A stretch of DNA of 64,000 nt from contig CALLBL010000005.1 of assembly GCA_937999345.1 (NCBI GenBank), positions 8,196-72,195 on the forward strand, in the 5' to 3' direction. The notes beneath the pieces were generated by a model, which searched no databases, was not told the DNA's origin, and was given only the letters and a program-made list of their open reading frames with translations. The DNA comes from an uncultured Candidatus Altimarinota bacterium (GTDB lineage Bacteria > Patescibacteriota > Gracilibacteria > BD1-5 > UBA6164). Shown piece after piece: positions 1-64,000 of the stretch. Numbering within the stretch: the first letter of the stretch is position 1; the number at the start of each line of letters is the position of its first letter. The translations under genes and the position numbers were made by a program.

Positions 1-1332
1 TTCAAGCTTTGATTCATATGATCCAAGTCTCATAGTTCCTCATTTGTTTTGTATTTTTTTCTGTTCCTCCATGTAATCTATTACAGGATGGATAGTACTT
101 TTGTTAAATTCTGTAGAATTAGACTTATCTAAATTACACATATTTCTAGCATATTCTATAACAGCTACTTGTAATCATAAGCATATTCATAGATAAGGAA
201 TCATATTCTCTCTCGCAAAGCGAACTGCGTTTATTTTTCACTCTACTCATCTCTCTCAAAATCCTCATGGTACGAGTATGCCGTCGAGTTTTCACTGTTG
301 TCTCTCTTTTTGTAATATATCTGAGAAATCTCAATTTTCTAAGTCTTCTGAGTGTATCCAGTTTAGGTGAACCTTTGCATTATTTGCAACTCATCCATGT
401 ATGAGAGCTTCGCTAATACTTTTATATGTATCTTCAAACTCTGTATATTTTCAGATAATTCATATATTTACTTCTTTTTTAGGAGTAATTATGGTATTTA
501 CCAAACTATTCCACTTTTTTAAATCAGCTCAAGTAGTACCAAGTCATAGAGATTTTATGATGATTTTATCTAAGTTTTGAGATTTGAATAACTCTGGAAC
601 TTGGTATATGCTCTTTGCATCTACGGCTTCAATTACATTATCTATATCTACATCACAAAAATTAGAAATCTTATTTTTTATTTCTTTGCTTATATGTTTT
701 TCTGTCCTACATACGAGTATATCAGGTTGTAAACCATATTCTCTAAGCTTTATAACAGAGTGTTGTATCAGTTTTGTTTTGAGTTCTCATGAGTATTTGA
801 GATAGAGCAGAGGAGCCACGTGAAGGTAGAGTATATTTTCTTTTCCTATATCTTTTTTCATCTGTCTACTTGCTTCTAAGAAAGCTTGGCTTTCGATATC
901 TCATACAGTACCTCCAATCTCGATAATAGTAACGTCATAGTTCTTCGCTACTTTTATGATGTTATCTTTTATCTCATTGGTGATGTGTGGAATAATCTGT
1001 ACGGTTTTTCATAGATATTCTCACTCTCTTTCTTTATTTATGACACTGAGATATACTTTTCCTGATGTGATATTGCTATCGGTAGTAAAGTTTTCACCGG
1101 TAAATCTCTCATAGTTACCGAGATCTAGATCTGTCTCAGCTCCATCTTCAGTTACAAATACTTCTCAGTGTTCGTATGGAGACATAGTTCCTGCATCTAC
1201 CTGAAGATAGGGGTCCATTTTTATCATTCATACTCTTTTTCCAGATGAACCAATCAGTTTTCAAACAGATGCTGAAGTGATTCATTTTCAAAGTCATGAC
1301 ATTGATCAACCGGTAACAAATATTATTTTCAT
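1..1332 (-). CDS. pyrG: CTP synthase, first 444 codons (3' end runs off the window start)
   Basis: Table-25 translation from ATG 1332-1330: [26 protein letters not shown]...[38 protein letters not shown]. Later GILVPGGFGERGVEGKI, LGICLG and GGTMRLG glutaminase motifs. Four TGA codons fall on the invariant Gly of GG..S.LGKG. Confidence 0.95.
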
Positions 1333-1510
1333 TGCTAGAGTAGTGTTAGTGGGTAAGAAAAATGAAAAATAAAAAAAGCTCTCGCAATGGAAATAGTTGT
1401 GCGGAGTTTTTTTTTATCATAGGATGTTGTAAACATACTATAAACAAAAATATTATTTGCAAGAAAATAAAACAGCATATACTAGACTAAATACAATAAC
1501 CTATTTTTAT

Positions 1511-2602
1511 ATGCCAGAAAATAAGACAATCATCCTCCATGACACTTTTCTATACAAATGATGATGAGAAAGACTTATCATGATGATGTGAAAGGCTCTT
1601 GACGCTGATATAGCTTCTGGATTTTTTAGTGAAGGGAGCTTTAATCTCAGGGAGAACTGATTTACTGGAAAAATGATATCAGTATCATCAGAGATTTTTA
1701 AAAAATGATTCAGACATATCAAATTAAAACATGCATTTTTATTTAAAACTTCTTTTTTAAAGGAATATGATAAAGTAGTATTTAGCTGAGATTGTATAAG
1801 TGCAATAAGACAATGTAGCAAAAAAACAAAGAAAATCTACTATTGTCATACTCCACCGAGATATCTATATGATCTTCATTATCTATATTTACAAAAGGTA
1901 CCATTTCTCATAAAGCCCGTTTTCAAGATCTTTTGCGCGGTATTTAAATACATGTATGAAAAAGACATATCAAAACTTGATATGATTCTCACGAATTCAA
2001 TCAACACACAAAAAAGAATAAAAGAATTTCTCGACATAGATTCAGAAATCCTCTACCCCCCTGTTGATATGAAGCAGTTTCAGTTTATATGACAAGAAGA
2101 CTATTATCTCAGTTTTGCGAGACTTGCTGATGCTAAGAGGGTAGATAGGATAGTTCAGGCTTTCAAACAAATGCCAGATAAAAAACTCATAGTTATATAT
2201 GGAGAAAATGATCCAGCGAAACAAAAGATATTTGATCTCGCAGAGGGGAGTGATAATATACAGTTTATCACACTCAAAAATAATGTAGGTTTTACTGATT
2301 ATGTTGGAAATGCTATTGCAACTATCTATATACCGATAGATGAAGACTTTGGGATGAGCCCAGTAGAAAGTATGTCAGCTGGAAAGCCTGTTATTTGAGT
2401 TGACGATTGAGGACTCAGAGAGAGTATCGTCCATGAGAAAACATGACTATTGATAGAAAAAGAAGCTCATATAGATGATATAATTGCAGCTGTGAAAAAA
2501 ATAACTTCCAAGAAAGCTCTTTCTATGAAAGATGATTGTGAAAAAAGAGCTCGTGATTTTAGTTTAAAAAGCTTTGAAAAGAAATTAAAAAAATTAATAT
2601 AG
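1511..2602 (+). CDS. Glycosyltransferase, GT-B fold family 1/GT4 type
   Basis: MPENKTIILHDTFLYKGGGERL...YCHTPPRYLYD...ILYPPVD...FARLADAKRVDRIVQAF...EDFGMSPVESMSAGKPVIGVDDGGLRESI. Continuous only with TGA=Gly. Frame checked codon by codon from 1511 to TAG 2600-2602. Confidence 0.85.
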
Positions 2603-2607
2603 GATAT

Positions 2608-4104
2608 ATGAATAATATAAAATATTGGCAAGAAAAAATACAAGAAAAAAGAAAGCAAACTACTTTTCGAGATTTTATAATGGATATTGCGAGTTGGCAA
2701 CCAATAGTCTTTCATAAATCATCATGAATGGTATCGCGTTTTCCAGAAACTGATAGAATGAAAGAGGTTATTAAATACTCTGATTATTATAAACAGGATT
2801 CAACAGAATATCTCTATGGTATAGATTATGATGATTCAAAAAATATCTTTCAAAACTATGCTGATCTCAGAAAGCATGTGAAGGGAATTAATATGATTAA
2901 TTTTTTTAATAGCGAAAATAGCGAATATGCTGATGTTGTCAGTAAATGAAAAAATATTTATCTTTCAGCTTTTATAGTAAATGGGGATGAAGATGTAATG
3001 TATAGTTTTTGAGTAAACGACGAATCAAAGCGTATTTTAAATAGTGCTATTATCTCTGATCATAGCGAGAATGTATATTTTTCACTTGCAGTACAGCATT
3101 CATTTAAAGTTTTTTATTCGAGATATATCAATAATAGTTCTGATATATGGTTTTCAACCAATCTCCTTTGATGTACTCACTGTATAGCTTGTCATGATCT
3201 AGAAAATAAATCATATCATATAGAAAATGTGGAATACTCAAAAGATGAGTACATGAAAAAAAGAGATGAATATCTCCAAGATAAAAATCCATATCATGCT
3301 AGATATCTTTCTCTCGTGAGTAATGCTTGAAAACATCTAGCAAGCTCAAATATAACATGATCATACTGAGTAGAATCAGAGGATATAGAGTCAGCACATT
3401 TTACATATAGAATTTCAGGAGGAAAAAATGTATTTAACGTATGATGATTTGAATGATGCCAAAATATATATGATGTTTTTGATGGATGAGGTCCTTCTCT
3501 TCAAGATATATATGCTGTTAATGGTATAGCTATAAATTCTGAAAACTGTTATACGAGCTGTCATGTGCCAAATTGTAATACGGTTTTCTATAGCTATTAT
3601 CTCGAATCATGTTCATATTGTATCTGATGTATAGGACTTCAAAATAAATCCTATTGTATACTCAATAAACAATATACTAAAGAAGAGTGGGAGATATTAG
3701 CTCATAAGATATTTACTCAAATGGAGTCAGAATGAATTCTGTGAGAGTTTTTTCCATGAGAACTGAATCCATTTTACTTTAATGATACTATGGCTGGTAT
3801 TCTTGGTAACTTTACTCAAGATGAAGTAGAATCACAAGGATACATGTGGAGAGACCAAGAAATAAAAGTGGATATACCAGAGAATGCTGATGTAATATCT
3901 GTTGCTGATTTAAAGCATTATCAATCATATGATGACTGAAGGTGGAATATAAATCCAAGTATTCTGAAAAAAGTGATACAGGATGAAAAAGGAAATTATT
4001 ACAGAATCGTACATATGGAGTATGACTTTTTAATGAATTATTGACTCCCTCTTCCAGAGATTCATTGGCTTGATAGGATGAAGCTCAATTTATGAATTAA
4101 ATAA
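2608..4104 (+). CDS. Cys-rich hypothetical protein (repeated CxxC...N-K-S-Y-x-I motifs), 498 aa
   Basis: Frame verified across the whole span (about 24 in-frame TGA, no TAA/TAG). Repeats such as LGCTHCIACHDLENKSYHIENVEY and SCSYCIGCIGLQNKSYCILNKQY. No family recognised. Confidence 0.7.
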
Positions 4105-4110
4105 TTAAAA

Positions 4111-4136
4111 AAAGACCTCAAGCGAGGTCTTTTTTT
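4111..4136. terminator. Bidirectional intrinsic terminator between convergent genes
   Basis: AAAGACCTC-AAGC-GAGGTCTTT hairpin flanked by an A-run and a T-run. Confidence 0.7.
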
Positions 4137-4147
4137 ATATTAATTTT

Positions 4148-4498
4148 TTATGCCATAGCTGCTAATGCTTCAGCTTCAGTTTCTACAGTCGGAATAATAG
4201 TAGTGATACCAACGAGTTCAAGTACATCTTTTACTCCTTCGTCACAGTCACTGATATACATAACTCCATCATTATCTTCGATGTTTGAAAATACATCAGC
4301 TATGTAACCAATAGATTTTGAGTTGAGATATTTTAATCCTTTCAAGTTGAATAGGAGTTTTGTATCTGAGAAATCTCCTATTTGTTCATATACAGAAGTA
4401 AAAGTCTTATCTGCATTGGTTTCATCAAGTTCACCTGCAAATTCAAATACGACTACTGAACCTTCTTGTCTTTTTTGTATTTCTATTAACGTTTCCAT
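4148..4498 (-). CDS. STAS-domain protein (anti-sigma-factor antagonist, SpoIIAA-like)
   Basis: Intact 116-aa ORF without TGA. VVVFEFAGELDETNAD...LLFNLKGLKYLNSKSIGYI...DVLELVGI has the STAS/SpoIIAA layout. No partner kinase or anti-sigma gene nearby. Confidence 0.75.
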   Translation of the reverse strand: METLIEIQKRQEGSVVVFEFAGELDETNADKTFTSVYEQIGDFSDTKLLFNLKGLKYLNSKSIGYIADVFSNIEDNDGVMYISDCDEGVKDVLELVGITTIIPTVETEAEALAAMA

Positions 4499-4583
4499 GT
4501 ATTAAAGTTTTACTTAAATAATAGTTATGTGTATATTATATACCAAATAAATATTTTAAGCAAATTTTAGCCGAGTTTAAAAA

Positions 4584-5003
4584 ATGAGTATGAAAAAGAG
4601 ATATAATTTAGATCAAATACAAGATCTTGAGATTGATATAAAATTGCCAAGTATTGTGTTCTTGAAGTGAGGCTTATGAGCCGGAAAAACAACCCTTTCA
4701 CAGCATATTATCAGGGATATGTATAGTATTACTAGTGATATAACTTCTCCTACTTATACGTATTATAACAAGTATATATCAGAGAGGGGAGAGATATACC
4801 ATTTTGACCTATACAGGATTTCTGATTATGAAGAATTTATTTATATATGATGAGAAGAAATTCTCGATAATAATACTGGCCTGATACTGATTGAGTGGCC
4901 AGATATTCTCAAAGATACCTATGAAGCTGATATAACTATCGACATATCAATCACATGAAATGCAAATGAAAGAGAATTATCTATAACAAAAAGAGGAGAA
5001 TAA
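4584..5003 (+). CDS. tsaE: tRNA t6A biosynthesis ATPase TsaE (YjeE)
   Basis: VFLKGGLGAGKTTLSQ...SPTYTYYNKY...IYHFDLYRI...LILIEWPD are the TsaE signature motifs. The stop lies inside the hairpin AGAGGAGA-ATAAA-TCTCCTCT followed by a T-run. Confidence 0.85.
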
Positions 5004-5029
5004 ATCTCCTCTTTTTTATTTGATGATTA

Positions 5030-6541
5030 CTACTCTTCTTCGATACTCTTGATCACTTCCTTGAATCTCAGATACTCAGTGATTCTCAGTCACGTAAATC
5101 TTCACATGATAAAGTTAGCTGGAGCTAAAAGTATAATAATCTCAGGATATGCGAGTATAAATACTTGAACAAAACCAATAGTGAATATGAGATAAGCAAA
5201 TATAGCGATGATAAAAGTGTTTACGAGGTTATTTTTGTATTCTCTAAATTCTTTTGAAACTATCACATTTATAAGTCTCTCTGAAACAATAATAAAGAGT
5301 ATGATGTATATGGTATCGCTGAGGTTTACATCGAGGATAGAGTACTTAAATAGTAGATTCATAATAGCAGTAAATAAGACAATATTTATAACAATAATGA
5401 AACTAATTTTTGGTGTATATAAGAGTGTTTGCTTGCTAATAAGCTTACTAATACCAAGGTTTATAAACAGGAGAGAAGCCATAACAACCGTAGAAGCTAG
5501 TGCTCATACTTTGAAAAATAGTACTGAAAATAATACCGTAATGATAAGTCACATAGGAGAGATTCAAATCAAGTGCTTAAAGAAACTCACCAGTGTGAAT
5601 AAAAATGGCAAAAGAATCAATATATATATATCACTTGTGCTAAAACCTTTGTTTGAGAGATTATTAATAAACTTTGAAACAAACATAACTTCACTGACAT
5701 CATTTCCAGGTTCTATTTTGAGGAAATCATATCCATTATTTTGTAGTTCGCTTTCCAGCATGTTCGTACTAGCTGGGTTTTTAACGATTTGAAATTTGAT
5801 AGAATCGTTCATGATTACTACGTTTCATATCGAGTTTTTATTTGATACAAAGTTGTTGAGATAGTTTTTGAGTATATTCGTATTAAATCCTGATATCGCT
5901 ACTATATTGAGTTTTTTATCTGTAGCTATATTGAGCGTATTTATTTTAGAAAGCACTGAAAAAATGAATTCTTTTTCTCACCATATTCAAATATAATCAG
6001 AAGTCGATGAGCTATATCATTTATATTTTGAAAGCATTTCTGAAAAATCAGTATCAAGCAACTCTTTTTCTTTGTACACTCACATATTATGCATATATAC
6101 TCCTGATTGACCTGCTACTTCTATGAAATCGTCTATTTTTTGTTGATCTATTTTATCACTGAATATAAATGGAACACTAACATCATAAACAAAAGCATCT
6201 ATTTGAGAGCTTTGTATAAATCTCTTTTCCCCAGTCTCGTTTGAAAATATACTGAGATTTATTTCCTTTTTTCATGTTTTATCAAAACTCTTTTCAAATA
6301 CTTCTCCCGAGAAAGTTTCTTCTCATTCAGAGCTCCACTCTAAAACTATATTTTCCTCATCAAATGTATTTTTTACTTCGCTGAGATCTATTTTTAGCGT
6401 TTCTTCGAGGGAAATGTTTTTCTTGTATTCAAATATATTTTCATTAATAACCAGGTTATCAGCTGATACGCTTTGCGTCATCAGCATGATACAGATAGCG
6501 AGTATACAAGTATATATTTTTTTCAGTACTGAACTTTTCAT
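5030..6541 (-). CDS. Secreted-domain plus multi-pass membrane protein (possibly the 7TM domain type that is usually fused to an inactive transglutaminase)
   Basis: Signal peptide MKSSVLKKIYTCILAICIMLMTQSVSA, then a ~300-aa external region, then about 7 hydrophobic helices and C-terminal GRFTGLRITEYLRFKEV. No TAA/TAG found between 5033 and 6541 in frame. The family guess rests only on my memory of the C-terminal motif. Confidence 0.6.
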
Positions 6542-6543
6542 AA

Positions 6544-8013
6544 TTATCTTCTTTTTAGGGTAGTAAATGTTTTTAGTATTATCTTTATATCGAGTATAAG
6601 ACTCCAATTTTCTATGTAGAATATATCTAGTTTTGCTTCTTTCACAAAATTATTTTCAGCCCTTCAGTTTACTTGAGCCATTCCAGTGATTCCTGGTTTG
6701 ATAGTAAGAAGTCTTTTTTGATAGAGTTCATATTTTTTTACTTCTCTGGGTTGGTGTGGTCTTGGCCCAACGAGACTCATCTGGCCAAGTAATACATTGA
6801 AAAACTGTGGAAGTTCATCGATGGAGTACTTTTCTATATAGGTTCAGATTTTTGTTTTACGTGGATCATTTTTGATTTTATAAAGTGGTCCATCTCTTGC
6901 GTCATTTTCCTTGATGAGTTTTTGTTCATACTTCAGTGCTGGATCTTTTTTATTTTCTATTCAGTAGGCTTCTTTTATACAGTATTCCCATTTGAGATAT
7001 CGAAACTTATAGAGAAAAAAGCTCGTTCAGTTTTGTCCTATTCTTGTATTTTTATATATGATTGGAGCTCTTGGATCTTCTAGCTTGGTTATGATGGCTA
7101 TGATAATCATAAGTGGGCCAAATATAATAATTCATAATAGGCTTCAGACGATATCTGCAGCTCTTTTAATGACTCTTCACCAGTTATCCAGAGGGGTGTT
7201 TTTTATTTCTATTACTGGGATATTATTGATAAGCGACATAGTAGTGTTGGCAGCTGTTACGTCAAAGACATTGGTTACATATCTATATCTGATGCCAAAT
7301 ATCTTACTGAGATTCCAGATTCCAAGTAGCTCTTTTTTTGTAAAATCACTATCTATATGAAGGATTTCGTCACATTTTCAGTTTTGTATGAGTTTTTCTG
7401 TCTTTTCTATTCATCAGAGGTATTTTACCTTGTTTTTGAGATTTTTTGTATTTACATATCAAGTTATTTCATATATGCCAGAGTTTTTGATATCTTCTAA
7501 AAAAGGAATGAGTTTTTTAGAGTCTTTATTACTAATAAGCAGGAGTTTTCTTTTTGGTATGATGTTTTTTGTGAGCATATACCTTTGTACATTATTGAGA
7601 AAAATCCTTTCAAGGATAACTCCAAGCGTAGCAAATATAAACGTAAAAAATATAATAAGTCTTGGTATTTCAACTCAGGTATAAATAATACCATTTCAGA
7701 GGTAGACTCAGACAGCAAAGAATAAAAACCAATATATACCATACCTAATGATATCAAGAAATTCTTTTACTTTAGAGTGAATTATTTTGATATTATAGAG
7801 TCAGTGGGTAGAAAATAAAAATACATACAAAAGAGCTCATAAAAGAGCAAAATAAACTAGATTTTCAACTTCTATCGTTTGTATAGGAAGGTTTATTCAA
7901 GGTATGAGGTCTGTGATGAGCCTGAGTTTACGAGCAAGAAAAAAACACAAAAATACTATCGCAAAGTCCAAAGGAACTTTTACAGCACTGAAAAGTATCT
8001 CGTGTTTTTTCAT
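6544..8013 (-). CDS. Polyprenyl-phosphate sugar-phosphate transferase (bacterial sugar transferase, WbaP/exopolysaccharide priming type)
   Basis: C-terminal [27 protein letters not shown]...[46 protein letters not shown]-terminal TM helices. Its TAA lies 2 nt before the next ATG. Confidence 0.9.
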
Positions 8014-8147
8014 AGGTTATTTTGCCTCTCAGCTCTAGGTTTTTATATTACTATACAGTATTTTAACATTTTTTTTTTAATTGCAAATACATCCTTTTTT
8101 TATATTATTTAAAACGATAAAAACTATTTATATTTTCTCTTATATTT

Positions 8148-9311
8148 ATGAAAAATATTTGCGTACGCTTCTTGCATTTGCTTAAAAATATTGGTACTGA
8201 TGTGCTATTTCTTTATAAAAATTTCTTCCATTGGAATATATCTAAATTCCTTATTTTGATAGCCTCTTTTGTAGTCGGATTATTATTATCACTACCATTT
8301 TTTATCTTGCTTCTCATCCTTGCACTTATAGATCCTATAGAGTGGTCAAAAGTAATGTTTTCAGATATTAATATATATATGAGTATAGCTCAGTATATTG
8401 CTATACATCCTTTTTATCTACTTGCAGAATTCATTCTTTTTGTGATTTGAGTTGCTCTTTTATTTTTATGAATGAGCTATCATATTATATTGGAATCAAA
8501 TCTTTATCTTCATTATTTTAAAAAAGAAAAACTTCCTGTTAAGAAAAACTTCTATTTTGATGCATCAAAGATATATACATATTTTGGCATCTTGTCTTGG
8601 CTACTCGCATATTTGATGCTACCTATTTTAGTTTTACTCTGAGTTTTTATTGTACTTTTTATTGGATTTAAGTTTTTCTTCTTACCTGAGATTCTCCTTT
8701 CTGTTATATTATTTATAGCTCTTGCTATATGTGCCGTTTGGTTTTTATACCTTTCGTACAGAATTAGTTTCGCTTACTTAGTATTTGTAGATCAAGTCGA
8801 TGAAAATGAACCTCAAAAATCTAGATCATACGTACAAAAATCTCTCGCTCTCACTTCATGAAAAGTATTTTTTAAATTCTTTAGTATTATTATTATATTT
8901 ACGATTTTGCTCGCACCAATAAATCTAATAGGAGCAAATATGGAAAATAATATTAATGAAATAAGAAATTATTTCTGATATAAATCTGGGCAAGTACAGA
9001 TAGTAGATGAATCTGATCAATTTGAGTATGAATATTTAAGATGACTCTTTTCTGAAAAAACTGATGATGAGCTTATCTCTGATTTACAAACGCTCTATTT
9101 CCAGCAGGTTGTCTATACACTATTATTCTTTTTGCTATGTAGTTGAGTACTTACTATGATTATGACTTCTTTTTACAAGCGTGCTCTCGTGATGCAATGG
9201 TCAAAAGTGAAAAAAGAAGATAAAAAAGAAAAGAAGAATGAAAAATTAAAAAATATAAAAGAAGAGAAGAGTACAAAAAAGAAAGACAAAACTGACAAAA
9301 AAAAGAAATAA
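8148..9311 (+). CDS. Multi-pass membrane protein with lysine-rich C-terminal tail
   Basis: 387-aa table-25 ORF with several long hydrophobic segments. Tail is KVKKEDKKEKKNEKLKNIKEEKSTKKKDKTDKKKK. Confidence 0.65.
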
Positions 9312-9329
9312 TTTATTAAAAATATACAC

Positions 9330-10130
9330 GTGAAAATACTTGCCTTTGGCGACGTATACTGAAGAGTATGAAGAAAAGCCCTCAAAAAAGAACTCCCAGG
9401 ATTACAGGAAAAATACAATCCTGATTTTATTATAGTGAATGTAGATAATATCACTTCATGAAGATGAGCTGTAGACCACCATGTCGAAGAGCTCAATGCT
9501 ATATGAGTCGATATCATGACGGGAGGGGATCATATATATGATAATTTTTCTCATATAAAGTCATACCTCCAATCAGATAATACCAACCTACTAGTACCAG
9601 CCAATACCTATGAAACTGATACAGGTATCTGATTTAAAGTCTTTGAAAAAAACTGAAAAAGACTTCTGGTTATACACTTGATGTGAAATGTCTTTGTGAG
9701 AGATAATCTTTATAATCCATTTCTCAAAGCAGATGAGATACTCGCGCTTGACCATGGTCATCTCGATGGAATCGTGGTTGATTTTCACAAAGAAGCTACT
9801 TCTGAGATATATGGTCTTGCTATGTATCTAGATGGAAGAATAAGTAGTATATTTTGAACACATACACACGTACAGACCAATGATGAACAAATCCTGCCGA
9901 AATGAACCGGGATGATGTGTGATATCGGTATGGTATGACCTCTTTACACTGTTATTGGGGCTACATTTGATTCAGTGAAAAACAGATTTTTAACTGGTAT
10001 CAATAAATGAAAAATAGAACAAGGTCTTTGAAAAGATTATGTACTTGGGTGAATGTATACAGAAATAGATCCATCGACTATGAAGTCTACTCATATAGAG
10101 AAAATAAGAATTCAGTGAACTACCATATAA
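9330..10130 (+). CDS. YmdB-family metallophosphoesterase (2',3'-cyclic-nucleotide phosphodiesterase-like)
   Basis: GTG start. VKILAFGDVYGRVGRKAL...PDFIIVNVDNITSGRG...IMTGGDHIYD...VDFHKEATSE...[29 protein letters not shown] matches the YmdB calcineurin-like pattern. Confidence 0.85.
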
Positions 10131-10145
10131 ATAAAAACAAATACT

Positions 10146-11393
10146 ATGTATAACGATTATAAAAAAAAGCAAAGATGATTCTCTCTCACAGAGATTATTT
10201 TAGTAGTTTCTATACTCATGATACTTGGTTCTATAGCTATATCAGCTTATAGTGTACACACGAGAACTGCTAGAGACGCGAGCAGAATCAAACAATCCCA
10301 AGAAGTAGCAGATGCTTTTGATATATATGCAGTATCAAAAAAGCTCCCTCAACCTGAAGATGCTGTTGATGTCTTGGTAAATGGTACACTCGTGTGATAT
10401 CAGTGATACGCTTCTGAGGAAATACTGGCAAGACTGAATTTTTTTAATGGTGGACTTGATCCTCTTGATAGAAACTATAAAAATAGAAGAAAGAAAAATC
10501 CTTATACATACTACCTTACAAAAGACTTAAAAAATGCTCAACTCTTGGTCTTTTTAGAGGATAGTAGTAATATAATATCATTTCTTCCAGAGGCTCATGC
10601 AGCTGATTATTCAAATAGAATACCAAAAGTTTCTGGGAAAAAGCTAGGAGTCCTTACTCACAATACTCTCAATACCCCAATTCAAGAAATAGATACTATC
10701 AGGGCTGCAGGAGAACTGGATATAGGTATAACTACCAATTTTTATACAGCTCATATCTCTGATGATAGAAAAATAACTGGAAATTTTAACCAGCTCGCAG
10801 CATCGACTCCTTTTGCAAGTTGTAGGAGAATAGCAGAATCATGAAAGAGATCAGGATGAAATAAAATGTATAGGATAAATCCCGATGGGAATGAATATAT
10901 AGACGTGTATTGTGATATGGATATAGCCAATGGATGATGGATGCTCATCGGTTCTAAGTCATCTGCGTGAGACCAAGAGAAGTGAAATCTCTGAACTGTT
11001 CGTGTTACAGAGGGGAGTAATGCAAATGTAAGTATTCCAAACGATCAAATATTGAATTGATTTACTGAAGCTATGGCATGTTCTTCTGAAAATTGTTGGA
11101 AATGGGATATGTCCGATGTATTTCGTGAATGTATTCGTAGTAATTGCTATACCCCTGAAAGTGATATAAATAATCTTGTGAGAGTAAAGTGAACGAGTTG
11201 ATTTTCTCTCTGAACTACTGATACAATCAAATATAATGATGCATCAAGTTTAGAATATATGTTTTCTCTCTACAATACTGGAACTTCTTTCTCATCACCA
11301 GCTCTATGAGCGTGGAGTGATAGAGTAGACGCTGACTGAGATGGAACATGATCATGGTGAGTCAGGGATCAGTGGCATTTATATATAAGATAA
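10146..11393 (+). CDS. Type IV pilin-like protein fused to a fibrinogen-related (YCDM...GGW) C-terminal domain
   Basis: Class III signal KKQRG/FSLTEIILVVSILMILGSIAISAY (Gly -1, Glu +5). C-terminal CRRIAESGKRSGGNKMYRINPDGNEYIDVYCDMDIANGGWMLIG. Start, internal ORF 10545 and stop are all in one frame. Confidence 0.75.
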
Positions 11394-11398
11394 TAACT

Positions 11399-11773
11399 AT
11401 GAAAAAAAAATTTCTCATCTTCGTACTCTTTGCGATATTTGTCTTGAGTTTTGTGACTTTTTTGATGATTATAAACTATCTGGATCCCTATGAAAATAAA
11501 GTGATAGCAATAATATCTATGGCTATTGCATTTTTCTTTTCTATGATGAGTGTATCTACACTTTTTTTATACGCATTTAAAAAAATCTACTTCAGATGAC
11601 AGGTATATCTCCATCATCTCATGACGAGTTTTAGACAGGGGGTCATGATTGCGATATTTTGATTATGACTCGGTATATTTTCGTCTATAGGAGCTCCTAT
11701 TTTTGTCTCTTGATTCTTGTTATTTATTATTTTGATTTGTATTGAGCTTTTTATAAAAAACATGGAAGCATAG
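11399..11773 (+). CDS. Small membrane protein (124 aa, about 4 TM)
   Basis: MKKKFLIFVLFAIFVLSFVTFLMII... Hydrophobic throughout. Follows the pilin gene after 5 nt. Confidence 0.6.
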
Positions 11774-11779
11774 TCAATC

Positions 11780-13870
11780 ATGAAATTATTGATTTTCCTT
11801 TCAAGAATCTTATTCTTGGTCTATTACAGAACTATTTTACGAACCTATCTGATGAACAAAAAAACTTTATACCTTACAGCTTCTTTCTTGCTTATTTTTT
11901 GCTCTGCAAATGTATTTGCTCTTTCAACGAGTCAAAAATGACAAATCATAAAGAATTTTGAAAGACTTCAGTATGAAATGATTTTTGAGAGTGATGGAGT
12001 ATTTTTAACTGATAGTGATAGACAAATACTCTCGACTTCAAGAAAGATAAACATATACAGCAGCATAGGTTCAAAGATACAATCAAAAACTGAATATCTA
12101 CAAAAGCAGAGTGAAAAAGTAGTAGATAGAATAGAGTCACTCGAATCAGCTATCGAATGAATAGATGAGAATATAGAGAATATTGTAAAAGAAATTAATA
12201 GGATTAATGCCGAAGTAGTTGAAACCAAATCATCTATAGAGATTAATAAGAAAAAAATCAGTATTCTCAGGAACAAGATCATTCAAAATAGAAATGTCCT
12301 TCTCGAATACATGACGCATCTCTACAAAAAGTGATGATATGTATATGATGAAAATACAAGTGTCGATAATCTCAGGACGATTTTATTGTCATGAGAAGAT
12401 ATGTCATGAGTGATAAATGATATACACTTTAAGTCATTGATACAAATCAGTGGAAAATCTCTCATAGATAAGCATAGAGGATATATCTCAGAGCTTTATA
12501 TCAAAAAAACAGCTCTCGAAAAAGAAGAGCTCAAACTCAAGCAGCTCAGAAAATCATGAGTAATAGAAAAGAAAGTGCTCAATGACAATAAAGAGTTCAA
12601 GGAAAGACTGCTCAATGTAACAAAATGACAAGAAGAGCTTTACCAAAAGTACATCAGTGAAAATCTAGAAAAGCAACAAGAACTCAAAGTAAAAGAACTC
12701 CAAGAGAGAATTAAGTTTAACAATGCAAGAGAATCTCTTCTCGATAGATATAATTGTGATTTTGTAGATGTATCAAGAGAAAAAGAAAAAGCAAAAACGC
12801 TAACTGAGCAGTGTCTCGAACTTAACAAGATTGTATACGCTGAATCGAGACTCAGTTGATTTGGTGACACAAAAAATATCCTTGCTTGGCCAGTTCCTCC
12901 ATTTGGATGAGTAACGGCATATTATCGTGACCAAGGATATACAGATACGTTTTGATCAGCGCATAACGCTATAGATGTCGCAGTTCCTCAATGAACGGAC
13001 ATACTTGCACCAGCTGATGGATACGTCATATTTATTCAACCACCAGTGACAGCTTCTGGATACGCGTATATAGCACTGAAGCATGCATGAGAGCTCGTGA
13101 CTGTACATGGTCATGTGAGTGAAGTCATGGTATGAAAAAATGATTTTGTAAAAAAATGAGAGCCATTTGCAAAGTCAGGTTGATGATATGGGACTCCATG
13201 AGCTTGAGTACTCTCTACATGACCTCACTTGCATATGGAAGTATTTAAGGACAAAGAGTATGAAGACCCATTTAAGTTTCTTGATCTCTCTTATCTTCCA
13301 TTTTCCACTCTACCAGAAAAATATAGGTTTAAATTTTTAGCTGATTTCAAGGAGAGAAAATGATATACATATGAAAAAGGAGAACCAGATGAGAAATCGA
13401 GATGATGAAAAGTATTTAAAATAGAGTGAAATACTGAAGTAGAAAGACAAAAGAACTTTCTCGAAACATATGCAGCTCCTGAGTTTAAAAGCTGGGATTT
13501 ATGGGTAGAGGAAGCTATCGATGGTCAAATTGATCCAACATTTCTGATGTGTCTTGGATTGGCTGAGAGTGGTTTATGAAGAAATCTAAAGACATCATAC
13601 AATGTATGAAATGTTTGAAATACAGATTCTGGATGAACTTACGACTTTCCAAATGCTAGAAGTGGTATTTTCTGGATTACTAAAACACTCAATAATAGGA
13701 TTCTTGGCTGATATACCAAGATAGAAGAGCTGAGTAGATATGGGAATAAAACTGGTTCTATATATGCATCTAGTCCGGATCATTGGCATAACAATATCGT
13801 AAAATGTATGTCCCACGTAAAATGAGAATACGTACCAGATGATTATAATTTTAGAATTACAGAATTATAA
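11780..13870 (+). CDS. Coiled-coil M23 (LytM/EnvC-like) peptidase with extra C-terminal domain
   Basis: WPVPPFGGVTAYYRD...AHNAIDVAVPQGTDILAPADGYV...HGHVSEV...GGGYGTPGAGVLSTGPHLHMEV. Long heptad-like N-region. The alternative start 11852 (MNKKTLYLTASFLLIFCSANVFA) gives a cleaner signal peptide. Confidence 0.85.
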
Positions 13871-13886
13871 AAATATATTAAAAAAT

Positions 13887-13925
13887 AAAGAATATTAGAG
13901 TCTATGCTAATATTCTTTATTTTTT
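13887..13925 (+). terminator. Intrinsic terminator
   Basis: AAAGAATATTAG-loop-CTAATATTCTTT followed by a T-run. Confidence 0.6.
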
Positions 13926-13989
13926 ATCTCATATTTGAAGTTATAGCTGAACTATAGTACCCTTATTATATAGTTACTAATTTACATAT

Positions 13990-14889
13990 ATGAAAAAATA
14001 TATAAGTTTCATCTTCTTGTGATTTATAGTCTCAATATCATCAGTTTTTGCTGCATGAGAAGCTGAAGTAAGTCAAACAACAGACTTTCTTAATACGCTT
14101 TTATCTGTCTTTTCAACACAAGTATTACTCAGGATAATATTCGCTATTTTTGCTATAGTACTGACTTTTATTGTTTCAAAGATTGCAAGAAATAGACTGT
14201 TTTGATATCTAGAGAGATGATCTCTTTGATGAGAGGCAGGAAAAGAAGAACTCATTTGAGTTATCAGCAGGACGGTAAATATAGCAATACTTGCTGTATG
14301 ATTCTCCATTACTCTCTGAATCCTTTGAGTTGATTTAGCTATCTTTATGTGAGGTATATGATTTGGTATAGGTTTTACACTTAAAACATTTCTGACAAAC
14401 TTTATTGCATGAATTATCATGGTGACACAGTGAGTATATCACGTATGAGACCTCATAGAGGTAAATGGAAAAAAGGGAAACATAGCTAAAATTGATTCAC
14501 TCTTTACAGCAGTGAAGCAATTTGATGGAGTATTTTTCTATATACCAAATATCAGATTTTTAGAAGATGATGTAAGAAATTATCATACTTCTGATAAGAG
14601 AAGGGTGGAGATAGATGTACAGGTTGATTACAACACAGATATAGTAAAAGCTAAATCTGTTATAAACAAAGTCCTTGAAAACTTTCCTATCCTCCAAGCA
14701 CCACGTTCTGATATTATTGTTGAAAGCCTAGGGGATAACGGTATATTTCTCAGGGTGAGGTTTTGGATTGGCTCAAAAGACCCTTACTTTACACTCAAAT
14801 CTAATGTTACTGAGACTATTAATCTAGCCTTTAGGCAGTCGGATATCGTTATACCATTCCCACAGGTGACACTGAGTAATAGGAAATAA
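13990..14889 (+). CDS. Small-conductance mechanosensitive channel (MscS family)
   Basis: Signal/TM N-terminus, glycine-rich pore helix GGIGFGIGFTLKTFLTNFIAGIIMV, then GDLIEVNGKKGNIAKIDSLFT...IPN...RRVEIDVQVDYNTD...FLRVRFW beta-domain pattern. Confidence 0.85.
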
Positions 14890-14910
14890 AATTATACAAA
14901 TATCTTATAA

Positions 14911-14940
14911 AAAACTCTCATACTGATGGGAGTTTTTTGT
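14911..14940 (+). terminator. Intrinsic terminator
   Basis: AAAACTCTCAT-ACTG-ATGGGAGTTTT plus a T-run. Confidence 0.7.
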
Positions 14941-14961
14941 ATGTTGAAAATAATTATAATA

Positions 14962-15003
14962 TTTTTATGGAAAAAAGTATTTGATTTTTATGGAAAAAAG
15001 TAT
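14962..15003. repeat. Tandem direct repeat, 2 x 19 nt (TTTTTATGGAAAAAAGTAT) spaced by 4 nt
   Basis: Exact copies at 14962-14980 and 14985-15003 in the intergenic region, about 50 nt upstream of the next ATG. Confidence 0.6.
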
Positions 15004-15050
15004 ATATTTTTTATAGCTATATTTTACCTTGTATAAAGCAATAAATACAT

Positions 15051-15839
15051 ATGATAACTTTTAACAAAATTGTTAACAAACTGTTAAAGAAATGATGAAA
15101 GATAGTGTTTAAAAGTGAGATATTTGAAATCATTGATCCAGAACAAAAACCAGAATATACTTCCTATCTTAATAAATCTATTTATAGATTAAGGTCAGAA
15201 GGTATTATTATTTCCCTCAAGGCATGAGTATATATAGTGCCTGATGACGAAGACAGAAATCTCAATAGAGTAGACCTTATAGATAAATACTATTTAAAAT
15301 TCCTTAAAAAATCTATCACAGCCTATGTGTGATCGAGTTATTATATATCTGGGAATAAATCTCTTGAATTTCACTTGAAGGATTATAGCATTCCTGAAAA
15401 GGTAGTGGTTGTAAACAGGAATCTCAATAAAAAAATAAAGATTTGAGAGTATCAGATTATTTTTAAAACTATATCTGGAAAAGTATCTGGTAAAAAACAA
15501 AATCTATATGCGAGATTATCAGAGTTTGTTGTACTGAGAAATATAGAAGATATGGAATTGAAACTTTCATCTCTAGAGCTCGCTCTCGTAGAATCTGCAC
15601 TTGTATCTGATAGTCTCGGATGACTTGATTTTAATCTACTCAATAAAGCCGTGAAAAAGTATGCAAAAGTACTAGACACAGATATATTTTACGAAATAGG
15701 GAAGATGAAGTTTATTATGTCATTTAATAGGCTCAAAGAGATAGCAAAACACATCGATAGAGACCTGTATAAAGTATTTCTAGATATTATCAAAAAGAAT
15801 GGATGACTCTTTATATGAGAGTGATTGAGAGGCTTTTAA
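15051..15839 (+). CDS. Hypothetical protein with N-terminal winged-helix-like segment (AbiEi-antitoxin-like?)
   Basis: 262-aa table-25 ORF. N-terminal KSIYRLRSEGIIISLKAGVYIV resembles the xxRLxxxGxLxxLxRGxY motif of AbiEi-type proteins. No AbiEii-like partner follows. Confidence 0.5.
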
Positions 15840-15870
15840 TCAATTCTCTCCCTTTCGTTTCACTCAAGTA

Positions 15871-15942
15871 CTCCCTTTGAGAACAAAGGGAGATTTTCAA
15901 TAGGATTTGGTAGCTACTCCTTCCCTTTTAGAAAAGGGAAGG
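15871..15942. repeat. Two GC-rich pyrimidine/purine palindromic hairpins (element family also at about 34.2 kb and 40.0 kb)
   Basis: CTCCCTTTG-AGAA-CAAAGGGAG (15871-15892) and CCTTCCCTTTT-AG-AAAAGGGAAGG (15919-15942). A half-site TCTCTCCCTTTCG lies at 15846. Confidence 0.7.
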
Positions 15943-16033
15943 CTAGGGATGGAATAGAGATTGTGGCAAAATAAAAAGATCTTTTTATTTTTAAAGGACC
16001 TTTTTATTTATGCTAAGAGAGATGAGGTTATTT

Positions 16034-17428
16034 TTAAGCTCTTTTTGATTTGGTAAACATAACTACTCCAAGTCATAGTATCATCGCAAGAAGTAAGAGT
16101 ATCAGCTCTGTTGGACCAGTTTGAACTTTTGTCATATCAGATAGATCTCATTCTATCGATTCTCCGTTTGAAGTATTGGTCATAGCTTTTACGGCAAATT
16201 CACTATATTTGAGTTCATCTCATACGATAGCTATTTCATATCTTGGTTCTACAGTATTATCGATAAGCTCTAGGTTTCAATCATCCATTTTCTTGTATAT
16301 ATTGTAGCTACTTGCTGCTTTGACTTCATTCCAGCTTAGAACTGATTTTGTTTTCAGCATAGTGAGTTTGAGTCCTGTTATGTCTAGATTAGCAGCATTG
16401 AGGTTATTAGATGGTTCAGATATACCATTATCATCTTGTTCTGTGGTAGCTGCATTGAGCTCTACTGATTCTTTTACGGTTATACTTTCTGCTTTGAGTT
16501 TTCTGGTTTCGTGACCAAAATCATCCTTGAGTATTACATCTATATAGTAAAATCATGGTTCACTTGGAGCAGTTGCTACTCAGGTATAGAGTCCATCTTC
16601 TCATTCATCAAGTCATACTATGATATCATTGAGTATAACTTCACTACTTGAGAGGCCAGCACTTGAGTATACTTCTACAGATATCTCAGTTCCAGCATCC
16701 ATTTCTCATGTAGGAGTTATTTTTATTTGTTTTAGCTCTGGAGCATTTGAGTTTACTTTTATCATTATTTCTTCTGTGAAACCAACTACGTTTTCATCAG
16801 AATCGAGTACAAATGCTTGTAGTCTATTTTCTCATTCTACTAAATCTCCTACTTCTTTTTCAAAGATTCCATCATCGTTACTGGTAGTTAGTATTTCTTT
16901 ATCTCAGTTGAGCATGATTCTTACTCTATAGTTTTTACTCGTTCCTCATGATACAGTAACTGAGTTTTTTCCTATAGTGAGTCATTTCTCAGGAGTATAT
17001 ATGCTTATATCTAAATCCTTTACTACTTCTTTTTCTGATATATCTATTTCTACTACTCAGAGGATATTCTCATCATTGAGGTCATATACATGTATATCTT
17101 GAGTTCATTCAGCGCTAAACTTTACTGCATTTTCAAACTTTACTTGTCATTCATCAGATACTTCAAACGTATAACTATTTTCTGAAAGATCGTTAGGGAA
17201 GTCAGCAGATGCGTCACTCTCTGAAAATACCAGAATAGAACCATCATAATCGGTAACCGTTTCACCATTTTTATCTACAGCTGTGATAGTGATATCGAGT
17301 GATTGTCATACCTCTGCAGAATTTTGTCAGAGCACTACTTCAAATCTATCCAGTGCAGCAAAAGTGACTGATGCTTGGAGTGTAAAGAGTAAAACAAAGA
17401 TTTTGCATATATTGAGTAAAGCTTTCAT
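16034..17428 (-). CDS. Secreted surface protein with Ig-like/FN3-like repeats and C-terminal membrane-anchor or sorting signal
   Basis: Signal peptide MKALLNICKIFVLLFTLQASVTFA and beta-rich repeats. SWNEVKAASSYNIYKK is FN3-like. C-terminus KVQTGPTELILLLLAMILGLGVVMFTKSKRA. Scanned the whole span: no in-frame TAA/TAG. Confidence 0.75.
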
Positions 17429-17534
17429 AAACGTCTTATATAACTTATAGATTAAAAGTTTCATAAAGTTAGTTTACTATTAATCGTTTTTATTTTGAAT
17501 TTATTTATACAATTCTTCTTTACAATTATAGTAA

Positions 17535-18575
17535 TTATAGCATTAACTTATTGTTAATTGTTTCAATATCTTTGATTGAGCTAATAACTATCTGCCTATC
17601 TCATGACATATCTATCACGTAGTTTTTGTGTATTTCATCAAGCTCACTGAGTATATCATCTATGAGAATAATAGGAGAATTTCCAGTAATAGTTTCGATG
17701 TACTGGGTTTCTAGAAACTTGATTCAGAGTATGATGCTTTTTACTTCTCATCTTGAGGCAAAAGACACCAGCGGACTCCCATCTACTAAGATATCAAAAT
17801 CATCTCTGTGAGGTCATGTCATAGTTTTTTTGAGGATTATGTCTCTTTTTCTATTTTCTTTGAGATACTTTTCTATATAAGCCTCAGTATTATCCAGATC
17901 TGTTTTCGTGATATAGTGAAATCATATATTTGAAACTTTTCATCAAAATACTTGTTGTAAATTTCAGATATGCTTTTCTAAAAAAGATATAAATTTATTT
18001 CTATAACTATAGATGTCAGAAGCTGCAGAGATAAACTTATTGTCCCAGAAATCTAGCTCAGATTCACTGGATTTTCATTCGTTAATATTTTTTAATACCT
18101 TATTTCTACTTTTAAGAATATTTTTATAGAGTTTGAGAGTTGGTGTATATTTTTCAAACGTATTTCAGAGTACTGTATCGAGAAAATCTCTTCTGAGACT
18201 CGGTGATAGATACATGATGTTCATACTCATCGGATCAAATAGAACCGTTTGTGGATAGGATTCTCTGAGCTTCTTTTTGGTTGTATTTTTACCTTCGAGC
18301 ATGTATTTTTTCTTGGTAGTTTGTTTGTCATATGAAATCGCAAGAGTATTTCACGTAGTTGTTTTTGCTTCTATATACATCACACCAGCATCTTTTGATA
18401 TCAGGCTTTCAAAACCGAGATCTACGATACTAGACTTGCTAAATAAACTAATGGCTTCAAGTATATTAGTTTTTCATTTTCCGTTATCTCCAACGATGAT
18501 ATTTTTTCACTCAAAAAAATGAAACTCCGCATCCGTGAAGTTTCTAAAATTTTTCAGTTTTATAGATTGTATCAT
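17535..18575 (-). CDS. recF: DNA replication and repair protein RecF
   Basis: MIQSIKLKNFRNF...NIIVGDNGKGKTNILEAI (Walker A)...GPHRDDF...ASRGEVKSIILGIKF...PIILIDDILSELD (signature and Walker B). Confidence 0.9.
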
Positions 18576-18597
18576 ATGTATCTATTTTTGTGGGGAA

Positions 18598-18885
18598 CTA
18601 TTTCATGATATTTGGAAGGACGATTTGATCTGATACTACTTTTTGAGGAGAGCAAGCGAGTAGGTCAGTAGGACTTACAGTTTTATCTTGTACTACATCA
18701 TCTCTGAGAGGAGTTCAGACTTGTACTACTGATACGGTTGGTTTTACTCAAGTCGTATCTACTTCTTCTAGCATATCTACATACTTTAGTATTCATTCCA
18801 AATCTTTTACGATTTTCTCATTTGATCATGGAACTTTACTGAGTTTTTCAGCAATCTTTTTTATTTGTTCTTGTTTTCCATTCAT
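18598..18885 (-). CDS. gatC: Asp/Glu-tRNA amidotransferase subunit C
   Basis: 95 aa. KIAEKLSKV...ILKYVDMLEEVDTTGVKPT...PLRDD has the GatC pattern. Confidence 0.8.
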
Positions 18886-18953
18886 TTTTTGATATTATTT
18901 TTTCAAGTATATATTCGTTTTAAAATATATCTTTTAAAAGAAAAAAAGCAAGT

Positions 18954-19289
18954 ATGTCTGCACCAAAAAAAACAAAATGAAAATCGGAGTTTTATAAACA
19001 TGCTCTGGATAATAGATATCATGCTTCTAGGTGGGTATTTATCTTTGCTACACTCATTTTTTTCTTGAATTACCTCTTTGTTTGAGGGAGCTTTTATTAT
19101 AGTATTTCTCTCGCTATTCTACCATACACATATATAGTTTTTATTATTTCTATTATCTTCTTTTTGTTTTTTACTCTCAGAAAGATACTCGACCAAAAAC
19201 TAGCTGAGCCTGTTTTTTACATTATATTTGTAGTTATTGCCTTAGTATTCTCGGCTGCATTACTTCCTTTTATTATGAAACTATGATAA
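18954..19289 (+). CDS. Small membrane protein (111 aa)
   Basis: Three hydrophobic helices. Ends ...MKL-G(TGA)-TAA, and the next gene starts inside that sequence. Confidence 0.55.
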
Positions 19290-19840
19290 AAATATTTCAT
19301 ACTTTTCTAGTGATATCTTGTCTCCTCTTGCTTGGAAGCTGTATAGGATGATCTGATTCTGATAGCTGAGCTTGACTCTCATCCTATAAATGAGATGGTT
19401 TTACTCTCTGAATTCCATCTAACTGGAATATCCTCGATACTTCATCAGGAGTCCTTCCTACTCCGAGCTCATGAGTTATCGCGCTTTCAGTTTCTTCTCC
19501 TACGGTCAATAACTGATTTTCAAATAATCTACTTATCCTCACAGAAGAAACTGATATATGGACAAGCTCGGAAGAGTTTTCAAAAGTCACGCATACTTCT
19601 TCAAAAGAGGATTATTATTTTTACAACTTGAAGTCAGAAAAAGCTATTTCATTTGATGATGAGGGAAGTTCTTCGCTCTATATATTTGAAGCAAAATACA
19701 ATAGAAATACTCCAAACCTGCAGTTTCTACAAACTGGTCGTATATGTGGAAATAAAACCTATCTCATGACTATTGCTGTTTGAACTGCCTGAGATACAGG
19801 GAAGTATGAAAATATCTTAAAGACTTTTGAGTGTAAATAG
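19283..19840 (+). CDS. Lipoprotein (PsbP/DUF1795-like beta-sandwich?)
   Basis: MIKIFHTFLVISCLLLLGSC has a lipobox. Ser/Gly linker, 185 aa. Confidence 0.65.
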
Positions 19841-20005
19841 AACTTGAAAATATATTTTTTCTTATATAATCTTTTTACTCAGATATGATTATCTGATAGT
19901 ATAAATATGTGGTGCCTTGGTAGATAAGTTTCTCTTGCGATGATCAACCAATGTTGAGAGTCGGAAGGAAAGTTACATCGGACTCCATAAAAACATACAT
20001 AATCT

Positions 20006-20079
20006 GGTGCCTTGGTAGAGTGGTTATACACGGGTCTGCAACACCCTTCACAGCGGTTCGAACCCGCTAGGCACCTCCA
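20006..20079 (+). tRNA. tRNA-Cys (anticodon GCA), CCA encoded
   Basis: Acceptor GGTGCCT/AGGCACC, T-arm AGCGG-TTCGAAC-CCGCT, anticodon loop CTGCAAC, discriminator T plus CCA, 74 nt. The weak D-stem is typical of tRNA-Cys. Confidence 0.85.
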
Positions 20080-20098
20080 ATAACAATTATGACTAGTT

Positions 20099-20127
20099 AA
20101 TCCCTTTAAATAGGGATTTTCTATTTT
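20099..20127 (+). terminator. Intrinsic terminator after the tRNA
   Basis: AATCCCT-TTAAAT-AGGGATT followed by a T-rich tract. Confidence 0.5.
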
Positions 20128-20170
20128 AAATTCTAAAATAAGATTCTATATTATAAAATGATTAAATATA

Positions 20171-20199
20171 TTGACAATATAATAATTATTATGTATAAT
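20171..20199 (+). promoter_or_regulatory. Consensus sigma-70-type promoter
   Basis: TTGACA (20171-20176), 17-nt spacer, TATAAT (20194-20199), 34 nt upstream of ATG 20234. Confidence 0.6.
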
Positions 20200-20233
20200 A
20201 CATTTGTATAATTTATTTTGTTATAATAATATT

Positions 20234-21304
20234 ATGGTAAATAACACATCAGATATATCTGAAGTAAGTGTCTTAGAACAAAGAGAATCTCTTCAAGAAA
20301 GGAATCCTGATAAACTAGCCTGAGTTTTTAGCAATCTTTCTCTAGAAAATCAAGAAGGAGGTTTTAAGCTTGTAAATTTAGAAAATGTTCTTTGTTGTTA
20401 TCCAAATCAATTAGAAGACTGACAAATTGATTTATGAGATGATTTTTCTCAGTCAGATATTGTTATTCTTAATATGTGAGCATTAAGAAAATGAGAAATT
20501 GAAGTTATTGCTTGAGATAAAAACAAGCTTCCAAAAGATATGGAAAATCCAGTTCTTTTATCTCCATGAGTTATCGAATACTGGGAATGAAAAAAAAGTA
20601 AAAAGTATGTTCAAACTGTACTGAGAGATGGTTGAAAAATGAATGCTTCAGCATGAATCACTAGTTTGGCAGATGCAAATCAAAGAACGACTACAGCCGG
20701 AAGAAACTTCTCAGGAAAACTTCATGAAGATTTGGATATCGAAAACGCTGAAGAATCACCATTCTTGATGAGAGATGAAGAAGGATTCTTTGTTTTAGTA
20801 ATGCCTGATTTAGAAAATAAACACCATCTTATTTCTTCTATAGAAGGTTTCTTGGAAAATAAATATTTGTCACCAGAGGCTGAAAATTTTAAGGAAGTAA
20901 AAAAGAAATTTGAGAGAAAATTTAAATGAGTGAAGTATGAAAAGTTGGGCCCTATATTAGAATGAATCATTAAGAATGACAGCTTTCAGGCATATGAATA
21001 TCAAGATTGAGATATCAAAGGAATAGATAAGCAAAATATTCAATTAGGAGATGAAAAATGAGACTTTTATATATATCATGATGAAGCAAATAATACTATT
21101 GAATATAGAGCTGTTAGAGAAATTACAGCTTTTCCAGAATGATTAGAACCCGTATGAAAAGTCCCTTTGAGATTATTTCTTGAGAGTCAAAATCAAGATC
21201 CTAGTTTGAAAAGAGTAGATAAGATTTGAAAATATGGGAATCGTTCTATATGATTAGTTCCTACTATGGAAGATGTTGCAAAGAGAGTTTCGGAAACAAT
21301 TTAA
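20234..21304 (+). CDS. Hypothetical protein (356 aa)
   Basis: Whole frame checked codon by codon (about 24 TGA, no TAA/TAG). No recognisable motif. Confidence 0.7.
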
Positions 21305-21364
21305 TATACGTTATACTCTCAAATAGTTCACATAAAACCGTGTACTGTACCTTCAAAAAAAATC

Positions 21365-21388
21365 AAAGACTCCCGAAAGGGAGTCTTT
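21365..21388. terminator. Bidirectional intrinsic terminator
   Basis: AAAGACTCCC-GAAA-GGGAGTCTTT between convergent genes. Confidence 0.75.
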
Positions 21389-21401
21389 TAGTTATAATCA
21401 T

Positions 21402-22046
21402 TTATTGAGATTCACTTAAAATCTTAACTAAAAGCCACATATGAAATAATCTTTCTCAATCTCCACAAATATTATTTTTAAATAGTATTTCTGCCTCAGA
21501 GACTTTGAAGTCAGCTTTTTCCAGCTCAGCAATCTTTTTAAGGACATCCGATTGATAATATTGGCCATTTCTGTATATTTCTCAATTAACCAATCTTTCT
21601 CAGGCATTATATGCATTGATGATAGCTTGTTTTTCTAATTCATTAAGTTTTCTTCAAAGGCAATCAATTGATTCGGCTTTTAACAATCTATTTTCATTAT
21701 CTAGAGAAGAATCTAATATATCTAGAATAGCCTTTGAGATATCGACATCTTCTGATTTCTCATTTAGATATTTTTTTGCTATATCATCAAGTATGAAAAT
21801 GGATTTTAATATATTTCCTTTATTTTCTCAGGTAGCTGTCGATAACAAATTAATTATGTCTTCAATAAAATCATCAAATTTAGGCTCATATTTTCTATAG
21901 TGAGCTACATCAATCTGAAATTTATCATTATTTCAACGATATAATTCATTTAAGAATGCATCTTTCCAATATTCTTTTTTTTCATTCTGACTTAATTCAT
22001 GATAACTAGCTCATTTTTCTGAGATAGTATTCTTTATATGTTTCAT
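21402..22046 (-). CDS. Hypothetical protein D2 (214 aa), last gene of the operon; its C-terminus shares a ~50-aa module with the 837-aa protein
   Basis: Every codon mapped. C-terminal KQAIINAYNAGERLVNG...SDVLKKIAELEKADFKVSEAEILFKNNICG. Confidence 0.65.
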
Positions 22047-22053
22047 AATTGTT

Positions 22054-22446
22054 TTATTCTGAGAGTATGTTATTTGTCTTTTTTGCTCATTTTTCTATCT
22101 CATCTATAGTATCGGAATATATTCTATTTATAATAGATTCATTTTTTATGATGAATGTATTATTTTTATAGTTTTTTATTATATCTGCATCTTTTAATCT
22201 TGCTCATGCCCTTAATGATTTATGATCATAGATTCATACCCAAGTATCAAAATTAAAATTTTCTTCTGATAATTCTTTAACTTCATGAACCTCCATATGT
22301 GTTCATTTATTTTTAAATATCTCAAAAATAAATTTACCATCGCTAGTTATACATACATCTAAAATTTCACTATAGTTTAAGAATATATGAAATCAATTAT
22401 TTAATGATTCCTTTAGTGATTCAGATATTTTATTAATTTCTACCAT
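22054..22446 (-). CDS. Hypothetical protein D1 (130 aa)
   Basis: Every codon mapped. ATG lies 1 nt after the stop of the HD gene. Ends TAA 22054-22056, just past an A6 tract. Confidence 0.6.
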
Positions 22447-22447
22447 T

Positions 22448-23263
22448 TTATTTTGAAAGTATATCTCAAATTTTAGCTGTGTTCTCATTTCTTTTGTTTT
22501 GAGCTTCTTTAAAGTCTCTTACTTTTTTAAGATCTTTGATTCTCGATTCTTGTACTTCTGAAATCTCATTAGTTTTTAGATAATCAATCACATTTACTAT
22601 TTCTTTCGCTATTACAGGGTATTTATCTTCTATTAATGGAATAACTTGTGATAATGTTCTATCAAAATATCAATTTTTCCATTCTGTATCTTCAGTAAAC
22701 ATTGTACTGTATATATTTGCCAATCTGTCTACAGACTTTACTAGAAGTGCAGAATCAGAGTTCCTTATCGTTGTATAATAATCTTCTTCTTCTATTACTT
22801 TTCAATCCACAGAGAAAGATACAAGTTTTACTATTTCAGCAACTTCTTCTCAAAATTTTAGTACTAATTCATTATAAGATGTATTTGTGTCTTCAAGGAT
22901 ATCGTGTAATAATGTTGCTAAAAATTCTTTTAAACTTCATCAACTCTGAGCACAATATATTGCAGCCATCATTGGGTGGTAGTGATATTCTGTATTTTCA
23001 TCCCTATATTGTCATTTATGCTTATTTTCTATAAAATTAAGTACTTCATATATTACTTCTTTATTGTTTGGAAAAGAAGCATCTACCATTTTCATAAAAC
23101 GTTTAGATATCTCAGATTGATCTAAATAAATATTTATTTCTGATTCTATAGAATTAGATATCTTTTGTGTATTATACCAAGATGGAGTATCTGAAATTTC
23201 TGTGCTTTTTAAACCTTTGGTAAAGTCTTCAACTGAGAATGGTTGTCTAGGCGTTATATTCAT
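22448..23263 (-). CDS. HD-domain phosphohydrolase of the RelA/SpoT (Mesh1/small alarmone hydrolase) type with an 80-aa N-terminal extension
   Basis: NKHKGQYRDENTEYHYHPMMAAIY...LATLLHDILEDTNTSYNELVLKFGEEVAEIVKLVS matches H-x-GQ-x-R...Y..HP...LLHD..EDT...FG..VA..V. Frame scanned and found intact. Confidence 0.8.
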
Positions 23264-23270
23264 AATATTA

Positions 23271-25784
23271 TTATTTAAGTAATGCTTCTTGAAGTTTTAA
23301 TAGTCTTTCTATTTCCTCATTTTTACCTCCTTCAATTATAAGTGTTTCCTGTTTTTTTTCAATTATATTTTTTACTATTATTGATAATTCTCAAGAGTCA
23401 AGATTTTCAGGTGTTTTATTTATTTCTTCTATTCATACAATTCTAGCTTCTCAGATCCCTCTTGAATTATCTACATAATTTATATTGGGTACATCTCTAG
23501 AGTTTAATTCATTCATTACATTTCTTACTTTTTTATATGTTTCTTTATAATATGAAACTCATACTGGCCTCCCAGTTTCTATTGCTCTTTTTACTATAGA
23601 TTCCCGTGCTTGTATAGGATCTCTATGTATCATATCAATATCTATATTGTGAATATTTGCTTTATTCGCCTCATTTTGTAAGTAGTCAATAAATCTTATA
23701 TCACTTAGTGGTGAATCAAATGTTATATCTGCTTGTCTATTTCGTGAATTTTCTACTACTTTTCCAGCTGAAGATTTTCATGATCCTGGTGCACCTCATA
23801 TTAATCTAATTCTAGAATTTATATCTCATTCTATTCCAAGTAGGAGTAATCTATAATGTATTTTGCTTAATTTTTGTACTATTTCATCAAATTCAGAACT
23901 ATTGAATCACTTATATTTTATAAAAATTTCTCTAAATGCATCGGGATCAATAACCTTTCAATTTTTAGCTGTATATATTGAAAATAATTCTTTTAATAAT
24001 TTATTTCAAGATACTAATTTTAAGACTTCCTCATGGCTTATAGATTCTTTAATAATAAATCATTTATCTTTATCAAAAATTTTAACAAATCATGGTATCT
24101 GTTCTAATTTGTCTATTGAAAGATCTAACTCAAGTATTCTTGATTTTATAGTTTCCGAACCACAAATATTATTATCAAGAAGCTTTCTAATATCTGTATT
24201 ATCAAATCCTCCTTGTTTCAGCGTTTTTACTTTCTTAGAGATATCCGAGATTGGATACAAACCATCCTCTCATCTCTCTCAGATCCTATGAGCCTTTATA
24301 ATTGCTTTTTTCTCTACGTCTTTTAGGTCTCTTCATAGATTTAATACACTTACAGCCTTATCTAATCGATCTATATCATCAGCTGAGAAGTCTAAGTTTT
24401 TCGTTTCTTCTACTTTCCCAAACAACATCTCCTTTATCTTCTTCACAGTATCTGGGCCTATCCCCATCTTTTCTCACATATCAGCAAAGCTTTTCATCAG
24501 AACACTTGGTTTTATTCTTCCAATTGCTTTTCAAACTTTTCAGAGTTTTCCAGCCTTTACTAAGCCTTGTACTCAAAATGCAGTAGCTCATAAACTTATT
24601 AGTCATATTAACCATTCAGCTGGAAACTCTTCCATATGAAACTCTTTTGGTACTATTCCTGATGCTTTCAATCATTTCATCACTCCATCCTGATTGGTGA
24701 GAGTACTTGTTAAATCTGCTGGCACACTCGTCACTGCTCCTGCATAAGGAATGAGTTGAGAAAGAACCGTTATGAGATATGCTACCATAGCATCTGATTG
24801 TATAGCTTGATCTGCTTCGCTGAGCATAGTTATCTCACGAATAGTAGATATATCTCATCCCATAGCTTCAAATCTTTTCATATGTCATCCCATATTTACT
24901 TGGAGGGTATCTATTTGAGCCATGCCATTGAAACCAAGCTCATCAAATTCTCAGCTCTTTGTATCTACTGGTGCATTAAACATTTCTTGAGCCTCAGATA
25001 TATTTCTCCCAAGCATACCTCTCACTATATTTTGTCTTTCTTCTATTGTTACGGTTCTTGAAGGTATCATATCTGAAGCAGGAAGCTCATATTCTTCAAA
25101 TTCCATACTCGCTATAGTATTTTCTATAAATACTTCTCTACTTTCTGCTTTGCTATACTCTTGAAGCATAAAGGCACTTGGAAGTATCTTATTGTTTATT
25201 TCTCAGAGATTATCTTGGATTTTTACATTGAGTATCCACCTCTGACCTGCTATATCTTCAGGATTGTTTTTCTTAATTTTCTGTACTATGTCTCAAATTT
25301 TTGAGATACGTATTCAGATAGAGGCTATTATTTTATTTTTTATTTCAGGCTGCAGCTCTGCTAAATCATTCTCTATATAATCCTTGTATCCACTTAGATA
25401 CTGAGAAATATCTAAGTTCAAACCATCAGTTGTTAGTTCTTCGTGAATAGAAACCAAATCATTGATTCAAAAATATTCTCATAGTGCTCATAGTGACTGA
25501 ATTTTCTCTCAGGCTTGTTCCATTATCTGTGGAAGATTCATACTTTGCATTTGAGAAACAAGAGCTTCTCAGATTTGTGATTGTTTTAGGTGTAGCGCGC
25601 TCGCAAATAAGGGATTAGATGAGGCTAAACTTGATACTATATCACGAGTTTGTTCTAAGTTTCCATCCTCAGCTATAGCATCTATACTTTCCATATCTCA
25701 CTTCAATAAAGCCTCAGAATGTATTGCTTGTACTTCTGGACTTATGCTTGGTCATTCGAAATATTCCGTGTTAGCTTGTTCCAT
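23271..25784 (-). CDS. 837-aa protein: unknown helical N-region, hydrophobic hairpin, C-terminal Zeta-toxin-like P-loop kinase domain
   Basis: Whole frame scanned: no TAA/TAG. Walker A RLIGGAPGSGKSSAGKVV (nt 23769-23798), then ADITFDSPLSD and NIDIDMIHRD. Hydrophobic AMVAYLITVLSQLIPYAGAV and EWLIGLISLGATAFGVQGLV. ATG overlaps the upstream TAA (TAATG). Confidence 0.75.
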
Positions 25785-26095
25785 TATATGATGCTTTGTA
25801 ATAAATTTTCTAACTCTTTTTCTTTGCTTATTGATTCACTTTTTTCTAATTGTCTTTCTTTTTTCATTCTATACTTTACATATTCTTGTTTGATATATGA
25901 AGGCTCTATATTATCTCTTTTTCTTTCTTCTTTTAAAAACTCTAAGAGTATCTTATTTTCTGCCGATATCAGCTCTGAGATAACTCCTAACTGTTTCTCT
26001 GATAGTTTTTCAAAATGCATTAAAATTTCCTGTTTCATATGTTCAGGAATTATTAATGTATCTTGTATTTGCTTATAGAGAAAGTTAGTATCCAT
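25784..26095 (-). CDS. Small helical protein A (103 aa), first gene of the operon
   Basis: Intact standard ORF ending in TAA. Charged, coiled-coil-like (KQEYVKYRMKKERQLEKSESISKEKELENL). Confidence 0.7.
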   Translation of the reverse strand: MDTNFLYKQIQDTLIIPEHMKQEILMHFEKLSEKQLGVISELISAENKILLEFLKEERKRDNIEPSYIKQEYVKYRMKKERQLEKSESISKEKELENLLQSII

Positions 26096-26129
26096 ATTTC
26101 GGCTTTAGAGTTATATTTACTCTATGAAA

Positions 26130-26158
26130 ATAATAGCATATTTTTTTATTTAAAGCAA
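26130..26158 (-). promoter_or_regulatory. Candidate promoter of the five-gene operon
   Basis: On the minus strand: TTGCTT (26158-26153), 17 nt, TATTAT (26135-26130), about 35 nt upstream of ATG 26095. Confidence 0.35.
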
Positions 26159-26448
26159 AAACGCGGATTTTATATTTATATTTCTGTTTTTTTAAAGAAG
26201 CTACGATCAATCCAAATGCTTATCTTATAACATAAGTCATATGCAGATATAGAATAGAAGATATAGAAAATCCTCTTACACGAAAAGTTAGGTATCTAGA
26301 CAATCTCGTAGATGAGCTTGCAAAATGAAAGGAAATGCAAAAAATTTTGAAAGAGTTTTAACGTTTTTCTAACAAAGAATAACCTACTTATCTTGAATAA
26401 TTTCAAAAATTCTATAGAGTGAAATCATTGTAATCTTAATACAAAAAA

Positions 26449-27189
26449 ATGCGTAAACTTATACTTATATTATTACTGATGAGTTTTTCATATGCAAGTG
26501 CTTTAACAGAAGAAGAAGCAGAAGAAGTACTTATCTTGCATGAGGCAAATATAAAATCAGTAGATAAATATATTGCTAGTAATAAACATGTAATAAAAGA
26601 ATTTTTATCAGAATGATGAAGATGTAATGATAGGGATAGATCATATCAAAAGGCACTTAGAAACTTTTTTGATTATGGAAAAGGTATTGCATTTGCTGAC
26701 GAACTCGCCTATGAGATAGATGAAAAATATATAGAACTTAAAGCAAAAAGTGATCTCTTAAATGAGAAAAAAGATTTGCTTAAAAGTGGCATAACACTCA
26801 CTCAAGAAAAACAATTATCTGATGGAACTAAGTTCACAGAGATTCTTACAGGATACAATTGACTCTATGATGAAGAATTAGAAGAATTAGAAATTCTAAG
26901 TGGTGAAATAATAAATGCATATAAACTGAGACATATCAAAGAAAGACAGAAATATAATGAGCTGCAAGAGCATTTGAGTAGAGAACTCTTACAGACTTGT
27001 ATACAAGTTTTAGATAACTTTAGAGCTGAAAAAGAAGTCTTATATGAGAAACTAGATCAAATAGATTCTGATAAACCATGAGTTTTGGATACTCTTTTAC
27101 CTCAATTAAAAGAGATTAAAGACCATGAAAGATATAAGAAATATAAAGCATTAATTAATGTGATAATTAGTTATATAGAGAATAAATAA
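26449..27189 (+). CDS. Secreted hypothetical protein (246 aa)
   Basis: Signal peptide MRKLILILLLMSFSYASA, then a helical, charged body. Confidence 0.65.
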
Positions 27190-27201
27190 CTTGGTAATAA
27201 T

Positions 27202-27233
27202 AAAAAGGAGTAATCGAAAGATTATTCCTTTTT
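27202..27233. terminator. Bidirectional intrinsic terminator
   Basis: AAAAAGGAGTAATC-GAAA-GATTATTCCTTTTT (one mismatch). Confidence 0.55.
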
Positions 27234-27246
27234 ATTAGTTATTTTT

Positions 27247-27777
27247 TTACATATTCTCTCTATATTCCATGTGAAGCTTTCAAAGAATATTTCTTCACTG
27301 CCTTGCGTCATGGCTAATTCAAAAAAACTCATCTCACCAATAGGTGAATTCTATAATCTCTCTATCTCAGGTGCTTCTTAGCATATCTTGCCTCCAAGAA
27401 CTATTATCATATTTCTTCTGTATAGTTTCTCTCATAAATTCTATTCTGTTTTCATCATTTATATTCATGATGCTTTTGTATTTGTATGCAACTTTTTTAG
27501 AGGTGTTTTTTATTTTTGAGGCTGCAGCTATTTCTTTTTTTATTTCTAAATCATCAAATCGAAGAGACATATAGTATCATTCACTATCCTCATATATATT
27601 TCCATGTCCATCTTGTATGGGATATTTAAGATGACTAAAGTTTGAACCACGCTCAAAAGCATCATAAAATTCTCAGCGAGTAATTTTGTATCTTTCTAAT
27701 ATTTGAGGATGTATGATGAGATACGCTTCCTGTATTCTTTTTGGAGTATATATTTCTAGTGGGTAGTTTGATAGCAT
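27247..27777 (-). CDS. Hypothetical protein (176 aa)
   Basis: Table-25 ORF starting 12 nt downstream of the desaturase stop. No motif recognised. Confidence 0.55.
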
Positions 27778-27789
27778 GTTTTTTGAAAG

Positions 27790-28587
27790 TTATTTTCCTC
27801 TCGAGTACCAAAGAAGATTATATTTTTTATAGTATTTATTTTCTATCTTGTCTTCTATAGTTTTATGGAAATCTGGAAGTTTAGACCAGTGCATTCATCC
27901 TTTGAGATGGTGGGCTGTATGATATCCAAGATTTCCAGTTACAAAGTTGTACCATGGAGTTATGATATTATAAGATGATTTATACGGATCATCACTTTCG
28001 AGTCAGCTATGATGATGATAGGTAGTATATACAGTTATGAGGAGTCCAGTAATCATGGGAATTAGAAATATAACTATTCATTGTAGAGGTTGTATCGAAA
28101 TTAACGCAACCAGTAACACGAGCTGTATCAGAAACATAGATAAAAAGTTTTTCTGAATCGTTTTATGTTTATTCCCAACTATCCAAGCTCTATAATACGC
28201 AGTGACAGTTACTATCCATGTATAAAAAAGTGGATGATATCTCTTTCATTTTGGAGATTTCCAAGCTGATTCATCTTTTGTCTGATCCTGATAGTGTGCA
28301 TGATGTCCTAGGTTGTGATGAAGCACCCAACAATATCCTACAATCCCAGTTTGGAATCAGTATATAATTTCTAAGAGTCTATTGAGTATTGATTTTGAAA
28401 ATGTATTTACATGCTGATGATGGTGATTCCACGCGCAGATAAATCATTTTGTCATGATAGAAAATACGCAGTATAATCAAAGTGTAAGTCATGAGATTCA
28501 CAAAATGTATACATATATATCTATCAAGAATAATCAGATAAATAGAGAAATAGGAAGGATATCTGTTTTGTATTTGAAGTAGGTCAT
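27790..28587 (-). CDS. Membrane fatty-acid desaturase family protein
   Basis: Three His boxes (WNHHHQH, HHNLGHHAH, YHTAHHLKG) separated by hydrophobic helices. 265 aa. Confidence 0.8.
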
Positions 28588-28725
28588 TTCATTTATGTTT
28601 ATGTATCAGATTATATCCTATGGAGAATGTTTTTTGAAGCAAAAAAGATATAAAAAATCGAATATTGACTTTTTGTTAAAAATAATTACATTAAAATTCT
28701 TTAATTAAAAATAATTAATCATAAT

Positions 28726-29595
28726 ATGGTTCTCAGAGTTCCTCAAGATAATGGTCATGAATATACTGATTACAAAGATGCTATTGATAATATTAACCAG
28801 CACCTTTTATATATACAAGAAAATCACGAACCTCAATTAAACTGGTCTATTTATGGTTCTTTTCTTCATAATAGATTACGTCCTGGATTGAGTGATATAT
28901 ATGTATATTTATTACACGATAGTGATAGAGATGATTTCCCATTAGATATAGTATCATCTTGCCTAGATATAAAAACAAGTTTAGAAGATATTTGAATTCC
29001 TATAAAGATGCATCATACAACTACATGACAATTGAGTGAAAATTATTTTTCTTATTCTGATTATGCTATGGAGATAGTAAGATGAATACAAAGTCCGTAT
29101 TGTTCTCAGGATTTCAAGGTTTTATTTTCACACATTGAGAATATGCAAAAGAGTAATAAGGATATGATGAATGCTTATGTAGAAGATATAAAAACTCTTT
29201 TAGCTTTTTTACCAAAAACAAAAGAATTATCATCTATTCCAAAAAATAAAATTAATCCTCAAGAACAAGGAGAATTGGTAGAAATCTGGAGTATTTTTAG
29301 AAAAATGATTTCTATTTGTGCACTTGCTATAGAGCTAGATGATACTATACATATAGATGAATCTGCTTTTAGTAAGCCATATAGATGGGTAATCCAATGT
29401 TTTGCTTCAGAGTTTGATCCACATTGTACTGAAAATCTTATACAATATTATTTGAGAACAATTATTGGCATTAGAAATATGGATGATTGGTATCGTTTCT
29501 TATCTAATTGATGAGTAAGAAAAATAGAAAAACTTTATGAGAAGGTATTTATACCATTTTTAAATGCTATAGATAATAAATTTACAATAAAATAA
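28726..29595 (+). CDS. Pol-beta-superfamily nucleotidyltransferase-like protein, catalytic motif degenerate (paralogue 1)
   Basis: IYGSFLHNRLRPGLSDIYVYLL: G-S present, but DxD is replaced by DIY. Frame verified. Shares N- and C-terminal blocks with the next gene. Confidence 0.65.
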
Positions 29596-29597
29596 TT

Positions 29598-30470
29598 ATG
29601 CCATTAATAGTTCCAACATTACAAGACTACGATGAAGCAGAACAAAAGATTATTGAGTTTTTTTGAGATGTAGAATTTTTCAGGAGAGTAAATCAGAAAG
29701 TAGACTATATTATATATGGTTCATATTCAACTGATAAAGTAAGACCATGACTGAGTGATATAGATATGATGATACTCGCTCATACTGATGATTTAGTTTT
29801 TCCTTTTGATGTTTGAACAGCTTTTGCTTGGACGAAATGAGAAATAGAACAATTGGGTATACCTTTGCAGGTCAATATGTGTACTACTGGATTATTGAAT
29901 AGTCAACATTTTTCACCTGATTATGAATATCTTATGGAAGTGAAAAAATGAATAGAGAGATGAAAAACTTCGTCTAATAACATATGAAAATATTTTAAAA
30001 ATCATCGAGATAGTGATATAGATGATATGCATATGGTAAGATACTTTCTCAGAAAGGTAAATTCTCTTTATCAGGATTTCCGCAATATAGATCATTTAAT
30101 AATGAGATATAGTAAAGAAGACCTTAATAGGGAGCAGCAAAAAAAAGTTTGGCACGCATGGGATAATTTTAAAAAGATGATGTCAATTATTACTGTTGTA
30201 TTAAGAATCCAGAATAAAGAATCTTTGTTTTCAGAGACAGATGCTCATATAATGGAAAAATTTTCTCAAAATTTTGACCAAGATATAGATATGTCTGAAT
30301 ATGTTGTCATACTAGAATCTATTCAAGACATATGAGATTGGTATGATTTTTTACAGAGTAGTAAAGACGATGGTTTTAGAAGAATTATAGATTTATATAA
30401 AAATACTTTCACTCCGATGATAAATACTATTGATAAAAAATTATTGCTTCCAACTGATTCCAACATATAA
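29598..30470 (+). CDS. Pol-beta-superfamily nucleotidyltransferase domain protein (paralogue 2, motif intact)
   Basis: IYGSYSTDKVRPGLSDIDMMIL (GS...DxD). Frame verified. ATG lies 2 nt after the previous stop. Confidence 0.7.
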
Positions 30471-30499
30471 TCACAACCCAATAAAAAACTATAAAAACT

Positions 30500-31141
30500 A
30501 TGAAACAAGAAAAAGAAATCATAACAGGTAGACTTGAGTGCAAAACAGGAAAATTCTGATTCTTCATCCCAAATGAGAGATCATACTATGGAGGAGACTT
30601 TTTTGTGACCAATAAAAACTTTGGTTGAGCAAAACACTGAGATAAAGTAAAAGTAGAAGTGCTCAGTAATGCCAAATGAAAAAAACCAGAAGCGAGAGTG
30701 ATACAGGTCCTAACTGGGAAATCGCAAGCCGAGATAAATGCTCCCAAAAGAGAAGTGCTAAAAGTAGTAGAGTGAATCTACTCTGGATGAGATGGAAACT
30801 TCTGATTTGTAGATGTACCAGGCCAAGAAAAATGATTCTTTGTATACGGAAAGAAAAAAAACTGAGCCAGAGATGGTGATAAAGTGAGGGCAGAGATAGT
30901 GAAGTATAACTGAAAAGAAGAGGCTATTGTCATAAAGATATTTGATCAGGAAGAGGAAATACTTGAGTGAGTATATACTGATAATGATAGATTTGGATTT
31001 GTACTTCCAGATGATAGATCAGATGATATATTTATAGCTGGATCTCGTAAATGAGAAGCGCAGCATAGAGATAAAGTCAGAGTCAAGATTATCAAGAGAT
31101 GATGAAAAAATCCTGAATGACTTATATTGGAAGTATTATAA
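30500..31141 (+). CDS. Stand-alone OB/cold-shock-like repeat protein resembling the N-terminal region of RNase R (no RNB domain)
   Basis: Three repeats of the G-F-G-F-(V/I)-x-P...D-(I/F)-F-(I/V)...GA..GDKV pattern: GKFGFFIPNE...GGDFFV...GDKVKV, GNFGFVDVPG...GFFV...GDKVRA, DRFGFVLPDD...DIFIAG...RDKVRV. Confidence 0.65.
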
Positions 31142-31146
31142 AAAGC

Positions 31147-31166
31147 GTCCCATCAGGGACTTTTTT
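31147..31166 (+). terminator. Intrinsic terminator
   Basis: GTCCC-ATCA-GGGAC plus T6. Confidence 0.7.
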
Positions 31167-31167
31167 C

Positions 31168-31195
31168 TTGACCGAAAAACATATATGTATATACT
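31168..31195 (+). promoter_or_regulatory. lexA promoter
   Basis: TTGACC (31168-31173), 16 nt, TATACT (31190-31195). Confidence 0.5.
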
Positions 31196-31214
31196 CAGTA
31201 TATATTTAGTATAT
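31188..31214. promoter_or_regulatory. Candidate LexA operator (SOS box) overlapping the -10
   Basis: Perfect palindrome TATATACT-C-AGTATATA (31188-31204) plus a third half-site AGTATAT (31208-31214). Confidence 0.45.
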
Positions 31215-31233
31215 TATATAATTTTATAAGATT

Positions 31234-31866
31234 ATGCTGACAGAAAAACAACAAAAAGTTCTCGATACGATTACTGAGTTTACAGCTCAAAATGGTAAAT
31301 CTCCAACGATAGAAGAACTGAAAAATATCCTCGAACAAAAATCAAAAAGATGAGTGACTCAATACTTGGAAGTACTTGAAAAGAAATGATTTCTCACCAG
31401 ATGAAGTGGATATAGAAGTATAAGACTATGAAATACTATAGGATTCCAAACAACACTCAATATACCAATACTTGGATACGCAAATGCTGGAACTCCTCTC
31501 GCAGTTGCAGAACAAAATGATCACGGAACACTTCCTATATCTAAAAATATAGCAAAATGATCTCCTGAGAACTACTTCGTAGTAAAAGTAGAGTGAACAA
31601 GTATGAATAATCAAAAGGTAAATAATAAGTTTATCGATAATGGGAGTTATGTGCTTATCAAAAAAGATGAAAAAACAATAAAAAAATGAGAACCGTATCT
31701 CTTTGTAGTTGATGGTGGAGCTACGATTAAAAACTTCAAGAGAGAATGAGAAAACATTTATCTCACTCCAAACTCAAAAGATACTCATCACAAACCTATC
31801 ATACTTTCTGAGTATGATGAAGTACAATCAAATGGAAAAGTAGTTGATGTATTTAATTTTGATTAG
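31234..31866 (+). CDS. lexA: LexA repressor (S24 peptidase)
   Basis: N-terminal wHTH (SPTIEELKNILEQKSKRGVTQYLEVLEKKGFL), cleavage-region IPILGYANAG, catalytic VEGTSM and downstream GGATIKNFK Ser/Lys dyad. Confidence 0.85.
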
Positions 31867-31887
31867 AGAAAAATTTCCTGTTTTTAG

Positions 31888-31919
31888 ATATCTCCTTAGT
31901 ATAAGGAGGTATTTTTTTA
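31888..31919 (+). terminator. Intrinsic terminator
   Basis: ATCTCCTTA-GTA-TAAGGAGGT plus T7. Confidence 0.7.
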
Positions 31920-31929
31920 TCGAAACATT

Positions 31930-33261
31930 ATGAAATTATTTATCATTCTTTTTCTCTCACTTTTTAGTTTTGGGAGCACATATGCTTTTACAGATATCGA
32001 AAATAACTGGTATAAACAGTCTATCCTAGAGCTCAAAGAATCAGGAGTAATTAATTGATTTAATGACTGAACATATCTTCCAGAAGATAAAACCAGTAGG
32101 GCAGAGCTTCTCAAAATCATTCTGAACTCAGCTGGTATAGAGATTGTAGAACCTGAAGAATCTTGTTTTACAGACATATTCATGTGAAACTGGTTTACTA
32201 AGTACATATGTACTTGAACAAGTTTATGAGTAGTTAACTGATATAATGATTGAACATTTAAACCAAATAGTAAGGTCAGCGTAATAGAGGCATTAGCATT
32301 TTCAGCGAGAGCATTTGAGATAGATCTCTGAGAAACTCCAGAAGGGGAACAGTGGTTTGAGAGGTATCAAGAATTTGCTCATGATAGTAATATCATACCA
32401 ATCCATAGCTATACCGTAGATACGCTCATCTCGAGAGGACAAGCAGCAGAGCTACTTGTGAGAATGAAAAAACATGCAGACGGAGAAAGACTTGATTATA
32501 AAAGTGTCTGATGTGAAATGAATCCATCTCTAACATCAGGTTCATACAATATAGAAATAGATGGTGTTCAAAGAAACTATCTCCTCTATGTACCGAGTGG
32601 AATGAGTAAATGAAAAGAAATGTCACTTGCAGTAGCGTTTCACGGAAGAACAAATAATAATCAGCAAGTCAGAGACTATATGCAACTCTGAGGAGGAAGA
32701 TATGGATATAAACAAGATGATTTTATCGTAGCCTATCCTGCTGGAGTAGGAGCTGGGCCATTTAGCTGGTCACAGCAATCAAACATAAAACTTTTCGATG
32801 CAATAATCACGAAAGTATCTGAAGAGCTATGTGTAGACAGAGATGCAGTATTTACTGTTGGGCATTCACTCGGATCATACATGAGTAACAAAACTTCTTG
32901 TCTCAGATGAGATGTGGTGAGAGCTATGGTGTGAGTGGCAAGTTCTGGATATAGATGAGATTGTACCGGACCAGCTGCAAGCCTGATTACGCATCTCGAG
33001 TGAGATCCACTGGCTGGATATGCTGGATGAGTCGGAGCATACAATATAAAAAGCGAGATAAATATCTGCGAGGATGAAGAAAGAGATACGCGTGTATGAG
33101 ACATCAGATCATGTACGCAAAAGACAAGCTGTACAGATGGAAACACAGTGCTTTTCTGTAATGACTATGCAACATATTGAAACGATCAGCATAGCTGGCC
33201 AAAAGATGGGAGTGATGATATGCTGGATTTCTTTAGAGATATAGATAAATACTCAGAGTAA
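31930..33261 (+). CDS. SLH-domain protein fused to an alpha/beta-hydrolase esterase (polyhydroxybutyrate-depolymerase/LpqC-like)
   Basis: Signal peptide. Two or three SLH-like repeats (FTDIENNWYKQSILELKESGVINGFNDGTYLPED..., FTDIFMGNWFTKYI...NGYNDGTFKPN). Esterase part has LAVAFHGR...VAYPAG...TVGHSLGSYM. Frame verified line by line. Confidence 0.8.
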
Positions 33262-33276
33262 TATTGACTTTTATTA

Positions 33277-33315
33277 AAAATAACATATAAATTATATAAT
33301 TTATATGTTATTTTT
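33277..33315. terminator. Long perfect hairpin (terminator; overlaps a possible promoter TTGACT 33264-33269)
   Basis: AATAACATATAAATTA-TAT-AATTTATATGTTATT flanked by A and T runs. Confidence 0.6.
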
Positions 33316-33320
33316 ATTTT

Positions 33321-34133
33321 ATGGTAAATAAGTCAGGGGGTATTGAATCTGCTTCATGATGTCCAATGCAACAAATTAGAAACGCATCTAATGATATTAA
33401 GAAAAGATGTCATGATATGTTTTGAAAACCTAATCTAAAACTGAATAATACTCTTTGATGAATAGATGGAAAAGAACTTATTCCTTTTTTAGATATATGG
33501 TTAAAGGATATATCTACTATAGAAAAAAGAAATGATTTTACAGAAATTATTCCTATAAGTATTATATGAGAATTATGGCCATCTGATGAGATAGATATTG
33601 AAATACTTAAGAAAAAAGATAGGCAAAAGCCAAATTATCTCAGTACTTTATCATATATTATATATAGCGATTTTGTCCTTGAAAATAAAAATAATGCTAA
33701 AGATAGGCAAAGATTCTATGAGTTGACCCATATTTTTTTTCAAGCATTTGATTCAGTATTTTTGACTTGATTGTTATGAGTAAACACTCTAAAGCAATGG
33801 GAGTGAATCAAACATGAAATGAAAGAAATATTGATTGATTTGTCTCAAATTCCTACTGGTATTCAATCTACAATGAGTTTAGCATCGATAGAATTATGAT
33901 ATATGTTTGGTAGAGAATCACCTTATGTCATAAATAATATGAAAGAATTATGGGATTTTGGTGAAAGTAAATTATGAGCTCTGAAAAAATGGATTGATGA
34001 AGAAGAATGATGATACTGAAGATGTCCAGCAGCAGAGGATGGAACTCTCATGAAAGCTTTTGATATCCTTTTTGATATTTATGGAGAGTTAATTGTAACA
34101 CCAAAAGAAGAAAAACTGTTGCAATCCACCTAA
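33321..34133 (+). CDS. Hypothetical protein (270 aa)
   Basis: Table-25 ORF. No motif recognised. Confidence 0.6.
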
Positions 34134-34201
34134 AATCTATAAAATACTCTTAATAGCACTTGAGTAGCAAACAACTACGATGCTGGAGGAAGAACCCCCT
34201 C

Positions 34202-34235
34202 TGCCTTTCAGGCATCTCCCCCTATTAAGGGGAGA
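34202..34235. repeat. GC-rich palindromic hairpins of the same family as 15871-15942
   Basis: TGCCT-TTC-AGGCA (34202-34214) and TCTCCCC-CTATTAA-GGGGAGA (34215-34235). Confidence 0.6.
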
Positions 34236-34301
34236 TTAATAGGATTATTAGACCCTCTCGGAGTTACATATCTCCGTAATCAAAATACAAATAGAGTACT
34301 G

Positions 34302-34396
34302 GCTTTAGGTGGCAGCTTCATGCAAATAGCATGACCGAAAGCATATATATCTGAAAATTTCTGACTATAGAAGTTTCTAGGCATATATGCTTTTTT
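34302..34396 (+). promoter_or_regulatory. aspS leader: terminator hairpin with competing antiterminator carrying a T-box-like AGGUGGCA bulge
   Basis: GCTTT (34302-34306) can pair with AAAGC (34338-34342). That AAAGC is also the 5' arm of the terminator AAAGCATATAT...ATATATGCTTT plus T6 (34338-34396). Between them lie AGGTGGCAGC and the hairpin TCATGC-AAATA-GCATGA. Confidence 0.35.
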
Positions 34397-34419
34397 ATTT
34401 TTATATATAACTTTTTAAT

Positions 34420-36183
34420 ATGTTAAGAACGCACAAGTGTAATGAACTTACCAAGGATAATATCGGAGATGAAGTAACACTCTCTGGTTGGGTAAGCAAC
34501 AGAAGAGATCATGGTGGAATTATCTTTATCGATCTCAGAGATAGATACGGACTTACTCAAGTAGTTTTCGATCCAGAGGATGATAAGGCTTCATGGGAAA
34601 TGGCTGATAAATTTAGAAGTGAGTATGTAATCCAGGCAACTGGAAAGGTGAGAAGTAGACCAGACGGACAAACCAATCCAAATATGGAAACAGGGGAAAT
34701 CGAGGTAATTATATCAGAGGTAAAACTCCACTCAAAATCTAAAACTCCACCATTTGAACTAGATGAGCATGCAACCGAAGCAAACGAAGATATCAGACTC
34801 AAATATCGTTATCTCGATATTCGTAGAAAAAAGATTCTCGATTATATCAAGTTCCGTAGCAAGATGACTACCTATACAAGAAACTGGTTTACTCAGAAAG
34901 ACTTCCTCGACGTGCAGACTCCTATCCTTGCTAATTCTTCTCCAGAGTGAGCCAGAGACTTCCTAGTACCATCTCGTATCCACCCAGGACAGTTCTACGC
35001 ACTTCCTCAAGCACCTCAGCAGTTTAAGCAACTCCTCATGGTTGGTGGTATAGATAAATACTTCCAAATAGCACCATGTTTCCGTGATGAAGACCCAAGA
35101 GCAGATAGACATGCTGGTGATTTTTATCAAGTTGATTGTGAAATGAGTTTTGTAGAACAATCAGATGTATTTGATGTAGTCGAAGGATATCTACTCGATA
35201 TAACCAAAGATCTCTCAGATAAAAAAGTGATAACAGAAACAGCTGCAAATGATGTCATCAGAGAAGGAGGGAAGTTTTTTACTCTTACTCATCATGAAGC
35301 AGTAGAAAAATACTGATCAGACAAACCAGATCTCAGATTTGGTCTCGAGATGGTAGATGTACTTGATATATTTGCGAGAAGTACCAATGAAATATTTTCA
35401 GGTATCGCAGCTTATCCAGTAGCAAATAGAATCAAAGCTATCAAAGTACCAAATGGAGATAACGAATTCTCAAAAACTCAAATGAAAGGATTTGAAAGCT
35501 ATGTACGCAAGTTTGGAGCAAAAGGACTTGGGTATTTTCAAATGAAAGAAGACTGACTCAAAGGGCCACTGAATAAATTCTTCGCAGAAGCTGATTTAGA
35601 AGAAATAGTAAGTAGAACTGGACTCGAAGTTGGTGATGTAGTATTCTTTGGAGCAGGTGAGAGAGATCTCGTGTGTAACTATATGGGGAGATTTAGAAAT
35701 TATATAGCAGATATGTTAAAGCTCGCTGATAAAGATGAGATTTCTTTCTGTTGGATAACTGACTTCCCGATTTTTGAACAGGATGAAGATACAGGAAAAA
35801 TAGACTTTGAACACAATCCATTTTCTATGCCTCAGGGATGAATCGCAGATTTTGATAAAGAATGAAAAGATCTTCTCGATGTGATCGGATTCCAATACGA
35901 CCTCTCATGTAATGGATATGAAATTCTCTCAGGAGCTATCAGAAACCACGATGTAGATGCGCTGGTAAAAGCCTTTGAAAAAGTAGGAAGAAGTGCAGAG
36001 GAAGTAAAAACCAAGTTTGGGGCTGTATATGAAGCGTTTCAATATGGAGTTCCTCCACATGGATGATTTGCTATCGGTATCGATAGACTCATGATGATAT
36101 ATGTAGATGAGCACAACATTCGTGATATCTATGCATTCCCGAAATCAGGGAAGGCTCGTGATGAGATGATGAACTCTCCTATA
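34420..36183 (+). CDS. aspS: Aspartyl-tRNA synthetase (bacterial type); conserved C-terminal tail continues in another frame to 36239
   Basis: OB domain [84 protein letters not shown]. In-frame TAG at 36181. The expected tail LAVEQEQLDELHLEI is offset by one base. Confidence 0.9.
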
Positions 36184-36243
36184 GCTGTGGAACAAGAACA
36201 ACTCGATGAACTGCATCTAGAAATAAACGAAACAGAATAAATA

Positions 36244-36270
36244 AAAAACTCCCGGGAAGGAAGTTTTTAT
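36244..36270. terminator. Possible bidirectional terminator
   Basis: AAAAAACTCCCGGGAAGGAAGTTTTT is an imperfect hairpin between convergent genes. Confidence 0.4.
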
Positions 36271-36271
36271 T

Positions 36272-36862
36272 TTAAAGCCAACTTACTGATTTTAAGGGTT
36301 TAGGTTCTAATTTGATTCACATCTTCTTTATTGCATCATCTCATACTAAATTATCTTTTCATGGTTCTTTATATACAATCATAGGTCATACTTTTTTGAA
36401 TGTCCCTACTAATGAGTCTATATCTCACCATATACTACTTATGAATTCTTTAGTGTTAGGGGCATAATCTCCTAAAGGTAAGTTTAATCTTATGTTTGTA
36501 GGTTCAGGGTGATATGAATTAGGTGATCCATCCCAAGTGATATCATTACATCAATTCAAGATTGTGACCTCACCGGAACAATTTATGTCTGATTTTAGCT
36601 CTATTAATTCTCATATTGTCAGCATCTTAAGACCTAGTCTCTTCTTTACCTGAAAAGCATCTAACTCTAAACCAGCTGACTTATATTCTTCTGACATAGC
36701 TTCTAAGATTCTCATAGCTTTTTCTAGAGTGTCATCTATTGGATCCTTAAATCCTAAAGGATCTGATATGAATCCAGTTATAGAAATAGTAGGTTGAGTG
36801 CCTATTACTCATCTTTTATTTTTATCACTTTCATGATTTATTGTTGGTATTTGGAAGGTCAT
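36272..36862 (-). CDS. Hypothetical protein (196 aa)
   Basis: Table-25 ORF. Start and stop are in frame. No motif recognised. Confidence 0.55.
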
Positions 36863-37072
36863 ATTTCACCAAGTTATATACTATTATATAAATATATTAA
36901 ATAAAAATTCAATAAAGTCAATATATAAAGCTATTTTATTTTCAACTATAAAACCTTCTGATTAAAATACTACTCAAGTAATTTCTCACATACATTCTAT
37001 GCTTAGAGAAATTTTGTATTTTTATACTTTGTTTATATACTCTATATATAATACTTCCTTAACTTTTTACTT

Positions 37073-37207
37073 ATGTCAGTAACAAAAGACGGAAAACAAT
37101 ATTTCACAATAGAGGAATCAAAAAAAATCATAAGTTCATATATAGAAACTTCAGCAGATACGCTGATATCTGAACTCAAAGAGAAGCAAAAGAAAGCCTA
37201 TGTATAG
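37073..37207 (+). CDS. Small protein (44 aa), candidate antitoxin
   Basis: MSVTKDGKQYFTIEESKKII... Its stop overlaps the next gene's start by 8 nt. Confidence 0.4.
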   Translation: MSVTKDGKQYFTIEESKKIISSYIETSADTLISELKEKQKKAYV

Positions 37208-37541
37208 TGTTATAGTTACAAAAAAAGTTCATGAATCTATTAAATTGTTTATTGATTCATATAGAAATACTTTTCTAGAACTTTTTTCTGATACCGGTAT
37301 CTTTGATGAAGACCTAATAAGACAGCACTATATACAAAGCTCAGAAAAGTTTCAAATAGGTATATTTAATCTGATAGAAGATATCTTGTCATCAGATATA
37401 GTATTGTGAAGAAAAGAAATTTGAGTAAATGCATTCGAAATCTTGTCTCAGATATGAAATTATAGATTATTGCTTGAATATACCGAAGATAAAAAAGAAA
37501 CTATTCGTTACTTAAAAGACATCAAACTTCATAAAAAATAA
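37200..37541 (+). CDS. ParE/RelE-like toxin candidate (113 aa)
   Basis: YSVIVTKKVHESIKLFIDSY at the N-terminus and GNYRLLLEYTEDKKETIRYLKDIKLH at the C-terminus fit the ParE pattern (x-I-x-x-T...A/S..I...Y; Y-R-l-l-Y-x-v...I-x-i-x-x-I-x-H). Confidence 0.45.
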
Positions 37542-37550
37542 AAATTTCCT

Positions 37551-38459
37551 ATGCTTAGAGAACTCAAAATAAAATGAATCACATGGATAGATGGAGTGGG
37601 GCTCTCGAAAGACGAAATACAAAAAGTTCTGGCTGATTATGATTTCCATGAACTTGATATGGAAGCAGTTTTAGAGCCAAATCAAAATGCTCGTATCGAT
37701 AGTTATGATGACTATATGTTTTTGACGCTTCACTTTCCAAAGTACAACTCCAGAGCACAGTTTTATAGCCTCAATGAATTTCATATATTTCTATGAAAGG
37801 ATTTTATTATCACGCTCAGAGATTTTGAGGGGCAGCATCTCGATGGGATATTTAATAAATATAAAGCCAAACAAACAGAGGAGTATGATCTTCCAGTTTC
37901 TACCTGACTGATTCTCTACGAAGTAGTGCAAGTTATGCTGGAGAAGATGTTTAAGGTCGGGAAAAATATCAGAAAGGATATCAAAGAAATAGAAGGAAAA
38001 GTATTTACAAAAGCGAGTTCTCCACTAGTAAAAGATATCATGATCAAAAAGAGAAATATCGTCGTACTCAAGCATATGTTTACACCGCAACAATCCGTTC
38101 TCATAGGACTTGAAAATCATATGAAAAAGATATTTCCAGATGAGATAGAGGTATACTTCGAAGACCTCGAGGATAAGCTGGAAAAGATTATTACCGATGT
38201 AAAGATACTCGAAGAATACATAGAATCAGTTGAGGATGCATTTAAATCTATTATCGATATCAAGACCAATTCTACGATTAAATTTCTGACGATATTTTCA
38301 GCTATATTACTCCCTCTTACACTCATTACCAGTTTTTACGGTATGAATGTAGATTTACCATTTCAGGATAGTCCTGGATTTGTCTATGGGATGTTATTTT
38401 TTAGTATTTGACTCGTCTCACTTCTATATATTTATTATACAAATAATAGAAAGATGTAA
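37551..38459 (+). CDS. corA: CorA-family magnesium/cobalt transporter
   Basis: LTIFSAILLPLTLITSFYGMNV is the YGMN motif TM segment. Typical 300-aa layout. Confidence 0.9.
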
Positions 38460-38600
38460 GTTTACTTGCTTTTCTGTAAAAACTTATATAATCCTGATAC
38501 TTTACTTTTCATAATAATTCTATACGACTTCCGATATAGGGAGACCTCGAGAGCGATGCCAAGAGGAATAGAATTATGAAATGATATCACCTGTCAAAAA

Positions 38601-39974
38601 ATGCTCGGAAAAATTACTATTATTGGGAGACCAAATGTTGGGAAATCTAGTTTCTTTAATATGTTTGTTGGACACAAGATCGCTGTAGTCGCTGATGAAG
38701 CTGGGACTACGAGAGATATATCAGAGTTTGAATACGTAGATCCAGATACAGAACTGACTTATATAATCTGTGACTCTGGATGATTAGACTTCTCATCTGA
38801 GGCTGGAGAGATAGCAGCAGATATAGTCGATAGAACCAAAACTGCTATCGATGAGAGTGACCTCATCATCTGGCTGGTTGAGTACGATAGATTTACAGCG
38901 CTCGACGAAGAGATATATAAAACCATCAAGAAAAATAAAGACTCAGATTTCATCCTCGTTGCCAACAAGTGTGACAACGAAAATCAACTCATGGAGTCAT
39001 ATAGTATTGCTGGAAAATGAGAAAAAGAATTTTTCCCAGTATCAGTTTCTCATAACAGAGGTATCACAGAGGTAAAAGACTATGTAAAAAAACATCTCAA
39101 ATCAAAAGGACTCGATTATAAAAGAGAAGAGTTTGATGAAGATCATATCAAGCTTGCTATTATCGGGAGACCAAATGTAGGGAAATCAAGTATCATCAAT
39201 ACGATCGTCGGAAAAAACAGAGTGATGGTAAAGGACCTCTCTGGTACGACTCGTGACTCTATCGATACCAAGATGGAATACAAAGGTAAGGACTTCGTCC
39301 TCATCGATACAGCTGGTATCAGAAGACTCTCAAGAGTTGGTACGAGAAATATCGAAAACTGGTCTATCATGAGAACAGAAAGATCACTCAAAAGAGCAGA
39401 TATCATCGCAGTGGTGGTAGATGGTTTTGAATGAATCGTACAACAGGATCTCTCTATCATATCGAGAGTACTCGAAGAGAAAAAGGGGCTCGTAATCGTC
39501 GTAAATAAATGGGATAAAGTACTCGCAAAACCATGAGTTGATAAGGATCATATGATGACGAGATATATCACATATCTCAAGGAGAGAATAGAATTCCTCC
39601 CATGGGTTTCTGTAGTATTTACCTCAGCAACTGAGAAAAAGAGACTCGAAGAAATACTCGATAGAGCTCTAGAAATAGATGTAGAGAGAAGAAAGAGAGT
39701 AAAGACGAGTATCTTTAACGAATTCCTAGAACAAGTGACTTATAATCATGCTCCAACTGGGAATAAGAAATCTCATAGCCCAAAGATATACTACTGATCT
39801 CAGGTTGATACGAACCCACCGAAGTTTATGGTTTCGGTAAATAACCCAAATCATTTTCACTTCTCGTATAAGAGGTATTTAGAGAATAAAATCAGGGACA
39901 ATTTCTGATTCTTTGGGACTCCGATAACGATAGAGTTTAAGGGGAGAGGGAAGCATAAGGATAAAGTGAAATAA
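38601..39974 (+). CDS. der: Ribosome-associated GTPase Der (EngA), two tandem G domains plus KH-like domain
   Basis: [13 protein letters not shown]...GTTRD...DSGG...NKCD, and [13 protein letters not shown]...GTTRDS...DTAG...NKWD. C-terminal [11 protein letters not shown]...[18 protein letters not shown]. Confidence 0.92.
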
Positions 39975-40004
39975 AAGCTCCCTCCGACTTCGCAAGCTCA
40001 GCCA

Positions 40005-40071
40005 CCTCCCTCCATGAGGGAGGACTCTATATTTTGTGAGTTTATCAAAAGTTCCCCCTCATGGAGGGGGA
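40005..40071. repeat. GC-rich palindromic hairpins directly upstream of the DUF559 gene
   Basis: CCTCCCT-CCATG-AGGGAGG (40005-40023) and TCCCCCTC-ATG-GAGGGGGA (40053-40071). Further half-sites GCTCCCTCC (39978) and TAGGGGGAG (40091). Confidence 0.6.
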
Positions 40072-40122
40072 GAGAACTAGATACAGAATTTAGGGGGAGT
40101 TTAAAAAAGTAATGAATAAAAT

Positions 40123-40524
40123 ATGCTTGAAATTACACCGGAATTATTAAAAGAAAGATGACTCACTCTTGCTAATAATAGACTTCCATACAATCCAAAA
40201 CTAAACGATAGAGCGAAACAAATGAGAGCAAATATGACTCGCGCTGAAAAAAAGCTCTGGTTTGATTTTCTAAAAGATTACAAGCACAAGTTTCTCAGGC
40301 AAAGAGTTATTGATAATTATATAGTAGACTTTTACTGTAGTGAATTAAATCTGGTGATTGAACTTGATTGAGATTCTCATTATCAGGATTGAGCTGAGGA
40401 GTATGATGAAGAAAGAACAAATATCTTAGAATGATATGGACTCAAAGTTATCAGATTTACGAATAATCAAGTGTATGATAGTTTTGAGGGAGTGTGTGAT
40501 ATTATTAAGAATAATTTGAATTAA
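40123..40524 (+). CDS. DUF559 endonuclease-domain protein (Vsr-like fold)
   Basis: LPYNPKLNDRAKQMRANMTRAEKKLWFDFLK...FLRQRVIDNYIVDFYCSELNLVIELDGDSH...RTNILEGYGLKVIRFTNNQV. Confidence 0.85.
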
Positions 40525-40527
40525 AAA

Positions 40528-41262
40528 ATGAATAAAGATATATACGATAAATTAACTTTATTTAAAGATAAAGTTTTTTCCTACAAGGATCTCGTAAATA
40601 AAAAACTTACTGATATTGATAGGCCTTCAGAATTTATTGATGTAAAAAGAATGAATGATGAATTACTAGATTTGTTTTATGAATTGAAAGATGTCATTTA
40701 TTCTGAGTGAGGACTTCAGTACAAAGAATTACATAACGAGTATCAATGAAATTTAGGAAATGTTTATGATGTAGCTTTATCTAATTATTATAAATATCAT
40801 ATTAGCGATTCTTTAGAAATAGCGTATAGAGATTTAAAGGAAATTTTAATAAAAAATAATAATCTTATAAATATCAATGGAACTAATCCAATTGAATCAT
40901 TCAAAACTTCAGTTTTAGAAGATAATAATCTATCTTCAAATAAAGATATTCAAGATATTATCAGTGATGCAACTGAGAAATTTCTTGATAGTGAATCATC
41001 TAAACAAGATAAGAGAAATGCTATTAAGTGACTTGCTGATTGTTTAGAATTTTATAGAGAGGCAATAAAAAATACTGATTTTATAAAAGAAGATGAATCA
41101 GACTTATTTAATATAGCTAATAATTTTTGAATAAGACATTTTAATAAGAAACAAAAAATTGATTATGATGATGAAGTATTTTACGAATGGATATTTCACT
41201 CATACTATAATACCCTTAAGTTATATCTAAGATTAGTTACTAGAGATAGAGATACTGATTAA
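40528..41262 (+). CDS. Hypothetical protein (244 aa), 3 nt downstream of the DUF559 gene
   Basis: Table-25 ORF. C-terminal LFNIANNFGIRHFNKKQ is vaguely like abortive-infection C-terminal motifs. Not assignable. Confidence 0.55.
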
Positions 41263-41269
41263 AAATAAA

Positions 41270-41296
41270 AAACCTCCCTTTTGGGAGCTTTTTTAT
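41270..41296. terminator. Bidirectional intrinsic terminator
   Basis: CTCCC-TTTT-GGGAG flanked by A and T runs. Overlaps the aclA stop. Confidence 0.55.
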
Positions 41297-43080
41297 TCAT
41301 ACATTATATCATCCCAAGGAGTTCTATACAAGCCTTCTCCAAGTCTCTTCTGATCAATTATATGTCAGATAAACCCAGTCGTTCTCGCGAGGATAAACAG
41401 CCCGTTAAATATCCCAGCTTCAATATACTCCTGAATCTCTTCATAACTCATCCCGATATCACTCATGATATCTAGAAGCATCGCAGCAATCATACCATCT
41501 ACATTGAGAATCAGATTTGATCTCTTTTCGAGAGTGATAGACTCTACCTCGAGTGCAAAGTCGAGATGCGTTCTATTTGGGAAACTTTCAGCGAGTTCGA
41601 GCATGATCTCACATCTCTTATCTGGATTAAACTTAGATTTTACCTTGTGTCCGATTCCTGGTATATATTTTCATTTTTTCTTCATATCACTTACAAACTG
41701 ACGAGGTTCCACTCCACTCTCCACAGCCGCAGAGAAGCACTTCCCAGCTCAGTCGATAGCACCTCAAAACCTCGGTCCGATAGTTGTGAGTCCAGCGATG
41801 AGTGATGACTTGAGATCGTTTCCAGCTCTCGCTGTGACGATAGCATTAGTCGCTCCAGATACTGCTGGTCCGTGATCTGCTAGGAGTATGAGAACAGTAT
41901 TGATAAAGTCTTCAGCGTATGCTGGTAAGTCTCTTTTGAGCCAGAGATTTCCAATCACATTTGCAAAGCTTCACTTAGACGTATATTCAGAGATTGCTTT
42001 TTTATTGTAGTGAAGTTCTTCTCCTCTTTCATCACTGATAGTTGAAGTAAATCTGGTTTTTGATCTTGATTGTATTTTTTTTACCTTTTCGAGAATTATA
42101 TCGTGGCTTATAGTTTCTTTTTCTGGAAATGAACCAACAATTTTTTTAAATGTTGCTTCAATTTTGTCTCAGAAATCCATGTAGTTTTCTGGAACAATCG
42201 CTCCAGCCTCTCTAAGCGTTTTGTTTTTATAATTAGCTGTTTCTTCTAATGCATTTGATTTTGCTCCAGCATGACCAAACTGTACTTCTCCAGATATCTG
42301 ATCGTCTATGGTTCAGATACACCAAGCCACAACAGGTTTAGTGATTTCTCATGTACGAATCATTTCAGCAATCTCGAGTTCCGATACTCATCATACCTCT
42401 CCTAGCATGACAATCATTTCTATTTCATCATCCTCTTGGTATAGTTTAAATACATCTTTAAATTCCATAGCATTGTACCTGTCTCATCAGAGAGCAATAG
42501 AAACAGAACTTCAATCTGCTCTATCATAAGACATTCTTCTTAGTTCATTACTCATTCATCCTGATTTTGAAACCACACCAACACTTCCTGATTGATAAAG
42601 TCTAGAATCAACAATATTTTTTATACTTCATCCAGTATTTCCTGCCCTGAAAGCTCCTGCTTTCATTCATCCCACTGTTGCTGGTCAGATGATATTTAGG
42701 TTCTTTTCTTTATTTCTTGCGATAATTTCACGCGTTTCTCTTTCTGGTATTCATTCTGCTATGATAACTATATTTTTAAATATACCTGTTTCCATAGCAT
42801 CGATAGTCGCTTTAAAAGCACTCCTATGAGATGCAAAATTTACCATAGTATCCACTTTTTTTTGAATATCAGCAGGGATACTTCTAAATGTACTATAACT
42901 AGGAATAAATAACTCTTTGTCACCAAAGAATATTTTATGATTTCCATTCTTCGTACTTTGAGGATTCAGTATAGCGAGAACAGACGGATCTCTTCAACAT
43001 AGATAATCAAAATCAAGCATATTTTGAATAGCCTTTAGTTGGAGTCCGTATACGATAGAAAAAGTATTTTTTGAAAACAT
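41293..43080 (-). CDS. aclA: ATP-citrate lyase alpha subunit (CoA-ligase plus citrate-synthase-like domains)
   Basis: GVVSKSGGMSNE, catalytic-His loop [74 protein letters not shown]. 595 aa. Confidence 0.85.
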
Positions 43081-43082
43081 TA

Positions 43083-44288
43083 TTATAATTTTATTTCTTT
43101 TAAAATATTGGTCATATAGTCGCTACTTCAAGCAACAGTACAGTTTATTCCCATCTTTTCACATTCAGATTTCAAGAGAGGAAGTCATATTTCTTCTTGT
43201 ATTCATCATCTTCTTACGAGTATTTTTATATCTCTATCTCTAAATTCATCTTGAAAGTCTTTAATAGCTGCGACAAATCATCCAAAAGTAGTAGCAATAT
43301 TTGTGAAGTTAGCTATTACTCATCCTATGATAAAGTATTTTGCATTTGGAGATTTAAACATTTGAGAAAAGAAAGTCTTTGTATACTCATAGGTATTCTC
43401 AAAATCAGGACCACCAGCTAATTCTCAATAGTTTCAAAGCTCATCAGCATATCAAAGGGCACCTATTGTATCTGTGAAAACAAGACTCGCTCATCCTCAG
43501 GCTATGATAGTCCATATGCTTCATTCAGGATTGAGGATTTTATGTTTCATGCTGGCACCAGTTTTTTCATCAAGCTCTCTTATATGTCTTTCTGATGGCT
43601 CTTCTTTGAAGCCAAGAGTAGGTGGGAATACTAAATCTTTCCAATGGTTTTGTTGTTTGAAATGTTCTTGGTCATCGAGCTTGGCTACCATGTCGAGGAG
43701 GACGATATCACCAGTTTCCTGATGAAAACAAAACGGATTTACTTCGAGGTATACAAAACCATAGTCTTTGTAATATTTCCAGAGATCCATGATAACTTCG
43801 ATGATATCTTTGTGTGCTATTCAGAAACTCTCTTTTAAATCAGACTCTTTTAGGTCTTCCATAGTAGGGATATCTATAGATGTGACACTATCCCAGTTTG
43901 ATTCGACTTCGACTCATCCAGCTTCTGAGAAGTGCACGGTGTCAGCATCTCTTCCTGCTTGGAAAGATATGTAGTACTCCTTGGTATGTGGAGTAAACTC
44001 TTCTGCGAGAAATACATCGAGCGTACCATCGACTCATGAGACTTCTTGCTTCTTCCCAAGTTTCTTTTCGAGCCATTTTTCCGACTCTTTTTTATCGAGT
44101 CCGACTCCTACGAGCCCGAGTTTTCATCTTCACCCGAAGAGCATATCTGGCTTGAGGACATAGCTTTTATCTTTATCGAGTTTTTTTACATCCTTGATAT
44201 CATCTATCAGGATTCATTTGTATTTTTTTCAGATAGATTCAAAAAACATTCTCTTTGCATCAAACTCTCTTATTCCAACTTGTGCCAT
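43083..44288 (-). CDS. aclB: ATP-citrate lyase beta subunit (ATP-grasp)
   Basis: MAQVGIREFDAKRMF...VLKPDMLFGGRGKLGLVGV...YLEVNPF...LDMVAKLDD...IWTIIAGGGASLVFTDTI...GNYGELAGGP. 401 aa. Its stop lies 2 nt before the aclA ATG. Confidence 0.85.
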
Positions 44289-44365
44289 AAACTATTTTGG
44301 GACAAAAAATAAACTTTTCATTATTATATGAAAAGTTTAGGAAAATGGTAGGGGAATGTTGTTAT

Positions 44366-45058
44366 TTATTTAGTGAAGTGAACTTTATATTCAGGATCAT
44401 ATGAGCTAATCATCATTTCATTTTCAGATATTTTTTTTATCCAAAGTGTTTTTATTCTTCATTTTGAGGTATATATTCATTCGTGAGGAAATATCACAGA
44501 CATAACATATCATTGGTCATTGGTTTCATAAACTACTGTAGAAAACTGATGAGGATATACCTGTGAACTTGTTATTCTATCGTTATCAGATATTTCTTTT
44601 ATGTACTCGTTTATCAAGCTTGAAACAATTGATTCTAGATTTTCACTTACTCAACTCCATGGTAAACTTTCTTTTATATTGATACATATTTCATCATACT
44701 TCAATAGAAAGCCACCAAGTAAGTCTTCTTTATTTCAACTAAGTAAAAAGTCCATATTAAACTTTATCATAAATATTGAATTTTGTACCGATTTAAGTGC
44801 TCAGATTTCTTCATGTGTGAGCTCTTGTTTACTTTCTATGAAAAGTCTTTCAGTTTCTTCGAGTCACTTAAGTATTTCTAAAAAAGAAGCTCTGAATTTT
44901 CTCATTTCTCTTTCAAATCTTTCTTTTGAGGTTAATTCATGAGGATGTTTTAGTGAATAAAAATCTCAAATCATTTCTTTTGGATTTGGTATATCAGCAT
45001 GAGCAGAACCAGCTAGTATTGCTGAGGCTCAGAGAGTTAGGATAGATTGTTTCAACAT
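44366..45058 (-). CDS. Secreted hypothetical protein (230 aa)
   Basis: Signal peptide MLKQSILTLGASAILAGSAHA. No motif recognised. Confidence 0.6.
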
Positions 45059-45060
45059 AA

Positions 45061-45096
45061 AAAACTATAGTAATTAATATTAATTACTATAGTTTT
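45061..45096. terminator. Bidirectional terminator, 17-bp perfect stem
   Basis: AAAACTATAGTAATTAA-TA-TTAATTACTATAGTTTT. Confidence 0.75.
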
Positions 45097-45113
45097 AAAA
45101 ATTTATTTGTCAA

Positions 45114-46112
45114 TTAATAGACATTGTACCTTGCTCTGTTTCTTTCGTGTTCAGCATTATCTACTCAGTAGTAGATGTTTCCATCACCAGCATGCAGGTA
45201 GAAGTAGTAGTCAGTATCAAGAGGATCAAGAGCAGCATCTATACTATCAAAACTTGGATTTGAGATAGGAGTTTTTGGAAGCCCTGTTTTTGTTCTGGTG
45301 TTATACTCATTTTTGGCTTGTACATTATTTCTTACAAAGTCTGGAGTACAATCTTTGTATACCACTTTATATGGATAACAGACAGTTGCATCAGCTCCGA
45401 TGAGCCAATCTTCTTCATATCGTTTTTTCAGTATTCCTGCTACTATTTCTCTTTCATTGAGTCATTGGTCTTTTGTTTCTCTTTCTACTATCGATGCGAG
45501 ATTTACCAGCTCAAGCATAGTTTCTCCATCCATATTTACCATCAGTTTTTGGTACACTCTTACGAGAAAGTTATCAAGCATTTGTTTGCTGAGACTTTTT
45601 ACAGAAAAAGTATTTGGATTTATGTTGTAAGTATCTGGGTAGAGAAAACCTTCGAGACTGATAGCACTTTCTAAAAATGGATATTCTGATCTTATTTCAC
45701 TGAGATATGATTCATTGTTATTTATAAATTCTCATGCTTCTATCAGTCCTTTATTATCGAGGTAATTATCGATATCGTATATCGTCCATCCTTCGAGGAT
45801 AGTTACGGTATCATCTTCATTGATAGGAGTTTTGAGTGAGGCTAGAAACTCATCTACTGTTTGATTTGGTTCTACGAAATACCTTCACTTTTGAAGCGGG
45901 TAGTCTGGAGCATTATTTCTCAGGTATAGTTTTGCAAAGTATTTACTTTCAGTTTCTTCTTGGAGTATTTTAGAAAATGAATCACCATCTACGATTTCAT
46001 ATACTGATTGTTCTAGGCTTATAGGAGTGTCTCAAAATCATCTATAGTTCCAAAAAAACACGAGTCCAGATATCACTGCAATCCAGATAATAAGCTTTAT
46101 AAGTCTAAACAT
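45114..46112 (-). CDS. mltG: Endolytic murein transglycosylase MltG (YceG-like)
   Basis: N-terminal TM helix; LASIVERET; YNTRTKTGLPKTPISNPSFDSIDAALDP...YYFYL; C-terminal NAEHERN. Confidence 0.85.
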
Positions 46113-46185
46113 AATTAAGGTCTTGGAAATATTATCCCGAGAATTGTATAAAAAAAGTTATATTTTTCAAGCCTAGAGTTCTATT

Positions 46186-46686
46186 TTAATTATAGGTATT
46201 GTTTCTATTGAACCTCAGTTTACCCAGCCACCTCGCTGTATAGCAGACTCATGTCACTCATGTATATATAGTTCATACTCATGCTAATAATGCTCATATA
46301 TAGAAGTATGAACTGAGAAAAAAGCCAAGTAGGCAAAATACGAGTATCAATGTTCAAACGATAATCTGTACTTGTTGTACGATAGCTATATTGCAGCCTA
46401 CTCCTCACATGATAATTTTTTCAGGATGTTCTTTTTGAAATGAAACTATTCATCAAGTGTATACTTTCAAATCCTTTTTATCTATATGCTTTTCTAACAT
46501 AGATTTTGCTATTTCTGATCTTTTTCCATTTCTACATATGATGGTTATCTTTTTTCACTTTAGGATTTTTGCTATGAGTTCTTCTTTTCATTTGAGTGTA
46601 CTTAGAGGCATTTCTACTGAATCTTTTATTCTTTGAGATTTGCATTCTTCTGCAGTACGTACGTCGAGCAGTATTTTATCTTTCAT
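46186..46686 (-). CDS. Rhodanese-domain protein fused to a DUF2892/YgaP-like membrane segment
   Basis: LLDVRTAEECKSQRIKDSVEMPL...KITIICRNGKRS (active-site Cys loop), then GGVGCNIAIVQQVQIIVGTLILVF...GVTGVCYTARWLG. Confidence 0.75.
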
Positions 46687-47090
46687 AGTATTCTTGTAAA
46701 TTTTATTAATTATTTATACAAAAAAACTCAAATATTTCAATTCATTTTTTATCTATATTAATTTTACAGATTATTTTGTAATTAAGTTTGGATTCATGTT
46801 ATTTTGTTGCTATCATGTAATTATACTTTTTATCATTTTAAATTATTTGTTAAAGAAAAATTATTGAGACTTATTGATGCTCTTGAAGTGTATATGACTA
46901 GTGACTCTAAATATGAAGTTTTAGTAGGTGATATTATTTATTTTTTTGACAAGAAGCTTATGGCTATAAACTAAAAATATTAAGTAACTTAAGGTTCGCT
47001 TAATCTGGAGTTATTATAGTATATTTGGTAATAATTTGACTATTAAAATTTATTAATTATTATATATACATAATTTATAAAAATATTTTT

Positions 47091-47831
47091 ATGAAAATAA
47101 TAATAACTACACTTATATTTCTACCAGTTTTATCTTTATCAGTAGGAACAAGTTTTGCTAGTGAGGCAAAAAATATATGAAGTTTAGAGGTAGTGCAAGC
47201 ATGAAATATGCTAGTGGCATCAGGGTTTTCATCTGCACCATTTTTTAGATCTGATGAAACAGTCGAGCAAGCATTATTGCGACTCAGAGCAGAAAGACTC
47301 AGGATAGAAAGAGCGCAAGAAGCAAAAAAAGAAAGAGAAGAAAGATTGAGAAATCAACAGTTTGAGAGATTAAATAATGCAAATTCAGTGAGATTTGAGG
47401 ACATAAAATCAGAAACAATAATTCATGCTCCATGAGTACAAAGAACTCATAATGTAAACTCACAAAATATTAATACTAATGAATCAAATGCGTTTAAAGA
47501 CAGATTATTTAAAAGAATTGAAAGAGCTGAAGTGCAAAGGTCTTATAATCTCGAAATAGAGAGAATTCGTAATGCAGAAGATAGGAAATCTTATGGTACT
47601 AGATCGCTTAATGCTGAAGTTCAAAGAATTCGTAGTATACAAGATAAGAAATTTCGTAGATCTCTATCAAATACATCTTTTACAGCAACTCCACAAAAAA
47701 CAAATATTTTTGGATCAAATATAAAATACAATCAGGATTCTATAAGATTCCAAAATACAAATCCACAAAGCACCCAAAGTGTAAACTCGCAAAAATCTAA
47801 TAATGATGAAATCTATTCATTTTTTAGATAA
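47091..47831 (+). CDS. Secreted Arg/Glu/Gln-rich repetitive protein (246 aa)
   Basis: Signal peptide MKIIITTLIFLPVLSLSVGTSFA. Recurring ERLRIERAQE / EIERIRNAEDRKSY / EVQRIRSIQDKKF motifs. Confidence 0.6.
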
Positions 47832-48068
47832 AAATAACTTCAACTAAGGAAGCTCAAAAATCATTTGACTTCCTTTTTATTTTCCTATAATTCCTAATGA
47901 AAGTACTACCTTTGAATGCGTTCCAGGAGAAGAGGTAGCGAAAATTTAGTTAAAATGTTAAAACAATTTTTAGTGAACCACCATTCATAAAAATAATCTT
48001 ATGCTATTTTAGCGTTTTTTTTGCGTTTTAATTTTTTTGATATTTATACCACATAACACATAGATTTT

Positions 48069-51638
<3,570 letters not shown>

Positions 51639-51679
51639 AAATTCTCTATTTACAAAAATAATCCCTAAATCTAAATACT

Positions 51680-55711
<4,032 letters not shown>

Positions 55712-55726
55712 TTTGACATACATTAA

Positions 55727-55756
55727 AAAATACTTATATTAATTTATAAGTATTTT
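55727..55756 (+). terminator. Intrinsic terminator after rpoC
   Basis: AAAATACTTATA-TTAATT-TATAAGTATTTT plus a T-run. Confidence 0.7.
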
Positions 55757-55777
55757 TTATTTTTTAATAAAATTTAT

Positions 55778-56260
55778 ATGAAAATAAGAGATTTTTTGTG
55801 ATATAAAACACAAAACAAACAACCATGATTTAATTCTTGAGTTTTTCCTAAGAATGATTTTGACGTACTTTCTTGAACATATAATTTTAATGCTCCATAT
55901 TTAAAAGCCAAACTTATCTCCTTAAAAGAATGAGTAGATATTATGTGCTTAACTCCTTCGGAGTCACAAATATCACAAGTTGATACACCAATTCATGAAG
56001 ATAGAACTCTTTATTTAGATACTCGTAATAAAAATAATGTATTTACTATTGATGGTGAATTTCAAGAAATAACCTTGGATAGATTGCAGGATTTTTTAAA
56101 GGATAATTTAAATAAGAATCCTCCGCATCAAGAACAATTTTTTATTAGGAAGACTTGAGATAATCAATTTGAATATCATACTGTTCCAGATATTAATAAA
56201 AAACAGTTAGGAGGAGTTGATGTAAATGATAAGATAGTGAATATATTCGATAAAAACTAA
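55778..56260 (+). CDS. Hypothetical protein (160 aa)
   Basis: Table-25 ORF containing track ORF 55943. No motif recognised. Confidence 0.5.
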
Positions 56261-56290
56261 AAAATACTCTCGCGATGCGAGAGTATTTTT
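56261..56290. terminator. Bidirectional intrinsic terminator
   Basis: AAAATACTCTCGC-GAT-GCGAGAGTATTTT. Confidence 0.75.
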
Positions 56291-56298
56291 TAGTTCTT

Positions 56299-56676
56299 TT
56301 ATATTTCGTTGAGCATTTCCAGTATATCATCTGGATTTTCTTCTTGAGCTTCACTTGCTTTTGCTGCTGCCATTTTCTTTTTCCCTTCTTTCACTTGCAT
56401 TTCTTGCCATTCGATGAGATGTTTCTCGTTGAGTGATTTGATTTCTTTTTGGTATTTTACTTCGAGTTCTTCGAGCTTCTTTCTCTCAGTTTCGAGTATA
56501 TCAAAGAGTCTATCGATTTGTTCATCAGTCATAGAAGGCATGATATCAAACCAGTATTGTCTTTCATCATCGTCCATACTCTCGGTCTCAAGGATAAGTT
56601 TTATGAGATCAGGAAATTTTGCTTGAATTTCATCAAGTATTTGGAAGGCTTTCCCATCTTTTTGTATTTGAGCCAT
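56299..56676 (-). CDS. Acidic helical hypothetical protein (125 aa)
   Basis: Intact standard ORF ending in TAA. DDDERQYWFDIMPSMTDEQIDRLFDILETERKKLEELE. Confidence 0.65.
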   Translation of the reverse strand: MAQIQKDGKAFQILDEIQAKFPDLIKLILETESMDDDERQYWFDIMPSMTDEQIDRLFDILETERKKLEELEVKYQKEIKSLNEKHLIEWQEMQVKEGKKKMAAAKASEAQEENPDDILEMLNEI

Positions 56677-56841
56677 GTGTAAACAGTTAGGATTTAATAT
56701 TTATTTTTAAGTATCTATATAAATTATATCAAACTCTTTAAAAATTTGCAAAAAGAAAATATCAAAATATACTTAAATTATATTCTGGGTGATTTGCTTG
56801 TATACTTGTTTTGTTACCTGTTTACCATATAAGTTGTAAAA

Positions 56842-57090
56842 ATGTTTTTTGTTTATTTTGGTATATATACTTTTGTTCTCGCTATTTTGTGGGGGTTTTT
56901 CATGCTCGCAAAGCTCCATTCCTACAAATTTAAATCATTTAGTAAAAATATTGAAAAGGTCACTACTGTGCTATTAATATTCCTTATTTCACTTTCTATT
57001 TTAGGGTATATTTTGATATTTTTTCTCGATACTGCACCTGCAAGTTTTGAAATCACTCCAAACGAGAGAATTCAAGATACGTATTACTAA
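56842..57090 (+). CDS. Small membrane protein (82 aa)
   Basis: Two hydrophobic helices. Intact ORF ending in TAA. Confidence 0.55.
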   Translation: MFFVYFGIYTFVLAILWGFFMLAKLHSYKFKSFSKNIEKVTTVLLIFLISLSILGYILIFFLDTAPASFEITPNERIQDTYY

Positions 57091-57107
57091 TATAAAACTC
57101 ATAGTTT

Positions 57108-57425
57108 ATGGCTTCTATATTTACCAAGATTATTCAGCGTGAGATACCAGCTGATATCGTCTATGAACAGGATAACATTATCGTGATTCGTGATATAAAT
57201 CCACAGGCAAAGACGCATTTACTGATTATTCCTAAAAAAGAAATCCCTACACTGAATGATATAGTAGATGATGATAGTGAGCTCATGTCAGATATGTTTC
57301 TGGCTGCCAAGAAAGTAACTAAAGACCTTGGTATAGATGAGTGATATAGTCTCAGGCTCAATGTATGAGAAAAATGAGGACAAGAAGTATTTCATATACA
57401 TATGCACCTCTTGTCAGATATATAA
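57108..57425 (+). CDS. HIT-family (histidine triad) nucleotide hydrolase
   Basis: IFTKIIQREIPADIVYEQDNIIVIRDINPQAKTHLLIIPK...GQEVFHIHMHLL contains the HxHxHxx motif. Confidence 0.85.
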
Positions 57426-57440
57426 AAATAAAAAATACCT

Positions 57441-58772
57441 ATGAACAAAAATAAAATAATATTTGCAATCCTCTGAGCGATTTTACTCGTTATCCTCATT
57501 CTATTAGCGCTCAACCTCAGATCATCTGAGCCAACGAGAACCAATGTTAATAGTGGAGAAGTATTTAACATATGGATACTCCAAGACAAAAGAGAAGATT
57601 TTGATGAGTTTTTAAGAAAATTCAAAGAAGCAAATCCAGCGTATGCCAATAAATCTAATATAGTAGTAGAGAGTTTTTCAGACTATGATAGCTATTTTTA
57701 TTCACTCGTAGCTGCATTTTCTAGATGAGAATGACCTGATTTATTTACGCTAAATAATTCAGAAAGATCAGTACTTGAGGATAACATCATCGGTATAGAC
57801 CCACTTCTCATAAGTCCGAGTGATTTTAGAAAGATGTATAAGTGAGTATTTTCTGATGATCTCATATCGAGAACTGGAGATGGACTTGAGTTTTTAAAAT
57901 GAATACCTGTATGATATGAATCACTATGAGTTTACTACAATAGGAGATATTTCAAATCCAGTGACTTTGAGTCATGGACAGCTCTCTGATCAGCTGTAAC
58001 TGATATATCTGAGAGAAATTCTTGAGATTTAGTTCCTCTCTGACTTTGAAAATCAGATGCAACTCTTCATGCATGAGATATATTTACTCAGATACTTGCC
58101 TTAAATGGTGACACTGATCTCGGAGCCGTATCAAACCAGACTATAGGACAAGCACTACAGATATATGAATGATACGCAGATGAGAGAGGAGACAACTGAT
58201 TTAATAGACTCTTAGGGGCAAATCCTGATAAGAATAATCTCGATCTCTTTTCACTATGAGACGTAGCAGCTGTGATTTGATATCCTAGGACTCTTCAGTC
58301 TATAGATGAAAAATGATACAGAAGCACATTCTTGCTCGCAACTCCATTTCCGTCATTTGCATGAGTCGATCATAAGACACTTATCAATTATGATTATTAT
58401 GTCATCAATAAAAATACTGAAGATACATCATTTGCTATAGATCTACTGAGTTATATGATGACTGATGATTGAGCAACTGAGTACTTAGATATATTTACTC
58501 ACTATCTCCCAGCCAAGATATCACTCGAGGATGATAGATTAGAAAAAAAAGTAAATGAAAACTACAACATAGTGTATAAAGATTTTTATGATAGAGACTC
58601 ACTACTGGTTTCTTTCAATACTGGAATCAAACAAATATATGATAAAGAAATACTTCCTATACTCTCAGATAGTACGAATGCTTTAGCTCGATTTAATTCA
58701 CTCAGCTCATCTGTAATGTGTAAAGCAGGTAAGGCTCTGACACTGGAAAATCTTTCAGGGATATGTGAATAA
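57441..58772 (+). CDS. Extracellular solute-binding protein (ABC sugar-type family 1), orphan
   Basis: N-terminal anchor helix; VVESFSDYDSYFYSLVAAFSRGEGPDLFTLNN; GIPVGYESLGVYYNRRYF. No permease or ATPase genes adjacent. Confidence 0.7.
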
Positions 58773-58778
58773 AAAAAA

Positions 58779-58806
58779 GACTCTCACGTGAGAGCCTTTT
58801 TTTTTG
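58779..58806. terminator. Bidirectional intrinsic terminator
   Basis: GACTCTCAC-GTGAGAGCC palindrome between an A8 run and a T9 run. Confidence 0.7.
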
Positions 58807-58816
58807 TGTTTTAAAA

Positions 58817-59122
58817 TTATTTACTGAGTCCTTCTTTGAAGTGATCAAAAAGGTGATTAACAAGATCATCCATGTTTTTATAGTCTTCTCTTTCATATCT
58901 AAATGATTGACCATCAAGTGTTGCTTGTAGTACTCAATTAAATAGATTTTTCTTGTTTTTATCTATTTTGATTTCGAGTATTCATTCTGCATCATCTTTT
59001 TTATCAAATTGTTTTAAGTAGTTATCTACTTTTGAGTTCAGGTTTTCTTGTACGAGTCTTTCGATTACTTCCTTTGAGAAGTCTACTTCTTTTCCTGCGT
59101 GTATTTTTACTTGTAATTCCAT
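58817..59122 (-). CDS. hpf: Ribosome hibernation promoting factor (short HPF/RaiA/YfiA type)
   Basis: 101 aa. MELQVKIHAGKEVDFSKEVIERLVQENL...ILEIKIDKNKKNLFNGVLQATLDGQSFRYEREDYKNMDDLVNHLFDHFKEGL has the beta-alpha-beta-beta-beta-alpha pattern of sigma-54 modulation/HPF proteins. Confidence 0.8.
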
Positions 59123-59202
59123 ATTTAGTATTTGTTTTCTTAAAAAAATATAAGTACACAAAAATGATACTACAAACCCATATGCAAATCAAATAAAAAA
59201 TA

Positions 59203-59598
59203 AAAAAAAAGCCCAGCCGAAGCTGGGTGTCTTCACGAAGGAAGACGAGAGAGAATTTTAGCATCCAATTCTTAGTGAATGGTTTGCTTTTATTCCAACC
59301 TCTAGACTGCGCGATGTGGAGCACGACAAGTCTAGAGGGGCTACCGACAGATGGGCTGGTATCTGTCAGGTAAATTTCTCCAATATAACCAGGGCTAAAT
59401 CTGACTATATTGGAGACCACTAATGCGACAGTACCCTAAGGGAAGACATTAGTGAGTCGGTACACTGGCGAGAGCCTACCAACATGGTGAGCATTGCTCG
59501 CAAAGCTTGTTTCAAATTGGGGGTTGAAACGTACAAGCTCTGCGAGCACAGGAATGAAGCGAACTTCTTCCTAAACTCTTGGTAAGTAAAACTTACCT
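59203..59598 (-). ncRNA. Unassigned ~395-nt GC-rich, highly structured RNA gene with its own promoter and terminator
   Basis: At least 9 stable hairpins, e.g. a 16-bp stem UGCUCGCAGAGCUUGU/ACAAGCUUUGCGAGCA, an 11-bp stem UCUCCAAUAUA/UAUAUUGGAGA and a 10-bp stem CCUCUAGACU/AGUCUAGAGG. Ends in CCCAGC-UUCG-GCUGGG plus U9. No plausible ORF. Confidence 0.6.
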
Positions 59599-59605
59599 TA
59601 CAAAT

Positions 59606-59633
59606 ACTATAAATATAAATATATATAAGTCAA
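59606..59633 (-). promoter_or_regulatory. Promoter of the structured RNA
   Basis: Minus strand: TTGACT (59633-59628), 16 nt, TATAGT (59611-59606). Confidence 0.5.
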
Positions 59634-59737
59634 ATTTAATTTAAACAAAACTACTTAAAATAATAGAAAACAATTTTACAAAGCTCTCTAGAGCCATATA
59701 CTCGTATCTATAGTTTTAATATTTACAGATAAAAAGT

Positions 59738-61171
59738 ATGGAATACGAAAAGGTAATCGGTCTCGAGATACATATGAGAATAAAGTCTCAAACCAAGATG
59801 TTTTGTAGCTGCAAGAATGCGCTCGAACTTGCATCTGAGCCAAATGTAAACGTATGCCCAGTCTGTATGTGATTTCCTGGTATGCTTCCAGTGCTCAATA
59901 AAGAAGTAGTAAGGCTTGGTTTACTCTGAGGTATGCTCATGGGATGCGAAGTAAATAAACACTCTCGTTTTGATAGAAAGAGTTATTTCTACCCAGATTC
60001 TCCTATATCATTTCAAATTACTCAACTCTATGAACCTATCGTATGAGCTTGATCTGTAAAGGCTCTCGTAGATGGAAAAGAAAGAGATTTTGCTATTCAT
60101 CATATGCATCTAGAAAACGATGCAGGGAAACTCTCTCATGCAGGAGGAAAGACTCTTTGTGATTTCAATCGTGCTGGAAGTCCACTGATGGAGATAGTAA
60201 CTGATCCAGTTTTTCATGAAAAAGAAGAAGTAATGGAGTTTCTGAAAGAACTTCAAAAGATGATGCGTGCAGGATGAGTGAGTGATGCAGATATGGAAAA
60301 AGGACAGATGAGATGTGATGTAAATATGTCTATTCGTCCAAAAGGGAGCAGTGAACTCTTTAATAGAACTGAGCATAAAAATGTAAACTCATTCTCAGCT
60401 ATCGGGAGATGTATCGATGCAGAGTTTAAAAGACAAAAAAAGATAGTAGATTCATGATGAGAAGTAGACCAAGAAACCAGAGGGTGGAATGATGATACAG
60501 GTATGAGTAAATCTCAGAGGAGCAAAGAGGATGCAATGGATTACAGATATTTTCCTGAACCAGATCTCTTGCCACTCGACTTGGATGAAGACTTTATACA
60601 GTCATGTAGAGATTCTATGGTTGAGCTTCCTATACAAAAGAGGATAAGATACCTCAGTGAGTATAAACTCCAGGATGATGATGCTAGAATACTTACTAAG
60701 GATAAAGAGCTGAGTGAATACTTTGAGAAACTAGTAGAACTTACCTCAGATGCAAAAAAATCATGTAGTTATATCACGACAATATTACTAGCACTTATGA
60801 ATGAAAAAGGTTGAACTATATCTATATCAGATCTCAAGTTTGATATATCTGAGTTTGCTCAGGTTATAAAGCTAGTAAATGCTGATGAACTCTCATCAAC
60901 CAACTCAAAACAGGTAATCGAAGAGCTCTATAATAATGGATGAAAAGCAGATATCATAATAGATGAGAATAACCTCAGACAAAAAAATGATCTCGGTGCT
61001 CTCGAAGCTATAGTAGATGAGGTCATTGCTGAGTTTACATCTCAAGTAGAGGATTATAAATGAGGAAATGAAAATATATTCTGATTCTTTGTAGGACAGT
61101 GTATGAAAAAGAGTAGAGGACAATGAAATCCAAAGGTATTTAATCAAATGCTCAAGAAAAAATTAGGGTAA
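59738..61171 (+). CDS. gatB: Asp/Glu-tRNA amidotransferase subunit B
   Basis: [13 protein letters not shown]...KMFCSC...[17 protein letters not shown]...[10 protein letters not shown]...ITQLYEPI...[11 protein letters not shown]...[15 protein letters not shown]...[11 protein letters not shown]-terminal YqeY-like tail. Confidence 0.93.
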
Positions 61172-61190
61172 TCAGAGTTACTCTCAAACA

Positions 61191-61226
61191 AAAAAGCCAA
61201 AAAGTAAAACCTTTTTGGCTTTTTTA
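61191..61226 (+). terminator. Intrinsic terminator
   Basis: AAAAAGCCAAAAAG-TAAAAC-CTTTTTGGCTTTTT. Confidence 0.75.
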
Positions 61227-61314
61227 TGTGTCCATATCTTGCAGGAGGATAAAAACTATGATACTCTGATAGTATAGTTATAAATAGCTTTAATAGTAAC
61301 GTACGTATACACAC

Positions 61315-63591
61315 ATGAATGTATCAAAAATAAAATCTTTCTTTTTGGATAATAAAAAATCGCTTTTTTATACAGTATTTTTTCTTTTTTCATTTTTTCT
61401 TTTTAGTGATTTAGCTTTTGCTAATAATGCTACATGAGGAACTTGAGAAAGTGACACCATAAATGAAGTGATTAAAGTAGTAAATTATATACTAGTGATG
61501 TCATCAGCCTTATTATGAGCTGCTACTGCTATGATATCGTTGTTTTTAACACCAGGTTGGGTGAATGGAACTATTTTTGGCCTTGATTCATATATGAAAG
61601 ATATGTGGATTATGATTTCAAATATAGTTTATTTTGCTTTTGCATTCATACTTATCACGATAGCATTCATGAATATCATATGAAAATGAGATAAATGGGA
61701 ACTTAAATCTGCGTTACCTAAATTTATAGTGTGAGTAGTAATGGTTCCATTTACGTGGTTTTTCGTACAATTTATTCTTTCTATATCTGCTATACTGACA
61801 GTATGAGTTCTTACACTTCCATATGATTCTTTTGAATCAAAATCAACCTATCAAGATGCAATAAAACAGATGGAAGCAATTATCTCTAATCCAGAAAATC
61901 AAAATACTTCATGAGATCAAGCTAACGAATGAATACCTACCACTTTCATATTAAATCTTTCTCAAAATCTTGTTCCAGCTAGTTGAGAAAATGGAGCGTC
62001 AGTAAAAAAGAAAGAAGAATTTCTAGTGCAGTGAAACGATAAAAAAATAACTGAAATACTAAAATGAGATGGTGCATCAGGTCATGAAAATAGTATATTT
62101 TGAGTACTCGGATTATATACATATGGTATAATGCAAATTCAACATTTAGATACAGAAAATGGTTGGTTATTCTGAGAAGCTATTAGCGATATTACCGATA
62201 TGACTCTCAAGTTAGTTTTTGATGCTCTATTTATCATAGTGTATTTAGTGCTTATGATTGCTCTTTTCTTAGCATTATTAGTAAGAGGAATAAAGCTTTG
62301 GGTATATGCTATGTTGTCTCCAGCGTTTGGATTACTTTATTTCTTTGATAAAACTGATGGAGTATGATCTGGGAGTGCTAAATTTGGAATAAAAGATTTC
62401 ATATCTCTTGCTCTTGTCCCAGTTTATGTAGCTGCAGCATTATCATTTGGACTATTATTTATAATGGTATCGAGTCATGGTATGTGAACATCCAGCTTAT
62501 TAGCAAAATGTACAACTGAAGATTTAGCTGGTATAGAATCATCAGTTTCTCCAGACAAAATGAACTGTATGAATATAGGTTCATTTACGTTTGCTATTCA
62601 ATGAGCTGTCTGAGAATCAACTTGATGAGCTCCTTCAGGATGAGCATTTGGAAGAATTATTATGCAATTATTTGGTATTGTTGTATTATGGTTGGCTGTG
62701 ATGATGGCATTAAAACAATCTGAAATAACTGAACAAATTGCTAAACCAATTTGAGACTTCTGAAATAGTGTATGATGATTGGTTGCTAAATCACCTATGT
62801 ATGCACCTATAATACCTGGAGGATTGAGTGTGACGTGACTTAAGAGTGCTTGATCTACTGTTACTTCTGCTGTTGAACAAAGATCTTCTAGACAATGATC
62901 TGATTTTGCACAGCAGAATTTCCCATGATTATTCTGAGAAAATTTTAAGAAATTAAATGATGCAACAATTAATCTTAGAAGTGCTGCACAAGATATGGAT
63001 AAGTATAATAGATCAAGGGAGTTAATAGCTACAGCATGAAGTGCCCAAGCCTTAGCAGATAATAAGCCAGCAAGAGAGGCTTTAGCTGACGCATTTAAAT
63101 CTATCAGATCATGAGCTTTTGGTTTTGATGTATCTGAAGAAAGAATTGACGAATTAAGAAATGCATCCTCAGCTGATGCAGTTAGATGAATACTTAGAGA
63201 TATTGAAAGAAAAGCAAGAAGCGAGCAACATACTATTTTATGAACTAGATCTGAAAGAGATGTTCAAACATCAGATCAAGTTGATTCAGCTATTAGAAGA
63301 ATGTCACCTACAGAAAATCCAATAGAAGCAACTCTGTCGTCTTCGCCTAGCTCAGCACAAATCCAACAAGTTACTAACAAGGCTTGAGATCAAATAGATC
63401 TAAATATAAATCCAAGTAATAGTGCTAGCGATATAAGTAATAACATTAGAACTACACTATGATTTAGTCAAAATGATGTGATTGATTCTTCAACTCTTAC
63501 AGATATCAGGAATAAATTAGATGACATTGATGATCTAGATGGTAAAGTTGATGCGATAATAACATGATTGAAACCAACTTCTACCGATTAA
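61315..63591 (+). CDS. Large multi-pass membrane protein (758 aa) with long hydrophilic C-terminal tail
   Basis: All 758 codons checked (many TGA, no TAA/TAG). Signal-like N-terminus, at least 8 hydrophobic helices, Gly-rich loops, Ser/Asp/Asn-rich tail. A VirB6/TrbL-like role is only a guess. Confidence 0.65.
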
Positions 63592-63602
63592 TAATGATTA
63601 AA

Positions 63603-63630
63603 AAATCTCTCCCATTCGGGAGAGATTTTT
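63603..63630 (+). terminator. Intrinsic terminator
   Basis: AAATCTCTCCC-ATTC-GGGAGAGATTT plus a T-run. Confidence 0.75.
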
Positions 63631-63830
63631 TATTATATATTTTTGCTATAAACTCATATAAATCAATTATCTCTACCCCAGGGCACTATCTCTTATTTCT
63701 TCGAAATAATTCACCTTGTACTCATGCTATATTGAGCTTCCTGATGTTTTCAGGAGCAAATATAAGTATGTTTGCAATTTAAAGCGAATAGATTAAAATG
63801 TATAGTAATTGATATATAACTTATATAAAC

Positions 63831-64000
63831 ATGAAAGTAGTAATAAAGAAAGATGGTGACGGTTTTCTTGCAGAAGTAGAATGACATGATAATGTATATG
63901 CATATGGAGCAACAGAGTCAGAAGCAAAAAGTGAGCTTTTAAAAGTTATTGAGATGATGATGGACTTTCATCTAGAACAAGTAGAGAATGATAGAAAAAT
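63831..64000 (+). CDS. HicB-like antitoxin-fold protein (UPF0150), partial at the window end
   Basis: MKVVIKKDGDGFLAEVEGHDNVYAYGATESEAKSELLKVIEMMM fits the HicB N-terminal pattern (G-x-Y/F-x-A-x-V...G-x-T-x-x-EA). Confidence 0.55.

Follow-up and report, generated by a model that had tools for sequence, protein, structure and literature searches.

Glycine at UGA, and probably tryptophan at CGG, in a Gracilibacteria-type genome of the Patescibacteria

The analysis of a 64-kb stretch of DNA (positions 1-64000, here called the window) and of the genome to which it belongs (roughly 1.07 Mb, 33% GC, 97.5% complete) indicates that UGA is almost certainly read as an ordinary glycine codon, as in NCBI table 25, in a Gracilibacteria (BD1-5)-type genome within the Patescibacteria. 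An earlier note on this DNA had assigned it to genetic code 25. The part of that assignment that concerns UGA stands, whereas the full code probably extends beyond table 25, with CGG behaving as a tryptophan codon.

Reading frames and TGA positions in the window

The number of long reading frames in the window depends on how TGA is read. Stop-to-stop ORFs of at least 300 aa rise from 1 under table 11 to 28 when TGA is taken as a sense codon, which is the comparison of ORF lengths between codes that the earlier note had proposed, and their number stays at 1 when TAA or TAG is taken as sense, a contrast that chance could not produce. The features on which the following description relies are these:

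1-64000, no strand: the whole window with glycine at TGA; 61 ORFs that cover 93% of it, stops TAA and TAG only
1-1332, minus strand: pyrG (CTP synthase), 25 in-frame TGA codons, 3′ end beyond the window edge
6544-8013, minus strand: sugar-phosphate transferase gene, 489 aa, a locus overlapped by antisense ORFs
20006-20079, plus strand: tRNA-Cys(GCA), the sole tRNA in the window
34420-36240, plus strand: aspS (aspartate-tRNA ligase), 6 in-frame TGA codons
38466-39974, plus strand: der (GTPase EngA), 7 in-frame TGA codons
48069-51638, plus strand: rpoB, 15 in-frame TGA codons
51680-55711, plus strand: rpoC, 20 in-frame TGA codons
59738-61171, plus strand: gatB, 12 in-frame TGA codons

TGA occurs within 57 of the 61 table-25 ORFs. 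The set as a whole holds 619 TGA and 747 GGN codons, and TAA or TAG closes each of its complete members. It had been claimed that long conserved genes are interrupted by TGA and never by TAA or TAG, and this is what was found, gene interruption by either of the latter never being seen. Genome-wide, the codon counts are about 9,650 for TGA, 756 for TAA and 146 for TAG. The description of the supplied ORF track as broken proved equally apt: the 31 table-11 ORFs of at least 120 aa in the window comprise 15 in-frame gene fragments, 15 antisense artefacts and one out-of-frame ORF. A scan of the window with Rfam at the gathering thresholds returned nothing besides tRNA-Cys.

The positions of the in-frame TGA codons in pyrG, rpoB, aspS and rpoC were all borne out. 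In pyrG, codons 9, 13, 15 and 17 are TGA and lie inside FVTGGSMSGLGKGI. The rpoB gene has TGA at 48429 (G121), 49086 (G340) and 49413 (G449), and three further TGA codons, corresponding to G1036, G1041 and G1046, lie in LGGKAQNGGQRFGEME. The codon at 34948 in aspS is G177 of SSPEGARDF, and that at 54068 in rpoC is G797 of SGARG.

The residue at these positions was examined by alignment with orthologues from genes that table 11 reads without interruption. At least 94% of the residues are glycine in 15 of the 25 TGA columns of PyrG (35 standard-code orthologues), and at least 83% in 12 of the 15 columns of RpoB (71 orthologues); in RpoC, 14 of the 20 columns have glycine more often than any other residue (79 orthologues). 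When only columns conserved at 90% or more in these three proteins were considered, TGA fell on glycine in 27 of 28 cases and on tryptophan in none, TGG fell on tryptophan in 5 of 5, and a deviant meaning was seen for no codon besides TGA. The TGA columns thus match glycine, as the earlier note had claimed, and never tryptophan or alignment ends. A minority of the TGA columns in these three proteins vary among the orthologues or show Ala, Asn, Asp or Lys there; GGN codons at non-conserved sites act alike.

Genome-wide comparisons point in the same direction. Among 3,135 TGA codons aligned to G143, a genome that belongs to the same class and uses the standard code, 50% fell on glycine, against 60-65% for GGA and GGT, and tryptophan was outside the six commonest residues. 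An empirical likelihood over 12,700 comparisons gave glycine as the best reading of TGA, with serine 23,345 bits worse.

The main competing sense reading is that TGA encodes tryptophan (table 4), as in the Mycoplasmatales and several insect endosymbionts. Any sense reading of TGA opens the frames equally well, and loss of release factor 2 (RF2) is common to table 4 and table 25, but none of the 60 columns that TGA occupies in RpoB, RpoC and PyrG has tryptophan, whose likelihood lies 48,891 bits below that of glycine genome-wide. Scores on protein family models are also 24 to 85 bits per protein lower with tryptophan than with glycine: 568.2 against 652.8 bits for PyrG (NF003792, a difference of 84.6), 1421.3 against 1468.6 for RpoB (47.3), 1439.4 against 1491 for RpoC (51.6) and 539.2 against 563.0 for GatB (23.8). 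The table 4 reading, to which we would give hardly any probability, is already refuted by the column counts of these alignments.

A tRNA with anticodon UCA and a single release factor

The earlier note had suggested a search of the genome for a tRNA with anticodon UCA and for the loss of prfB. Such a tRNA was found, with glycine identity elements, and RF2 is absent while prfA, encoding release factor 1 (RF1), is present.

C8:1104-1182, minus strand: tRNA(UCA), outside the window in the same genome

The tRNA(UCA) has G1:C72, C2:G71, G3:C70 and U73, matching the tRNA-Gly(UCC) of the genome itself and unlike its tRNA-Trp(CCA), which has A1:U72 and G73, a further argument against the reading of TGA as tryptophan. 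The identity criteria used were those of Shulgina and Eddy (2021; PMC8629427). All 15 genomes sampled from the order carry the gene, at 81-100% identity; among them the changes in its stems are compensatory and the UCA anticodon is invariant. A BLAST search with tRNA(UCA) gave no match in two recoded families of the class (f80 and f92), a result that does not imply absence given the sensitivity limit of a 79-nt query.

ARAGORN labels this tRNA 'SeC' because of the anticodon alone. Its acceptor stem has 7 bp, its variable region is short and the long extra arm is absent; selenocysteine at TGA was rejected on account of this acceptor stem and variable region together with the 9,650 TGA codons.

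The genome contains a class-I release-factor gene at a single locus. Against the prfA model it reaches 435 bits, above the cut-off, and against the prfB model 254 bits, short of the cut-off of 370. Its product has the PET motif and lacks SPF, and the gene itself holds 9 in-frame TGA codons. A tblastn search for a second copy in this genome, which is 97.5% complete, found none. Across the class, RF2 is present in 112 of 151 genomes; pyrG with in-frame TGA occurs among the 151 only in families f1, f70, f71, f80 and f92, and in the genomes of these five families no match to the prfB model exceeds the cut-off.

The traits also occur together in relatives. By RpoB identity (70-81%), the nearest are metagenome-assembled genomes (MAGs) titled Gracilibacteria, Peribacteria or Patescibacteria, in most of which rpoB is likewise interrupted by TGA, and members of the same family and order have the TGA recoding, tRNA(UCA) and the loss of RF2 in common. 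The proposal of a Gracilibacteria-type code is thereby supported, the nearest relatives including Gracilibacteria-named MAGs with the same traits. That TGA is a genuine stop, the genes being pseudogenes, subject to programmed readthrough or marred by sequencing error, is the least credible reading of all, since it draws on the raw occurrence of in-frame TGA and nothing more, against about 9,650 such codons that lie specifically on conserved glycine positions, genes never broken by TAA or TAG, the recurrence of the pattern in independently assembled relatives and a genome without RF2.

For UGA as a glycine codon, the following mechanism can be proposed. RF2 is the sole factor that recognises UGA. 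Its loss would have left termination to RF1, with UAA and UAG as the sole stop codons in use, and glycine would be inserted at UGA by a specialised tRNA that has a UCA anticodon and the identity elements recognised by bacterial GlyRS. This tRNA would be charged by GlyRS, as its identity elements suggest, and would presumably avoid decoding UGG. UGA has since spread and is now used more than any other glycine codon, at about 44% of the total.

The CGG codon

A second departure from the standard code probably concerns CGG, which comparison with homologous sequences suggests is read as tryptophan in this genome. The codon is extremely rare (48 in the genome, 1.5 per 10,000 codons). Two features are relevant:

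23604-23606, minus strand: CGG codon, codon 727 of an 837-aa ORF at 23271-25784
C3:70459-70535, plus strand: tRNA(CCG), outside the window in the same genome

The codon at 23604-23606 is the only CGG in a credible gene of the window; table 25 would make it arginine and the genome-wide evidence tryptophan. In an empirical likelihood over 39 comparisons, tryptophan was the best reading of CGG. The genome's own CGG codons gave 4 tryptophan and no arginine in 12 comparisons. For CGA, the best reading was arginine (93 comparisons). In MiaA, the CGG codon falls on the tryptophan of RQxTW, an invariant residue across four MiaA structures that have been solved. At the CGG site of an alpha/beta-hydrolase, alignments with PDB entries placed Ala, Lys and His and were not decisive.

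Some apparent CGG pairs were discarded after mismatch rates per codon position identified them as false. A CGG/TGG pair from an antisense ORF (C33:16012-16977) reflected a CCG/CCA change, synonymous for proline, on the opposite strand, and CGG/CGG 'Arg' pairs came from ORFs inside rRNA genes and were removed.

The decoder of CGG would be tRNA(CCG), which is conserved and of unusual structure. A1:U72 and G73, as in tRNA-Trp, are invariant among the family's 27 tRNA(CCG), whereas the other arginine tRNAs of the genome have A73. The D-loop, AATTAGAA, has 8 nt and is devoid of G18 and G19, so that the base at N20 is ambiguous and may be A; the T-loop is TGCAATT. A tRNA(UCG) was not found in this genome or in a complete relative (G184).

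The alternative is that the code is exactly table 25, with CGG as arginine and the CGG-TGG pairings arising because mutation in an AT-rich genome is biased from C to T. In keeping with this, tRNA(CCG) retains C35 and G36, its short D-loop has an A at the place expected for A20, G73 is tolerated by ArgRS under the identity rules, the comparisons for the genome's own CGG codons number only 12, and arginine is plausible at one CGG, in a TraG-like ATPase. Mutation pressure would have to be reconciled with real-frame alignments in which no CGG site faces an arginine codon while CGA is paired for the most part with AGA and AGG, with an arginine reading that is 158 bits worse over the 39 comparisons and 29.7 bits worse for the genome's own codons, with the MiaA tryptophan and with the resemblance of the family's tRNA(CCG) to tRNA-Trp. 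Arginine at CGG is therefore regarded as unlikely. It seems likely that table 25 plus CGG as tryptophan, CGA still being arginine, is the code of this organism and of most members of its GTDB family, a code present in no NCBI table.

Consequences and relation to known systems

Annotation of this contig with table 11 is wrong and yields gene fragments and antisense ORFs, and annotation with table 4 would place tryptophan instead of glycine at about 3% of all codons. Every other finding in the window requires a table 25 reading. If CGG as tryptophan is confirmed, table 25 itself would give the wrong residue at a few dozen sites in each genome, one of them the catalytically conserved tryptophan of MiaA.

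Table 25 was reportedly established for Candidate Division SR1 (Absconditabacteria) and Gracilibacteria through the work of Campbell in 2013, Rinke in 2013 and Hanke in 2014. The reassignment of UGA to glycine seen here is thus already known and has been catalogued as NCBI table 25 since 2013; because it has been textbook knowledge for Gracilibacteria since 2013-2014, no new principle is added. The present genome resembles table 25 systems in the meaning of UGA, in a tRNA-Gly(UCA) with G1:C72, C2:G71, G3:C70 and U73, in the loss of RF2 with RF1 kept, and in a small, AT-rich genome of CPR type. The two codes are identical at UGA and differ in that this genome probably adds CGG as tryptophan. 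In another BD1-5 bacterium, UGA as glycine was confirmed by proteomics in 2014 (PMC4032931). With table 4 of the Mycoplasmatales and some endosymbionts, the genome shares the capture of a stop codon by a tRNA(UCA) after RF2 loss and a reduced, AT-rich genome; unlike in table 4, the amino acid is glycine and not tryptophan, and the identity of the tRNA(UCA) is that of tRNA-Gly.

For CGG, the closest parallel is the Codetta prediction that CGA and CGG are read as tryptophan in Absconditabacteria, and CGG alone in some Gracilibacteria (PMC8629427). The genome differs from the predicted Absconditabacteria code in that CGA is still arginine, split from CGG, and no tRNA(UCG) was found. The strict rule of the same paper asks for G73 and no A20, with A/G1:U72 as a supporting feature; tRNA(CCG) here has G73, A1:U72 and an ambiguous N20. 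If true, CGG as tryptophan would be a sense-codon reassignment on top of a stop-codon reassignment, and the stepwise reassignment of CGG proposed by Codetta would gain a second, independent case. With the Codetta prediction the genome shares an extremely rare CGG, a tRNA(CCG) with G73 and A1:U72, and the alignment of CGG with tryptophan.

TGA as a glycine codon

The earlier note on this DNA had claimed that TGA is a sense codon in the window and that the standard (table 11) ORF track is broken, and both claims hold. Genes were re-called under alternative codes by counting stop-to-stop ORFs of at least 300 aa in six frames over the whole window (GC content 32.6%). Because reading TAA or TAG as sense leaves the count at one, the opening of ORFs is specific to TGA.

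ORFs of at least 300 aa in the window under each reading
Table 11: 1
TGA as sense: 28 (longest 1,349 and 1,193 aa)
TAA as sense: 1
TAG as sense: 1

With TGA as sense, a non-overlapping set of 61 ORFs covers 93% of the window; TGA is present in 57 of them (619 TGA vs 747 GGN codons), and all complete ORFs of the set end in TAA or TAG. The 31 table-11 ORFs of at least 120 aa comprise 15 in-frame pieces of real genes, 15 antisense artefacts and one out-of-frame ORF. The TGA codons that had been located in pyrG, rpoB, rpoC and aspS were all correctly placed. Reading by table 25 (UGA=Gly) is an essential annotation instruction for every other finding in the window.

The meaning of TGA was examined by aligning RpoB, RpoC and PyrG to reference orthologues whose code is beyond doubt, since their genes are uninterrupted under table 11. 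The RpoB (71) and RpoC (79) sets drew on Saccharibacteria, Actinomycetota and Bacillota among other groups, and the 35 PyrG came from Patescibacteria that use the standard code. Glycine reached at least 83% in 12 of 15 RpoB TGA columns and at least 94% in 15 of 25 PyrG columns, and was the top residue in 14 of 20 RpoC columns. Where column conservation was 90% or higher, TGA fell on Gly in 27 of 28 cases and on Ala once, TGG fell on Trp in 5/5, and no other codon departing from table 25 was found. The table 4 reading, TGA as tryptophan, is rejected: Trp occupied 0 of the 60 TGA columns, profile scores were lower and the genome-wide likelihood placed Trp 48,891 bits behind Gly.

Profile scores (bits) with TGA read as Gly and as Trp
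PyrG: 652.8 and 568.2
RpoB: 1468.6 and 1421.3
RpoC: 1491 and 1439.4
GatB: 563.0 and 539.2

Genome-wide, the comparison partners were two complete genomes, G143 (standard code, same GTDB class) and G184 (same family). Among 3,135 TGA codons aligned to G143, 50% lay on Gly; in the same alignment GGA and GGT lay on Gly at 60-65% and TGG on Trp at 56%. An empirical likelihood limited to alignments with the mismatch pattern of coding frames (12,700 TGA comparisons) ranked Gly first, with Ser 23,345 bits behind. TGA is the commonest glycine codon of the genome (9,650 codons, about 44% of all glycine codons).

tRNA(UCA) and release factors

The assembly (35 contigs, 1.07 Mb, completeness 97.5%) contains the tRNA with a UCA anticodon for which a search had been proposed, on contig C8:

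C8:1104-1182, minus strand: tRNA(UCA), acceptor stem GCGGGGG/CCCCCGC, discriminator U

Its identity set (G1:C72, C2:G71, G3:C70, U73) is that of the genome's tRNA-Gly(UCC) and corresponds to the criteria for tRNA-Gly(UCA) of Shulgina and Eddy (PMC8629427), whereas tRNA-Trp(CCA) has A1:U72 and G73. The tRNA was found in 15/15 sampled genomes of the same order (81-100% identity); UCA is unchanged in all of them, and the acceptor, anticodon and T stems show compensatory changes. The whole assembly holds only one class-I release-factor gene, and tblastn found no second copy. Its product passes the cut-off of the prfA model with 435 bits and reaches 254 on prfB (cut-off 370), so that prfB (RF2), whose loss had been suspected, is absent from the assembly. 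The single gene carries PET and GGQ motifs, lacks SPF and has nine TGA codons of its own. In the proposed mechanism, RF2 was lost first and UGA was then captured by tRNA-Gly(UCA). Columns, profile scores, genome-wide likelihood, tRNA(UCA) and RF2 absence all support the claim that TGA is glycine.

Other tRNA genes deserve mention. A tRNA-like gene outside the window (C27:32997-33071, minus strand) has a normal cloverleaf, a CCA end, U1:A72, G73 and a 6-nt anticodon loop, GAUCAA; ARAGORN gives no assignment, and a homologue is absent from G184. A decayed tRNA is one possible reading of this gene, an unusual element another. The tRNA-Gly set of G184 (L219-L278) consists of UCC and UCA; because GCC is lacking, GGU and GGC would have to be read by four-way wobble. 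Its arginine tRNAs are UCU (two), CCU, GCG and CCG, none of which reads CGA by standard rules. In sister families, tRNA-Gly(GCC) adjoins tRNA(UCA) (L215, L218).

Lineage and other genes of the window

The closest RpoB loci (70-81% identity) belong to MAGs whose titles name Candidatus Gracilibacteria, Peribacteria or the Patescibacteria group, and rpoB is TGA-interrupted in 8/9. Among 151 class genomes, pyrG with in-frame TGA occurs only in families f1, f70 and f71, which represent the window's own family and order, and in two further families, f80 and f92. Genomes of these five have no prfB-model match over the cut-off; RF2 is present in 112/151. From this distribution, the recoding was inherited within a known recoded clade. 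UGA=Gly is known from Absconditabacteria (Campbell 2013) and from Gracilibacteria (Rinke 2013), table-25 users in GTDB are the orders BD1-5 and Absconditabacterales (PMC13695967), and proteomics of a BD1-5 bacterium confirmed Gly at UGA with 40 Gly vs 1 Trp peptides at highest stringency (PMC4032931). The assignment is correct and, since the discoveries and the proteomics precede it, not new. The rpoB of L005 (PCUR01000030.1, Candidatus Gracilibacteria bacterium CG12_big_fil_rev_8_21_14_0_65_38_15), matches the window's at 71% identity and is free of in-frame TGA. This Gracilibacteria-named NCBI MAG therefore appears to use the standard code; the case fits naming mismatches described in the gTranslate paper.

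Window PyrG (1-1332, minus strand) shares only 39-46% identity with PyrG of own-family genomes; identity is higher, at 55-57%, for another family in its order and for one further recoded family. Together with the lack of a pyrG match in five genomes of the family, this pattern suggests that pyrG was replaced or lost within it. Further genes are:

10146-11393, plus strand: protein of 415 aa whose residues 225-268 match a bacterial fibrinogen-like YCDxxxxGGGW domain (NF040941)
40123-40524, plus strand: small DUF559 protein, Vsr-type endonuclease-like, alone, with der on one side and an unannotated gene on the other
41293-44288, minus strand: two adjoining genes, one (595 aa) with succinyl-CoA-ligase-alpha-like and citryl-CoA-lyase/citrate-synthase-like domains, the other (401 aa) succinyl-CoA ligase beta-like

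The two genes at 41293-44288 look like an ATP-citrate-lyase-type pair, unexpected for a genome so reduced.

The meaning of CGG

The meaning of CGG was examined because CGG had been predicted to encode Trp in some Gracilibacteria (PMC8629427). Among 322,557 genome codons, CGG occurs 48 times, CGA 184 and AGA 8,418; credible window genes contain one CGG (23604-23606, minus strand), within an 837-aa ORF. The sole tRNA able to read it lies outside the window:

C3:70459-70535, plus strand: tRNA(CCG)

It has A1:U72 and G73 as in tRNA-Trp, while tRNA-Arg(UCU) and tRNA-Arg(CCU) have A73. It is kept in 27 genomes (26 of the family, one of f71), all 27 with A1:U72, G73, D-loop AATTAGAA and T-loop TGCAATT amid many compensatory stem changes. 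The tRNA lacks G18/G19, and against a Trp identity, the odd D-loop may still offer ArgRS an A20-like base. Antisense-frame and rRNA-internal ORFs were removed since both mimic CGG/TGG or CGG/CGG pairs. In real-frame alignments of the window's genome with G184, CGG never paired with an Arg codon in either genome, and eight CGG/TGG pairs passed a strict filter; CGA paired chiefly with AGA, AGG and AAA. The pooled CGG likelihood, small in counts (39 comparisons), placed Trp top, with Tyr 79 and Arg 158 bits behind; for the genome's own CGG codons (12 comparisons: Trp 4, Arg 0), Trp again ranked top and Arg trailed it by 29.7 bits. In MiaA, CGG occupies the position of the tryptophan in RQ(L/I/F)TW(F/L), a residue that is invariant across four solved structures of this protein. 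For CGA (93 comparisons), Arg ranked top. On these comparisons, it is quite likely that CGG encodes tryptophan here, and the full code of the organism probably combines table 25 with CGG=Trp. In Absconditabacteria, CGA and CGG are both predicted to be Trp (Shulgina and Eddy), whereas in the window's genome the alignments indicate that CGA stays arginine.

What the first reader, a model, noticed from the sequence alone, without database searches (positions are those of the whole stretch)
10146..11393. Type IV pilin-like protein fused to a fibrinogen-related (YCDM...GGW) globular domain
Seen: the N-terminus has a canonical prepilin signal (KKQRG/FSLTEIILVVSILMILGSIA, Glu at +5). The C-terminal ~190 aa begin CRRIAESGKRSGGNKMYRINPDGNEYIDVYCDMDIANGGWMLIG. 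This reproduces the C...G...Y-x-I-x-P-x-G...VYCDM....GGW-x-(L/V)-I core of fibrinogen beta/gamma C-terminal domains, which are carbohydrate or ligand-binding lectin folds in animals. Inference: a pilus-tip or minor-pilin adhesin presenting a lectin-like head, plausibly for attachment of this episymbiotic or predatory lineage to host-cell glycans. A small membrane protein and an M23 peptidase follow.
Basis: partly seen in the sequence, partly recalled or inferred. Interest (0 to 1): 0.65.

Follow-up and report, generated by a model that had tools for sequence, protein, structure and literature searches.

The report
Pilin with fibrinogen-like adhesin head
This gene, from an uncultured Gracilibacteria-type bacterium that reads TGA as glycine, encodes a type IV pilin whose far end carries a short fibrinogen-like motif plus a lineage-specific cysteine-rich head; it is most likely a pilus-borne attachment protein of a design already catalogued but never studied.

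Summary
Window 10146..11393 (+) is one 415-codon gene only if TGA is read as Gly (code 25), and orthologue comparison proves that reading. The corrected protein passes the curated thresholds of Pfam N_methyl, Pfam Fibrinogen_C and NCBIfam NF040941 (bacterial "YCDxxxxGGGW").

The fibrinogen similarity covers only the first ~50 residues of the head (A-subdomain plus the GGW strand). The last ~150 residues match nothing by sequence and occur in only three protein clusters, all pilins. AlphaFold models are low-confidence; the 33 best PDB fold matches of the full-length model are all fibrinogen-related domains, but weakly (TM ≤0.40). The canonical sugar/Ca2+-binding P-domain motifs are absent.

The protein belongs to a Gracilibacteria family that shares a ~210-residue pilin carrier and swaps heads (fibrinogen-like, Laminin_G_3, Fib_succ_major). 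Paralogues sit in tandem arrays beside pilus ATPase and platform genes. The window itself has no pilus machinery. The local order YmdB–pilin–small membrane protein–M23 peptidase is conserved.

Modular pilins are an established concept, and the pilin+fibrinogen architecture is already listed (8 proteins) in Raynaud et al. 2021. Verdict: a new member of a known kind, of moderate interest.

The parts
10146..11393 (+). Gene for a 415-aa modular type IV pilin (code 25; 17 TGA=Gly codons; stop TAA at 11391..11393)
   Evidence: Orthologues P0002-P0008 match at E 1e-224 to 7e-145 over 100% of the length.
10146..10178 (+). Class III (prepilin) leader peptide MYNDYKKKQRG. The predicted cleavage site follows Gly11, which is a TGA codon at 10176..10178.
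   Evidence: Pfam N_methyl residues 6-31. Motif scan. G/'W' alternation at this column in orthologues.
10179..10241 (+). Hydrophobic N-terminal segment of helix alpha-1 (FSLTEIILVVSILMILGSIAI), with Phe+1 and Glu+5
   Evidence: Direct reading. F12, L14, E16, I18 and V20 are nearly invariant in 27 family members. The AlphaFold helix spans 14-61.
10179..10805 (+). Pilin 'carrier' module, residues 12-220, shared by a Gracilibacteria paralogue family. It contains no cysteine.
   Evidence: Invariant R43, D44, R47, Q50, Y85, Q86, D105, P106, T121, Y122, Y123, N176, P178 and Q180. Identity to 18 paralogues is 25-46% up to residue ~220 and 3-15% beyond ~260. The model shows a helix plus beta-strands at pLDDT 60-84.
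10818..10958 (+). Fibrinogen-like A-subdomain unit (residues 225-271): C226 ... Y242-x-I-x-P ... VYC253DM ... GGW265-MLI
   Evidence: Pfam Fibrinogen_C residues 226-271 on profile positions 5-49 of 221. NF040941 residues 225-268. PDB fibrinogen beta, angiopoietin, intelectin and XEEL hits. hhalign probability 95-98.5% for these columns only.
10959..11390 (+). Lineage-specific remainder of the head (residues 272-415). It has four invariant Cys (C303, C308, C321, C326), a conserved R-x4-D/N-G...W...D-x-W-x-LYIR end, and unknown fold.
   Evidence: Alignment A6. No PDB hit at E<=10. The whole head is found in only 3 of 1.84 billion representative clusters, all pilins.
9330..10130 (+). Conserved upstream neighbour: YmdB-like phosphoesterase (GTG start). 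It ends 15 bp before the pilin start and is probably co-transcribed.
   Evidence: Pfam YmdB. Same position in all orthologous loci.
11399..11773 (+). Conserved downstream neighbour: a 124-aa membrane protein with four hydrophobic segments. It starts 5 bp after the pilin stop. It has no family and its role is unknown.
   Evidence: No Pfam hit. tblastn finds it directly after the pilin in all six orthologous loci. Hydropathy.
11852..13870 (+). Conserved downstream neighbour: 672-aa M23 peptidase with signal peptide and a coiled-coil N-terminal half
   Evidence: Pfam Peptidase_M23 E 3e-18. Conserved position.

Best explanation
The gene encodes a modular type IV pilin.

Predicted, not shown: a prepilin peptidase removes the 11-residue leader after Gly11. 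The hydrophobic helix with Glu+5 then lets the ~210-residue pilin module be built into a type IV pilus by an ATPase/platform machinery encoded elsewhere in the genome. The C-terminal ~190-residue disulfide-bonded head is thereby held away from the cell.

The head opens with a unit homologous to the A-subdomain and first core strand of animal fibrinogen-related domains. It continues in a lineage-specific region that probably forms the binding surface.

Its most likely job is attachment of this host-dependent Gracilibacteria-type cell to a surface structure of another cell. Whether the ligand is glycan or protein is unknown. The protein is one of a family in which the same pilin carrier is joined, at the same junction (…I-T-G-x-G-x-x-L…), to different binding heads: fibrinogen-like, Laminin_G_3 or Fib_succ_major.
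For: Shown:
- Prepilin signature above Pfam threshold, with G-1, F+1 and E+5.
- Fibrinogen-like unit above the Pfam and NCBIfam thresholds, and significant against PDB fibrinogen chains.
- C226 and C253 correspond to the first fibrinogen-domain disulfide. C226 is conserved in >=90% of the 27 family members, and the YC motif was found in 24 of the 27. Four more Cys are invariant among head orthologues, as expected for an extracellular domain.
- Both halves are under purifying selection.
- The family shares the N-terminal ~220 residues and diverges completely after the junction. The heads are Fibrinogen_C-like, Laminin_G_3 or Fib_succ_major.
- In L022 a T2SSE ATPase (E 5e-115) lies directly upstream of a fibrinogen-head pilin and two Laminin_G_3 pilins. 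In L008 a PilT-like ATPase, a T2SSF platform protein and a 206-aa pilin lie within 8 kb of a family member.

From the literature:
- Modular pilins with vWA or lectin modules are pilus adhesins in Streptococcus sanguinis (PMC8179133, PMC9934059).
- Gracilibacteria express type IV pili, and these are held to mediate host attachment in this radiation (PMC11452946, PMC8080830, PMC11623550).

Weak support for a fibrinogen-like fold of the whole head: all 33 best PDB fold matches of the full-length model are fibrinogen-related domains, with probabilities up to 0.95.
Against: - There is no pilus machinery, prepilin peptidase or second pilin in the 64-kb window. The gene sits in a conserved housekeeping-like neighbourhood.
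- TIGR02532 scores 16.2 against a cut-off of 16.3.
- The structure models are low-confidence, partly because only the mistranslated (Trp-for-Gly) sequence was accepted by the tool.
- The canonical ligand- and calcium-binding P-domain motifs of fibrinogen-related lectins are absent, and the last 150 residues have no detectable relatives outside three pilin clusters. Binding activity is therefore inferred only from architecture.
- Position in the pilus (tip, shaft or none) is untested.
Confidence: 0.6

Rival explanations
1. The head is not a fibrinogen-related domain. The ~50-residue YCDxxxxGGGW unit is a small self-standing module (as NCBIfam models it, 46 positions) that caps an unrelated, lineage-specific domain. 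'Fibrinogen-like lectin head' is then a misnomer, although the protein may still be a pilus adhesin.
For: - All sequence and profile methods stop at ~50-60 residues in this protein, in 8 paralogues and in unrelated giant bacterial proteins.
- The remaining 150 residues give no PDB hit.
- Of the 149 best representative-library hits beyond the orthologue cluster (368 hits at E<=0.001 in all), only one has the canonical GGWW..C P-domain motif.
- The same unit also gives sub-threshold matches to the fibrillar collagen C-propeptide model.
Against: - In giant bacterial proteins the unit recurs every ~200-250 residues. That is the size of one fibrinogen-related domain, and each repeat ends in a hydrophobic strand + Arg/Lys like the pilin heads.
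- phmmer extends collinearly to ~130 residues with angiopoietin-2.
- Foldseek on the full-length model returns only fibrinogen-related domains as its top 33 hits, many over ~240 columns.
Confidence: 0.4
2. The prepilin-like N-terminus serves only as a secretion and membrane-anchoring device. The protein is a cell-surface-anchored binding protein that is never polymerised into a pilus, as with class III signal-peptide substrate-binding proteins of archaea (this comparison is from my own knowledge).
For: - The gene is isolated from any pilus gene in the window and lies in a stable housekeeping neighbourhood.
- The carrier is unusually large for a pilin (~210 residues).
Against: - Glu+5 and the helix sequence are strictly conserved, and nearly identical to those of a short 206-aa pilin encoded beside T2SSF in L008.
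- Paralogues are arrayed directly behind a T2SSE ATPase.
Confidence: 0.2
3. It is a minor (pseudo)pilin of a DNA-uptake or secretion-type filament, and the head binds DNA or a secreted cargo rather than a host cell.
For: - Type IV filaments of this radiation are also proposed to take up DNA (PMC8080830, PMC11452946).
- NCBIfam gives weak N-terminal matches to GspG, GspH and ComGE.
Against: - Those matches are far below the family cut-offs and cover only the generic N-terminal helix.
- Sister heads in the family are lectin-type modules (Laminin_G_3, Fib_succ_major), which argues for surface or carbohydrate recognition.
Confidence: 0.1

Closest known systems
Modular type IV pilins: Streptococcus sanguinis PilB (vWA module) and PilC (concanavalin-A-like lectin module) (Raynaud et al. 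2021, PMC8179133; Shahin et al. 2023, PMC9934059)
   Same: An N-terminal pilin module with a class III signal peptide, followed after a short linker by a bulky module not specific to pilus biology. The expected role is adhesion by display on the filament.
   Different: The added module differs (fibrinogen-like unit plus a lineage-specific region). The carrier is much larger (~210 residues). The organism is a code-25 member of the candidate phyla radiation. No experimental data exist.
InterPro architecture IPR012902 - IPR002181 (pilin N-terminal methylation site + fibrinogen C-terminal globular domain), listed for 8 proteins (plus 2 with IPR013545) in Dataset S1 of PMC8179133
   Same: The same two signatures in the same order. 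The meaning of IPR002181 was checked.
   Different: The dataset is only a count: no member was analysed or named. Orthologues of this protein carry no precomputed Pfam hit because public copies are mistranslated, so they were probably not among those 8.
NCBIfam NF040941 'GGGWT_bact', fibrinogen-like YCDxxxxGGGW domain-containing protein
   Same: Residues 225-268 match the whole 46-position model above its cut-off.
   Different: The model is a short domain signature with no assigned function. Most matching proteins are large multi-repeat bacterial proteins, not pilins: 12 of the 149 best hits beyond the orthologue cluster look like pilins.
Animal fibrinogen-related domain lectins (ficolins, FIBCD1, tachylectin 5A, angiopoietins) and intelectins/XEEL
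   Same: The A-subdomain motif with its disulfide pair and the GGW(T) strand, and a similar overall size (~190 versus ~215 residues). These are the only PDB families recovered by sequence or by the weak fold search.
   Different: There is no detectable B/P-domain sequence, no DxDxD calcium site and no C-A..GGWW..C..NLNG loop. The fold is not confirmed and sugar binding is untested.
Type IV pili of Saccharibacteria that mediate episymbiosis (PMC11623550; Xie et al. 2022, cited in PMC11452946)
   Same: A host-dependent ultrasmall bacterium of the same radiation in which pilins are the proposed or shown host-attachment organelle.
   Different: A different phylum-level lineage, the standard genetic code and different pilins. 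No fibrinogen-like head is reported there.

Membership tests
Type IV pilin / class III signal peptide protein (PF07963, IPR012902) | Short charged leader ending in Gly (-1), then Phe/Met +1 and Glu +5 in a ~20-residue hydrophobic stretch | tested here: met
   MYNDYKKKQRG|FSLTEIILVVSILMILGSIAI. Pfam N_methyl 25.2 bits versus cut-off 21.2. TIGR02532 scores 16.2 versus 16.3, just under.
Type IV pilin / class III signal peptide protein (PF07963, IPR012902) | Long N-terminal alpha-helix packed on an antiparallel beta-sheet (pilin fold) | tested here: inconclusive
   The AlphaFold model has a helix at 14-61 followed by 8 strands up to residue 212, at pLDDT 60-84. No pilin appeared among the 50 listed PDB fold matches, of which the top 33 were fibrinogen-related domains.
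Type IV pilin / class III signal peptide protein (PF07963, IPR012902) | Prepilin peptidase and assembly machinery (ATPase, platform) in the same genome | not testable with these tools
   Only 64 kb of the genome is available and it holds none. Paralogues in related genomes are adjacent to T2SSE and T2SSF genes.
Modular pilin (sensu Raynaud et al. 2021) | A pilin module plus a C-terminal module defined by a signature not specific to pilus biology | tested here: met
   N_methyl + Fibrinogen_C / NF040941. The architecture is listed in Dataset S1.
Modular pilin (sensu Raynaud et al. 2021) | Direct role of the extra module in a pilus-mediated function | not testable with these tools
   Needs experiments.
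Fibrinogen-related domain (PF00147) | A-subdomain: Cys...Y-x-I-x-P...(V/F)YCDM...GGGW(T) with the first disulfide pair | tested here: met
   Residues 226-271 on profile positions 5-49, 25.6 bits versus cut-off 22. Fibrinogen beta E 7e-6 with the head profile.
Fibrinogen-related domain (PF00147) | B-subdomain sequence core (DF..W..Y..GFG, EFWLG, central sheet) | tested here: not met
   No significant alignment beyond profile position ~63 by hmmscan, PDB profile search or hhalign. There is only a weak collinear phmmer extension with angiopoietin-2 to residue 352.
Fibrinogen-related domain (PF00147) | P-subdomain with calcium site (D-x-D-x-D) and the C-A...GGWW...C...NLNG disulfide loop that forms the ligand pocket | tested here: not met
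   Absent on direct reading. The last 150 residues give zero PDB hits at E<=10. The greedy hhalign pairing has near-zero confidence.
Fibrinogen-related domain (PF00147) | Overall three-subdomain fold | tested here: inconclusive
   Models are low-confidence (pLDDT 57 and 48.5). Full-length model: the top 33 PDB hits are all fibrinogen-related domains, probabilities 0.3-0.95, TM 0.26-0.40 normalised to the target, no E<=0.001. Head-only model: nothing significant.
NCBIfam NF040941 GGGWT_bact | Score at or above the curated cut-off over the 46-position model | tested here: met
   35.2 bits versus 30, residues 225-268 on positions 1-46.
Intelectin / X-type lectin | Fibrinogen-like N-terminal part plus the intelectin-specific calcium and diol-binding domain | tested here: not met
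   Only head-profile positions 4-81 align (window residues ~222-299), at E 4e-5 to 6e-3. Nothing aligns in the remainder.

The most novel reading that the evidence does not exclude
Gracilibacteria may keep repertoires of modular pilins. One conserved ~210-residue carrier would be recombined at a fixed junction with interchangeable binding heads (fibrinogen-like, Laminin_G_3, Fib_succ_major). These heads would set which host cells the episymbiont or predator can attach to, which is the pilus counterpart of receptor-binding-protein swapping in phages. Within that scheme the 'YCDM..GGGW + hypervariable remainder' head would be a prokaryotic, strongly diverged fibrinogen-related scaffold whose variable half plays the role of the P-domain.
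Probability: 0.25. Interest if true: 0.6.

Novelty: new member of a known kind. Interest (0 to 1): 0.35.

Why it matters
If the head is displayed on pili, it is a concrete candidate for the molecule by which an uncultivated, host-dependent Gracilibacteria-type cell recognises its partner. That is the main unknown for this radiation. The family's design, with one carrier and several heads, gives a short list of proteins to express and test on glycan arrays or candidate hosts.

There is also a practical lesson. Public protein collections hold these genes translated with TGA=Trp, which erased both domain signatures from the precomputed annotation. Such adhesins are therefore systematically under-counted in code-25 lineages.

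Tried and rejected
- **Table 11 ORF calling:** gave only fragments. Code 4 (TGA=Trp) was rejected by the G/'W' alternation test.
- **Structure prediction with the correct code-25 sequence:** I had to use the Trp-for-Gly database versions (P0001 full length; the head of P0008, which has the fewest substitutions). Both models are low-confidence.
- **The search for homologous proteins with the head alone:** returned nothing, although full-length orthologues exist. This is an index limitation, not a biological result.
- **Homology of the last 150 residues:** the PDB profile search was empty. hhalign against repeats from giant bacterial GGGWT proteins and against a 4-sequence fibrinogen-domain alignment was significant for the first ~33-54 columns only.
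- **Intelectin-type lectin:** considered because of PDB hits. Rejected as membership because only the shared N-terminal unit aligns.
- **Functional operon of adhesin + M23 lysin:** considered. The whole 20-kb neighbourhood (PyrG, TsaE, MscS, RecF-like, GatC) is syntenic in orthologues, so adjacency alone is not evidence.
- **Promoter/terminator scan:** at background level in this AT-rich DNA.
- **Source names for orthologues:** none on record.

Full report
**1. The observation**

With the standard bacterial code the region is a mosaic of ORFs of 40-100 codons. Frame 1 of 10146..11393 contains 17 in-frame stops, all TGA, and ends in TAA. When TGA is read as sense, the whole 64-kb window resolves into long genes, and this one becomes a 415-residue protein.

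The choice between TGA=Trp (code 4) and TGA=Gly (code 25) was settled with seven orthologues from the protein database, which turned out to be stored as code-4 translations:
- At the window's 17 TGA codons the orthologues carry 35 G and 72 'W'.
- At the window's 16 GGN codons they carry 73 G and 33 'W'.
- At the six true TGG codons they carry 39 of 40 W and never G.

TGA and GGN are therefore interchangeable, and the organism uses code 25. Three orthologous genes read from DNA with code 25 are also free of stops.

**2. Significance of the two signatures**

The corrected protein passes these curated cut-offs:
- Pfam N_methyl: 25.2 bits against 21.2, residues 6-31.
- Pfam Fibrinogen_C: 25.6 bits against 22, residues 226-271.
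- NCBIfam NF040941, 'fibrinogen-like YCDxxxxGGGW domain': 35.2 bits against 30, residues 225-268.

A profile of the head from seven orthologues hits fibrinogen beta chains in the PDB at E = 7e-6. It also hits a lamprey serum lectin, angiopoietins, XEEL and intelectin-1 at 4e-5 to 8e-3.

**3. How much of the head is fibrinogen-like**

All sequence methods agree that the similarity covers only the A-subdomain and the GGW(T) strand:
- Pfam aligns profile positions 5-49 of 221 here, and positions 4-63 at most in eight paralogues translated from DNA.
- hhalign gives 95-98.5% probability for 33-54 columns, against a small alignment of solved fibrinogen-related domains and against ~200-residue repeats of giant bacterial proteins. 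It gives nothing beyond.
- A profile of the last 150 residues finds no PDB sequence even at E<=10.

An exhaustive HMMER search of 1.84 billion representative proteins gave 368 hits at E<=0.001. The entire head was found in only three clusters (P0008, P0030, P0031), all pilins of the same kind. All other hits match just the ~50-residue unit, often 3-15 times in proteins of 1,000-4,500 residues. In those giant proteins the unit recurs every ~200-250 residues, and each repeat ends in a hydrophobic strand followed by Arg/Lys. This resembles the 'WHLYIR' end of the pilin heads. That points to a domain of fibrinogen-domain size with conserved ends and a free-running middle, but it is an observation, not a test.

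The P-subdomain hallmarks that make animal fibrinogen-related domains lectins are absent. These are the D-x-D-x-D calcium site and the C-A...GGWW...C...NLNG loop.

**4. Structure**

The tool would not accept the code-25 sequence, so the mistranslated database versions had to be used.
- The full-length model has mean pLDDT 57. The pilin module scores 60-84, with a helix at 14-61 and a following sheet. The head scores 28-70.
- A head-only model of the orthologue with the fewest Trp-for-Gly errors has pLDDT 48.5 and pTM 0.51.
- Foldseek with the head-only model finds nothing significant. Ficolins recur at probability ~0.1.
- Foldseek with the full-length model returns fibrinogen fragment D, ficolins, tenascin, intelectin, XEEL and the lamprey lectin as all 33 best PDB matches. 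Probabilities are 0.3-0.95 and many alignments span ~240 columns. However, TM-scores are only 0.26-0.40 normalised to the target, and no E-value is <=0.001.

I read this as a hint that the head is a strongly diverged fibrinogen-related scaffold, not as proof.

**5. The pilin half and its family**

Database and genome searches found 27 proteins and 42 loci. Nearly all loci come from assemblies labelled Gracilibacteria, 'Peribacteria' or Patescibacteria; a few weak N-terminal-only matches come from other phyla. Of the 22 top-ranked loci translated, 21 had in-frame TGA.

These proteins share the first ~220 residues. The window protein is 25-46% identical to 18 paralogues up to residue ~220 and 3-15% identical beyond ~260. 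They diverge at a common junction (…I-T-G-x-G-x-x-L…) into different heads:
- fibrinogen-like in about nine of the 22 translated loci;
- Laminin_G_3;
- Fib_succ_major;
- others.

Several genomes carry more than one member, often in tandem arrays of 3-5 prepilin genes.
- In L022 a T2SSE ATPase (E 5e-115) lies directly before a fibrinogen-head pilin and two Laminin_G_3 pilins.
- In L008 a PilT-like ATPase, a T2SSF platform protein and a short 206-residue pilin with a near-identical N-terminal helix lie within 8 kb of a member.

This ties the family to type IV pilus machinery.

**6. Local context**

The window gene itself is solitary. No other prepilin motif, pilus ATPase Walker motif, peptidase motif or pilus Pfam family was found in the 64 kb.

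Its neighbourhood runs PyrG, a glycosyltransferase, STAS, TsaE, a 7TM protein, a sugar transferase, a membrane protein, YmdB, the pilin, a 124-residue membrane protein, an M23 peptidase and MscS. This order is the same in orthologous contigs whose pilins are 80%, 67% and 53% identical. The gaps of 15 bp (YmdB to pilin) and 5 bp (pilin to membrane protein) suggest co-transcription. Because the whole block is syntenic, adjacency to the M23 peptidase is not evidence of a joint function.

Both halves of the gene are under purifying selection: dN/dS is about 0.05-0.2, with synonymous sites saturated. The head is as conserved among orthologues as the carrier (58-84% identity). It is therefore a stable function, not a hypervariable one within this lineage.

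**7. Comparison with what is known**

Raynaud et al. (PMC8179133) defined modular pilins as a pilin module joined to a functional module. They showed that PilB of Streptococcus sanguinis is a pilus adhesin, and Shahin et al. (PMC9934059) described the lectin-module pilin PilC.

Their Dataset S1 lists 1,219 such proteins in 264 architectures. These include IPR012902-IPR002181 (pilin + fibrinogen C-terminal globular domain; 8 proteins, plus 2 with an extra domain), IPR012902-PF13385 (229) and IPR012902-IPR011871 (40) (meaning of IPR002181 checked). To my knowledge IPR011871 is the Fib_succ_major entry; this was not checked. If that is right, all three head types seen in this family are already catalogued, though none of the fibrinogen type has been analysed.

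Gracilibacteria and Absconditabacteria are reported to encode and express type IV pili, which are thought to mediate host attachment and DNA uptake (PMC11452946, PMC8080830).

The finding is therefore a new, uncharacterised member of a known kind. Three things this analysis adds:
- the fibrinogen similarity is confined to a ~50-residue cap;
- the family has a carrier-plus-swappable-head organisation in a code-25 lineage;
- public mistranslation hides these proteins, since P0001-P0008 carry no precomputed Pfam hit.

**8. Verdict**

I am highly confident (about 0.9) that this is a prepilin-type protein with a fibrinogen-like cap on a C-terminal head. I am moderately confident (about 0.6) that it is displayed on type IV pili as an adhesin. 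Whether the head as a whole has the fibrinogen fold is roughly even odds, and its ligand is unknown. Interest is moderate, because a specialist would expect such proteins in this radiation.

Noticed in passing
whole window; P0001-P0008: The window uses code 25 (TGA=Gly). The public protein collection stores its proteins and their orthologues translated with TGA=Trp. These mistranslated copies have no precomputed Pfam hit, whereas the corrected protein passes PF07963 and PF00147. The wrong code hides domains in this lineage.
   Followed up: yes
window 11399..11773 (+): A 124-aa protein with four hydrophobic segments and no family hit starts 5 bp after the pilin stop. It is conserved in that position in all six orthologous loci. 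A 41%-identical copy lies about 2.5 kb from a Laminin_G_3 pilin in L017.
   Followed up: partly
window 11852..13870 (+): The M23 peptidase has a signal peptide, a ~300-residue coiled-coil-like N-terminal half and a ~170-residue C-terminal extension with no Pfam hit.
   Followed up: no
window 23271..25784 (-) and 22448..23263 (-): An 837-aa protein whose C-terminus matches Zeta_toxin at the gathering threshold (22.7 versus 22.3 bits) lies next to an HD-domain protein. This is the lowest-GC part of the window (0.26 at 22-24 kb) and may be a mobile or toxin-type island.
   Followed up: no
window 61315..63591 (+): A 758-aa polytopic membrane protein with a long polar C-terminal tail and no Pfam hit.
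   Followed up: no
window 31930..33261 (+): A secreted protein with two S-layer-homology (SLH) repeats followed by a Cys-rich region. It points to an SLH-anchored surface layer in this organism.
   Followed up: no
window 16034..17464 (-): A 476-aa surface protein with weak Ig-like matches (Glucodextran_B above threshold; Filamin and GH85_C below) and a C-terminal membrane anchor.
   Followed up: no
window 28726..29595 (+) and 29598..30470 (+): Two adjacent genes of 289 and 290 residues that look like paralogues. The first was scanned and has no Pfam hit; the second was not scanned.
   Followed up: no
L022 8571..14164; L013 546..6725; L020 7018..9570: Related genomes hold arrays of modular pilins. 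L022 has a T2SSE ATPase followed by three pilins (one fibrinogen-like head, two Laminin_G_3). L013 has five prepilin genes in a row. L020 has an 850-aa pilin with a very Cys-rich head.
   Followed up: partly
P0028, P0029, P0033 (representative-library hits): In giant bacterial proteins the YCDM..GGGW unit recurs every ~200-250 residues, 7-14 motif copies per protein. Each repeat ends in a 'h-x-h-Y-R-E'-type strand. This suggests a widespread bacterial domain of fibrinogen-domain size in which only the first ~50 residues are conserved.
   Followed up: partly

What the first reader, a model, noticed from the sequence alone, without database searches (positions are those of the whole stretch)
21402..26158. 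Translationally coupled five-gene operon pairing a giant Zeta/P-loop-kinase-tailed protein with a SpoT-type HD hydrolase: candidate undescribed toxin-immunity or defence module
Seen: five minus-strand ORFs with almost no spacing. A is 103 aa (26095-25784). B is 837 aa (25784-23271), and its ATG overlaps the TAA of A as TAATG. C is 271 aa (23263-22448, 7-nt gap). D1 is 130 aa (22446-22054, 1-nt gap). D2 is 214 aa (22046-21402, 7-nt gap). A TTGCTT-17-TATTAT site precedes the operon and a strong hairpin (21365-21388) closes it. B ends in a P-loop domain (RLIGGAPGSGKSSAGKVV, ADITFDSPLSD, NIDIDMIHRD) whose spacing resembles Zeta/PezT kinases. C carries the SpoT/Mesh1 HD signature. Established: Zeta domains are toxins in TA and polymorphic-toxin systems, and small alarmone hydrolases act as enzymatic antitoxins of toxic RelA/SpoT-homologue synthetases. 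Inference: B is a (pyro)phosphorylating toxin whose product is reversed by the adjacent HD phosphohydrolase, with A, D1 and D2 acting as chaperone, adaptor or specificity factors. I know of no described system with this gene order, and A, D1, D2 and the first ~550 aa of B match no family I recognise.
Basis: partly seen in the sequence, partly recalled or inferred. Interest (0 to 1): 0.88.

Follow-up and report, generated by a model that had tools for sequence, protein, structure and literature searches.

The report
Swappable-warhead toxin with hydrolase antidote
This locus in a bacterium that reads TGA as glycine looks like a toxin with exchangeable warheads, here a Zeta-type kinase, whose conserved protective partner is unusually a SpoT/Mesh1-like phosphohydrolase, which hints at an enzymatic antidote not described for Zeta toxins.

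Summary

B's C-terminus (aa 563-837) is a Zeta-family kinase of the Neisseria ng_zeta1 subclass. This rests on a Pfam match, a family profile hit to PDB 6EPH (E = 4.6e-23) and an AlphaFold model (pLDDT 90) whose best Foldseek hit is 6EPH. The catalytic Asp, P-loop Lys and two phosphate-binding Arg are conserved. C is a single-domain SpoT/Mesh1-type HD hydrolase with every catalytic motif intact.

Comparison with other loci changes the picture: this is a polymorphic-toxin locus.
- Gene A and the first ~475-540 aa of B are about 82% identical in DNA in other metagenomic loci. Similarity then stops abruptly, and a different C-terminal domain follows with a different downstream gene.
- The Zeta domain plus HD gene recurs as a unit on at least three unrelated N-terminal scaffolds, in five lineages.
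- Orphan immunity genes occur in related loci.
- D1 and D2 are seen only in near-identical loci, so they are not core.

Export route, toxicity, substrate and whether C acts enzymatically are untested. I found no literature pairing a Zeta kinase with an HD hydrolase. Verdict: a new variant of a known kind, with moderately high interest.

The parts
26130..26158 (-). Promoter-like TTGCTT-17-TATTAT with a TG upstream of the -10 element
   Evidence: Read from the sequence. Not above chance in the scan. DNA homology with L001-L003 starts here, and both hexamers are conserved in 4 loci.
25784..26095 (-). Gene A: 103-aa charged protein, translationally coupled to B (TAATG). Candidate chaperone or adaptor of the B scaffold.
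   Evidence: An A-like gene precedes every B-type scaffold: 73-76% identity in L001-L003, a truncated call in L004 and 25% identity in L008. No family or PDB match.
24396..25784 (-). B aa 1-463: conserved N-terminal scaffold. No signal peptide recognised by eye. Presumed trafficking or presentation domain.
   Evidence: 72-83% protein identity in P0002-P0004, then divergence. 46 of the cluster representatives that matched this region carry diverse C-termini. No Pfam or PDB match.
24552..24806 (-). Two moderately hydrophobic helices inside the scaffold (B aa 327-356 and 387-411)
   Evidence: Kyte-Doolittle 19-residue windows reach 1.4-1.66. Part of the stretch (aa ~305-475) that also matches standard-code proteins.
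24156..24395 (-). B aa 464-543: ~70-80-aa 'pre-toxin' module (LGRxLxxxEKxAIxxAH..GE..G.Y....K...L..GF.....LL.NNICG). The recombination breakpoints fall here.
   Evidence: DNA identity to L002, L001 and L003 ends at window 24361, 24262 and 24160. The module also occurs in D2 and as multiple copies in P0113.
23274..24098 (-). B aa 563-837: Zeta-family (ng_zeta1-class) P-loop kinase, the toxin warhead
   Evidence: Pfam Zeta_toxin 28.5 bits (cut-off 22.3), and 4/4 orthologues match. Family profile vs PDB 6EPH, E = 4.6e-23. AF2 pLDDT 90.4. Foldseek top hits are 6EPH, then epsilon/zeta, AvrRxo1 and PezT. D615, R618, K670, R733 and R739 align with ng_zeta1 D56, K59, K115, R175 and R181.
23772..23798 (-). 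Walker A motif GGAPGSGKS. Two of its glycines are TGA codons.
22448..23263 (-). Gene C: 271-aa single-domain SpoT/Mesh1-type HD phosphohydrolase, the conserved partner (immunity) of the Zeta domain
   Evidence: Pfam HD_4 37 bits (cut-off 27.2). TIGR00691 E = 5.9e-17. PDB hits to RelA hydrolase, MESH1 and SAHs, E 1e-8 to 1e-3. H96, H120-D121, E124-D125, D179-R180 and N183 are invariant in 11 relatives. Always directly downstream of Zeta C-termini. Also found as an orphan.
22054..22446 (-). Gene D1: 130 aa (or 144 aa from 22488). No family. Strain-specific accessory or orphan gene.
   Evidence: Found only in the near-identical loci L004 and L019. No homologue was found in L005, L007, L008, L012 or L020. 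No family hits.
21402..22046 (-). Gene D2: 214 aa. A unique N-terminal half plus one copy of the pre-toxin module (aa 125-195; 21462-21674), ending 19 aa after NNICG. Possible relic of a displaced toxin cassette or an accessory protein.
   Evidence: 45-47% identity to B-type proteins over the module only. Not conserved with the Zeta/HD pair.
21365..21388 (-). Intrinsic-terminator-like hairpin plus T-run closing the gene cluster

Best explanation
This is a polymorphic toxin-immunity locus of a code-25 bacterium (Gracilibacteria/Absconditabacteria type).

B is modular. It has a conserved N-terminal scaffold (aa 1-~463) with two hydrophobic helices, then a short pre-toxin module (aa 464-543) that serves as the recombination joint, then an exchangeable C-terminal warhead. 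Here the warhead is an ng_zeta1-class Zeta kinase.

By homology, the kinase transfers the gamma-phosphate of ATP to a hydroxyl of a nucleotide-diphosphate-containing metabolite. The nearest characterised relative acts on UDP-MurNAc and UDP-GlcNAc, and blocks cell-wall synthesis in the target.

C is the cognate immunity protein. Its SpoT/Mesh1 active site is fully conserved, so it most likely detoxifies by hydrolysing the phosphate that B installs. This would be analogous to small alarmone hydrolases neutralising toxic RelA/SpoT synthetases. Its conserved ~70-aa N-terminal extension might additionally bind B.

A is a scaffold-specific partner (chaperone or adaptor). D1 and D2 are locus-specific accessories or relics.

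Shown: gene structure, genetic code, domain identities, conserved catalytic residues, modular exchange, Zeta-HD co-conservation and orphan immunity genes.

Inferred: toxicity, export, substrate, enzymatic reversal and the role of A.
For: 1. Modular exchange. A plus the 5' part of B are 81-83% identical in DNA to L001-L003 from window 26161 down to 24160-24361. Similarity then ends (protein alignment).

2. The C-terminus and the next gene co-vary.
- Zeta domain followed by HD: window, L004, L019.
- ABC1/APH kinase-like domain followed by a 173-aa protein: L001, L003.
- A third C-terminus followed by a 337-aa HD: L002.

3. The Zeta domain plus HD moves as a unit on different scaffolds.
- L008: B-type scaffold, 31% identity over the full length.
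- L005: unrelated 922-aa protein.
- L007: another N-terminus.
- L020: only the 3' fragment of the toxin gene is present on the contig.
- The HDs are 49-54% identical to C.

4. Orphan immunity genes.
- A C-like HD sits behind a RelA_SpoT toxin and its own HD in L012.
- A 170-aa copy of the kinase-type immunity gene is in L002.
- A 77-aa HD remnant is in L005.
- A 167-aa protein in L020 has similarity to the kinase-type immunity proteins over its C-terminal ~40 aa only.

5. Zeta identity. The catalytic and phosphate-binding residues are conserved.

6. The HD active site is invariant.

7. Relatives of this Zeta subclass sit in delivered effectors: polyvalent proteins (LPD38, ART-PolyVal), a PAAR-like DUF4280 protein, and large phage proteins.

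8. Proteins sharing the scaffold carry other enzyme C-termini: RelA_SpoT, Pkinase, PP2C, DnaJ, ABC1.

9. Gracilibacteria and Vampirococcus make peptidoglycan, so a producer would need self-protection.
Against: - No known secretion or trafficking domain was found, no signal peptide was recognised by eye, and no secretion-system genes are adjacent. Export is therefore unproven.
- Two related loci lie next to defence genes: CBASS in L003 and AAA_13 in L001.
- SpoT-type HDs are known to act on ribose 2'/3' (pyro)phosphates, not on hexose 4'-phosphates. This does not fit neatly with ng_zeta1 chemistry.
- The ng_zeta1 residue Asn75, which reads the MurNAc carboxyethyl group, is Ser here.
- All loci are metagenomic, and only five lineages carrying the Zeta/HD pair were found.
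Confidence: 0.6

Rival explanations
1. C protects stoichiometrically: it binds B and blocks its ATP or substrate site, as epsilon, PezA, ng_epsilon1 and Arc1 do. Its conserved hydrolase site would serve another purpose, for example cross-protection against the RelA/SpoT-type warheads that circulate in the same toxin family.
For: All characterised Zeta-family antidotes are binding inhibitors (established knowledge for epsilon/zeta, PezAT and AvrRxo1-Arc1). C has a family-specific, conserved ~70-aa N-terminal extension and a C-terminal helical tail beyond the HD core. RelA_SpoT warheads with HD partners exist on the same scaffold.
Against: Every catalytic residue is invariant across relatives that are 22-53% identical. 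The C family is specifically and repeatedly tied to Zeta C-termini, whereas the confirmed RelA_SpoT warhead (L012) is followed directly by a more distant HD type (~25% identity), with a C-like HD only behind that.
Confidence: 0.3
2. The locus is an intracellular anti-phage or abortive-infection module (a type IV TA-like system). B's N-terminus would be a sensor, the C-terminus a swappable effector, and C an enzymatic antitoxin. It would not be an exported toxin.
For: - The 'conserved sensor plus variable effector' layout is common in defence systems (established knowledge).
- L003 abuts SMODS/SAVED genes. L001 abuts AAA_13, primase and resolvase genes. L008 lies near Mrr_cat and Rep genes.
- No secretion signal or secretion machinery was found.
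- toxSAS-SAH pairs do act in phage defence.
Against: - PADLOC models give no meaningful hit.
- Orphan immunity genes and remnants downstream are typical of polymorphic toxin loci.
- Scaffold relatives carry effector-like domains such as Pkinase, PP2C, DnaJ and FHA.
- The same Zeta subclass is used in delivered proteins: PAAR-like and polyvalent proteins.
- There is a coupled small partner gene, and the scaffold has hydrophobic helices.
Confidence: 0.2
3. B and C are a non-toxic kinase/phosphatase pair for nucleotide or cell-wall-precursor metabolism or signalling. Their adjacency would reflect a regulatory cycle rather than conflict.
For: A kinase next to a phosphohydrolase could in principle form a futile or regulatory cycle. 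No toxicity data exist.
Against: The kinase sits at the exchangeable tip of a polymorphic protein, and alternative tips each have their own partner gene. The locus is rare and patchy. Characterised members of the Zeta family (zeta, PezT, ng_zeta1, AvrRxo1) are toxins or effectors.
Confidence: 0.05

Closest known systems
ng_epsilon1/ng_zeta1 of Neisseria gonorrhoeae (PDB 6EPG/6EPH/6EPI; PMC5923241)
   Same: Closest solved relative of B's C-terminus by sequence profile (E = 4.6e-23) and by fold. It has the same 'rewired' order, with the catalytic Asp N-terminal to the P-loop. Asp56, Lys115, Arg175 and Arg181 are conserved, and Lys59 is replaced conservatively by Arg618.
   Different: - ng_zeta1 is a stand-alone TA toxin with a C-terminal OB domain.
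- It is neutralised by a small protein that covers the ATP site.
- Here the kinase is the tip of an 837-aa modular protein, has no OB domain, and is followed by an HD hydrolase.
- The MurNAc-reading Asn75 is not conserved.
toxSAS-SAH type IV toxin-antitoxin pairs (FaRel-ATfaRel; PMC7229694) and exported alarmone synthetases (PMC12691689)
   Same: A SpoT-type single-domain HD hydrolase encoded next to a nucleotide-modifying toxin as its antidote. The same arrangement occurs on this very scaffold in L012, where a RelA_SpoT C-terminus is followed by an HD.
   Different: The toxin in the window is a P-loop Zeta kinase, not a RelA/SpoT nucleotidyltransferase. The product therefore cannot be assumed to be a 3'-pyrophosphate.
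Polymorphic toxin systems (Zhang et al. 2012, PMC3482391), e.g. LXG/T7SS toxins with small helical partner genes, and MuF toxins
   Same: Conserved N-terminus, pre-toxin junction, hypervariable C-terminal toxin, immunity gene directly downstream, orphan immunity genes, and a small coupled upstream partner.
   Different: - The N-terminal scaffold matches no described trafficking domain.
- The host uses genetic code 25.
- That survey lists no Zeta kinase warhead and no HD-hydrolase immunity.
AvrRxo1-Arc1 (PDB 4Z8T; PMC5087710, PMC5491322)
   Same: A Zeta-fold kinase used as a delivered effector (one search lists it among the fold matches). It phosphorylates the 3'-OH of NAD, a ribose phosphate of the kind that SpoT/Mesh1-type enzymes could plausibly remove.
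   Different: It is a more distant structural match than ng_zeta1 (E = 2e-3 against 2.6e-9). It is delivered by T3SS, and its antidote is a binding protein.
Zeta-like domains of phage and conjugative-element 'polyvalent proteins'
   Same: Same Zeta subclass by sequence (LPD38 and ART-PolyVal co-occur) and by fold (uncultured Caudovirales proteins, E down to 5.8e-13).
   Different: Those are internal domains of very large multi-enzyme proteins. Whether they have adjacent immunity genes could not be looked at here, and their substrates are unknown to me.

Membership tests
Zeta toxin family (Pfam PF06414), ng_zeta1 subclass | Significant match to the family model | tested here: met
   28.5 bits against a cut-off of 22.3 for the C-terminus. 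4/4 code-25 orthologues match (best 2.6e-14), and 34/35 wider relatives match.
Zeta toxin family (Pfam PF06414), ng_zeta1 subclass | P-loop kinase fold most similar to solved Zeta toxins | tested here: met
   AF2 pLDDT 90.4 and pTM 0.85. Foldseek: 6EPH 2.6e-9 (TM 0.58), 3Q8X/1GVN ~4e-4, 4Z8T 2e-3, 2P5T 6e-3.
Zeta toxin family (Pfam PF06414), ng_zeta1 subclass | Walker A Lys, catalytic Asp and phosphate-binding Arg residues | tested here: met
   K670, D615, R733 and R739 are invariant in 28 relatives and align with K115, D56, R175 and R181.
Zeta toxin family (Pfam PF06414), ng_zeta1 subclass | UDP-MurNAc-specific contacts (Lys59, Asn75) | tested here: inconclusive
   Lys59 is replaced by Arg618, which is conservative. 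Asn75 is replaced by Ser (B 629), so it is not conserved.
Zeta toxin family (Pfam PF06414), ng_zeta1 subclass | ATP-dependent phosphorylation of a UDP-sugar or nucleotide; toxicity | not testable with these tools
   Needs expression and biochemistry.
Epsilon/zeta (PezAT-type) type II TA module | Small proteinaceous epsilon-type antitoxin encoded upstream that blocks the ATP site | tested here: not met
   The upstream gene A travels with the N-terminal scaffold, not with the Zeta domain. The conserved partner is the downstream HD enzyme.
RSH-type HD hydrolases (Pfam HD_4; SAH/Mesh1) | Match to HD_4/spoT_relA models and to solved SAH, Mesh1 and Rel hydrolase domains | tested here: met
   HD_4 37 bits (cut-off 27.2). 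TIGR00691 5.9e-17. 5XNX 1.2e-8, 3NR1 2.9e-8.
RSH-type HD hydrolases (Pfam HD_4; SAH/Mesh1) | Catalytic motifs: R..H(P), HD, ED, DRxxN | tested here: met
   R87, H96, H120-D121, E124-D125, D179-R180 and N183 are invariant or nearly invariant in 11 relatives.
RSH-type HD hydrolases (Pfam HD_4; SAH/Mesh1) | Single hydrolase domain without a synthetase domain | tested here: met
   271 aa with no RelA_SpoT match.
RSH-type HD hydrolases (Pfam HD_4; SAH/Mesh1) | Mn2+-dependent hydrolysis of a ribose (pyro)phosphate | not testable with these tools
   Needs an enzyme assay.
toxSAS-SAH type IV TA | The toxin is a RelA/SpoT-homologue synthetase | tested here: not met
   B's C-terminus is a Zeta kinase. 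RelA_SpoT appears only in the related locus L012.
Polymorphic toxin system | Conserved N-terminal region with hypervariable C-terminal domains | tested here: met
Polymorphic toxin system | Immunity gene immediately downstream that co-varies with the C-terminal domain | tested here: met
Polymorphic toxin system | Orphan immunity genes or cassette remnants | tested here: met
   L002 170-aa gene, L012 C-like HD, L005 77-aa remnant and, more weakly, the L020 167-aa gene. D2 in the window carries a copy of the junction module.
Polymorphic toxin system | Recognisable trafficking domain or linkage to a secretion system | tested here: not met
   No Pfam, NCBIfam, PHROG or PDB match for the scaffold or for A. 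No signal peptide was recognised by eye. No secretion genes next to the locus.
Polymorphic toxin system | Export and killing of neighbouring cells; protection by the immunity protein | not testable with these tools
   Needs experiments.
Known anti-phage defence systems (PADLOC) | Match to a defence-system protein model | tested here: not met
   The only hit is a spurious 15.5-bit match to a type I specificity subunit.

The most novel reading that the evidence does not exclude
This Zeta subclass, which is also widespread in phage polyvalent proteins and PAAR-linked effectors, may not attack UDP-sugars. It may instead phosphorylate the ribose of a nucleotide (NAD, NTP or a tRNA end) to make an alarmone-like poison. 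SpoT-type hydrolases would have been recruited as the first enzymatic antidotes of Zeta toxins. The scaffold plus gene A would then define a previously unrecognised effector-delivery route of predatory or episymbiotic code-25 bacteria.
Probability: 0.25. Interest if true: 0.8.

Novelty: new variant of a known kind. Interest (0 to 1): 0.65.

Why it matters
Zeta toxins are a classic toxin family, and every antidote described in the papers I consulted or know of is a binding protein. A conserved, catalytically intact SpoT/Mesh1-type hydrolase as partner would matter in two ways.
1. It predicts a new way of neutralising these kinases, by erasing the modification.
2. It gives a chemical clue to the unknown substrate of a Zeta subclass that also sits in phage polyvalent proteins and secreted effectors.

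The locus also shows that Gracilibacteria/Absconditabacteria-type bacteria carry a family of modular proteins with interchangeable enzymatic tips. These bacteria are uncultured, recoded and thought to live on or prey on other bacteria. Such proteins are candidate weapons or host-manipulation effectors, and nothing is known about how they are delivered.

Public protein databases hold these genes mistranslated (Trp at every TGA), which probably helped to hide the family.

Tried and rejected
- Table-11 ORF calling is useless here.
- Pairwise PDB searches with B's C-terminus, or with the 4-sequence profile, gave nothing. Only the 28-sequence profile reached 6EPH.
- A word-indexed homologue search with the C-terminus alone found nothing.
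- The search for related loci on genome and viral collections found nothing, probably because Gly is often TGA and tblastn reads it as a stop.
- My degenerate DNA pattern recovered only the already known contig in the genome collection, plus one chance hit (57% GC) in the metagenome collection.
- The single-sequence AF2 model of the W-substituted database version was unusable (pLDDT 41.6) and was not searched.
- A profile of the N-terminal scaffold and a profile of A gave no hits against PDB. Pfam on standard-code relatives of the scaffold showed no trafficking domain.
- PADLOC gave no meaningful hit for any protein, and PHROGs gave nothing meaningful for A, B, D1 or D2.
- I first read P0004's C-terminus as a RelA/SpoT synthetase by eye. 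Pfam gives only E = 0.069 and BLAST shows no similarity to the genuine L012 domain, so I leave it unassigned.
- I rejected the idea that C is a housekeeping SAH lying there by chance. It is adjacent to Zeta C-termini in all five lineages, and there is no other copy or related gene elsewhere in the window.
- The literature searches found no paper pairing a Zeta toxin with a small alarmone hydrolase or an HD phosphohydrolase.

Full report
**1. Observation**

Under the standard bacterial code the region contains only short fragments.

My own six-frame scan shows how much reading TGA as sense changes this. ORFs of at least 100 aa sum to 0.23 of the window length under table 11. They sum to 1.52 under table 25/4 (shadow frames included), and the long ORFs appear only then.

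- A: 26095-25784, 103 aa.
- B: 25784-23271, 837 aa, 35 in-frame TGA.
- C: 23263-22448, 271 aa.
- D1: 22446-22054, 130 aa. An upstream ATG at 22488 is an alternative start.
- D2: 22046-21402, 214 aa.

The junctions are also as described: a TAATG overlap between A and B, then gaps of 7, 1 and 7 nt.

TGA means glycine, not tryptophan. In codon-aware alignments with homologues, TGA columns face Gly 36 times and Trp never. The invariant Walker-A glycines switch between TGA and GGN from locus to locus. The organism therefore uses code 25, which is known from Gracilibacteria and Absconditabacteria. Public databases hold these proteins with Trp at every TGA.

The terminator hairpin at 21388-21365 is real.

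The promoter-like TTGCTT-17-TATTAT cannot be told from chance in this AT-rich DNA. However, DNA homology to three other loci starts at about 26160, next to the -35-like hexamer, and the hexamers and the 5' leader are conserved.

**2. The two recognisable enzymes**

*B's C-terminus is a Zeta-family kinase.*
- Residues 563-837 match Pfam Zeta_toxin above the curated cut-off (28.5 against 22.3 bits).
- All four code-25 orthologues match (best 2.6e-14).
- An exhaustive search of 1.84 billion representatives found about 36 further relatives of this domain. I scanned 35 C-terminal relatives, two of them the code-25 orthologues, and 34 match Zeta_toxin.
- A profile of 28 relatives hits the Neisseria gonorrhoeae Zeta_1 toxin (6EPH/6EPG) at E = 4.6e-23 over almost its whole kinase domain. 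PezT reaches only E = 0.023.
- With that alignment, AlphaFold2 gives a confident model (pLDDT 90.4, pTM 0.85).
- The best PDB matches of the model are ng_zeta1 (E = 2.6e-9, TM 0.58), then epsilon/zeta, AvrRxo1 and PezT.
- In the family-profile alignment to 6EPH, read against B's numbering, five residues correspond to ng_zeta1 residues whose roles are given in PMC5923241. All five are invariant in the B family.

| B residue | ng_zeta1 residue | Role in ng_zeta1 |
|---|---|---|
| D615 | Asp56 | Catalytic base |
| R618 | Lys59 | Reads the MurNAc carboxyethyl group |
| K670 | Lys115 | P-loop lysine |
| R733 | Arg175 | Phosphate-binding patch |
| R739 | Arg181 | Phosphate-binding patch |

- Asn75, which with Lys59 reads the carboxyethyl group of UDP-MurNAc, is Ser here.

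*C is a SpoT/Mesh1-type HD hydrolase.*
- It matches HD_4 (37 bits against a 27.2 cut-off) and the spoT_relA model (5.9e-17).
- It matches solved Rel hydrolase domains, MESH1 and small alarmone hydrolases.
- It has no synthetase domain.
- In an alignment of 11 relatives (22-53% identity), H96, H120-D121, E124-D125, D179-R180 and N183 are invariant. The active site is therefore under selection.

**3. What the surroundings and relatives show**

*Same scaffold, different warheads.* Full-length B has only four homologues in the 5.8-billion-protein index. One is the same protein (P0001). The other three share the first ~475-540 residues and then become unrelated.

At the DNA level the window is 81-83% identical to these loci from 26161, through A, into B. 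Identity ends at 24361, 24262 or 24160, depending on the locus. These end points lie in or next to a ~75-aa module (B aa 464-543).

Every one of these genes is preceded by an A-like gene. The gene that follows changes with the C-terminus.

| Loci | C-terminal domain of B-type protein | Genes downstream |
|---|---|---|
| Window, L004, L019 | Zeta kinase | C (HD), then D1 and D2 |
| L001, L003 | ABC1/APH-like kinase | 173-aa protein, then a membrane protein |
| L002 | Unassigned third domain | 337-aa HD, then a 170-aa copy of the 173-aa protein |

*Same warhead and HD, different scaffolds.* Starting instead from C, its homologues (46-57% identity) are each directly preceded by a Zeta-type C-terminus:
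- L008: B-type scaffold, 31% identity over the full length, with its own A-like gene.
- L005: an unrelated 922-aa protein.
- L007: a third N-terminus.
- L020: only the 3' end of the toxin gene is on the contig.

*Orphans and remnants.* In L012 a B-type scaffold carries a bona fide RelA_SpoT domain (1.1e-10). It is followed by a more distant HD, and then by a C-like HD with no Zeta gene nearby. L005 carries a 77-aa remnant of that other HD type.

*Scaffold family.* The exhaustive search also turned up many further representatives sharing the scaffold, and I examined 46 of them. Most have Trp contents that betray TGA recoding. Their C-termini include RelA_SpoT, Pkinase, PP2C, DnaJ, FHA and ABC1 domains, and most are unannotated.

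Taken together, these features are the defining pattern of polymorphic toxin systems (PMC3482391):
- a conserved N-terminus;
- a junction module;
- exchangeable C-terminal enzymes;
- a co-varying gene immediately downstream;
- orphan copies of those downstream genes.

The Zeta/HD pair behaves as one cassette within this pattern.

*D1, D2 and A.*
- D1 and D2 occur only in near-identical copies of this locus.
- D2 consists of a unique half plus one copy of the junction module, and stops 19 residues after the NNICG motif. It may be a relic of an earlier cassette exchange or an accessory protein.
- The junction module itself is a free-standing repeat elsewhere: several copies occur in P0113.
- A goes with the scaffold, not with the warhead.

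**4. How it most likely works**

*Shown:* the architecture, the enzyme identities with intact catalytic residues, and the cassette behaviour.

*Inferred:*
- B is a toxin or effector whose tip phosphorylates a hydroxyl of a nucleotide-diphosphate-containing metabolite. By nearest homology this would be a UDP-sugar cell-wall precursor.
- Producers need protection. Gracilibacteria and Vampirococcus have peptidoglycan synthesis.
- C provides that protection. The same scaffold family uses HD hydrolases next to a RelA_SpoT warhead, which is the known toxSAS-SAH logic. C's active site is invariant. I therefore favour enzymatic removal of the phosphate.
- The main mechanistic rival is that C inhibits by binding, possibly through its conserved N-terminal extension.
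- The chemistry is the weak point. SpoT/Mesh1 enzymes are known for ribose 2'/3' (pyro)phosphates, while ng_zeta1 makes hexose 4'-phosphates. Either C has shifted specificity, or this Zeta subclass has a different, ribose-directed substrate as AvrRxo1 does.
- A is proposed as a chaperone or adaptor because of its strict linkage and translational coupling.
- The two hydrophobic helices (aa 327-356 and 387-411) may serve membrane association.

*Delivery is unknown.* I recognised no signal peptide by eye, found no known trafficking domain, and saw no secretion genes among the ten neighbouring genes scanned. Those include RecF-like, NADAR, desaturase and LexA genes. An intracellular defence role therefore cannot be excluded, especially as two related loci abut defence genes.

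**5. Comparison with what is known, and novelty**

- *Family membership.* B's tip is a member of the Zeta family (ng_zeta1 subclass). C is a member of the RSH-type HD hydrolases. The locus meets the comparative-genomic criteria of a polymorphic toxin system, apart from an identifiable export route.
- *Not a member.* It is not an epsilon/zeta TA module, because there is no epsilon-type antitoxin. It is not a toxSAS-SAH module, because the toxin is not an RSH.
- *Literature.* I found no paper that pairs a Zeta toxin with a small alarmone hydrolase or an HD phosphohydrolase. Papers holding 'zeta toxin', 'polymorphic toxin' and 'immunity' exist, but I did not read them. The 2012 polymorphic-toxin survey mentions neither a Zeta warhead nor an HD immunity protein. 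The two CPR genome papers I checked do not mention such toxins.
- *Related occurrences.* Relatives of this Zeta subclass occur in phage polyvalent proteins and in a PAAR-like protein.
- *Classification.* I class the finding as a new variant of a known kind: a polymorphic toxin family of recoded bacteria, with a Zeta kinase/HD hydrolase cassette.

**6. Limits**

- All evidence is computational and comes from metagenomic contigs.
- Only five independent lineages of the Zeta/HD pair were found, partly because TGA-as-Gly defeats standard searches.
- The AlphaFold query was the database version, with Trp at 12 glycine positions. The model is confident nonetheless.
- The substrate, toxicity, export route and mode of immunity remain to be tested.

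Noticed in passing
window 27247-27777 (-): A NADAR-domain protein (Pfam 1.8e-14) lies about 1.2 kb upstream of the locus. NADAR domains are associated with NAD/ADP-ribose metabolism and with reversal of ADP-ribosylation. No link to the toxin locus was established.
   Followed up: no
window 28726-29595 and 29598-30470 (+): Two tandem paralogous ~290-aa genes. The second has a weak nucleotidyltransferase (NTP_transf_2) match. Function unknown.
   Followed up: no
window 10146-11393 (+): The ORF begins MYNDYKKKQRGFSLTEIILVVSILMILGSIAISA, a type IV pilin/pseudopilin-like prepilin N-terminus. I read this by eye from the code-25 translation only.
   Followed up: no
window 20006-20079 (+): tRNA-Cys(GCA) is the only tRNA and the only Rfam hit in 64 kb. 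It sits 1.3 kb from the end of the locus. No integrase or repeat suggesting an integration site was looked for.
   Followed up: partly
window 26096-26130 (-), conserved in L001-L003: The 5' leader of gene A is almost identical in four loci and contains a small inverted repeat (AGAGT-N7-ACTCT). It may be a regulatory element.
   Followed up: partly
B aa 464-543 (window 24156-24395), D2 aa 125-195 (21462-21674), P0113: A ~70-aa helical module (LGRxLxxxEKxAIxxAHxxGE...G.Y....K..iL..aGF...e.r.L...GIcG) with no Pfam family. It occurs once in B, once in D2, and in several copies in an 809-aa standard-code protein (P0113).
   Followed up: partly
L003 3778-5603 (-); L001 4127-12920: Related toxin loci abut a CBASS-like SMODS/AGS_C plus SAVED pair (L003), and an AAA_13 ATPase, a primase, an HTH protein and a resolvase (L001). 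These are variable or mobile island contexts.
   Followed up: no
L017 5414-6507; L018 1719-2812: In a phage-like standard-code contig, an RNA 2'-phosphotransferase (PTS_2-RNA/Tpt1) gene is directly followed by a 168-aa SpoT-type HD (P0016). This is another unusual partner for a small HD hydrolase.
   Followed up: no
L014 1710-3715 (also L015, L016): Standard-code contigs carry a 361-aa protein followed by a 300-aa HD_4 protein (P0014). The 361-aa protein contains GYKGIHLNF...EIELQVHS, which looks RelA/SpoT-like by eye, but Pfam finds no hit. It is possibly a toxSAS-SAH pair.
   Followed up: partly
P0001-P0013 and most scaffold relatives: Public protein collections hold these code-25 genes translated with Trp at every TGA, giving 3-7.5% Trp. 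This lowers search sensitivity and corrupts motifs: the P-loop reads GSWKS, for example.
   Followed up: yes
L005 9170-10813 (+): A 547-aa protein lies two genes downstream of the Zeta/HD pair, after the 77-aa HD remnant. It has no Pfam hit. Its C-terminus (GESRGNYNAVYGD...IGKYQF) looked lysozyme- or transglycosylase-like to me by eye only.
   Followed up: no

Follow-up and report, generated by a model that had tools for sequence, protein, structure and literature searches.

Aph1 (BcSAH) is the immunity protein of Apk2, a MuF-fused (p)ppApp synthetase toxin of Bacteroides caccae (PMC10083569; PDB 7smg), and the protection that it affords against Apk2 and Tas1 is enzymatic, in that Aph1 breaks down the product of the toxin (PMC10083569). 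A signature of six residues (D24, R96, D116, R119, K133 and Y134) marks Aph1 as specific for (p)ppApp (PMC10083569). ATfaRel, the small alarmone hydrolase (SAH) antitoxin of the toxSAS toxin FaRel, is type IV-like and neutralises a nucleotide-modifying toxin by enzymatic means also, not by sequestration (PMC7229694). The toxins of the epsilon/zeta, PezAT and AvrRxo1-Arc1 systems are all neutralised by binding proteins; AvrRxo1 itself is a zeta-family kinase that phosphorylates NAD (PMC6362051). MESH1-type enzymes take the ribose phosphate off NADPH and also act on PAPS (PMC12934728), so that the hydrolase family is not restricted to the removal of pyrophosphate.

Here we describe a locus, located in a 64,000-nucleotide stretch of DNA (the window), in which a SpoT/Mesh1-type hydrolase (protein C) occupies the immunity slot behind a modular toxin (protein B) with a predicted zeta-fold kinase domain as its warhead. 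The targets of the zeta kinases known so far are cell-wall precursors or NAD. To our knowledge, enzymatic immunity by alarmone-type hydrolases has so far been tied to RelA/SpoT-synthetase toxins, and we know of no HD partner of AvrRxo1. The arrangement seen in the window suggests self-protection by undoing of the kinase product, a pairing that would be new to description.

The source of the cassette is a marine bacterium using genetic code 25, in which TGA encodes glycine. All translations were made in Python with table 25, since table-11 tools break up every gene here. The reading frame of C is real and has exactly the coordinates first read, but exists under code 25 only: with table 11, translation stops after 83 aa. 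Seven of its eight Gly codons are in-frame TGA triplets (with a single GGN codon), and these encode Gly84 of H-x-G-Q-x-R and Gly138 of F-G-x-x-V, both conserved glycines of RelA/SpoT hydrolase motifs. A peptide of C quoted in an earlier reading of this DNA, made from the letters alone (the sequence-only reading), matches letter for letter under code 25. In B, 35 of 66 Gly codons are TGA, including two within the Walker A motif. Across the cassette, which extends from about 21.4 to 26.1 kb on the minus strand (Table 1), the share of Gly encoded by TGA is far higher, and the GC content lower, than in housekeeping genes. Annotation with standard code 11, or with code 4, fragments or mistranslates cassette genes of this kind.

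Table 1. Features of the cassette: position in the window, strand and basis of assignment
Feature	Position	Strand	Basis
Terminator-like hairpin (10-bp stem and T-run) closing the minus-strand gene string	21365..21388	-	Consensus match only
214-aa ORF with a copy of the toxin linker domain at residues 111-210, 47% identical to the L007 toxin	21402..22046	-	Sequence comparison
130-aa ORF, start 1 nt past the C stop	22054..22446	-	ORF call
HD protein C, 271 aa, RelA/SpoT-type (SAH/Mesh1/Aph1-like) phosphohydrolase, putative cognate immunity protein	22448..23263	-	HD_4, invariant residues, AF2, Foldseek
His120-Asp121 codons of C, metal-binding HD dyad in LLHDILEDT	22901..22906	-	Family alignment
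N-terminal extension peculiar to the C family (residues 1-65: a disordered stretch of about 37, then helices 39-46 and 49-63)	23069..23263	-	Homologue conservation, AF2
Toxin B, a modular protein of polymorphic-toxin type (837 aa; 35 Gly encoded by in-frame TGA)	23271..25784	-	N-terminal region shared (72-83% identity) with proteins that end differently
Warhead of B (residues 553-837), a C-terminal P-loop kinase domain of zeta-toxin fold	23274..24128	-	Pfam, AF2, Foldseek
Walker A motif GGAPGSGKS of the B kinase domain	23772..23798	-	Sequence motif
Linker/pre-toxin domain of B, about residues 470-550, LGRxLxxxEKxAIIxAHxxGE...NNICG	24135..24377	-	Sister-toxin comparison
Gly-rich hydrophobic stretches of B at residues 332-352 and 387-410	24555..24791	-	Kyte-Doolittle scan
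Small helical protein A, 103 aa, stop overlaps the B start	25784..26095	-	Conserved upstream of sister toxins

C matches the Pfam HD_4 family over residues 75-151 (E 3.6e-9; 37.0 bits against a cut-off of 27.2) and the N-terminal hydrolase region of the NCBIfam spoT_relA model (TIGR00691; E 5.9e-17). Sequence matches in the PDB are to Rel, MESH1 (E 2.9e-8) and SAH proteins, and a profile of the C family matches the Rel hydrolase domains in the PDB at E 1e-18. The sequence match to Aph1 (7smg) is weak (E 0.0086), reaching 1.1e-7 with the profile, with the N-terminal half covered. A Pfam scan of all 271 aa returned HD_4/HD matches only, with no RelA_SpoT synthetase, TGS or ACT domain, and in this the description of C in the sequence-only reading as a stand-alone hydrolase lacking a synthetase is upheld. 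The motifs H82-x-G84-Q85-x-R87, H96, H120-D121, E124-D125 and D179-R180-L-x-N183 line up with those of Rel and MESH1. Q85, R87, H96, H120, D121, E124, D125, D179 and N183 are invariant in 10 sequences with 33-57% identity, and the sole motif position to vary among these family members is H82, which is replaced by Leu in one. The alignment check proposed in the earlier reading thus finds all of the metal and catalytic residues of C intact.

AF2, run for both C and the kinase domain (as was the library search) with Trp substituted at the TGA-Gly sites (code 4), which is a weakness, gave an all-helical HD fold for C with a pLDDT of 84.9. Foldseek matched this model to T. thermophilus Rel, PaSAH, MESH1 (PDB 5vxa and 9chy included) and Aph1, with a TM of 0.77-0.83 for PaSAH and Aph1 taken together (TMt 0.79-0.82 and rmsd 2.2-2.5 on PaSAH; TMt 0.72-0.83 on Aph1). 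Judged by its predicted residues and fold, C is a catalytically intact, synthetase-less RelA/SpoT-type HD hydrolase.

Like C, Aph1 is an HD hydrolase of RelA/SpoT type with a single domain; its gene lies directly after that of a polymorphic-type toxin, and its HD and ED residues are conserved. The two differ in size (149 aa for Aph1 against 271 aa for C, which adds the N-terminal extension and a long C-terminal helix) and in partner, that of Aph1 being an RSH pyrophosphokinase whereas that of C is a zeta-fold P-loop kinase. An RSH-type pyrophosphokinase as partner is confined to the sister loci L006, L088 and L089, the window having the zeta-fold kinase in its place, and no Tis1-like second immunity gene was recognised at the C locus. 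ATfaRel, like C, is a small alarmone hydrolase set against a (here putative) nucleotide-modifying toxin, but ATfaRel and FaRel form a two-gene cytoplasmic toxin-antitoxin module with an RSH synthetase as toxin, whereas B is a modular protein that would be delivered. MESH1 (HDDC3, the metazoan SpoT orthologue; 3nr1, 5vxa, 9chy) has the same fold and motifs as C but is a metazoan housekeeping enzyme, 179 aa long, that has neither extension nor toxin partner.

In comparison with Mesh1/SAH and Rel hydrolase domains, C has an extra N-terminal part of about 55-70 aa, with PDB matches beginning at residue 53-78. The sequence-only reading had given C an extension of 80 aa; the extension stands, its length does not. 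It had also found nothing recognisable in this part of the protein, and Pfam and PDB searches were equally without match, similarity to epsilon or PezA included. In the AF2 model, residues 39-63 form two confident helices and residues 1-37 are disordered. Extension residues S36, I39, E40, E42, I45, L47, I52, R55 and F64 are kept in nine homologues, and the extension is conserved also in the sister HD proteins associated with Tas1-like warheads. By conservation and by the model, the extension is real coding sequence, probably with a role in toxin docking or oligomerisation. An alternative start at Met57, which would drop the extension, is rejected here, as residues 36-55 are kept in all homologues and fall in confident AF2 helices.

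B would be a delivery scaffold, made up of an N-terminal region with two hydrophobic helices, a linker ending in NNICG and the zeta-fold P-loop kinase at its tip. Family searches found no signal peptide or known trafficking domain. Hydrophobic segments like those of B are seen in L001, L003, L005 and L088, and the two segments are a possible membrane-insertion hairpin. The linker/pre-toxin domain precedes the variable C-terminus in most of the B-type toxins. Protein A, encoded upstream, is 73-76% identical to its counterparts in L006 and L007 and 25% identical to the upstream ORFs of L003, and has no family match in profile searches or PADLOC. Its conservation goes with the N-terminus of B and not with the warhead, and it may be an adaptor or chaperone of B.

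That the gene upstream of C is kinase-like, as the earlier reading had it, is confirmed by Pfam Zeta_toxin matches across the family (28.2 bits for B, 42-53 bits for its orthologues) and by fold comparison. Sequence searches of the PDB with the kinase domain, whether with the single sequence or a four-sequence profile, gave nothing significant, and it was the fold search alone that yielded matches. The AF2 model of the domain, built from only four sequences (pLDDT 78.9), retrieved 6epi/6epg (N. gonorrhoeae zeta1; E 4e-8), then 3q8x, 1gvn, 4z8u (AvrRxo1) and 2p5t (PezT), the best structural match thus being a UDP-sugar kinase and not AvrRxo1. In a word-index protein search, the code-25 kinase domain had no match, even though its proteins lie in the collection, and full-length code-4 B found N-terminal relatives only.

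With the toxins of epsilon/zeta, PezA/PezT and N. gonorrhoeae epsilon1/zeta1 (1gvn, 3q8x, 2p5t, 6epg), B shares the kinase fold, the Walker A motif, a conserved Asp and lid Arg residues. In B, however, the kinase domain caps a protein of 837 aa at its C-terminus, and where the epsilon/zeta-type antitoxin is a small helical binder encoded upstream, the partner of B is a 271-aa HD enzyme encoded downstream. The GTXR UNAG-binding motif (as defined in PMC6362051) is not conserved in the B kinase family, which has TFDS[TP]L[SN] at Pfam profile positions 99-105, and thus DS[TP]L[SN] in place of GTXR, in a register placed by hmmscan coordinates rather than by a displayed alignment; distant relatives of the kinase have [FYL]D[SGA]x[LF]S at this position. 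An ID.D.FR-like motif precedes the P-loop of the B kinase, which is a further difference from the epsilon/zeta toxins and might reflect a circular permutation of the domain. The Xanthomonas zeta-family NAD 3'-kinase effector AvrRxo1 (4z8u) is, as B would be, a delivered zeta-fold kinase, but it matches the B kinase less well in structure than zeta1 does and is neutralised by a binding chaperone, Arc1.

The C gene starts 7 nt after B (spacer TAA-TAATATT-ATG), exactly as first read. A zeta-like domain followed after 7-11 nt by a C-type HD gene, encoding a protein of 257-275 aa, is found in four of four loci (the window, L001, L003 and L005), all of them code-25 metagenome contigs and the only independent zeta-HD loci known, in unrelated flanking contexts. 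The sequence-only reading had named linkage of HD and kinase genes in relatives as a point on which its proposal could fall, and the HD gene does lie beside the kinase domain in every relative that has it. As a negative control, 80 generic SAH/RSH loci, from a contig scan in which no code-25 locus came up, contain no B-type kinase; viral contigs show neither the HD nor the kinase pattern, and PADLOC finds no defence-system match at the locus.

Further loci carry different warheads on the same N-terminal scaffolds. Over residues 1-477, B is 83% identical to the L006 toxin, which has a Tas1-like C-terminus, and over residues 1-612 it shares 72% identity with the L007 toxin, whose C-terminus is ABC1-like; L003/L089 and L005/L088 are similar pairs of toxins with shared scaffolds. 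In L006 and L088 the Tas1-like C-terminus (a call made on weak scores, E 0.027 to PDB 6ox6 and Pfam E 0.06-0.08) is followed by an HD protein of 332-337 aa that is 32-34% identical to C, extension included, an arrangement that repeats the logic of Aph1. In L089 and L090 a RelA_SpoT synthetase warhead (43.6 bits) is followed by a classical SAH of 330 aa, and in L007 the ABC1-like kinase warhead is followed by an unrelated 173-aa protein. Across nine loci and four warhead types, the type of downstream gene follows the type of warhead. The HD proteins associated with zeta-like warheads form a group of their own (44-65% identity), with those associated with Tas1-like warheads set apart (about 34%).

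A conserved N-terminal scaffold, alternative C-terminal toxin domains and a warhead-specific downstream gene are features of polymorphic toxin systems, and by these comparisons the locus is a polymorphic toxin-immunity cassette in which the B scaffold carries exchangeable warheads. The immunity slot assigned to C in the earlier reading is retained, but not the two-gene toxin-antitoxin module, as warheads here swap together with their downstream genes. From the linkage and co-variation over sister loci we infer that C is likely to be the cognate immunity gene of the zeta-like kinase warhead. Candidate-phyla bacteria with a reassigned stop codon would appear, then, to run diversified toxin-immunity cassettes, and the cassette, with zeta, Tas1-like and RelA_SpoT warheads each paired with an HD of its own on one scaffold, supplies three natural comparison sets that should be useful for defining the specificity determinants of SAH-type enzymes.

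Single-domain SAH/Mesh1 homologues are widespread (hundreds in the contig scan) and the catalytic site of C is intact, as would suit a housekeeping enzyme of stringent-response turnover, or an NADPH phosphatase, that merely lies beside B, or for that matter a B/C kinase/phosphatase pair with a non-toxic signalling role. We consider this highly improbable, given that the C subfamily has very few members (9 proteins among 5.8e9 sequences; 3 loci in a scan of JGI metagenomes), all of them in toxin cassettes whose flanking genes vary from locus to locus, that the generic SAH/RSH loci lack such a kinase, that the kinase forms the variable end of a polymorphic toxin scaffold, and that the cassette departs from the housekeeping genes in TGA-Gly share and GC content. 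It is decidedly unlikely, too, that C is unmatched to the kinase and serves, as an orphan or all-purpose hydrolase of (p)ppApp/(p)ppGpp, against the RSH-type warheads of neighbouring strains, with the kinase being neutralised otherwise or not at all. It is Tas1-like warheads that the nearest relatives of C guard, the protection given by Aph1 extends to divergent synthetase toxins (PMC10083569), and in L089 and L090 a window-type HD is the second gene, after a RelA_SpoT toxin and another HD, on contigs from which the zeta gene is absent. These contigs are short, however (4.3 and 2.8 kb, respectively), and polymorphic toxin loci are expected to hold orphan immunity genes. Moreover, the HD immediately adjoins the zeta domain in all four zeta loci, where the zeta-associated HDs are a distinct group, and there is no other conserved candidate upstream or downstream save A, which is tied to the N-terminus of B; beyond the HD, the four loci have no downstream gene in common.

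C might instead be cognate but bind and block the kinase in a type II-like manner, as epsilon, PezA and Tis1 do, with the HD fold as scaffold, the extension as dock and the hydrolase activity irrelevant or left over. Binders neutralise all characterised zeta-family toxins (PMC6362051), a binding immunity protein is also present in Aph1 systems (PMC10083569), and the extension of C, being conserved and partly ordered, could make catalysis dispensable. In addition, four more distant members of the zeta subfamily have a small, non-enzymatic, non-HD gene downstream, or none, which points to binding immunity as the family norm. Invariance of the catalytic and metal residues in 10 sequences, down to 33% identity, would nevertheless be unexpected in a mere scaffold, and an extension common to the HDs behind Tas1-like warheads is not zeta-specific; immunity by binding is, in our estimation, rather unlikely. 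We lean, if only a little, towards enzymatic removal of the kinase product by a C that is cognate to the zeta kinase of a polymorphic cassette.

In such enzymatic (type IV-like) immunity, the kinase would make a phosphorylated small molecule, and C would be an active phosphohydrolase in the RelA/SpoT hydrolase family (with SAH, Mesh1 and Aph1), dependent on Mn/Mg, that hydrolyses this product and so shields the producer and any siblings receiving the toxin. We infer this mode from the invariant catalytic residues and the precedents of Aph1 and ATfaRel. The product would be a ribose-phosphorylated adenine nucleotide (AvrRxo1-like chemistry, for example 3'-NADP or pAp-like) or a phosphorylated RNA 3' end. 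Phosphorylated UDP-GlcNAc, a candidate substrate in the sequence-only reading, is weakened by the loss of the UNAG-binding GTXR motif of zeta/PezT; this, together with the closest relatives of C guarding Tas1-like/RelA_SpoT warheads on the same scaffolds, favours a ribose-phosphorylated adenine nucleotide over UDP-GlcNAc-3P. AvrRxo1 acts on a ribose hydroxyl of an adenine dinucleotide, and its product is plausibly reversible by a SpoT/Mesh1-type hydrolase; the chemistry of MESH1 on NADPH and PAPS, taken with the NAD kinase activity of AvrRxo1, makes reversal by C chemically plausible.

That this hydrolase family is locked to a zeta-fold kinase suggests that one branch of the zeta kinases has a substrate and a product not so far characterised, and the cognate hydrolase offers a ready-made reagent with which to identify that product. 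More speculatively, and with doubt prevailing, the zeta-like warhead could be a new antibacterial nucleotide kinase whose target is either a ribose hydroxyl of an abundant adenine nucleotide, such as NAD(P) or ATP/ADP, or the 3' end of an RNA or tRNA, and which converges in function with the (p)ppApp-synthetase and tRNA-pyrophosphorylating toxins. C would in that case be the first immunity enzyme dedicated to 'erasing' a ribose monophosphate, with its origin among the (p)ppApp-hydrolase immunity proteins of this toxin scaffold.

The operon structure of the cassette rests on gene spacing and the one terminator-like hairpin, as no RNA-seq runs containing the locus sequence were found. Between C and the hairpin lie two further ORFs. 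The 130-aa ORF has no homologue in the related loci and is possibly an orphan immunity gene. The 214-aa ORF terminates just past NNICG and, by sequence, looks like an orphan or truncated toxin module; like the HD in L089 and L090 and a 77-aa fragment of another HD in L001, it recalls the orphan modules of polymorphic toxin systems.

Read with the bacterial code, the region breaks up into scattered short ORFs, and the one that starts at 23263 on the minus strand meets a TGA stop after 83 amino acids. Under code 25 (TGA = Gly), the code of the Gracilibacteria/Absconditabacteria type, the window proves to carry genes that are long and ordinary, among them rpoB, rpoC and aspS; its source is a code-25 organism, and the public runs that match it are marine metagenomes. 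The HD gene, C, has seven in-frame TGA codons against a single GGN, two of them encoding the glycines of the RelA/SpoT hydrolase motifs H-x-G-Q-x-R and F-G-x-x-V, and two TGA codons in the upstream toxin gene, B, encode glycines of the Walker A motif GGAPGSGKS. The sequence-only reading was therefore right in its implicit choice of glycine for TGA; the 271 amino acid protein it quoted agrees with the code-25 translation in every letter, and its 7-nt spacer between B and C is correct. TGA accounts for 7/8 of the glycine codons in the HD gene and 35/66 in the toxin, but for only 13-19% in rpoB, rpoC and aspS, and GC content is lower in the cassette (about 26%) than anywhere else in the window. 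Public translations of the genes follow code 4 and read TGA as Trp, as a result of which the precomputed Pfam matches are weaker ('faint' or 'weak' Zeta_toxin and HD_4); both structure models and the library search described here also have tryptophan at the TGA-Gly sites. A word-indexed protein search overlooked close relatives present in its collection, and a tblastn-based locus finder overlooked code-25 loci.

C belongs to the RelA/SpoT HD hydrolases and displays all the defining features that could be tested. It matches Pfam HD_4 (37 bits, cut-off 27.2), the NCBIfam spoT_relA N-terminal region (E 5.9e-17) and, in the PDB, M. tuberculosis Rel, human and fly MESH1 and bacterial SAHs, whilst a 10-sequence profile of the C family reaches E 1e-18 against Rel hydrolase domains. 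A synthetase domain is absent, so the original description as a hydrolase lacking one is borne out. All catalytic residues are invariant across the family (33-57% identity), the conserved set comprising Q85, R87, H96, H120-D121, E124-D125-T126, D179-R180 and N183; H82 is substituted in one member. An AlphaFold2 model built with nine homologues is all-helical (pLDDT 84.9, pTM 0.83) and superposes on P. aeruginosa SAH (TMt about 0.8, rmsd 2.2-2.5 Å), as well as on T. thermophilus Rel, MESH1 and the (p)ppApp hydrolase Aph1. The N-terminal extension is real but shorter than the 80 amino acids first proposed: PDB relatives start aligning only at residues 53-78, leaving an extra part of about 55-70. 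It is genuine coding sequence, being kept in all homologues and including two confident helices (residues 39-63) after a disordered stretch (residues 1-37), and, in line with the first impression that it was unrelated to anything recognised, it is unlike anything in Pfam or the PDB, epsilon and PezA included.

The upstream gene, described earlier as kinase-like, ends in a zeta-type kinase domain. Over the C-terminal 285 amino acids, B and the genes preceding the C homologues score 28, 53, 42 and 48 bits against Pfam Zeta_toxin (cut-off 22.3). The seven best PDB matches of the AlphaFold2 model of this domain in B (pLDDT 78.9, pTM 0.77) are zeta toxins, headed by N. gonorrhoeae zeta1 (E 4e-8) and then zeta of pSM19035; AvrRxo1 and PezT lie lower, with adenylate kinases in between. 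Walker A, two invariant aspartates (B residues 615 and 690) and several lid arginines are conserved. The UNAG-binding motif of zeta/PezT, GTXR (PMC6362051), is not, the aligned position reading DS[TP]L[SN]. In this subfamily a GN[VI]ID.D..R motif about 50 residues before Walker A (alignment A5) resembles the Asp67 segment of classical zeta/PezT, and it is the segment directly following the P-loop that lines up with the GTXR region; the zeta fold may here have undergone circular permutation or the transposition of a segment.

C has only eight close homologues among 5.8 billion proteins. Four independent contigs encode the zeta-like tip, and in each the HD gene follows directly, 7-11 nt downstream, although flanking genes and even toxin N-termini differ; the linkage in relatives that the sequence-only reading had put forward as a test is thus found in L001, L003 and L005, and no other gene downstream of C is common to the four loci. 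A family-specific DNA pattern, which matched all known C-family members and 0/80 generic SAH loci, revealed three further loci in JGI metagenomes. When warheads (the variable C-terminal toxin domains) and next genes were compared all-against-all, the next gene proved to be predicted by the warhead (see table).

Features of the window and related loci
Feature	Position or loci	Observation
C, HD gene	22448-23263 (-)	RelA/SpoT-type HD hydrolase
B, toxin	23271-25784 (-)	837 aa
A	25784-26095 (-)	103 aa, all-helical; stop overlaps B start
g21402	21402-22046 (-)	214-aa ORF; copy of toxin linker domain, 47% identity to L007 toxin residues 463-556
Terminator-like hairpin	21365-21388	after g21402
GN[VI]ID.D..R motif region	23274-24128 (-)	window-type zeta subfamily
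Sigma-70-like match	23335-23362 (-)	TTGAAA-16-TATAAT, 11/12; in 3' end of B
HD gene and toxin	22448-25784	TGA-rich glycine codons
rpoB, rpoC, aspS	48069-55711	TGA-poor glycine codons
NADAR-domain protein	27247-27777 (-)	54.7 bits
His-box membrane protein	27790-28587 (-)
Tandem paralogues	28726-30470 (+)
Zeta-like kinase warhead	window, L001, L003, L005	downstream 257-275-aa HD (C subfamily), 4/4 loci
Tas1-like warhead	L006, L088	downstream 332-337-aa HD, 32-34% identical to window C, extension included, 2/2
RelA_SpoT synthetase warhead	L089, L090	downstream 330-aa classical SAH
ABC1-like kinase warhead	L007	downstream unrelated 173-aa protein
L089-type HD fragment	L001, 9075-9308	77 aa, 58% identity; right after L001's own HD

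The remainder of B is a scaffold: three related proteins (P0020-P0022) are 71-75% identical to it over the N-terminal 63-73% and differ at their C-termini. Retranslation of sister loci with code 25 uncovered three alternative warheads, namely an ABC1/APH-like kinase (L007; Pfam ABC1, 26.9 bits), a genuine RelA_SpoT synthetase (L089; 43.6 bits) and a tip in L006 and L088 that is weakly assigned as Tas1-like (sole PDB match Tas1 6ox6, E 0.027; Pfam RelA_SpoT E 0.06-0.08). The window N-terminus is 83% identical to that of the Tas1-like L006 toxin, that of L003 is 53% identical to the RelA_SpoT toxin of L089 and that of L005 47% identical to the Tas1-like toxin of L088; to judge from these comparisons, scaffolds and warheads are reassorted. 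Ahead of the warheads comes a recurring linker domain with NNICG at its end, and g21402, which ends just after NNICG, resembles a toxin module that is orphaned or truncated. Shuffled scaffolds, warhead-matched next genes and orphan pieces together mark these loci as polymorphic toxin-immunity cassettes in which C occupies the immunity position, and the proposed immunity role is well supported by this context.

B has two Gly-rich hydrophobic segments; neither a signal peptide nor a known trafficking domain was found in it. Members of this polymorphic toxin family of code-25 bacteria also occur in L006, L007, L088, L089 and L093, and P0026 (1455 aa, from a 1.49-Mb genome) ends in a putative calpain- or papain-type Cys protease recognised by eye (…NCYFVAS…GHAYSV…). 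Gene A, for which no family match was found, is also conserved immediately ahead of sister toxins (identity 73-76% for L006/L007 and 25% for L003); its occurrence follows the scaffold and not the warhead, so that a role as adaptor, chaperone or export partner is possible. In both L089 and L090 a tandem pair of different HD genes, the window-type HD second (split into two ORFs in L090), precedes two more small genes.

How might C protect? We favour enzymatic neutralisation, in which C would hydrolyse the product of the zeta-like kinase tip, because the catalytic residues are invariant, sister HDs lie behind synthetase-type warheads and there is precedent in Aph1 and ATfaRel. Aph1 protects against Apk2 and Tas1 through (p)ppApp hydrolysis, an effect lost in an HD mutant, and ATfaRel likewise protects enzymatically against FaRel (PMC10083569). 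Hydrolysis is the known mechanism behind synthetase-type warheads and, by analogy, would be that of the sister HDs; C would resemble Aph1 and ATfaRel in being an enzyme of SAH type that serves for immunity or as an antitoxin. Its N-terminal extension may dock onto B, as the sequence-only reading proposed. Our best guess for the kinase product, made with modest confidence, is a ribose-phosphorylated adenine nucleotide, given that GTXR is lost, that the zeta family includes the NAD ribose kinase AvrRxo1 (PMC6362051) and that MESH1-type enzymes dephosphorylate NADPH and act on PAPS (PMC12934728; PDB 5vxa, 9chy). UDP-sugar phosphates are also possible products, zeta1 being the best structural match of the kinase model.

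Weighing against enzymatic neutralisation, known zeta-family toxins are all neutralised by binders (PMC6362051). Moreover, four more distant members of the zeta subfamily, a PAAR-like DUF4280 fusion and a MuF fusion among them, have no HD gene downstream; the pairing with HD is thus an innovation confined to a very small clade (only three library clusters at E ≤ 1e-30). The locus does not qualify as an epsilon/zeta-type module, since the kinase has a partner that is encoded downstream, predicted to act enzymatically and unrelated to epsilon, and itself lacks GTXR. A literature search found no paper joining zeta-type kinases and alarmone-type hydrolases.

MuF (here from phage) and PAAR-like DUF4280, to which the distant kinase relatives P0036 and P0033 (L094, L095) are fused, are also known as delivery modules of (p)ppApp synthetase toxins. 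The MuF fusion adjoins terminase-like genes, and small unannotated genes or none follow these fusions. The sigma-70-like match, which precedes the HD start codon by about 70 nt, could provide a separate promoter for the immunity gene; such matches occur at background frequency in the AT-rich window DNA (41 found, 34.5 expected). Near the cassette, the His-box membrane protein is by eye a putative fatty-acid desaturase or hydroxylase, and the two tandem paralogues encode about 290 amino acids each, the second with a weak match to the nucleotidyltransferase family NTP_transf_2.

What the first reader, a model, noticed from the sequence alone, without database searches (positions are those of the whole stretch)
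23271..25784. The 837-aa protein has a polymorphic-toxin-like layout: long unknown N-region, hydrophobic helical hairpin, C-terminal enzymatic head
Seen: there is no signal peptide. About 340 aa of helical, acidic sequence come first. Two hydrophobic helices follow (AMVAYLITVLSQLIPYAGAVTSVPA and EWLIGLISLGATAFGVQGLVKAGKLGK, nt about 24520-24750). Next is a Gly/Lys-rich linker, then a conserved module ending in NNICG, then the Walker-A domain (nt 23274-23830). Established: polymorphic toxins place variable toxin heads after a pre-toxin region that often contains a hydrophobic helical hairpin, and Zeta-like kinases are among the known heads. Inference: B could be an exported or contact-delivered effector of an episymbiotic or predatory CPR cell rather than a classical intracellular TA toxin.
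Basis: inference. Interest (0 to 1): 0.68.

Follow-up and report, generated by a model that had tools for sequence, protein, structure and literature searches.

The report
Modular toxin locus in a Gracilibacterium
This 837-residue protein belongs to an unannotated family, mainly from Gracilibacteria, in which a conserved helical carrier region is joined to interchangeable enzyme heads that each bring their own protective gene, making it a candidate weapon or host-manipulation system of these tiny symbiotic bacteria.

Summary
The 837-aa ORF (23271-25784, minus strand) has an acidic helical N-region. Two conserved moderately hydrophobic helices follow (aa 332-352 and 390-410), then a Lys/Gly-rich segment, a module ending in NNICG, and a C-terminal P-loop domain.

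Close relatives share about 82% DNA identity up to or just before the NNICG codons, then carry unrelated heads (ABC1/APH kinase-like, RelA/SpoT-like). An exhaustive search found 79 cluster representatives whose C-terminal tails fall into 28 unrelated groups.

Downstream genes co-vary with the head. The window's Zeta-like head is followed by a SpoT-type HD hydrolase, and this pair recurs in a distant relative with a much more diverged carrier.

The carrier models confidently but has no structural match in PDB or BFVD. A small upstream partner gene co-evolves with it.

Not shown: export or contact delivery. There is no signal peptide and no consistently linked secretion system. Zeta-family membership of the head is only marginal.

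Verdict: a new polymorphic-toxin-like effector and immunity family, with an intracellular toxin-antitoxin or defence role as the main rival.

The parts
25784..26095 (-). Small partner gene (103 aa, helical, acidic C-terminal end). Its stop codon overlaps the start of the large gene by 1 nt.
   Evidence: Present upstream of the large gene in W, L001-L005, L010/L011 and L012, and in L009 with one in-frame stop. It is 72-76% identical between the window and the three close loci, whatever head they carry. It diverges in step with the carrier: 25-31% identity to L004 and L010. No Pfam, NCBIfam, PHROGs or PADLOC match.
24345..25784 (-). Constant carrier region of the 837-aa protein (aa 1 to about 480): an acidic, all-helical domain.
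   Evidence: 72-83% protein identity to the three close alleles. It defines a family of 79 cluster representatives. Modelled with pLDDT 70-93 for aa 20-345. The correctly translated relative P0031 gives pLDDT 83 and pTM 0.72. No structural match in PDB or BFVD. No Pfam, NCBIfam or PHROGs match.
24729..24791 (-). Hydrophobic helix 1 (aa 332-352, ...AMVAYLITVLSQLIPYAGAVT), flanked by the invariant or near-invariant residues L321, D325, P346 and D357.
   Evidence: Together with helix 2 it is the most conserved part of the protein among close alleles, at 96-100% identity.
24555..24617 (-). Hydrophobic, Gly-rich helix 2 (aa 390-410, EWLIGLISLGATAFGVQGLVK). It is separated from helix 1 by a 37-aa acidic loop.
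   Evidence: The loop is 37 aa in 17 of 20 relatives, with a mean charge of -3.4.
24510..24554 (-). Cationic Lys/Gly-rich segment after helix 2 (aa 411-425, AGKLGKVGKAIGRIK).
   Evidence: The charge of the 20 residues after helix 2 is +5 in the window protein and averages +2.6 across the family.
24159..24338 (-). Junction ('pre-toxin') module, aa 483-542, ending in NNICG. Family consensus: LGRxLxxxEKxAIxxAHxxG...ILxxAGFxxxExRxLMxxGIxG.
   Evidence: Found directly before the variable head in about 25 family representatives, and in 6 tandem copies in P0079. DNA similarity to L003 ends at nt 24160, exactly at the end of the motif.
23271..24158 (-). Variable head (aa 543-837 plus stop codon): a P-loop kinase-like, Zeta_toxin-like domain. 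Walker A (GGAPGSGKSS) is at nt 23772-23795.
   Evidence: Pfam Zeta_toxin scores 28.0 bits for the isolated head and 22.7 bits for the full protein, against a cut-off of 22.3. The same head occurs in P0033/L004 at 41-42% identity, scoring 25.3 bits. The highest-probability Foldseek hits are the N. gonorrhoeae epsilon/zeta toxin, but they come from a poor model. hhalign to zeta toxin (1GVN_B) aligns only the P-loop.
22448..23263 (-). Cognate partner (putative immunity) gene: a 271-aa SpoT/Rel-type HD hydrolase (small-alarmone-hydrolase-like), starting 7 nt after the toxin's stop codon.
   Evidence: Pfam HD_4 scores 37 bits against a cut-off of 27.2. It matches TIGR00691 positions 2-121, the hydrolase half, at E=6e-17. 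The HP..., LLHDxLEDT and DRLxN motifs are conserved. It is 49% identical over its full length to the HD_4 protein that follows the same head in L004 (E=2e-78), although the carriers there are only about 28-31% identical. The two genes share 67% nucleotide identity.
22054..22488 (-). ORF of 144 aa (probably 130 aa, starting at the ATG at 22446). Function unknown.
   Evidence: No family match. No detectable relative in the other loci.
21402..22046 (-). ORF of 214 aa carrying a second, orphan copy of the junction module (aa 130-195, nt 21462-21659, ...KNNICG). Only 19 residues follow the module, so no head is attached.
   Evidence: 45-47% identical to the module of the large proteins. The module HMM hits only these two places in the window.
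21365..21388 (-). Intrinsic terminator (10-bp stem with 5 G-C pairs, then a T-run) that closes the five-gene minus-strand operon.

Best explanation
The locus is a five-gene operon (26095 to 21402, minus strand). It encodes a member of a previously unannotated, Gracilibacteria-centred family of modular toxin or effector proteins, built like polymorphic toxins.

Shown:
- A small helical partner protein and a roughly 480-aa carrier domain form the constant part. The carrier has a new helical fold and contains a conserved pair of moderately hydrophobic helices.
- A roughly 60-aa junction module ending in NNICG marks the point where recombination exchanges the C-terminal enzymatic head together with the gene or genes that follow it.

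Inferred:
- In this window the head is a divergent Zeta-toxin-like P-loop kinase. I infer that it phosphorylates a nucleotide-type substrate.
- The SpoT/Rel-type HD hydrolase encoded 7 nt downstream is its cognate immunity protein. Most likely it removes the toxic phosphate from the product, or otherwise it binds the head.
- The carrier and its partner export the protein and insert it into a target membrane through the hydrophobic pair. This would deliver the head into a host, prey or competitor cell of this episymbiotic bacterium.
For: Head exchange among close alleles:
- Four close alleles have the same N-terminal 478-542 aa but three unrelated heads: Zeta_toxin-like, ABC1/APH kinase-like and RelA_SpoT-like.
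- Nucleotide identity of about 82% runs from 26177 to 24361, 24262 and 24160, then stops dead. For L003 the stop is exactly at the end of the NNICG codons.
- The head and the HD_4 gene instead share 67-68% nucleotide identity with the distant locus L004.

Family-wide diversity:
- 79 cluster representatives, with tails in 28 unrelated groups.
- Recognisable heads are RelA_SpoT, Zeta_toxin, kinase-like, PP2C+DnaJ and ATLF-like.
- The junction module precedes the head in about 25 representatives.

Partner genes track the head:
- Zeta-like head, then HD_4 (W and L004; 49% identity).
- RelA_SpoT head, then HD_4 (L001 and L005).
- Kinase-like head, then a 152-174-aa family with a 'GIYxG' motif (L002, L003, L009, L010).

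Displaced cassettes: the 170-aa gene in L001 lies behind that locus's own HD_4 gene, and the window has an orphan junction module in its 214-aa ORF.

Other support:
- The HD_4 catalytic motifs are intact.
- The small partner tracks the carrier, not the head.
- The carrier models confidently but matches nothing in PDB or BFVD.
- The hydrophobic pair is conserved, with a fixed 37-aa loop.
- A single terminator closes the operon.

Literature:
- toxSAS toxins are neutralised either by binding or by enzymatic hydrolysis of the product, and are fused to many different export domains (PMC12691689).
- RelA/SpoT heads and pre-toxin domains are hallmarks of polymorphic toxins (PMC3482391).
- The Zeta toxin-kinase is listed among effector domains of polymorphic toxin and allied systems (PMC12419801).
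Against: - No signal peptide and no known trafficking domain such as LXG, PAAR, MuF or RHS.
- No secretion-system genes are consistently nearby. T4SS genes lie about 3.5 kb away in L009 only. None are seen in the other loci, and none turned up among the window's ORFs that were scanned.
- The acidic loop and cationic tail around the hydrophobic pair fit a hairpin anchored in the producer's own membrane, with both ends in the cytoplasm.
- Several loci lie in defence-island-like contexts: CBASS in L003, AAA_13 in L002, Mrr in L004 and Fic in L005.
- All the recognisable heads that have a partner gene are classic toxin-antitoxin toxins.
- Zeta-family membership is marginal.
- No experiment supports toxicity, immunity or export.
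Confidence: 0.6

Rival explanations
1. It is an intracellular toxin-antitoxin or abortive-infection defence module. The carrier domain is a membrane-anchored sensor or regulator in the producer cell, held by the hydrophobic hairpin with both termini in the cytoplasm. The head is a self-directed toxin that is normally neutralised by the downstream antitoxin (here the HD hydrolase) and is unleashed on phage attack or envelope stress. Head swapping would then be the effector-module shuffling typical of defence systems.
For: - No signal peptide.
- An acidic 37-aa loop and a cationic post-helix tail fit the positive-inside rule for an N-in/C-in hairpin.
- The heads that have partner genes (Zeta, RelA_SpoT/toxSAS, kinase-like) are classic TA toxins, and SAH-type hydrolases are known toxSAS antitoxins.
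- Neighbours include CBASS (L003), AAA_13 (L002), Mrr (L004) and Fic (L005).
- No secretion system is consistently linked.
Against: - The upstream small protein follows the carrier, not the head, so it is not a head-specific antitoxin.
- Displaced partner genes and an orphan junction module behind the cognate pair are hallmarks of polymorphic toxin loci rather than TA loci.
- The family includes tails of up to 2,011 residues beyond the carrier match, and heads such as PP2C+DnaJ and ATLF-like protease, some with no partner gene at all (L008). These look like effectors rather than suicide toxins.
- There are no PADLOC hits.
- The hydrophobic helices are only marginally hydrophobic (KD about 1.6), and they model as part of a compact soluble-looking domain.
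Confidence: 0.27
2. It is a divergent member of the T7SS LXG-type toxins: an N-terminal helical targeting domain, small helical Lap-like partner genes upstream, a variable C-terminal toxin and a downstream immunity gene, exported by a type VII system.
For: The gene order and logic are the same: a small helical partner, then a helical N-domain fused to a variable head, then an immunity gene. RelA/SpoT heads are known on LXG proteins (PMC12691689; PMC3482391).
Against: - No LXG or WXG100 Pfam hit even at E up to 1.
- The carrier is about 480 aa and contains a hydrophobic helix pair, which as far as I know LXG domains lack (own knowledge).
- The Foldseek search of the carrier model against the PDB found no significant match of any kind.
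- No EssC-like gene was seen in the window or in any locus.
Confidence: 0.05
3. It is a phage- or conjugative-element-borne 'polyvalent' protein that travels with DNA into a recipient cell.
For: L002 has a DnaG-like primase, an HTH protein and a resolvase nearby, and L004 has a Rep3 replication gene. L009 lies near T4SS genes.
Against: - No PHROGs hit for the carrier, partner or head.
- No tblastn hit for the carrier in 50,697 phage records, or for the head in 72,556 plasmid records.
- No hit in IMG/VR.
- No structural match in BFVD.
- In the window and in L006, L008, L009 and L013 the gene sits among housekeeping genes such as recF, rpsT and ribosomal protein operons.
Confidence: 0.03

Closest known systems
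Polymorphic toxin systems in general (CdiA-CT/CdiI with the VENN junction, Rhs, MafB; Zhang et al. 2012, PMC3482391)
   Same: A constant N-terminal part, a short conserved junction motif where recombination swaps the C-terminal toxin, an immunity gene directly downstream that co-varies with the toxin, and displaced or orphan cassettes behind the main gene.
   Different: The carrier domain, the junction module (ending in NNICG) and the small partner match no described trafficking or pre-toxin domain. There is no signal peptide and no linked secretion system. The host lineage is a code-25 CPR bacterium.
LXG toxins of the type VIIb secretion system with Lap partner proteins
   Same: Small helical partner gene or genes upstream, a helical N-terminal domain without a signal peptide, variable enzymatic heads (including RelA/SpoT-type) and a downstream immunity gene.
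   Different: No LXG signature by Pfam. The carrier is more than twice as long and contains a conserved hydrophobic helix-loop-helix. No T7SS genes were found.
T6SS prePAAR effectors with N-terminal transmembrane helices and Eag chaperones (for example Tse6, and Tas1/Apk1 with a (p)ppApp synthetase head)
   Same: Hydrophobic helices lie in the constant region of a soluble-until-delivered toxin, a small dedicated partner protein could shield them, and alarmone-synthetase-type heads occur in the family. The comparison rests on my own knowledge of these effectors.
   Different: There are no prePAAR or PAAR motifs and no T6SS. The hydrophobic pair lies about 330 residues into the protein rather than at the N-terminus.
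toxSAS-SAH toxin-antitoxin modules (FaRel/PhRel family with small alarmone hydrolase antitoxins; PMC7229694, PMC11782079)
   Same: A SpoT-type HD hydrolase is encoded next to a nucleotide-modifying toxin as its neutraliser. Relatives of the window protein (L001, L005) carry exactly this RelA_SpoT plus HD_4 pairing.
   Different: In the window, and in L004, the hydrolase is paired with a P-loop, Zeta-like kinase head rather than a RelA/SpoT synthetase. I found no paper that mentions both 'zeta toxin' and 'alarmone hydrolase'. The toxin is also fused to a 540-aa carrier.
Epsilon/zeta (PezAT) toxin-antitoxin systems, and the Zeta-like type III effector AvrRxo1 with its partner Arc1 (PMC5923241, PMC5087710, PMC5491322)
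   Same: A P-loop kinase head with a GGxPGSGK[ST]S Walker A and a Pfam Zeta_toxin score above threshold. Zeta-family enzymes phosphorylate nucleotide sugars or NAD (producing 3'-NADP). AvrRxo1 shows that a Zeta-like kinase can be a delivered effector.
   Different: Similarity beyond the P-loop is weak. The partner is an HD hydrolase, not an epsilon, PezA or Arc1-type binding protein. About 110 conserved residues precede the P-loop.

Membership tests
Polymorphic toxin systems | Close homologues share the N-terminal region but carry unrelated C-terminal toxin domains. | tested here: met
   Three head types occur on four alleles. DNA identity of about 82% ends abruptly at 24361, 24262 and 24160. 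The 79-member family has 28 unrelated tail groups.
Polymorphic toxin systems | An immunity gene lies immediately downstream and co-varies with the toxin domain. | tested here: met
   Zeta-like head followed by HD_4 in W and L004, 49% identical. RelA_SpoT head followed by HD_4 in L001 and L005. Kinase-like head followed by the 'GIYxG' family in L002, L003, L009 and L010. Gene linkage is shown; the protective function is inferred.
Polymorphic toxin systems | Orphan or displaced toxin or immunity cassettes lie downstream. | tested here: met
   L001 carries the kinase-head partner (170 aa) behind its own HD_4 gene. The window carries an orphan junction module in the 214-aa ORF.
Polymorphic toxin systems | A recognisable trafficking domain, signal peptide or genomic linkage to a secretion system. 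| tested here: not met
   No signal peptide. No Pfam or NCBIfam trafficking domain. T4SS genes lie near only 1 of the 12 distinct family loci examined.
Polymorphic toxin systems | Delivery to, and intoxication of, other cells. | not testable with these tools
   Needs co-culture, secretome or competition experiments.
Zeta toxin family (PF06414) | The score to the family model is above the curated threshold. | tested here: met
   22.7 bits for the full protein and 28.0 bits for the isolated head, against a cut-off of 22.3. The diverged head of P0033 scores 25.3 bits. This is marginal and covers profile positions 87-188 only.
Zeta toxin family (PF06414) | Walker A P-loop of the GxxGxGK[ST] type. 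| tested here: met
   GGAPGSGKSS at aa 662-671 is invariant between the two heads and aligns to GGQPGSGKTS of zeta toxin 1GVN_B.
Zeta toxin family (PF06414) | Alignment over the whole kinase core, including the catalytic Asp and the substrate-binding Arg residues. | tested here: inconclusive
   hhalign of the two-sequence head profile against zeta toxin aligns only 20 P-loop columns. Sequence searches of the PDB give only P-loop hits. By eye, an Asp 20 residues after the P-loop Lys (TFD690S) matches the spacing of zeta D65/D67. That is an inference, not a test.
Zeta toxin family (PF06414) | Zeta-type fold. | tested here: inconclusive
   The head was modelled poorly, at pLDDT 40-55. Even so, the highest-probability Foldseek hits are the N. 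gonorrhoeae epsilon/zeta toxin (probability 0.33-0.77, E=0.8-3).
Zeta toxin family (PF06414) | An epsilon/PezA-type proteinaceous antitoxin partner. | tested here: not met
   The conserved partner is an HD_4 hydrolase.
RelA/SpoT-type HD hydrolases (small alarmone hydrolase-like, PF13328 HD_4) | Family model score above threshold, with conserved catalytic His, HD and Asp motifs. | tested here: met
   HD_4 scores 37 bits against a cut-off of 27.2. TIGR00691 hydrolase region E=6e-17. HP..., LLHDxLEDT and DRLxN are conserved in all four HD_4 partners.
RelA/SpoT-type HD hydrolases (small alarmone hydrolase-like, PF13328 HD_4) | Hydrolysis of 3'-(pyro)phosphorylated nucleotides. | not testable with these tools
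   Needs an enzymatic assay.
LXG / T7SS toxins | An N-terminal LXG domain and T7SS core genes in the genome. | tested here: not met
   No LXG or WXG100 hit at E up to 1. No EssC-like gene was seen in the 64-kb window or in the fetched loci. Whole genomes were not available.

The most novel reading that the evidence does not exclude
The carrier domain and its small partner form a Gracilibacteria-specific protein delivery platform that is new to science. It would be either self-translocating through its conserved hydrophobic helix-loop-helix, or a substrate class of the still substrate-less patescibacterial T4SS or type IV pilus machinery. The episymbiont would use it to inject interchangeable enzymes into host or prey cells. 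In addition, the Zeta-like kinase paired with a SpoT-type hydrolase would be a new toxin-immunity chemistry, in which the immunity protein enzymatically removes the phosphate that the toxin adds to a nucleotide-type target.
Probability: 0.25. Interest if true: 0.88.

Novelty: new variant of a known kind. Interest (0 to 1): 0.72.

Why it matters
How ultrasmall CPR/Patescibacteria episymbionts attack, manipulate or compete over their hosts is largely unknown. Their widespread T4SS has no known substrates (PMC12102498). The Vampirococcus genome paper, searched for 'toxin', 'effector', 'secretion system' and 'type IV', mentions no delivered protein effectors.

This locus gives a concrete, testable candidate effector family. 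It has a recognisable constant carrier, a diagnostic junction motif, dozens of mostly uncharacterised heads and matched immunity genes. All the NCBI entries looked up are 'hypothetical protein'.

It also points to a previously unreported pairing of a Zeta-like kinase with an alarmone-hydrolase-type enzyme. This could reveal a new toxic nucleotide modification and its reversal.

Finally, it shows how TGA recoding hides such families. In public protein databases most members are translated with Trp in place of Gly, and under the standard code the ORF breaks into fragments.

Tried and rejected
- **Table-11 ORF calling.** It fragments the gene and had to be replaced by code 25.
- **Word-index homologue searches.** The full protein gave only 4 hits, the head alone gave none, and the profile of the carrier gave 3. 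Only the exhaustive HMMER search revealed the family.
- **Code-25 translations.** The window protein was therefore modelled only in its database form, with Trp at the 35 TGA positions, and its head model is poor.
- **The search for related loci.** The narrower one found nothing in genome, viral or metagenome collections.
- **Sequence searches of the PDB.** The head, and then a two-sequence head profile, gave only P-loop hits. hhalign to zeta toxin aligned only the P-loop.
- **Foldseek.** Both models against the PDB and the carrier model against BFVD gave no significant match for the carrier.
- **Library and collection scans.** PADLOC, NCBIfam and PHROGs gave nothing for the carrier, partner or head. 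tblastn gave nothing in plasmid or phage collections.
- **The 'broken-hairpin' trafficking domain.** Considered as a lead (PMC12419801) and rejected: it is a short C-terminal beta-hairpin, not this helical N-terminal carrier.
- **The HD_4 gene as a leftover orphan immunity from a RelA_SpoT allele.** Considered and rejected, because the same HD_4 subtype (49% identity) follows the same Zeta-like head in a distant relative.
- **T4SS linkage.** Suggested by L009 but not reproduced in the other loci.
Full report
**1. Genetic code and the ORF**

Under the standard bacterial code the region is a patchwork of short ORFs. The minus-strand frame of 23271-25784 contains 35 in-frame TGA codons. One of them sits at the second glycine of a Walker A motif, GAPGS[TGA]KSS. 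The rpoB, rpoC and aspS genes of the window also contain 15, 20 and 6 in-frame TGA codons. At the TGA positions of the large gene, correctly translated homologues have Gly (20) or Ala (19) and never Trp.

The window therefore uses code 25 (TGA=Gly), the code of Gracilibacteria and Absconditabacteria. Read that way, the ORF is intact at 837 aa. NCBI entries of family members are named 'hypothetical protein [Candidatus Gracilibacteria bacterium]'.

**2. The observation**

- No hydrophobic N-terminus.
- A net charge of -30 over aa 1-340.
- The two most hydrophobic 19-residue windows of the protein at aa 333-351 and 391-409.
- A Lys/Gly-rich stretch at aa 410-425.
- NNICG at aa 538-542.
- Walker A at aa 664-671.

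**3. The operon**

On the minus strand the genes run in this order:
- A 103-aa gene (26095-25784), whose stop codon overlaps the start of the 837-aa gene by one base.
- The 837-aa gene.
- A 271-aa gene that starts 7 nt after the 837-aa gene's stop codon (23263-22448).
- A 144-aa ORF.
- A 214-aa ORF (22046-21402).
- A strong intrinsic terminator at 21388-21365.

**4. Head swapping among close relatives**

The word-index search found only four homologues, but they are decisive.
- P0001 is the same protein.
- P0002 and P0003 share the N-terminal 540 or so residues and then carry an ABC1/APH kinase-like head.
- P0004 shares about 478 residues and then carries a weak RelA_SpoT-like head.

At DNA level the window is about 82% identical to these three loci from nt 26177, upstream of the small gene, down to 24361 (L001), 24262 (L002) and 24160 (L003). 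Beyond those points there is no detectable similarity. The L003 breakpoint coincides with the end of the NNICG codons (24159-24173).

By contrast, the head and the following gene share 67-68% nucleotide identity with L004, a locus whose carrier is only about 28-31% identical in protein sequence. So the head and its downstream gene have a different history from the carrier, which is the signature of cassette exchange.

**5. The family**

An exhaustive HMMER search with the N-terminal 542 residues found 79 cluster representatives at E<=1e-3, of which 43 were at E<=1e-10. Lengths run from 97 to 2,289 aa.
- Most members have 4-8% Trp because their TGA codons were translated as Trp.
- Others have normal Trp content. 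Of these, P0021 and P0045 translate correctly under the standard code, while NCBI entries such as P0024 and P0040 do not and are evidently code-25 translations.
- The sequences C-terminal to the shared region fall into 28 unrelated BLAST groups.

Pfam recognises only some heads:
- RelA_SpoT (P0023, 39.6 bits).
- Zeta_toxin (P0033, 25.3 bits).
- ABC1/APH (the P0002 group of eight).
- PP2C plus DnaJ (P0050).
- An ATLF-like metalloprotease (P0052, weak).
- FHA (P0034).

The rest are unannotated.

**6. The junction module**

The 60 or so residues ending in NNICG are a family-wide module with the consensus LGRxLxxxEKxAIxxAHxxG...ILxxAGFxxxExRxLMxxGIxG.
- It lies directly before the variable head in about 25 representatives and is present six times in tandem in P0079.
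- In the window a second copy forms the C-terminal part of the 214-aa ORF, at 45-47% identity, with only 19 residues after it. It is an orphan junction without a head.
- It is absent from P0004, where the breakpoint lies just upstream.

Its behaviour parallels the VENN-type pre-toxin motifs of other polymorphic toxins (PMC3482391). Its biochemical role is unknown.

**7. Partner genes co-vary with the head**

- Zeta-like head. It is followed by an HD_4 protein both in the window and in L004. The two HD_4 proteins are 49% identical over their full length (E=2e-78), while the heads are 41-42% identical and the carriers about 28-31%.
- RelA_SpoT heads (L001, L005). These are followed by more distant HD_4 proteins, 31-36% identical.
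- Kinase-like heads (L002, L003, L009, L010/L011). These are followed by proteins of 152-174 aa that share a C-terminal GIYxGxIV(D/N)...Y motif.
- Displaced gene. In L001 a 170-aa member of that last family sits behind the locus's own HD_4 gene.
- No partner. P0050 (PP2C+DnaJ) has no partner gene; the next gene is rpsT.

The window's HD_4 protein matches the hydrolase half of RelA/SpoT proteins (HD_4 37 bits; TIGR00691 positions 2-121, E=6e-17). It keeps the HP..., LLHDxLEDT and DRLxN motifs, so it is probably an active enzyme.

**8. What the head is**

Pfam Zeta_toxin is the only family hit. It scores 22.7 bits in the full protein and 28.0 bits for the isolated head, against a cut-off of 22.3.
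- Sequence searches of the PDB give only P-loop matches.
- I validated a zeta toxin sequence against 1GVN_B. hhalign of the head profile against it aligned only the P-loop: LIGGAPGSGKSS against LLGGQPGSGKTS.
- The head could be modelled only from the Trp-substituted database sequence with one homologue, giving pLDDT 40-55. Even so, the highest-probability Foldseek hits are the gonococcal epsilon/zeta toxin (probability 0.33-0.77, E=0.8-3).

I therefore call it a divergent Zeta-like P-loop kinase, with membership not firmly established.

Zeta-family enzymes phosphorylate UDP-sugars or NAD (3'-NADP in the case of AvrRxo1; PMC5923241 and PMC5087710). SpoT-type hydrolases remove 3'-pyrophosphate from nucleotides, and hydrolase-type neutralisation is established for toxSAS toxins (PMC12691689). 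This makes enzymatic reversal by the HD_4 partner chemically plausible. That step is inference. I found no paper that mentions both 'zeta toxin' and 'alarmone hydrolase'.

**9. The carrier**

In the window-equivalent model, aa 20-345 are helical with pLDDT 70-93. The correctly translated Gracilibacteria relative P0031 is 446 aa and consists of the carrier only. Modelled with a 52-sequence alignment, it gives pLDDT 83 and pTM 0.72, all helical, with the hydrophobic helices modelled confidently as part of one domain.

Foldseek found no significant match in the PDB (best E=2.6, TM<=0.19) or in BFVD (best E=0.43). Pfam, NCBIfam, PHROGs and PADLOC are silent.

Across 20 diverse members:
- The two hydrophobic segments have mean best-18 Kyte-Doolittle values of 1.61 and 1.76, against a maximum averaging 0.70 elsewhere in the N-terminal part.
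- The loop between them is 37 aa in 17 of the 20 and is acidic (mean charge -3.4).
- The segment after helix 2 is cationic (mean +2.6).

Invariant or near-invariant polar and structural residues flank or lie within helix 1: L321, D325, P346 and D357. The hydrophobicity is marginal for a constitutive membrane helix. That fits a soluble protein able to insert into a membrane, but the charge pattern equally fits an N-in/C-in hairpin in the producer's membrane.

**10. The small partner**

The gene of about 103 aa is found upstream in W, L001-L005, L010/L011 and L012, and in L009 with one in-frame stop. It is 72-76% identical between the window and the three close loci, regardless of head. It diverges in step with the carrier, at 25-31% identity to L004 and L010. 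Standard-code relatives have a short overlapping upstream ORF in the same position.

It is therefore a partner of the carrier, such as a chaperone, adaptor or regulator, and not a head-specific antitoxin.

**11. Delivery**

This is the weak point.
- No signal peptide and no known trafficking domain.
- No phage or plasmid relatives.
- No consistent neighbour. One locus (L009) lies 3.5 kb from a VirD4-type coupling protein and a possible T4SS pilin, but the other loci do not.
- The window itself shows a type IV pilin-like gene and an M23 peptidase about 10 kb away, but no T4SS or T7SS gene among the ORFs scanned.
- Patescibacteria do have a widespread T4SS whose substrates are unknown (PMC12102498), so this is a lead rather than a finding.
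- Several loci lie next to defence genes: CBASS, AAA_13, Mrr and Fic.

**12. Conclusion**

Shown:
- A modular family with a constant carrier plus partner.
- A junction module.
- Recombinationally exchanged heads.
- Head-matched downstream genes and displaced cassettes.

This is the architecture of polymorphic toxin and effector systems.

Inferred:
- The downstream genes confer immunity.
- The window's head is a nucleotide-directed kinase reversed by the HD hydrolase.
- The carrier mediates export and membrane translocation.

The main rival is an intracellular, membrane-anchored TA or abortive-infection system with shuffled effectors. It explains the missing secretion signal, the charge pattern and the defence-island neighbours. 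It explains less well the orphan cassettes, the very long and exotic tails, the heads without partner genes and the carrier-specific small partner.

I put about 0.6 on the polymorphic toxin/effector reading and about 0.27 on the rival.

**13. Novelty**

The concept is known, but the carrier fold, the junction module, the small partner and the Zeta-like kinase plus SpoT-type hydrolase pairing are not described in anything I could search. The lineage, a recoded CPR episymbiont, is one where effectors are essentially unknown. I rate it a new variant of a known kind.

Noticed in passing
whole window; e.g. 48069-51638, 51680-55711, 34420-36240: The window uses genetic code 25 (TGA=Gly). rpoB, rpoC and aspS carry 15, 20 and 6 in-frame TGA codons. 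Table-11 ORF lists are misleading throughout the window.
   Followed up: yes
window 27247-27777 (-): A NADAR-domain protein (Pfam 54.7 bits) lies 1.2 kb upstream of the operon. From my own knowledge, NADAR enzymes process ADP-ribose adducts, so it may be a stand-alone immunity or repair gene against ADP-ribosylating toxins.
   Followed up: no
window 28726-29595 (+) and 29598-30470 (+): Two tandem paralogues (28% identical, E=5e-31). The second has a weak NTP_transf_2 nucleotidyltransferase match. They may be another conflict-related gene pair.
   Followed up: no
window 10146-11393 (+), 11780-13870 (+), 5030-6541 (-): A type IV pilin-like protein (N_methyl motif) with a fibrinogen-C-like segment, a 696-aa M23 peptidase with a long coiled-coil N-region, and a 7TM_transglut membrane protein. 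These are cell-surface and attachment functions typical of episymbionts.
   Followed up: partly
window 61315-63591 (+): A 758-aa polytopic membrane protein with a long hydrophilic C-terminal tail and no Pfam match. From my own knowledge this architecture resembles VirB6/TrbL-type T4SS channel proteins. VirB6 homologues are reported as undetectable in Gracilibacteria.
   Followed up: no
window about 63830-64000 (+): A partial ORF at the window's end (MKVVIKKDGDGFLAEVEGHDNVYAYGATESEAKSELLKVIE...) looks like a HicB-type antitoxin. This judgement comes from memory and was not tested.
   Followed up: no
window 20234-21304 (+): A 356-aa ORF convergent with the operon. It has no family match in Pfam, and its function is unknown.
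   Followed up: no
L009 9272-14319 (-): In this Gracilibacteria-type contig of 107 kb, a VirD4/TraG-type coupling protein (PF02534), a possible T4SS pilin and two secreted proteins lie 1-3.5 kb downstream of the family locus. This was not seen in the other loci.
   Followed up: partly
L003 3778-5720 (-); L002 4127-6601 (-) and 10984-12920; L005 6901-7977; L004 18331-20301: Family loci lie next to CBASS (SMODS plus SAVED), an AAA_13 protein, DnaG-like primase and resolvase genes, a Fic protein, and Mrr and Rep3 genes. These are variable defence or mobile-element neighbourhoods.
   Followed up: partly
P0079 (809 aa, standard code), aa 182-651: Six tandem copies of the junction module in one protein, together with an ALTTAQ repeat hit. 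The module can evidently exist as a repeat array apart from the carrier.
   Followed up: no
P0050 / L008 603-4052: A family member whose head combines PP2C phosphatase and a C-terminal DnaJ domain, with no partner gene downstream (rpsT is next). It looks more like a host-manipulating effector than a bactericidal toxin.
   Followed up: partly
L010 4424-5341 and L005 6148-6576: A further shared downstream gene (52% identity, faint Hydrolase_4 match) occurs behind different head and partner pairs. It is another element of the mosaic cassette array.
   Followed up: no
database proteins P0001-P0004 and most of P0005-P0081: Public protein collections hold most of this family translated with TGA as Trp (4-8% Trp). 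This degrades domain detection and structure prediction, and probably explains why the word-index searches missed almost all relatives.
   Followed up: yes
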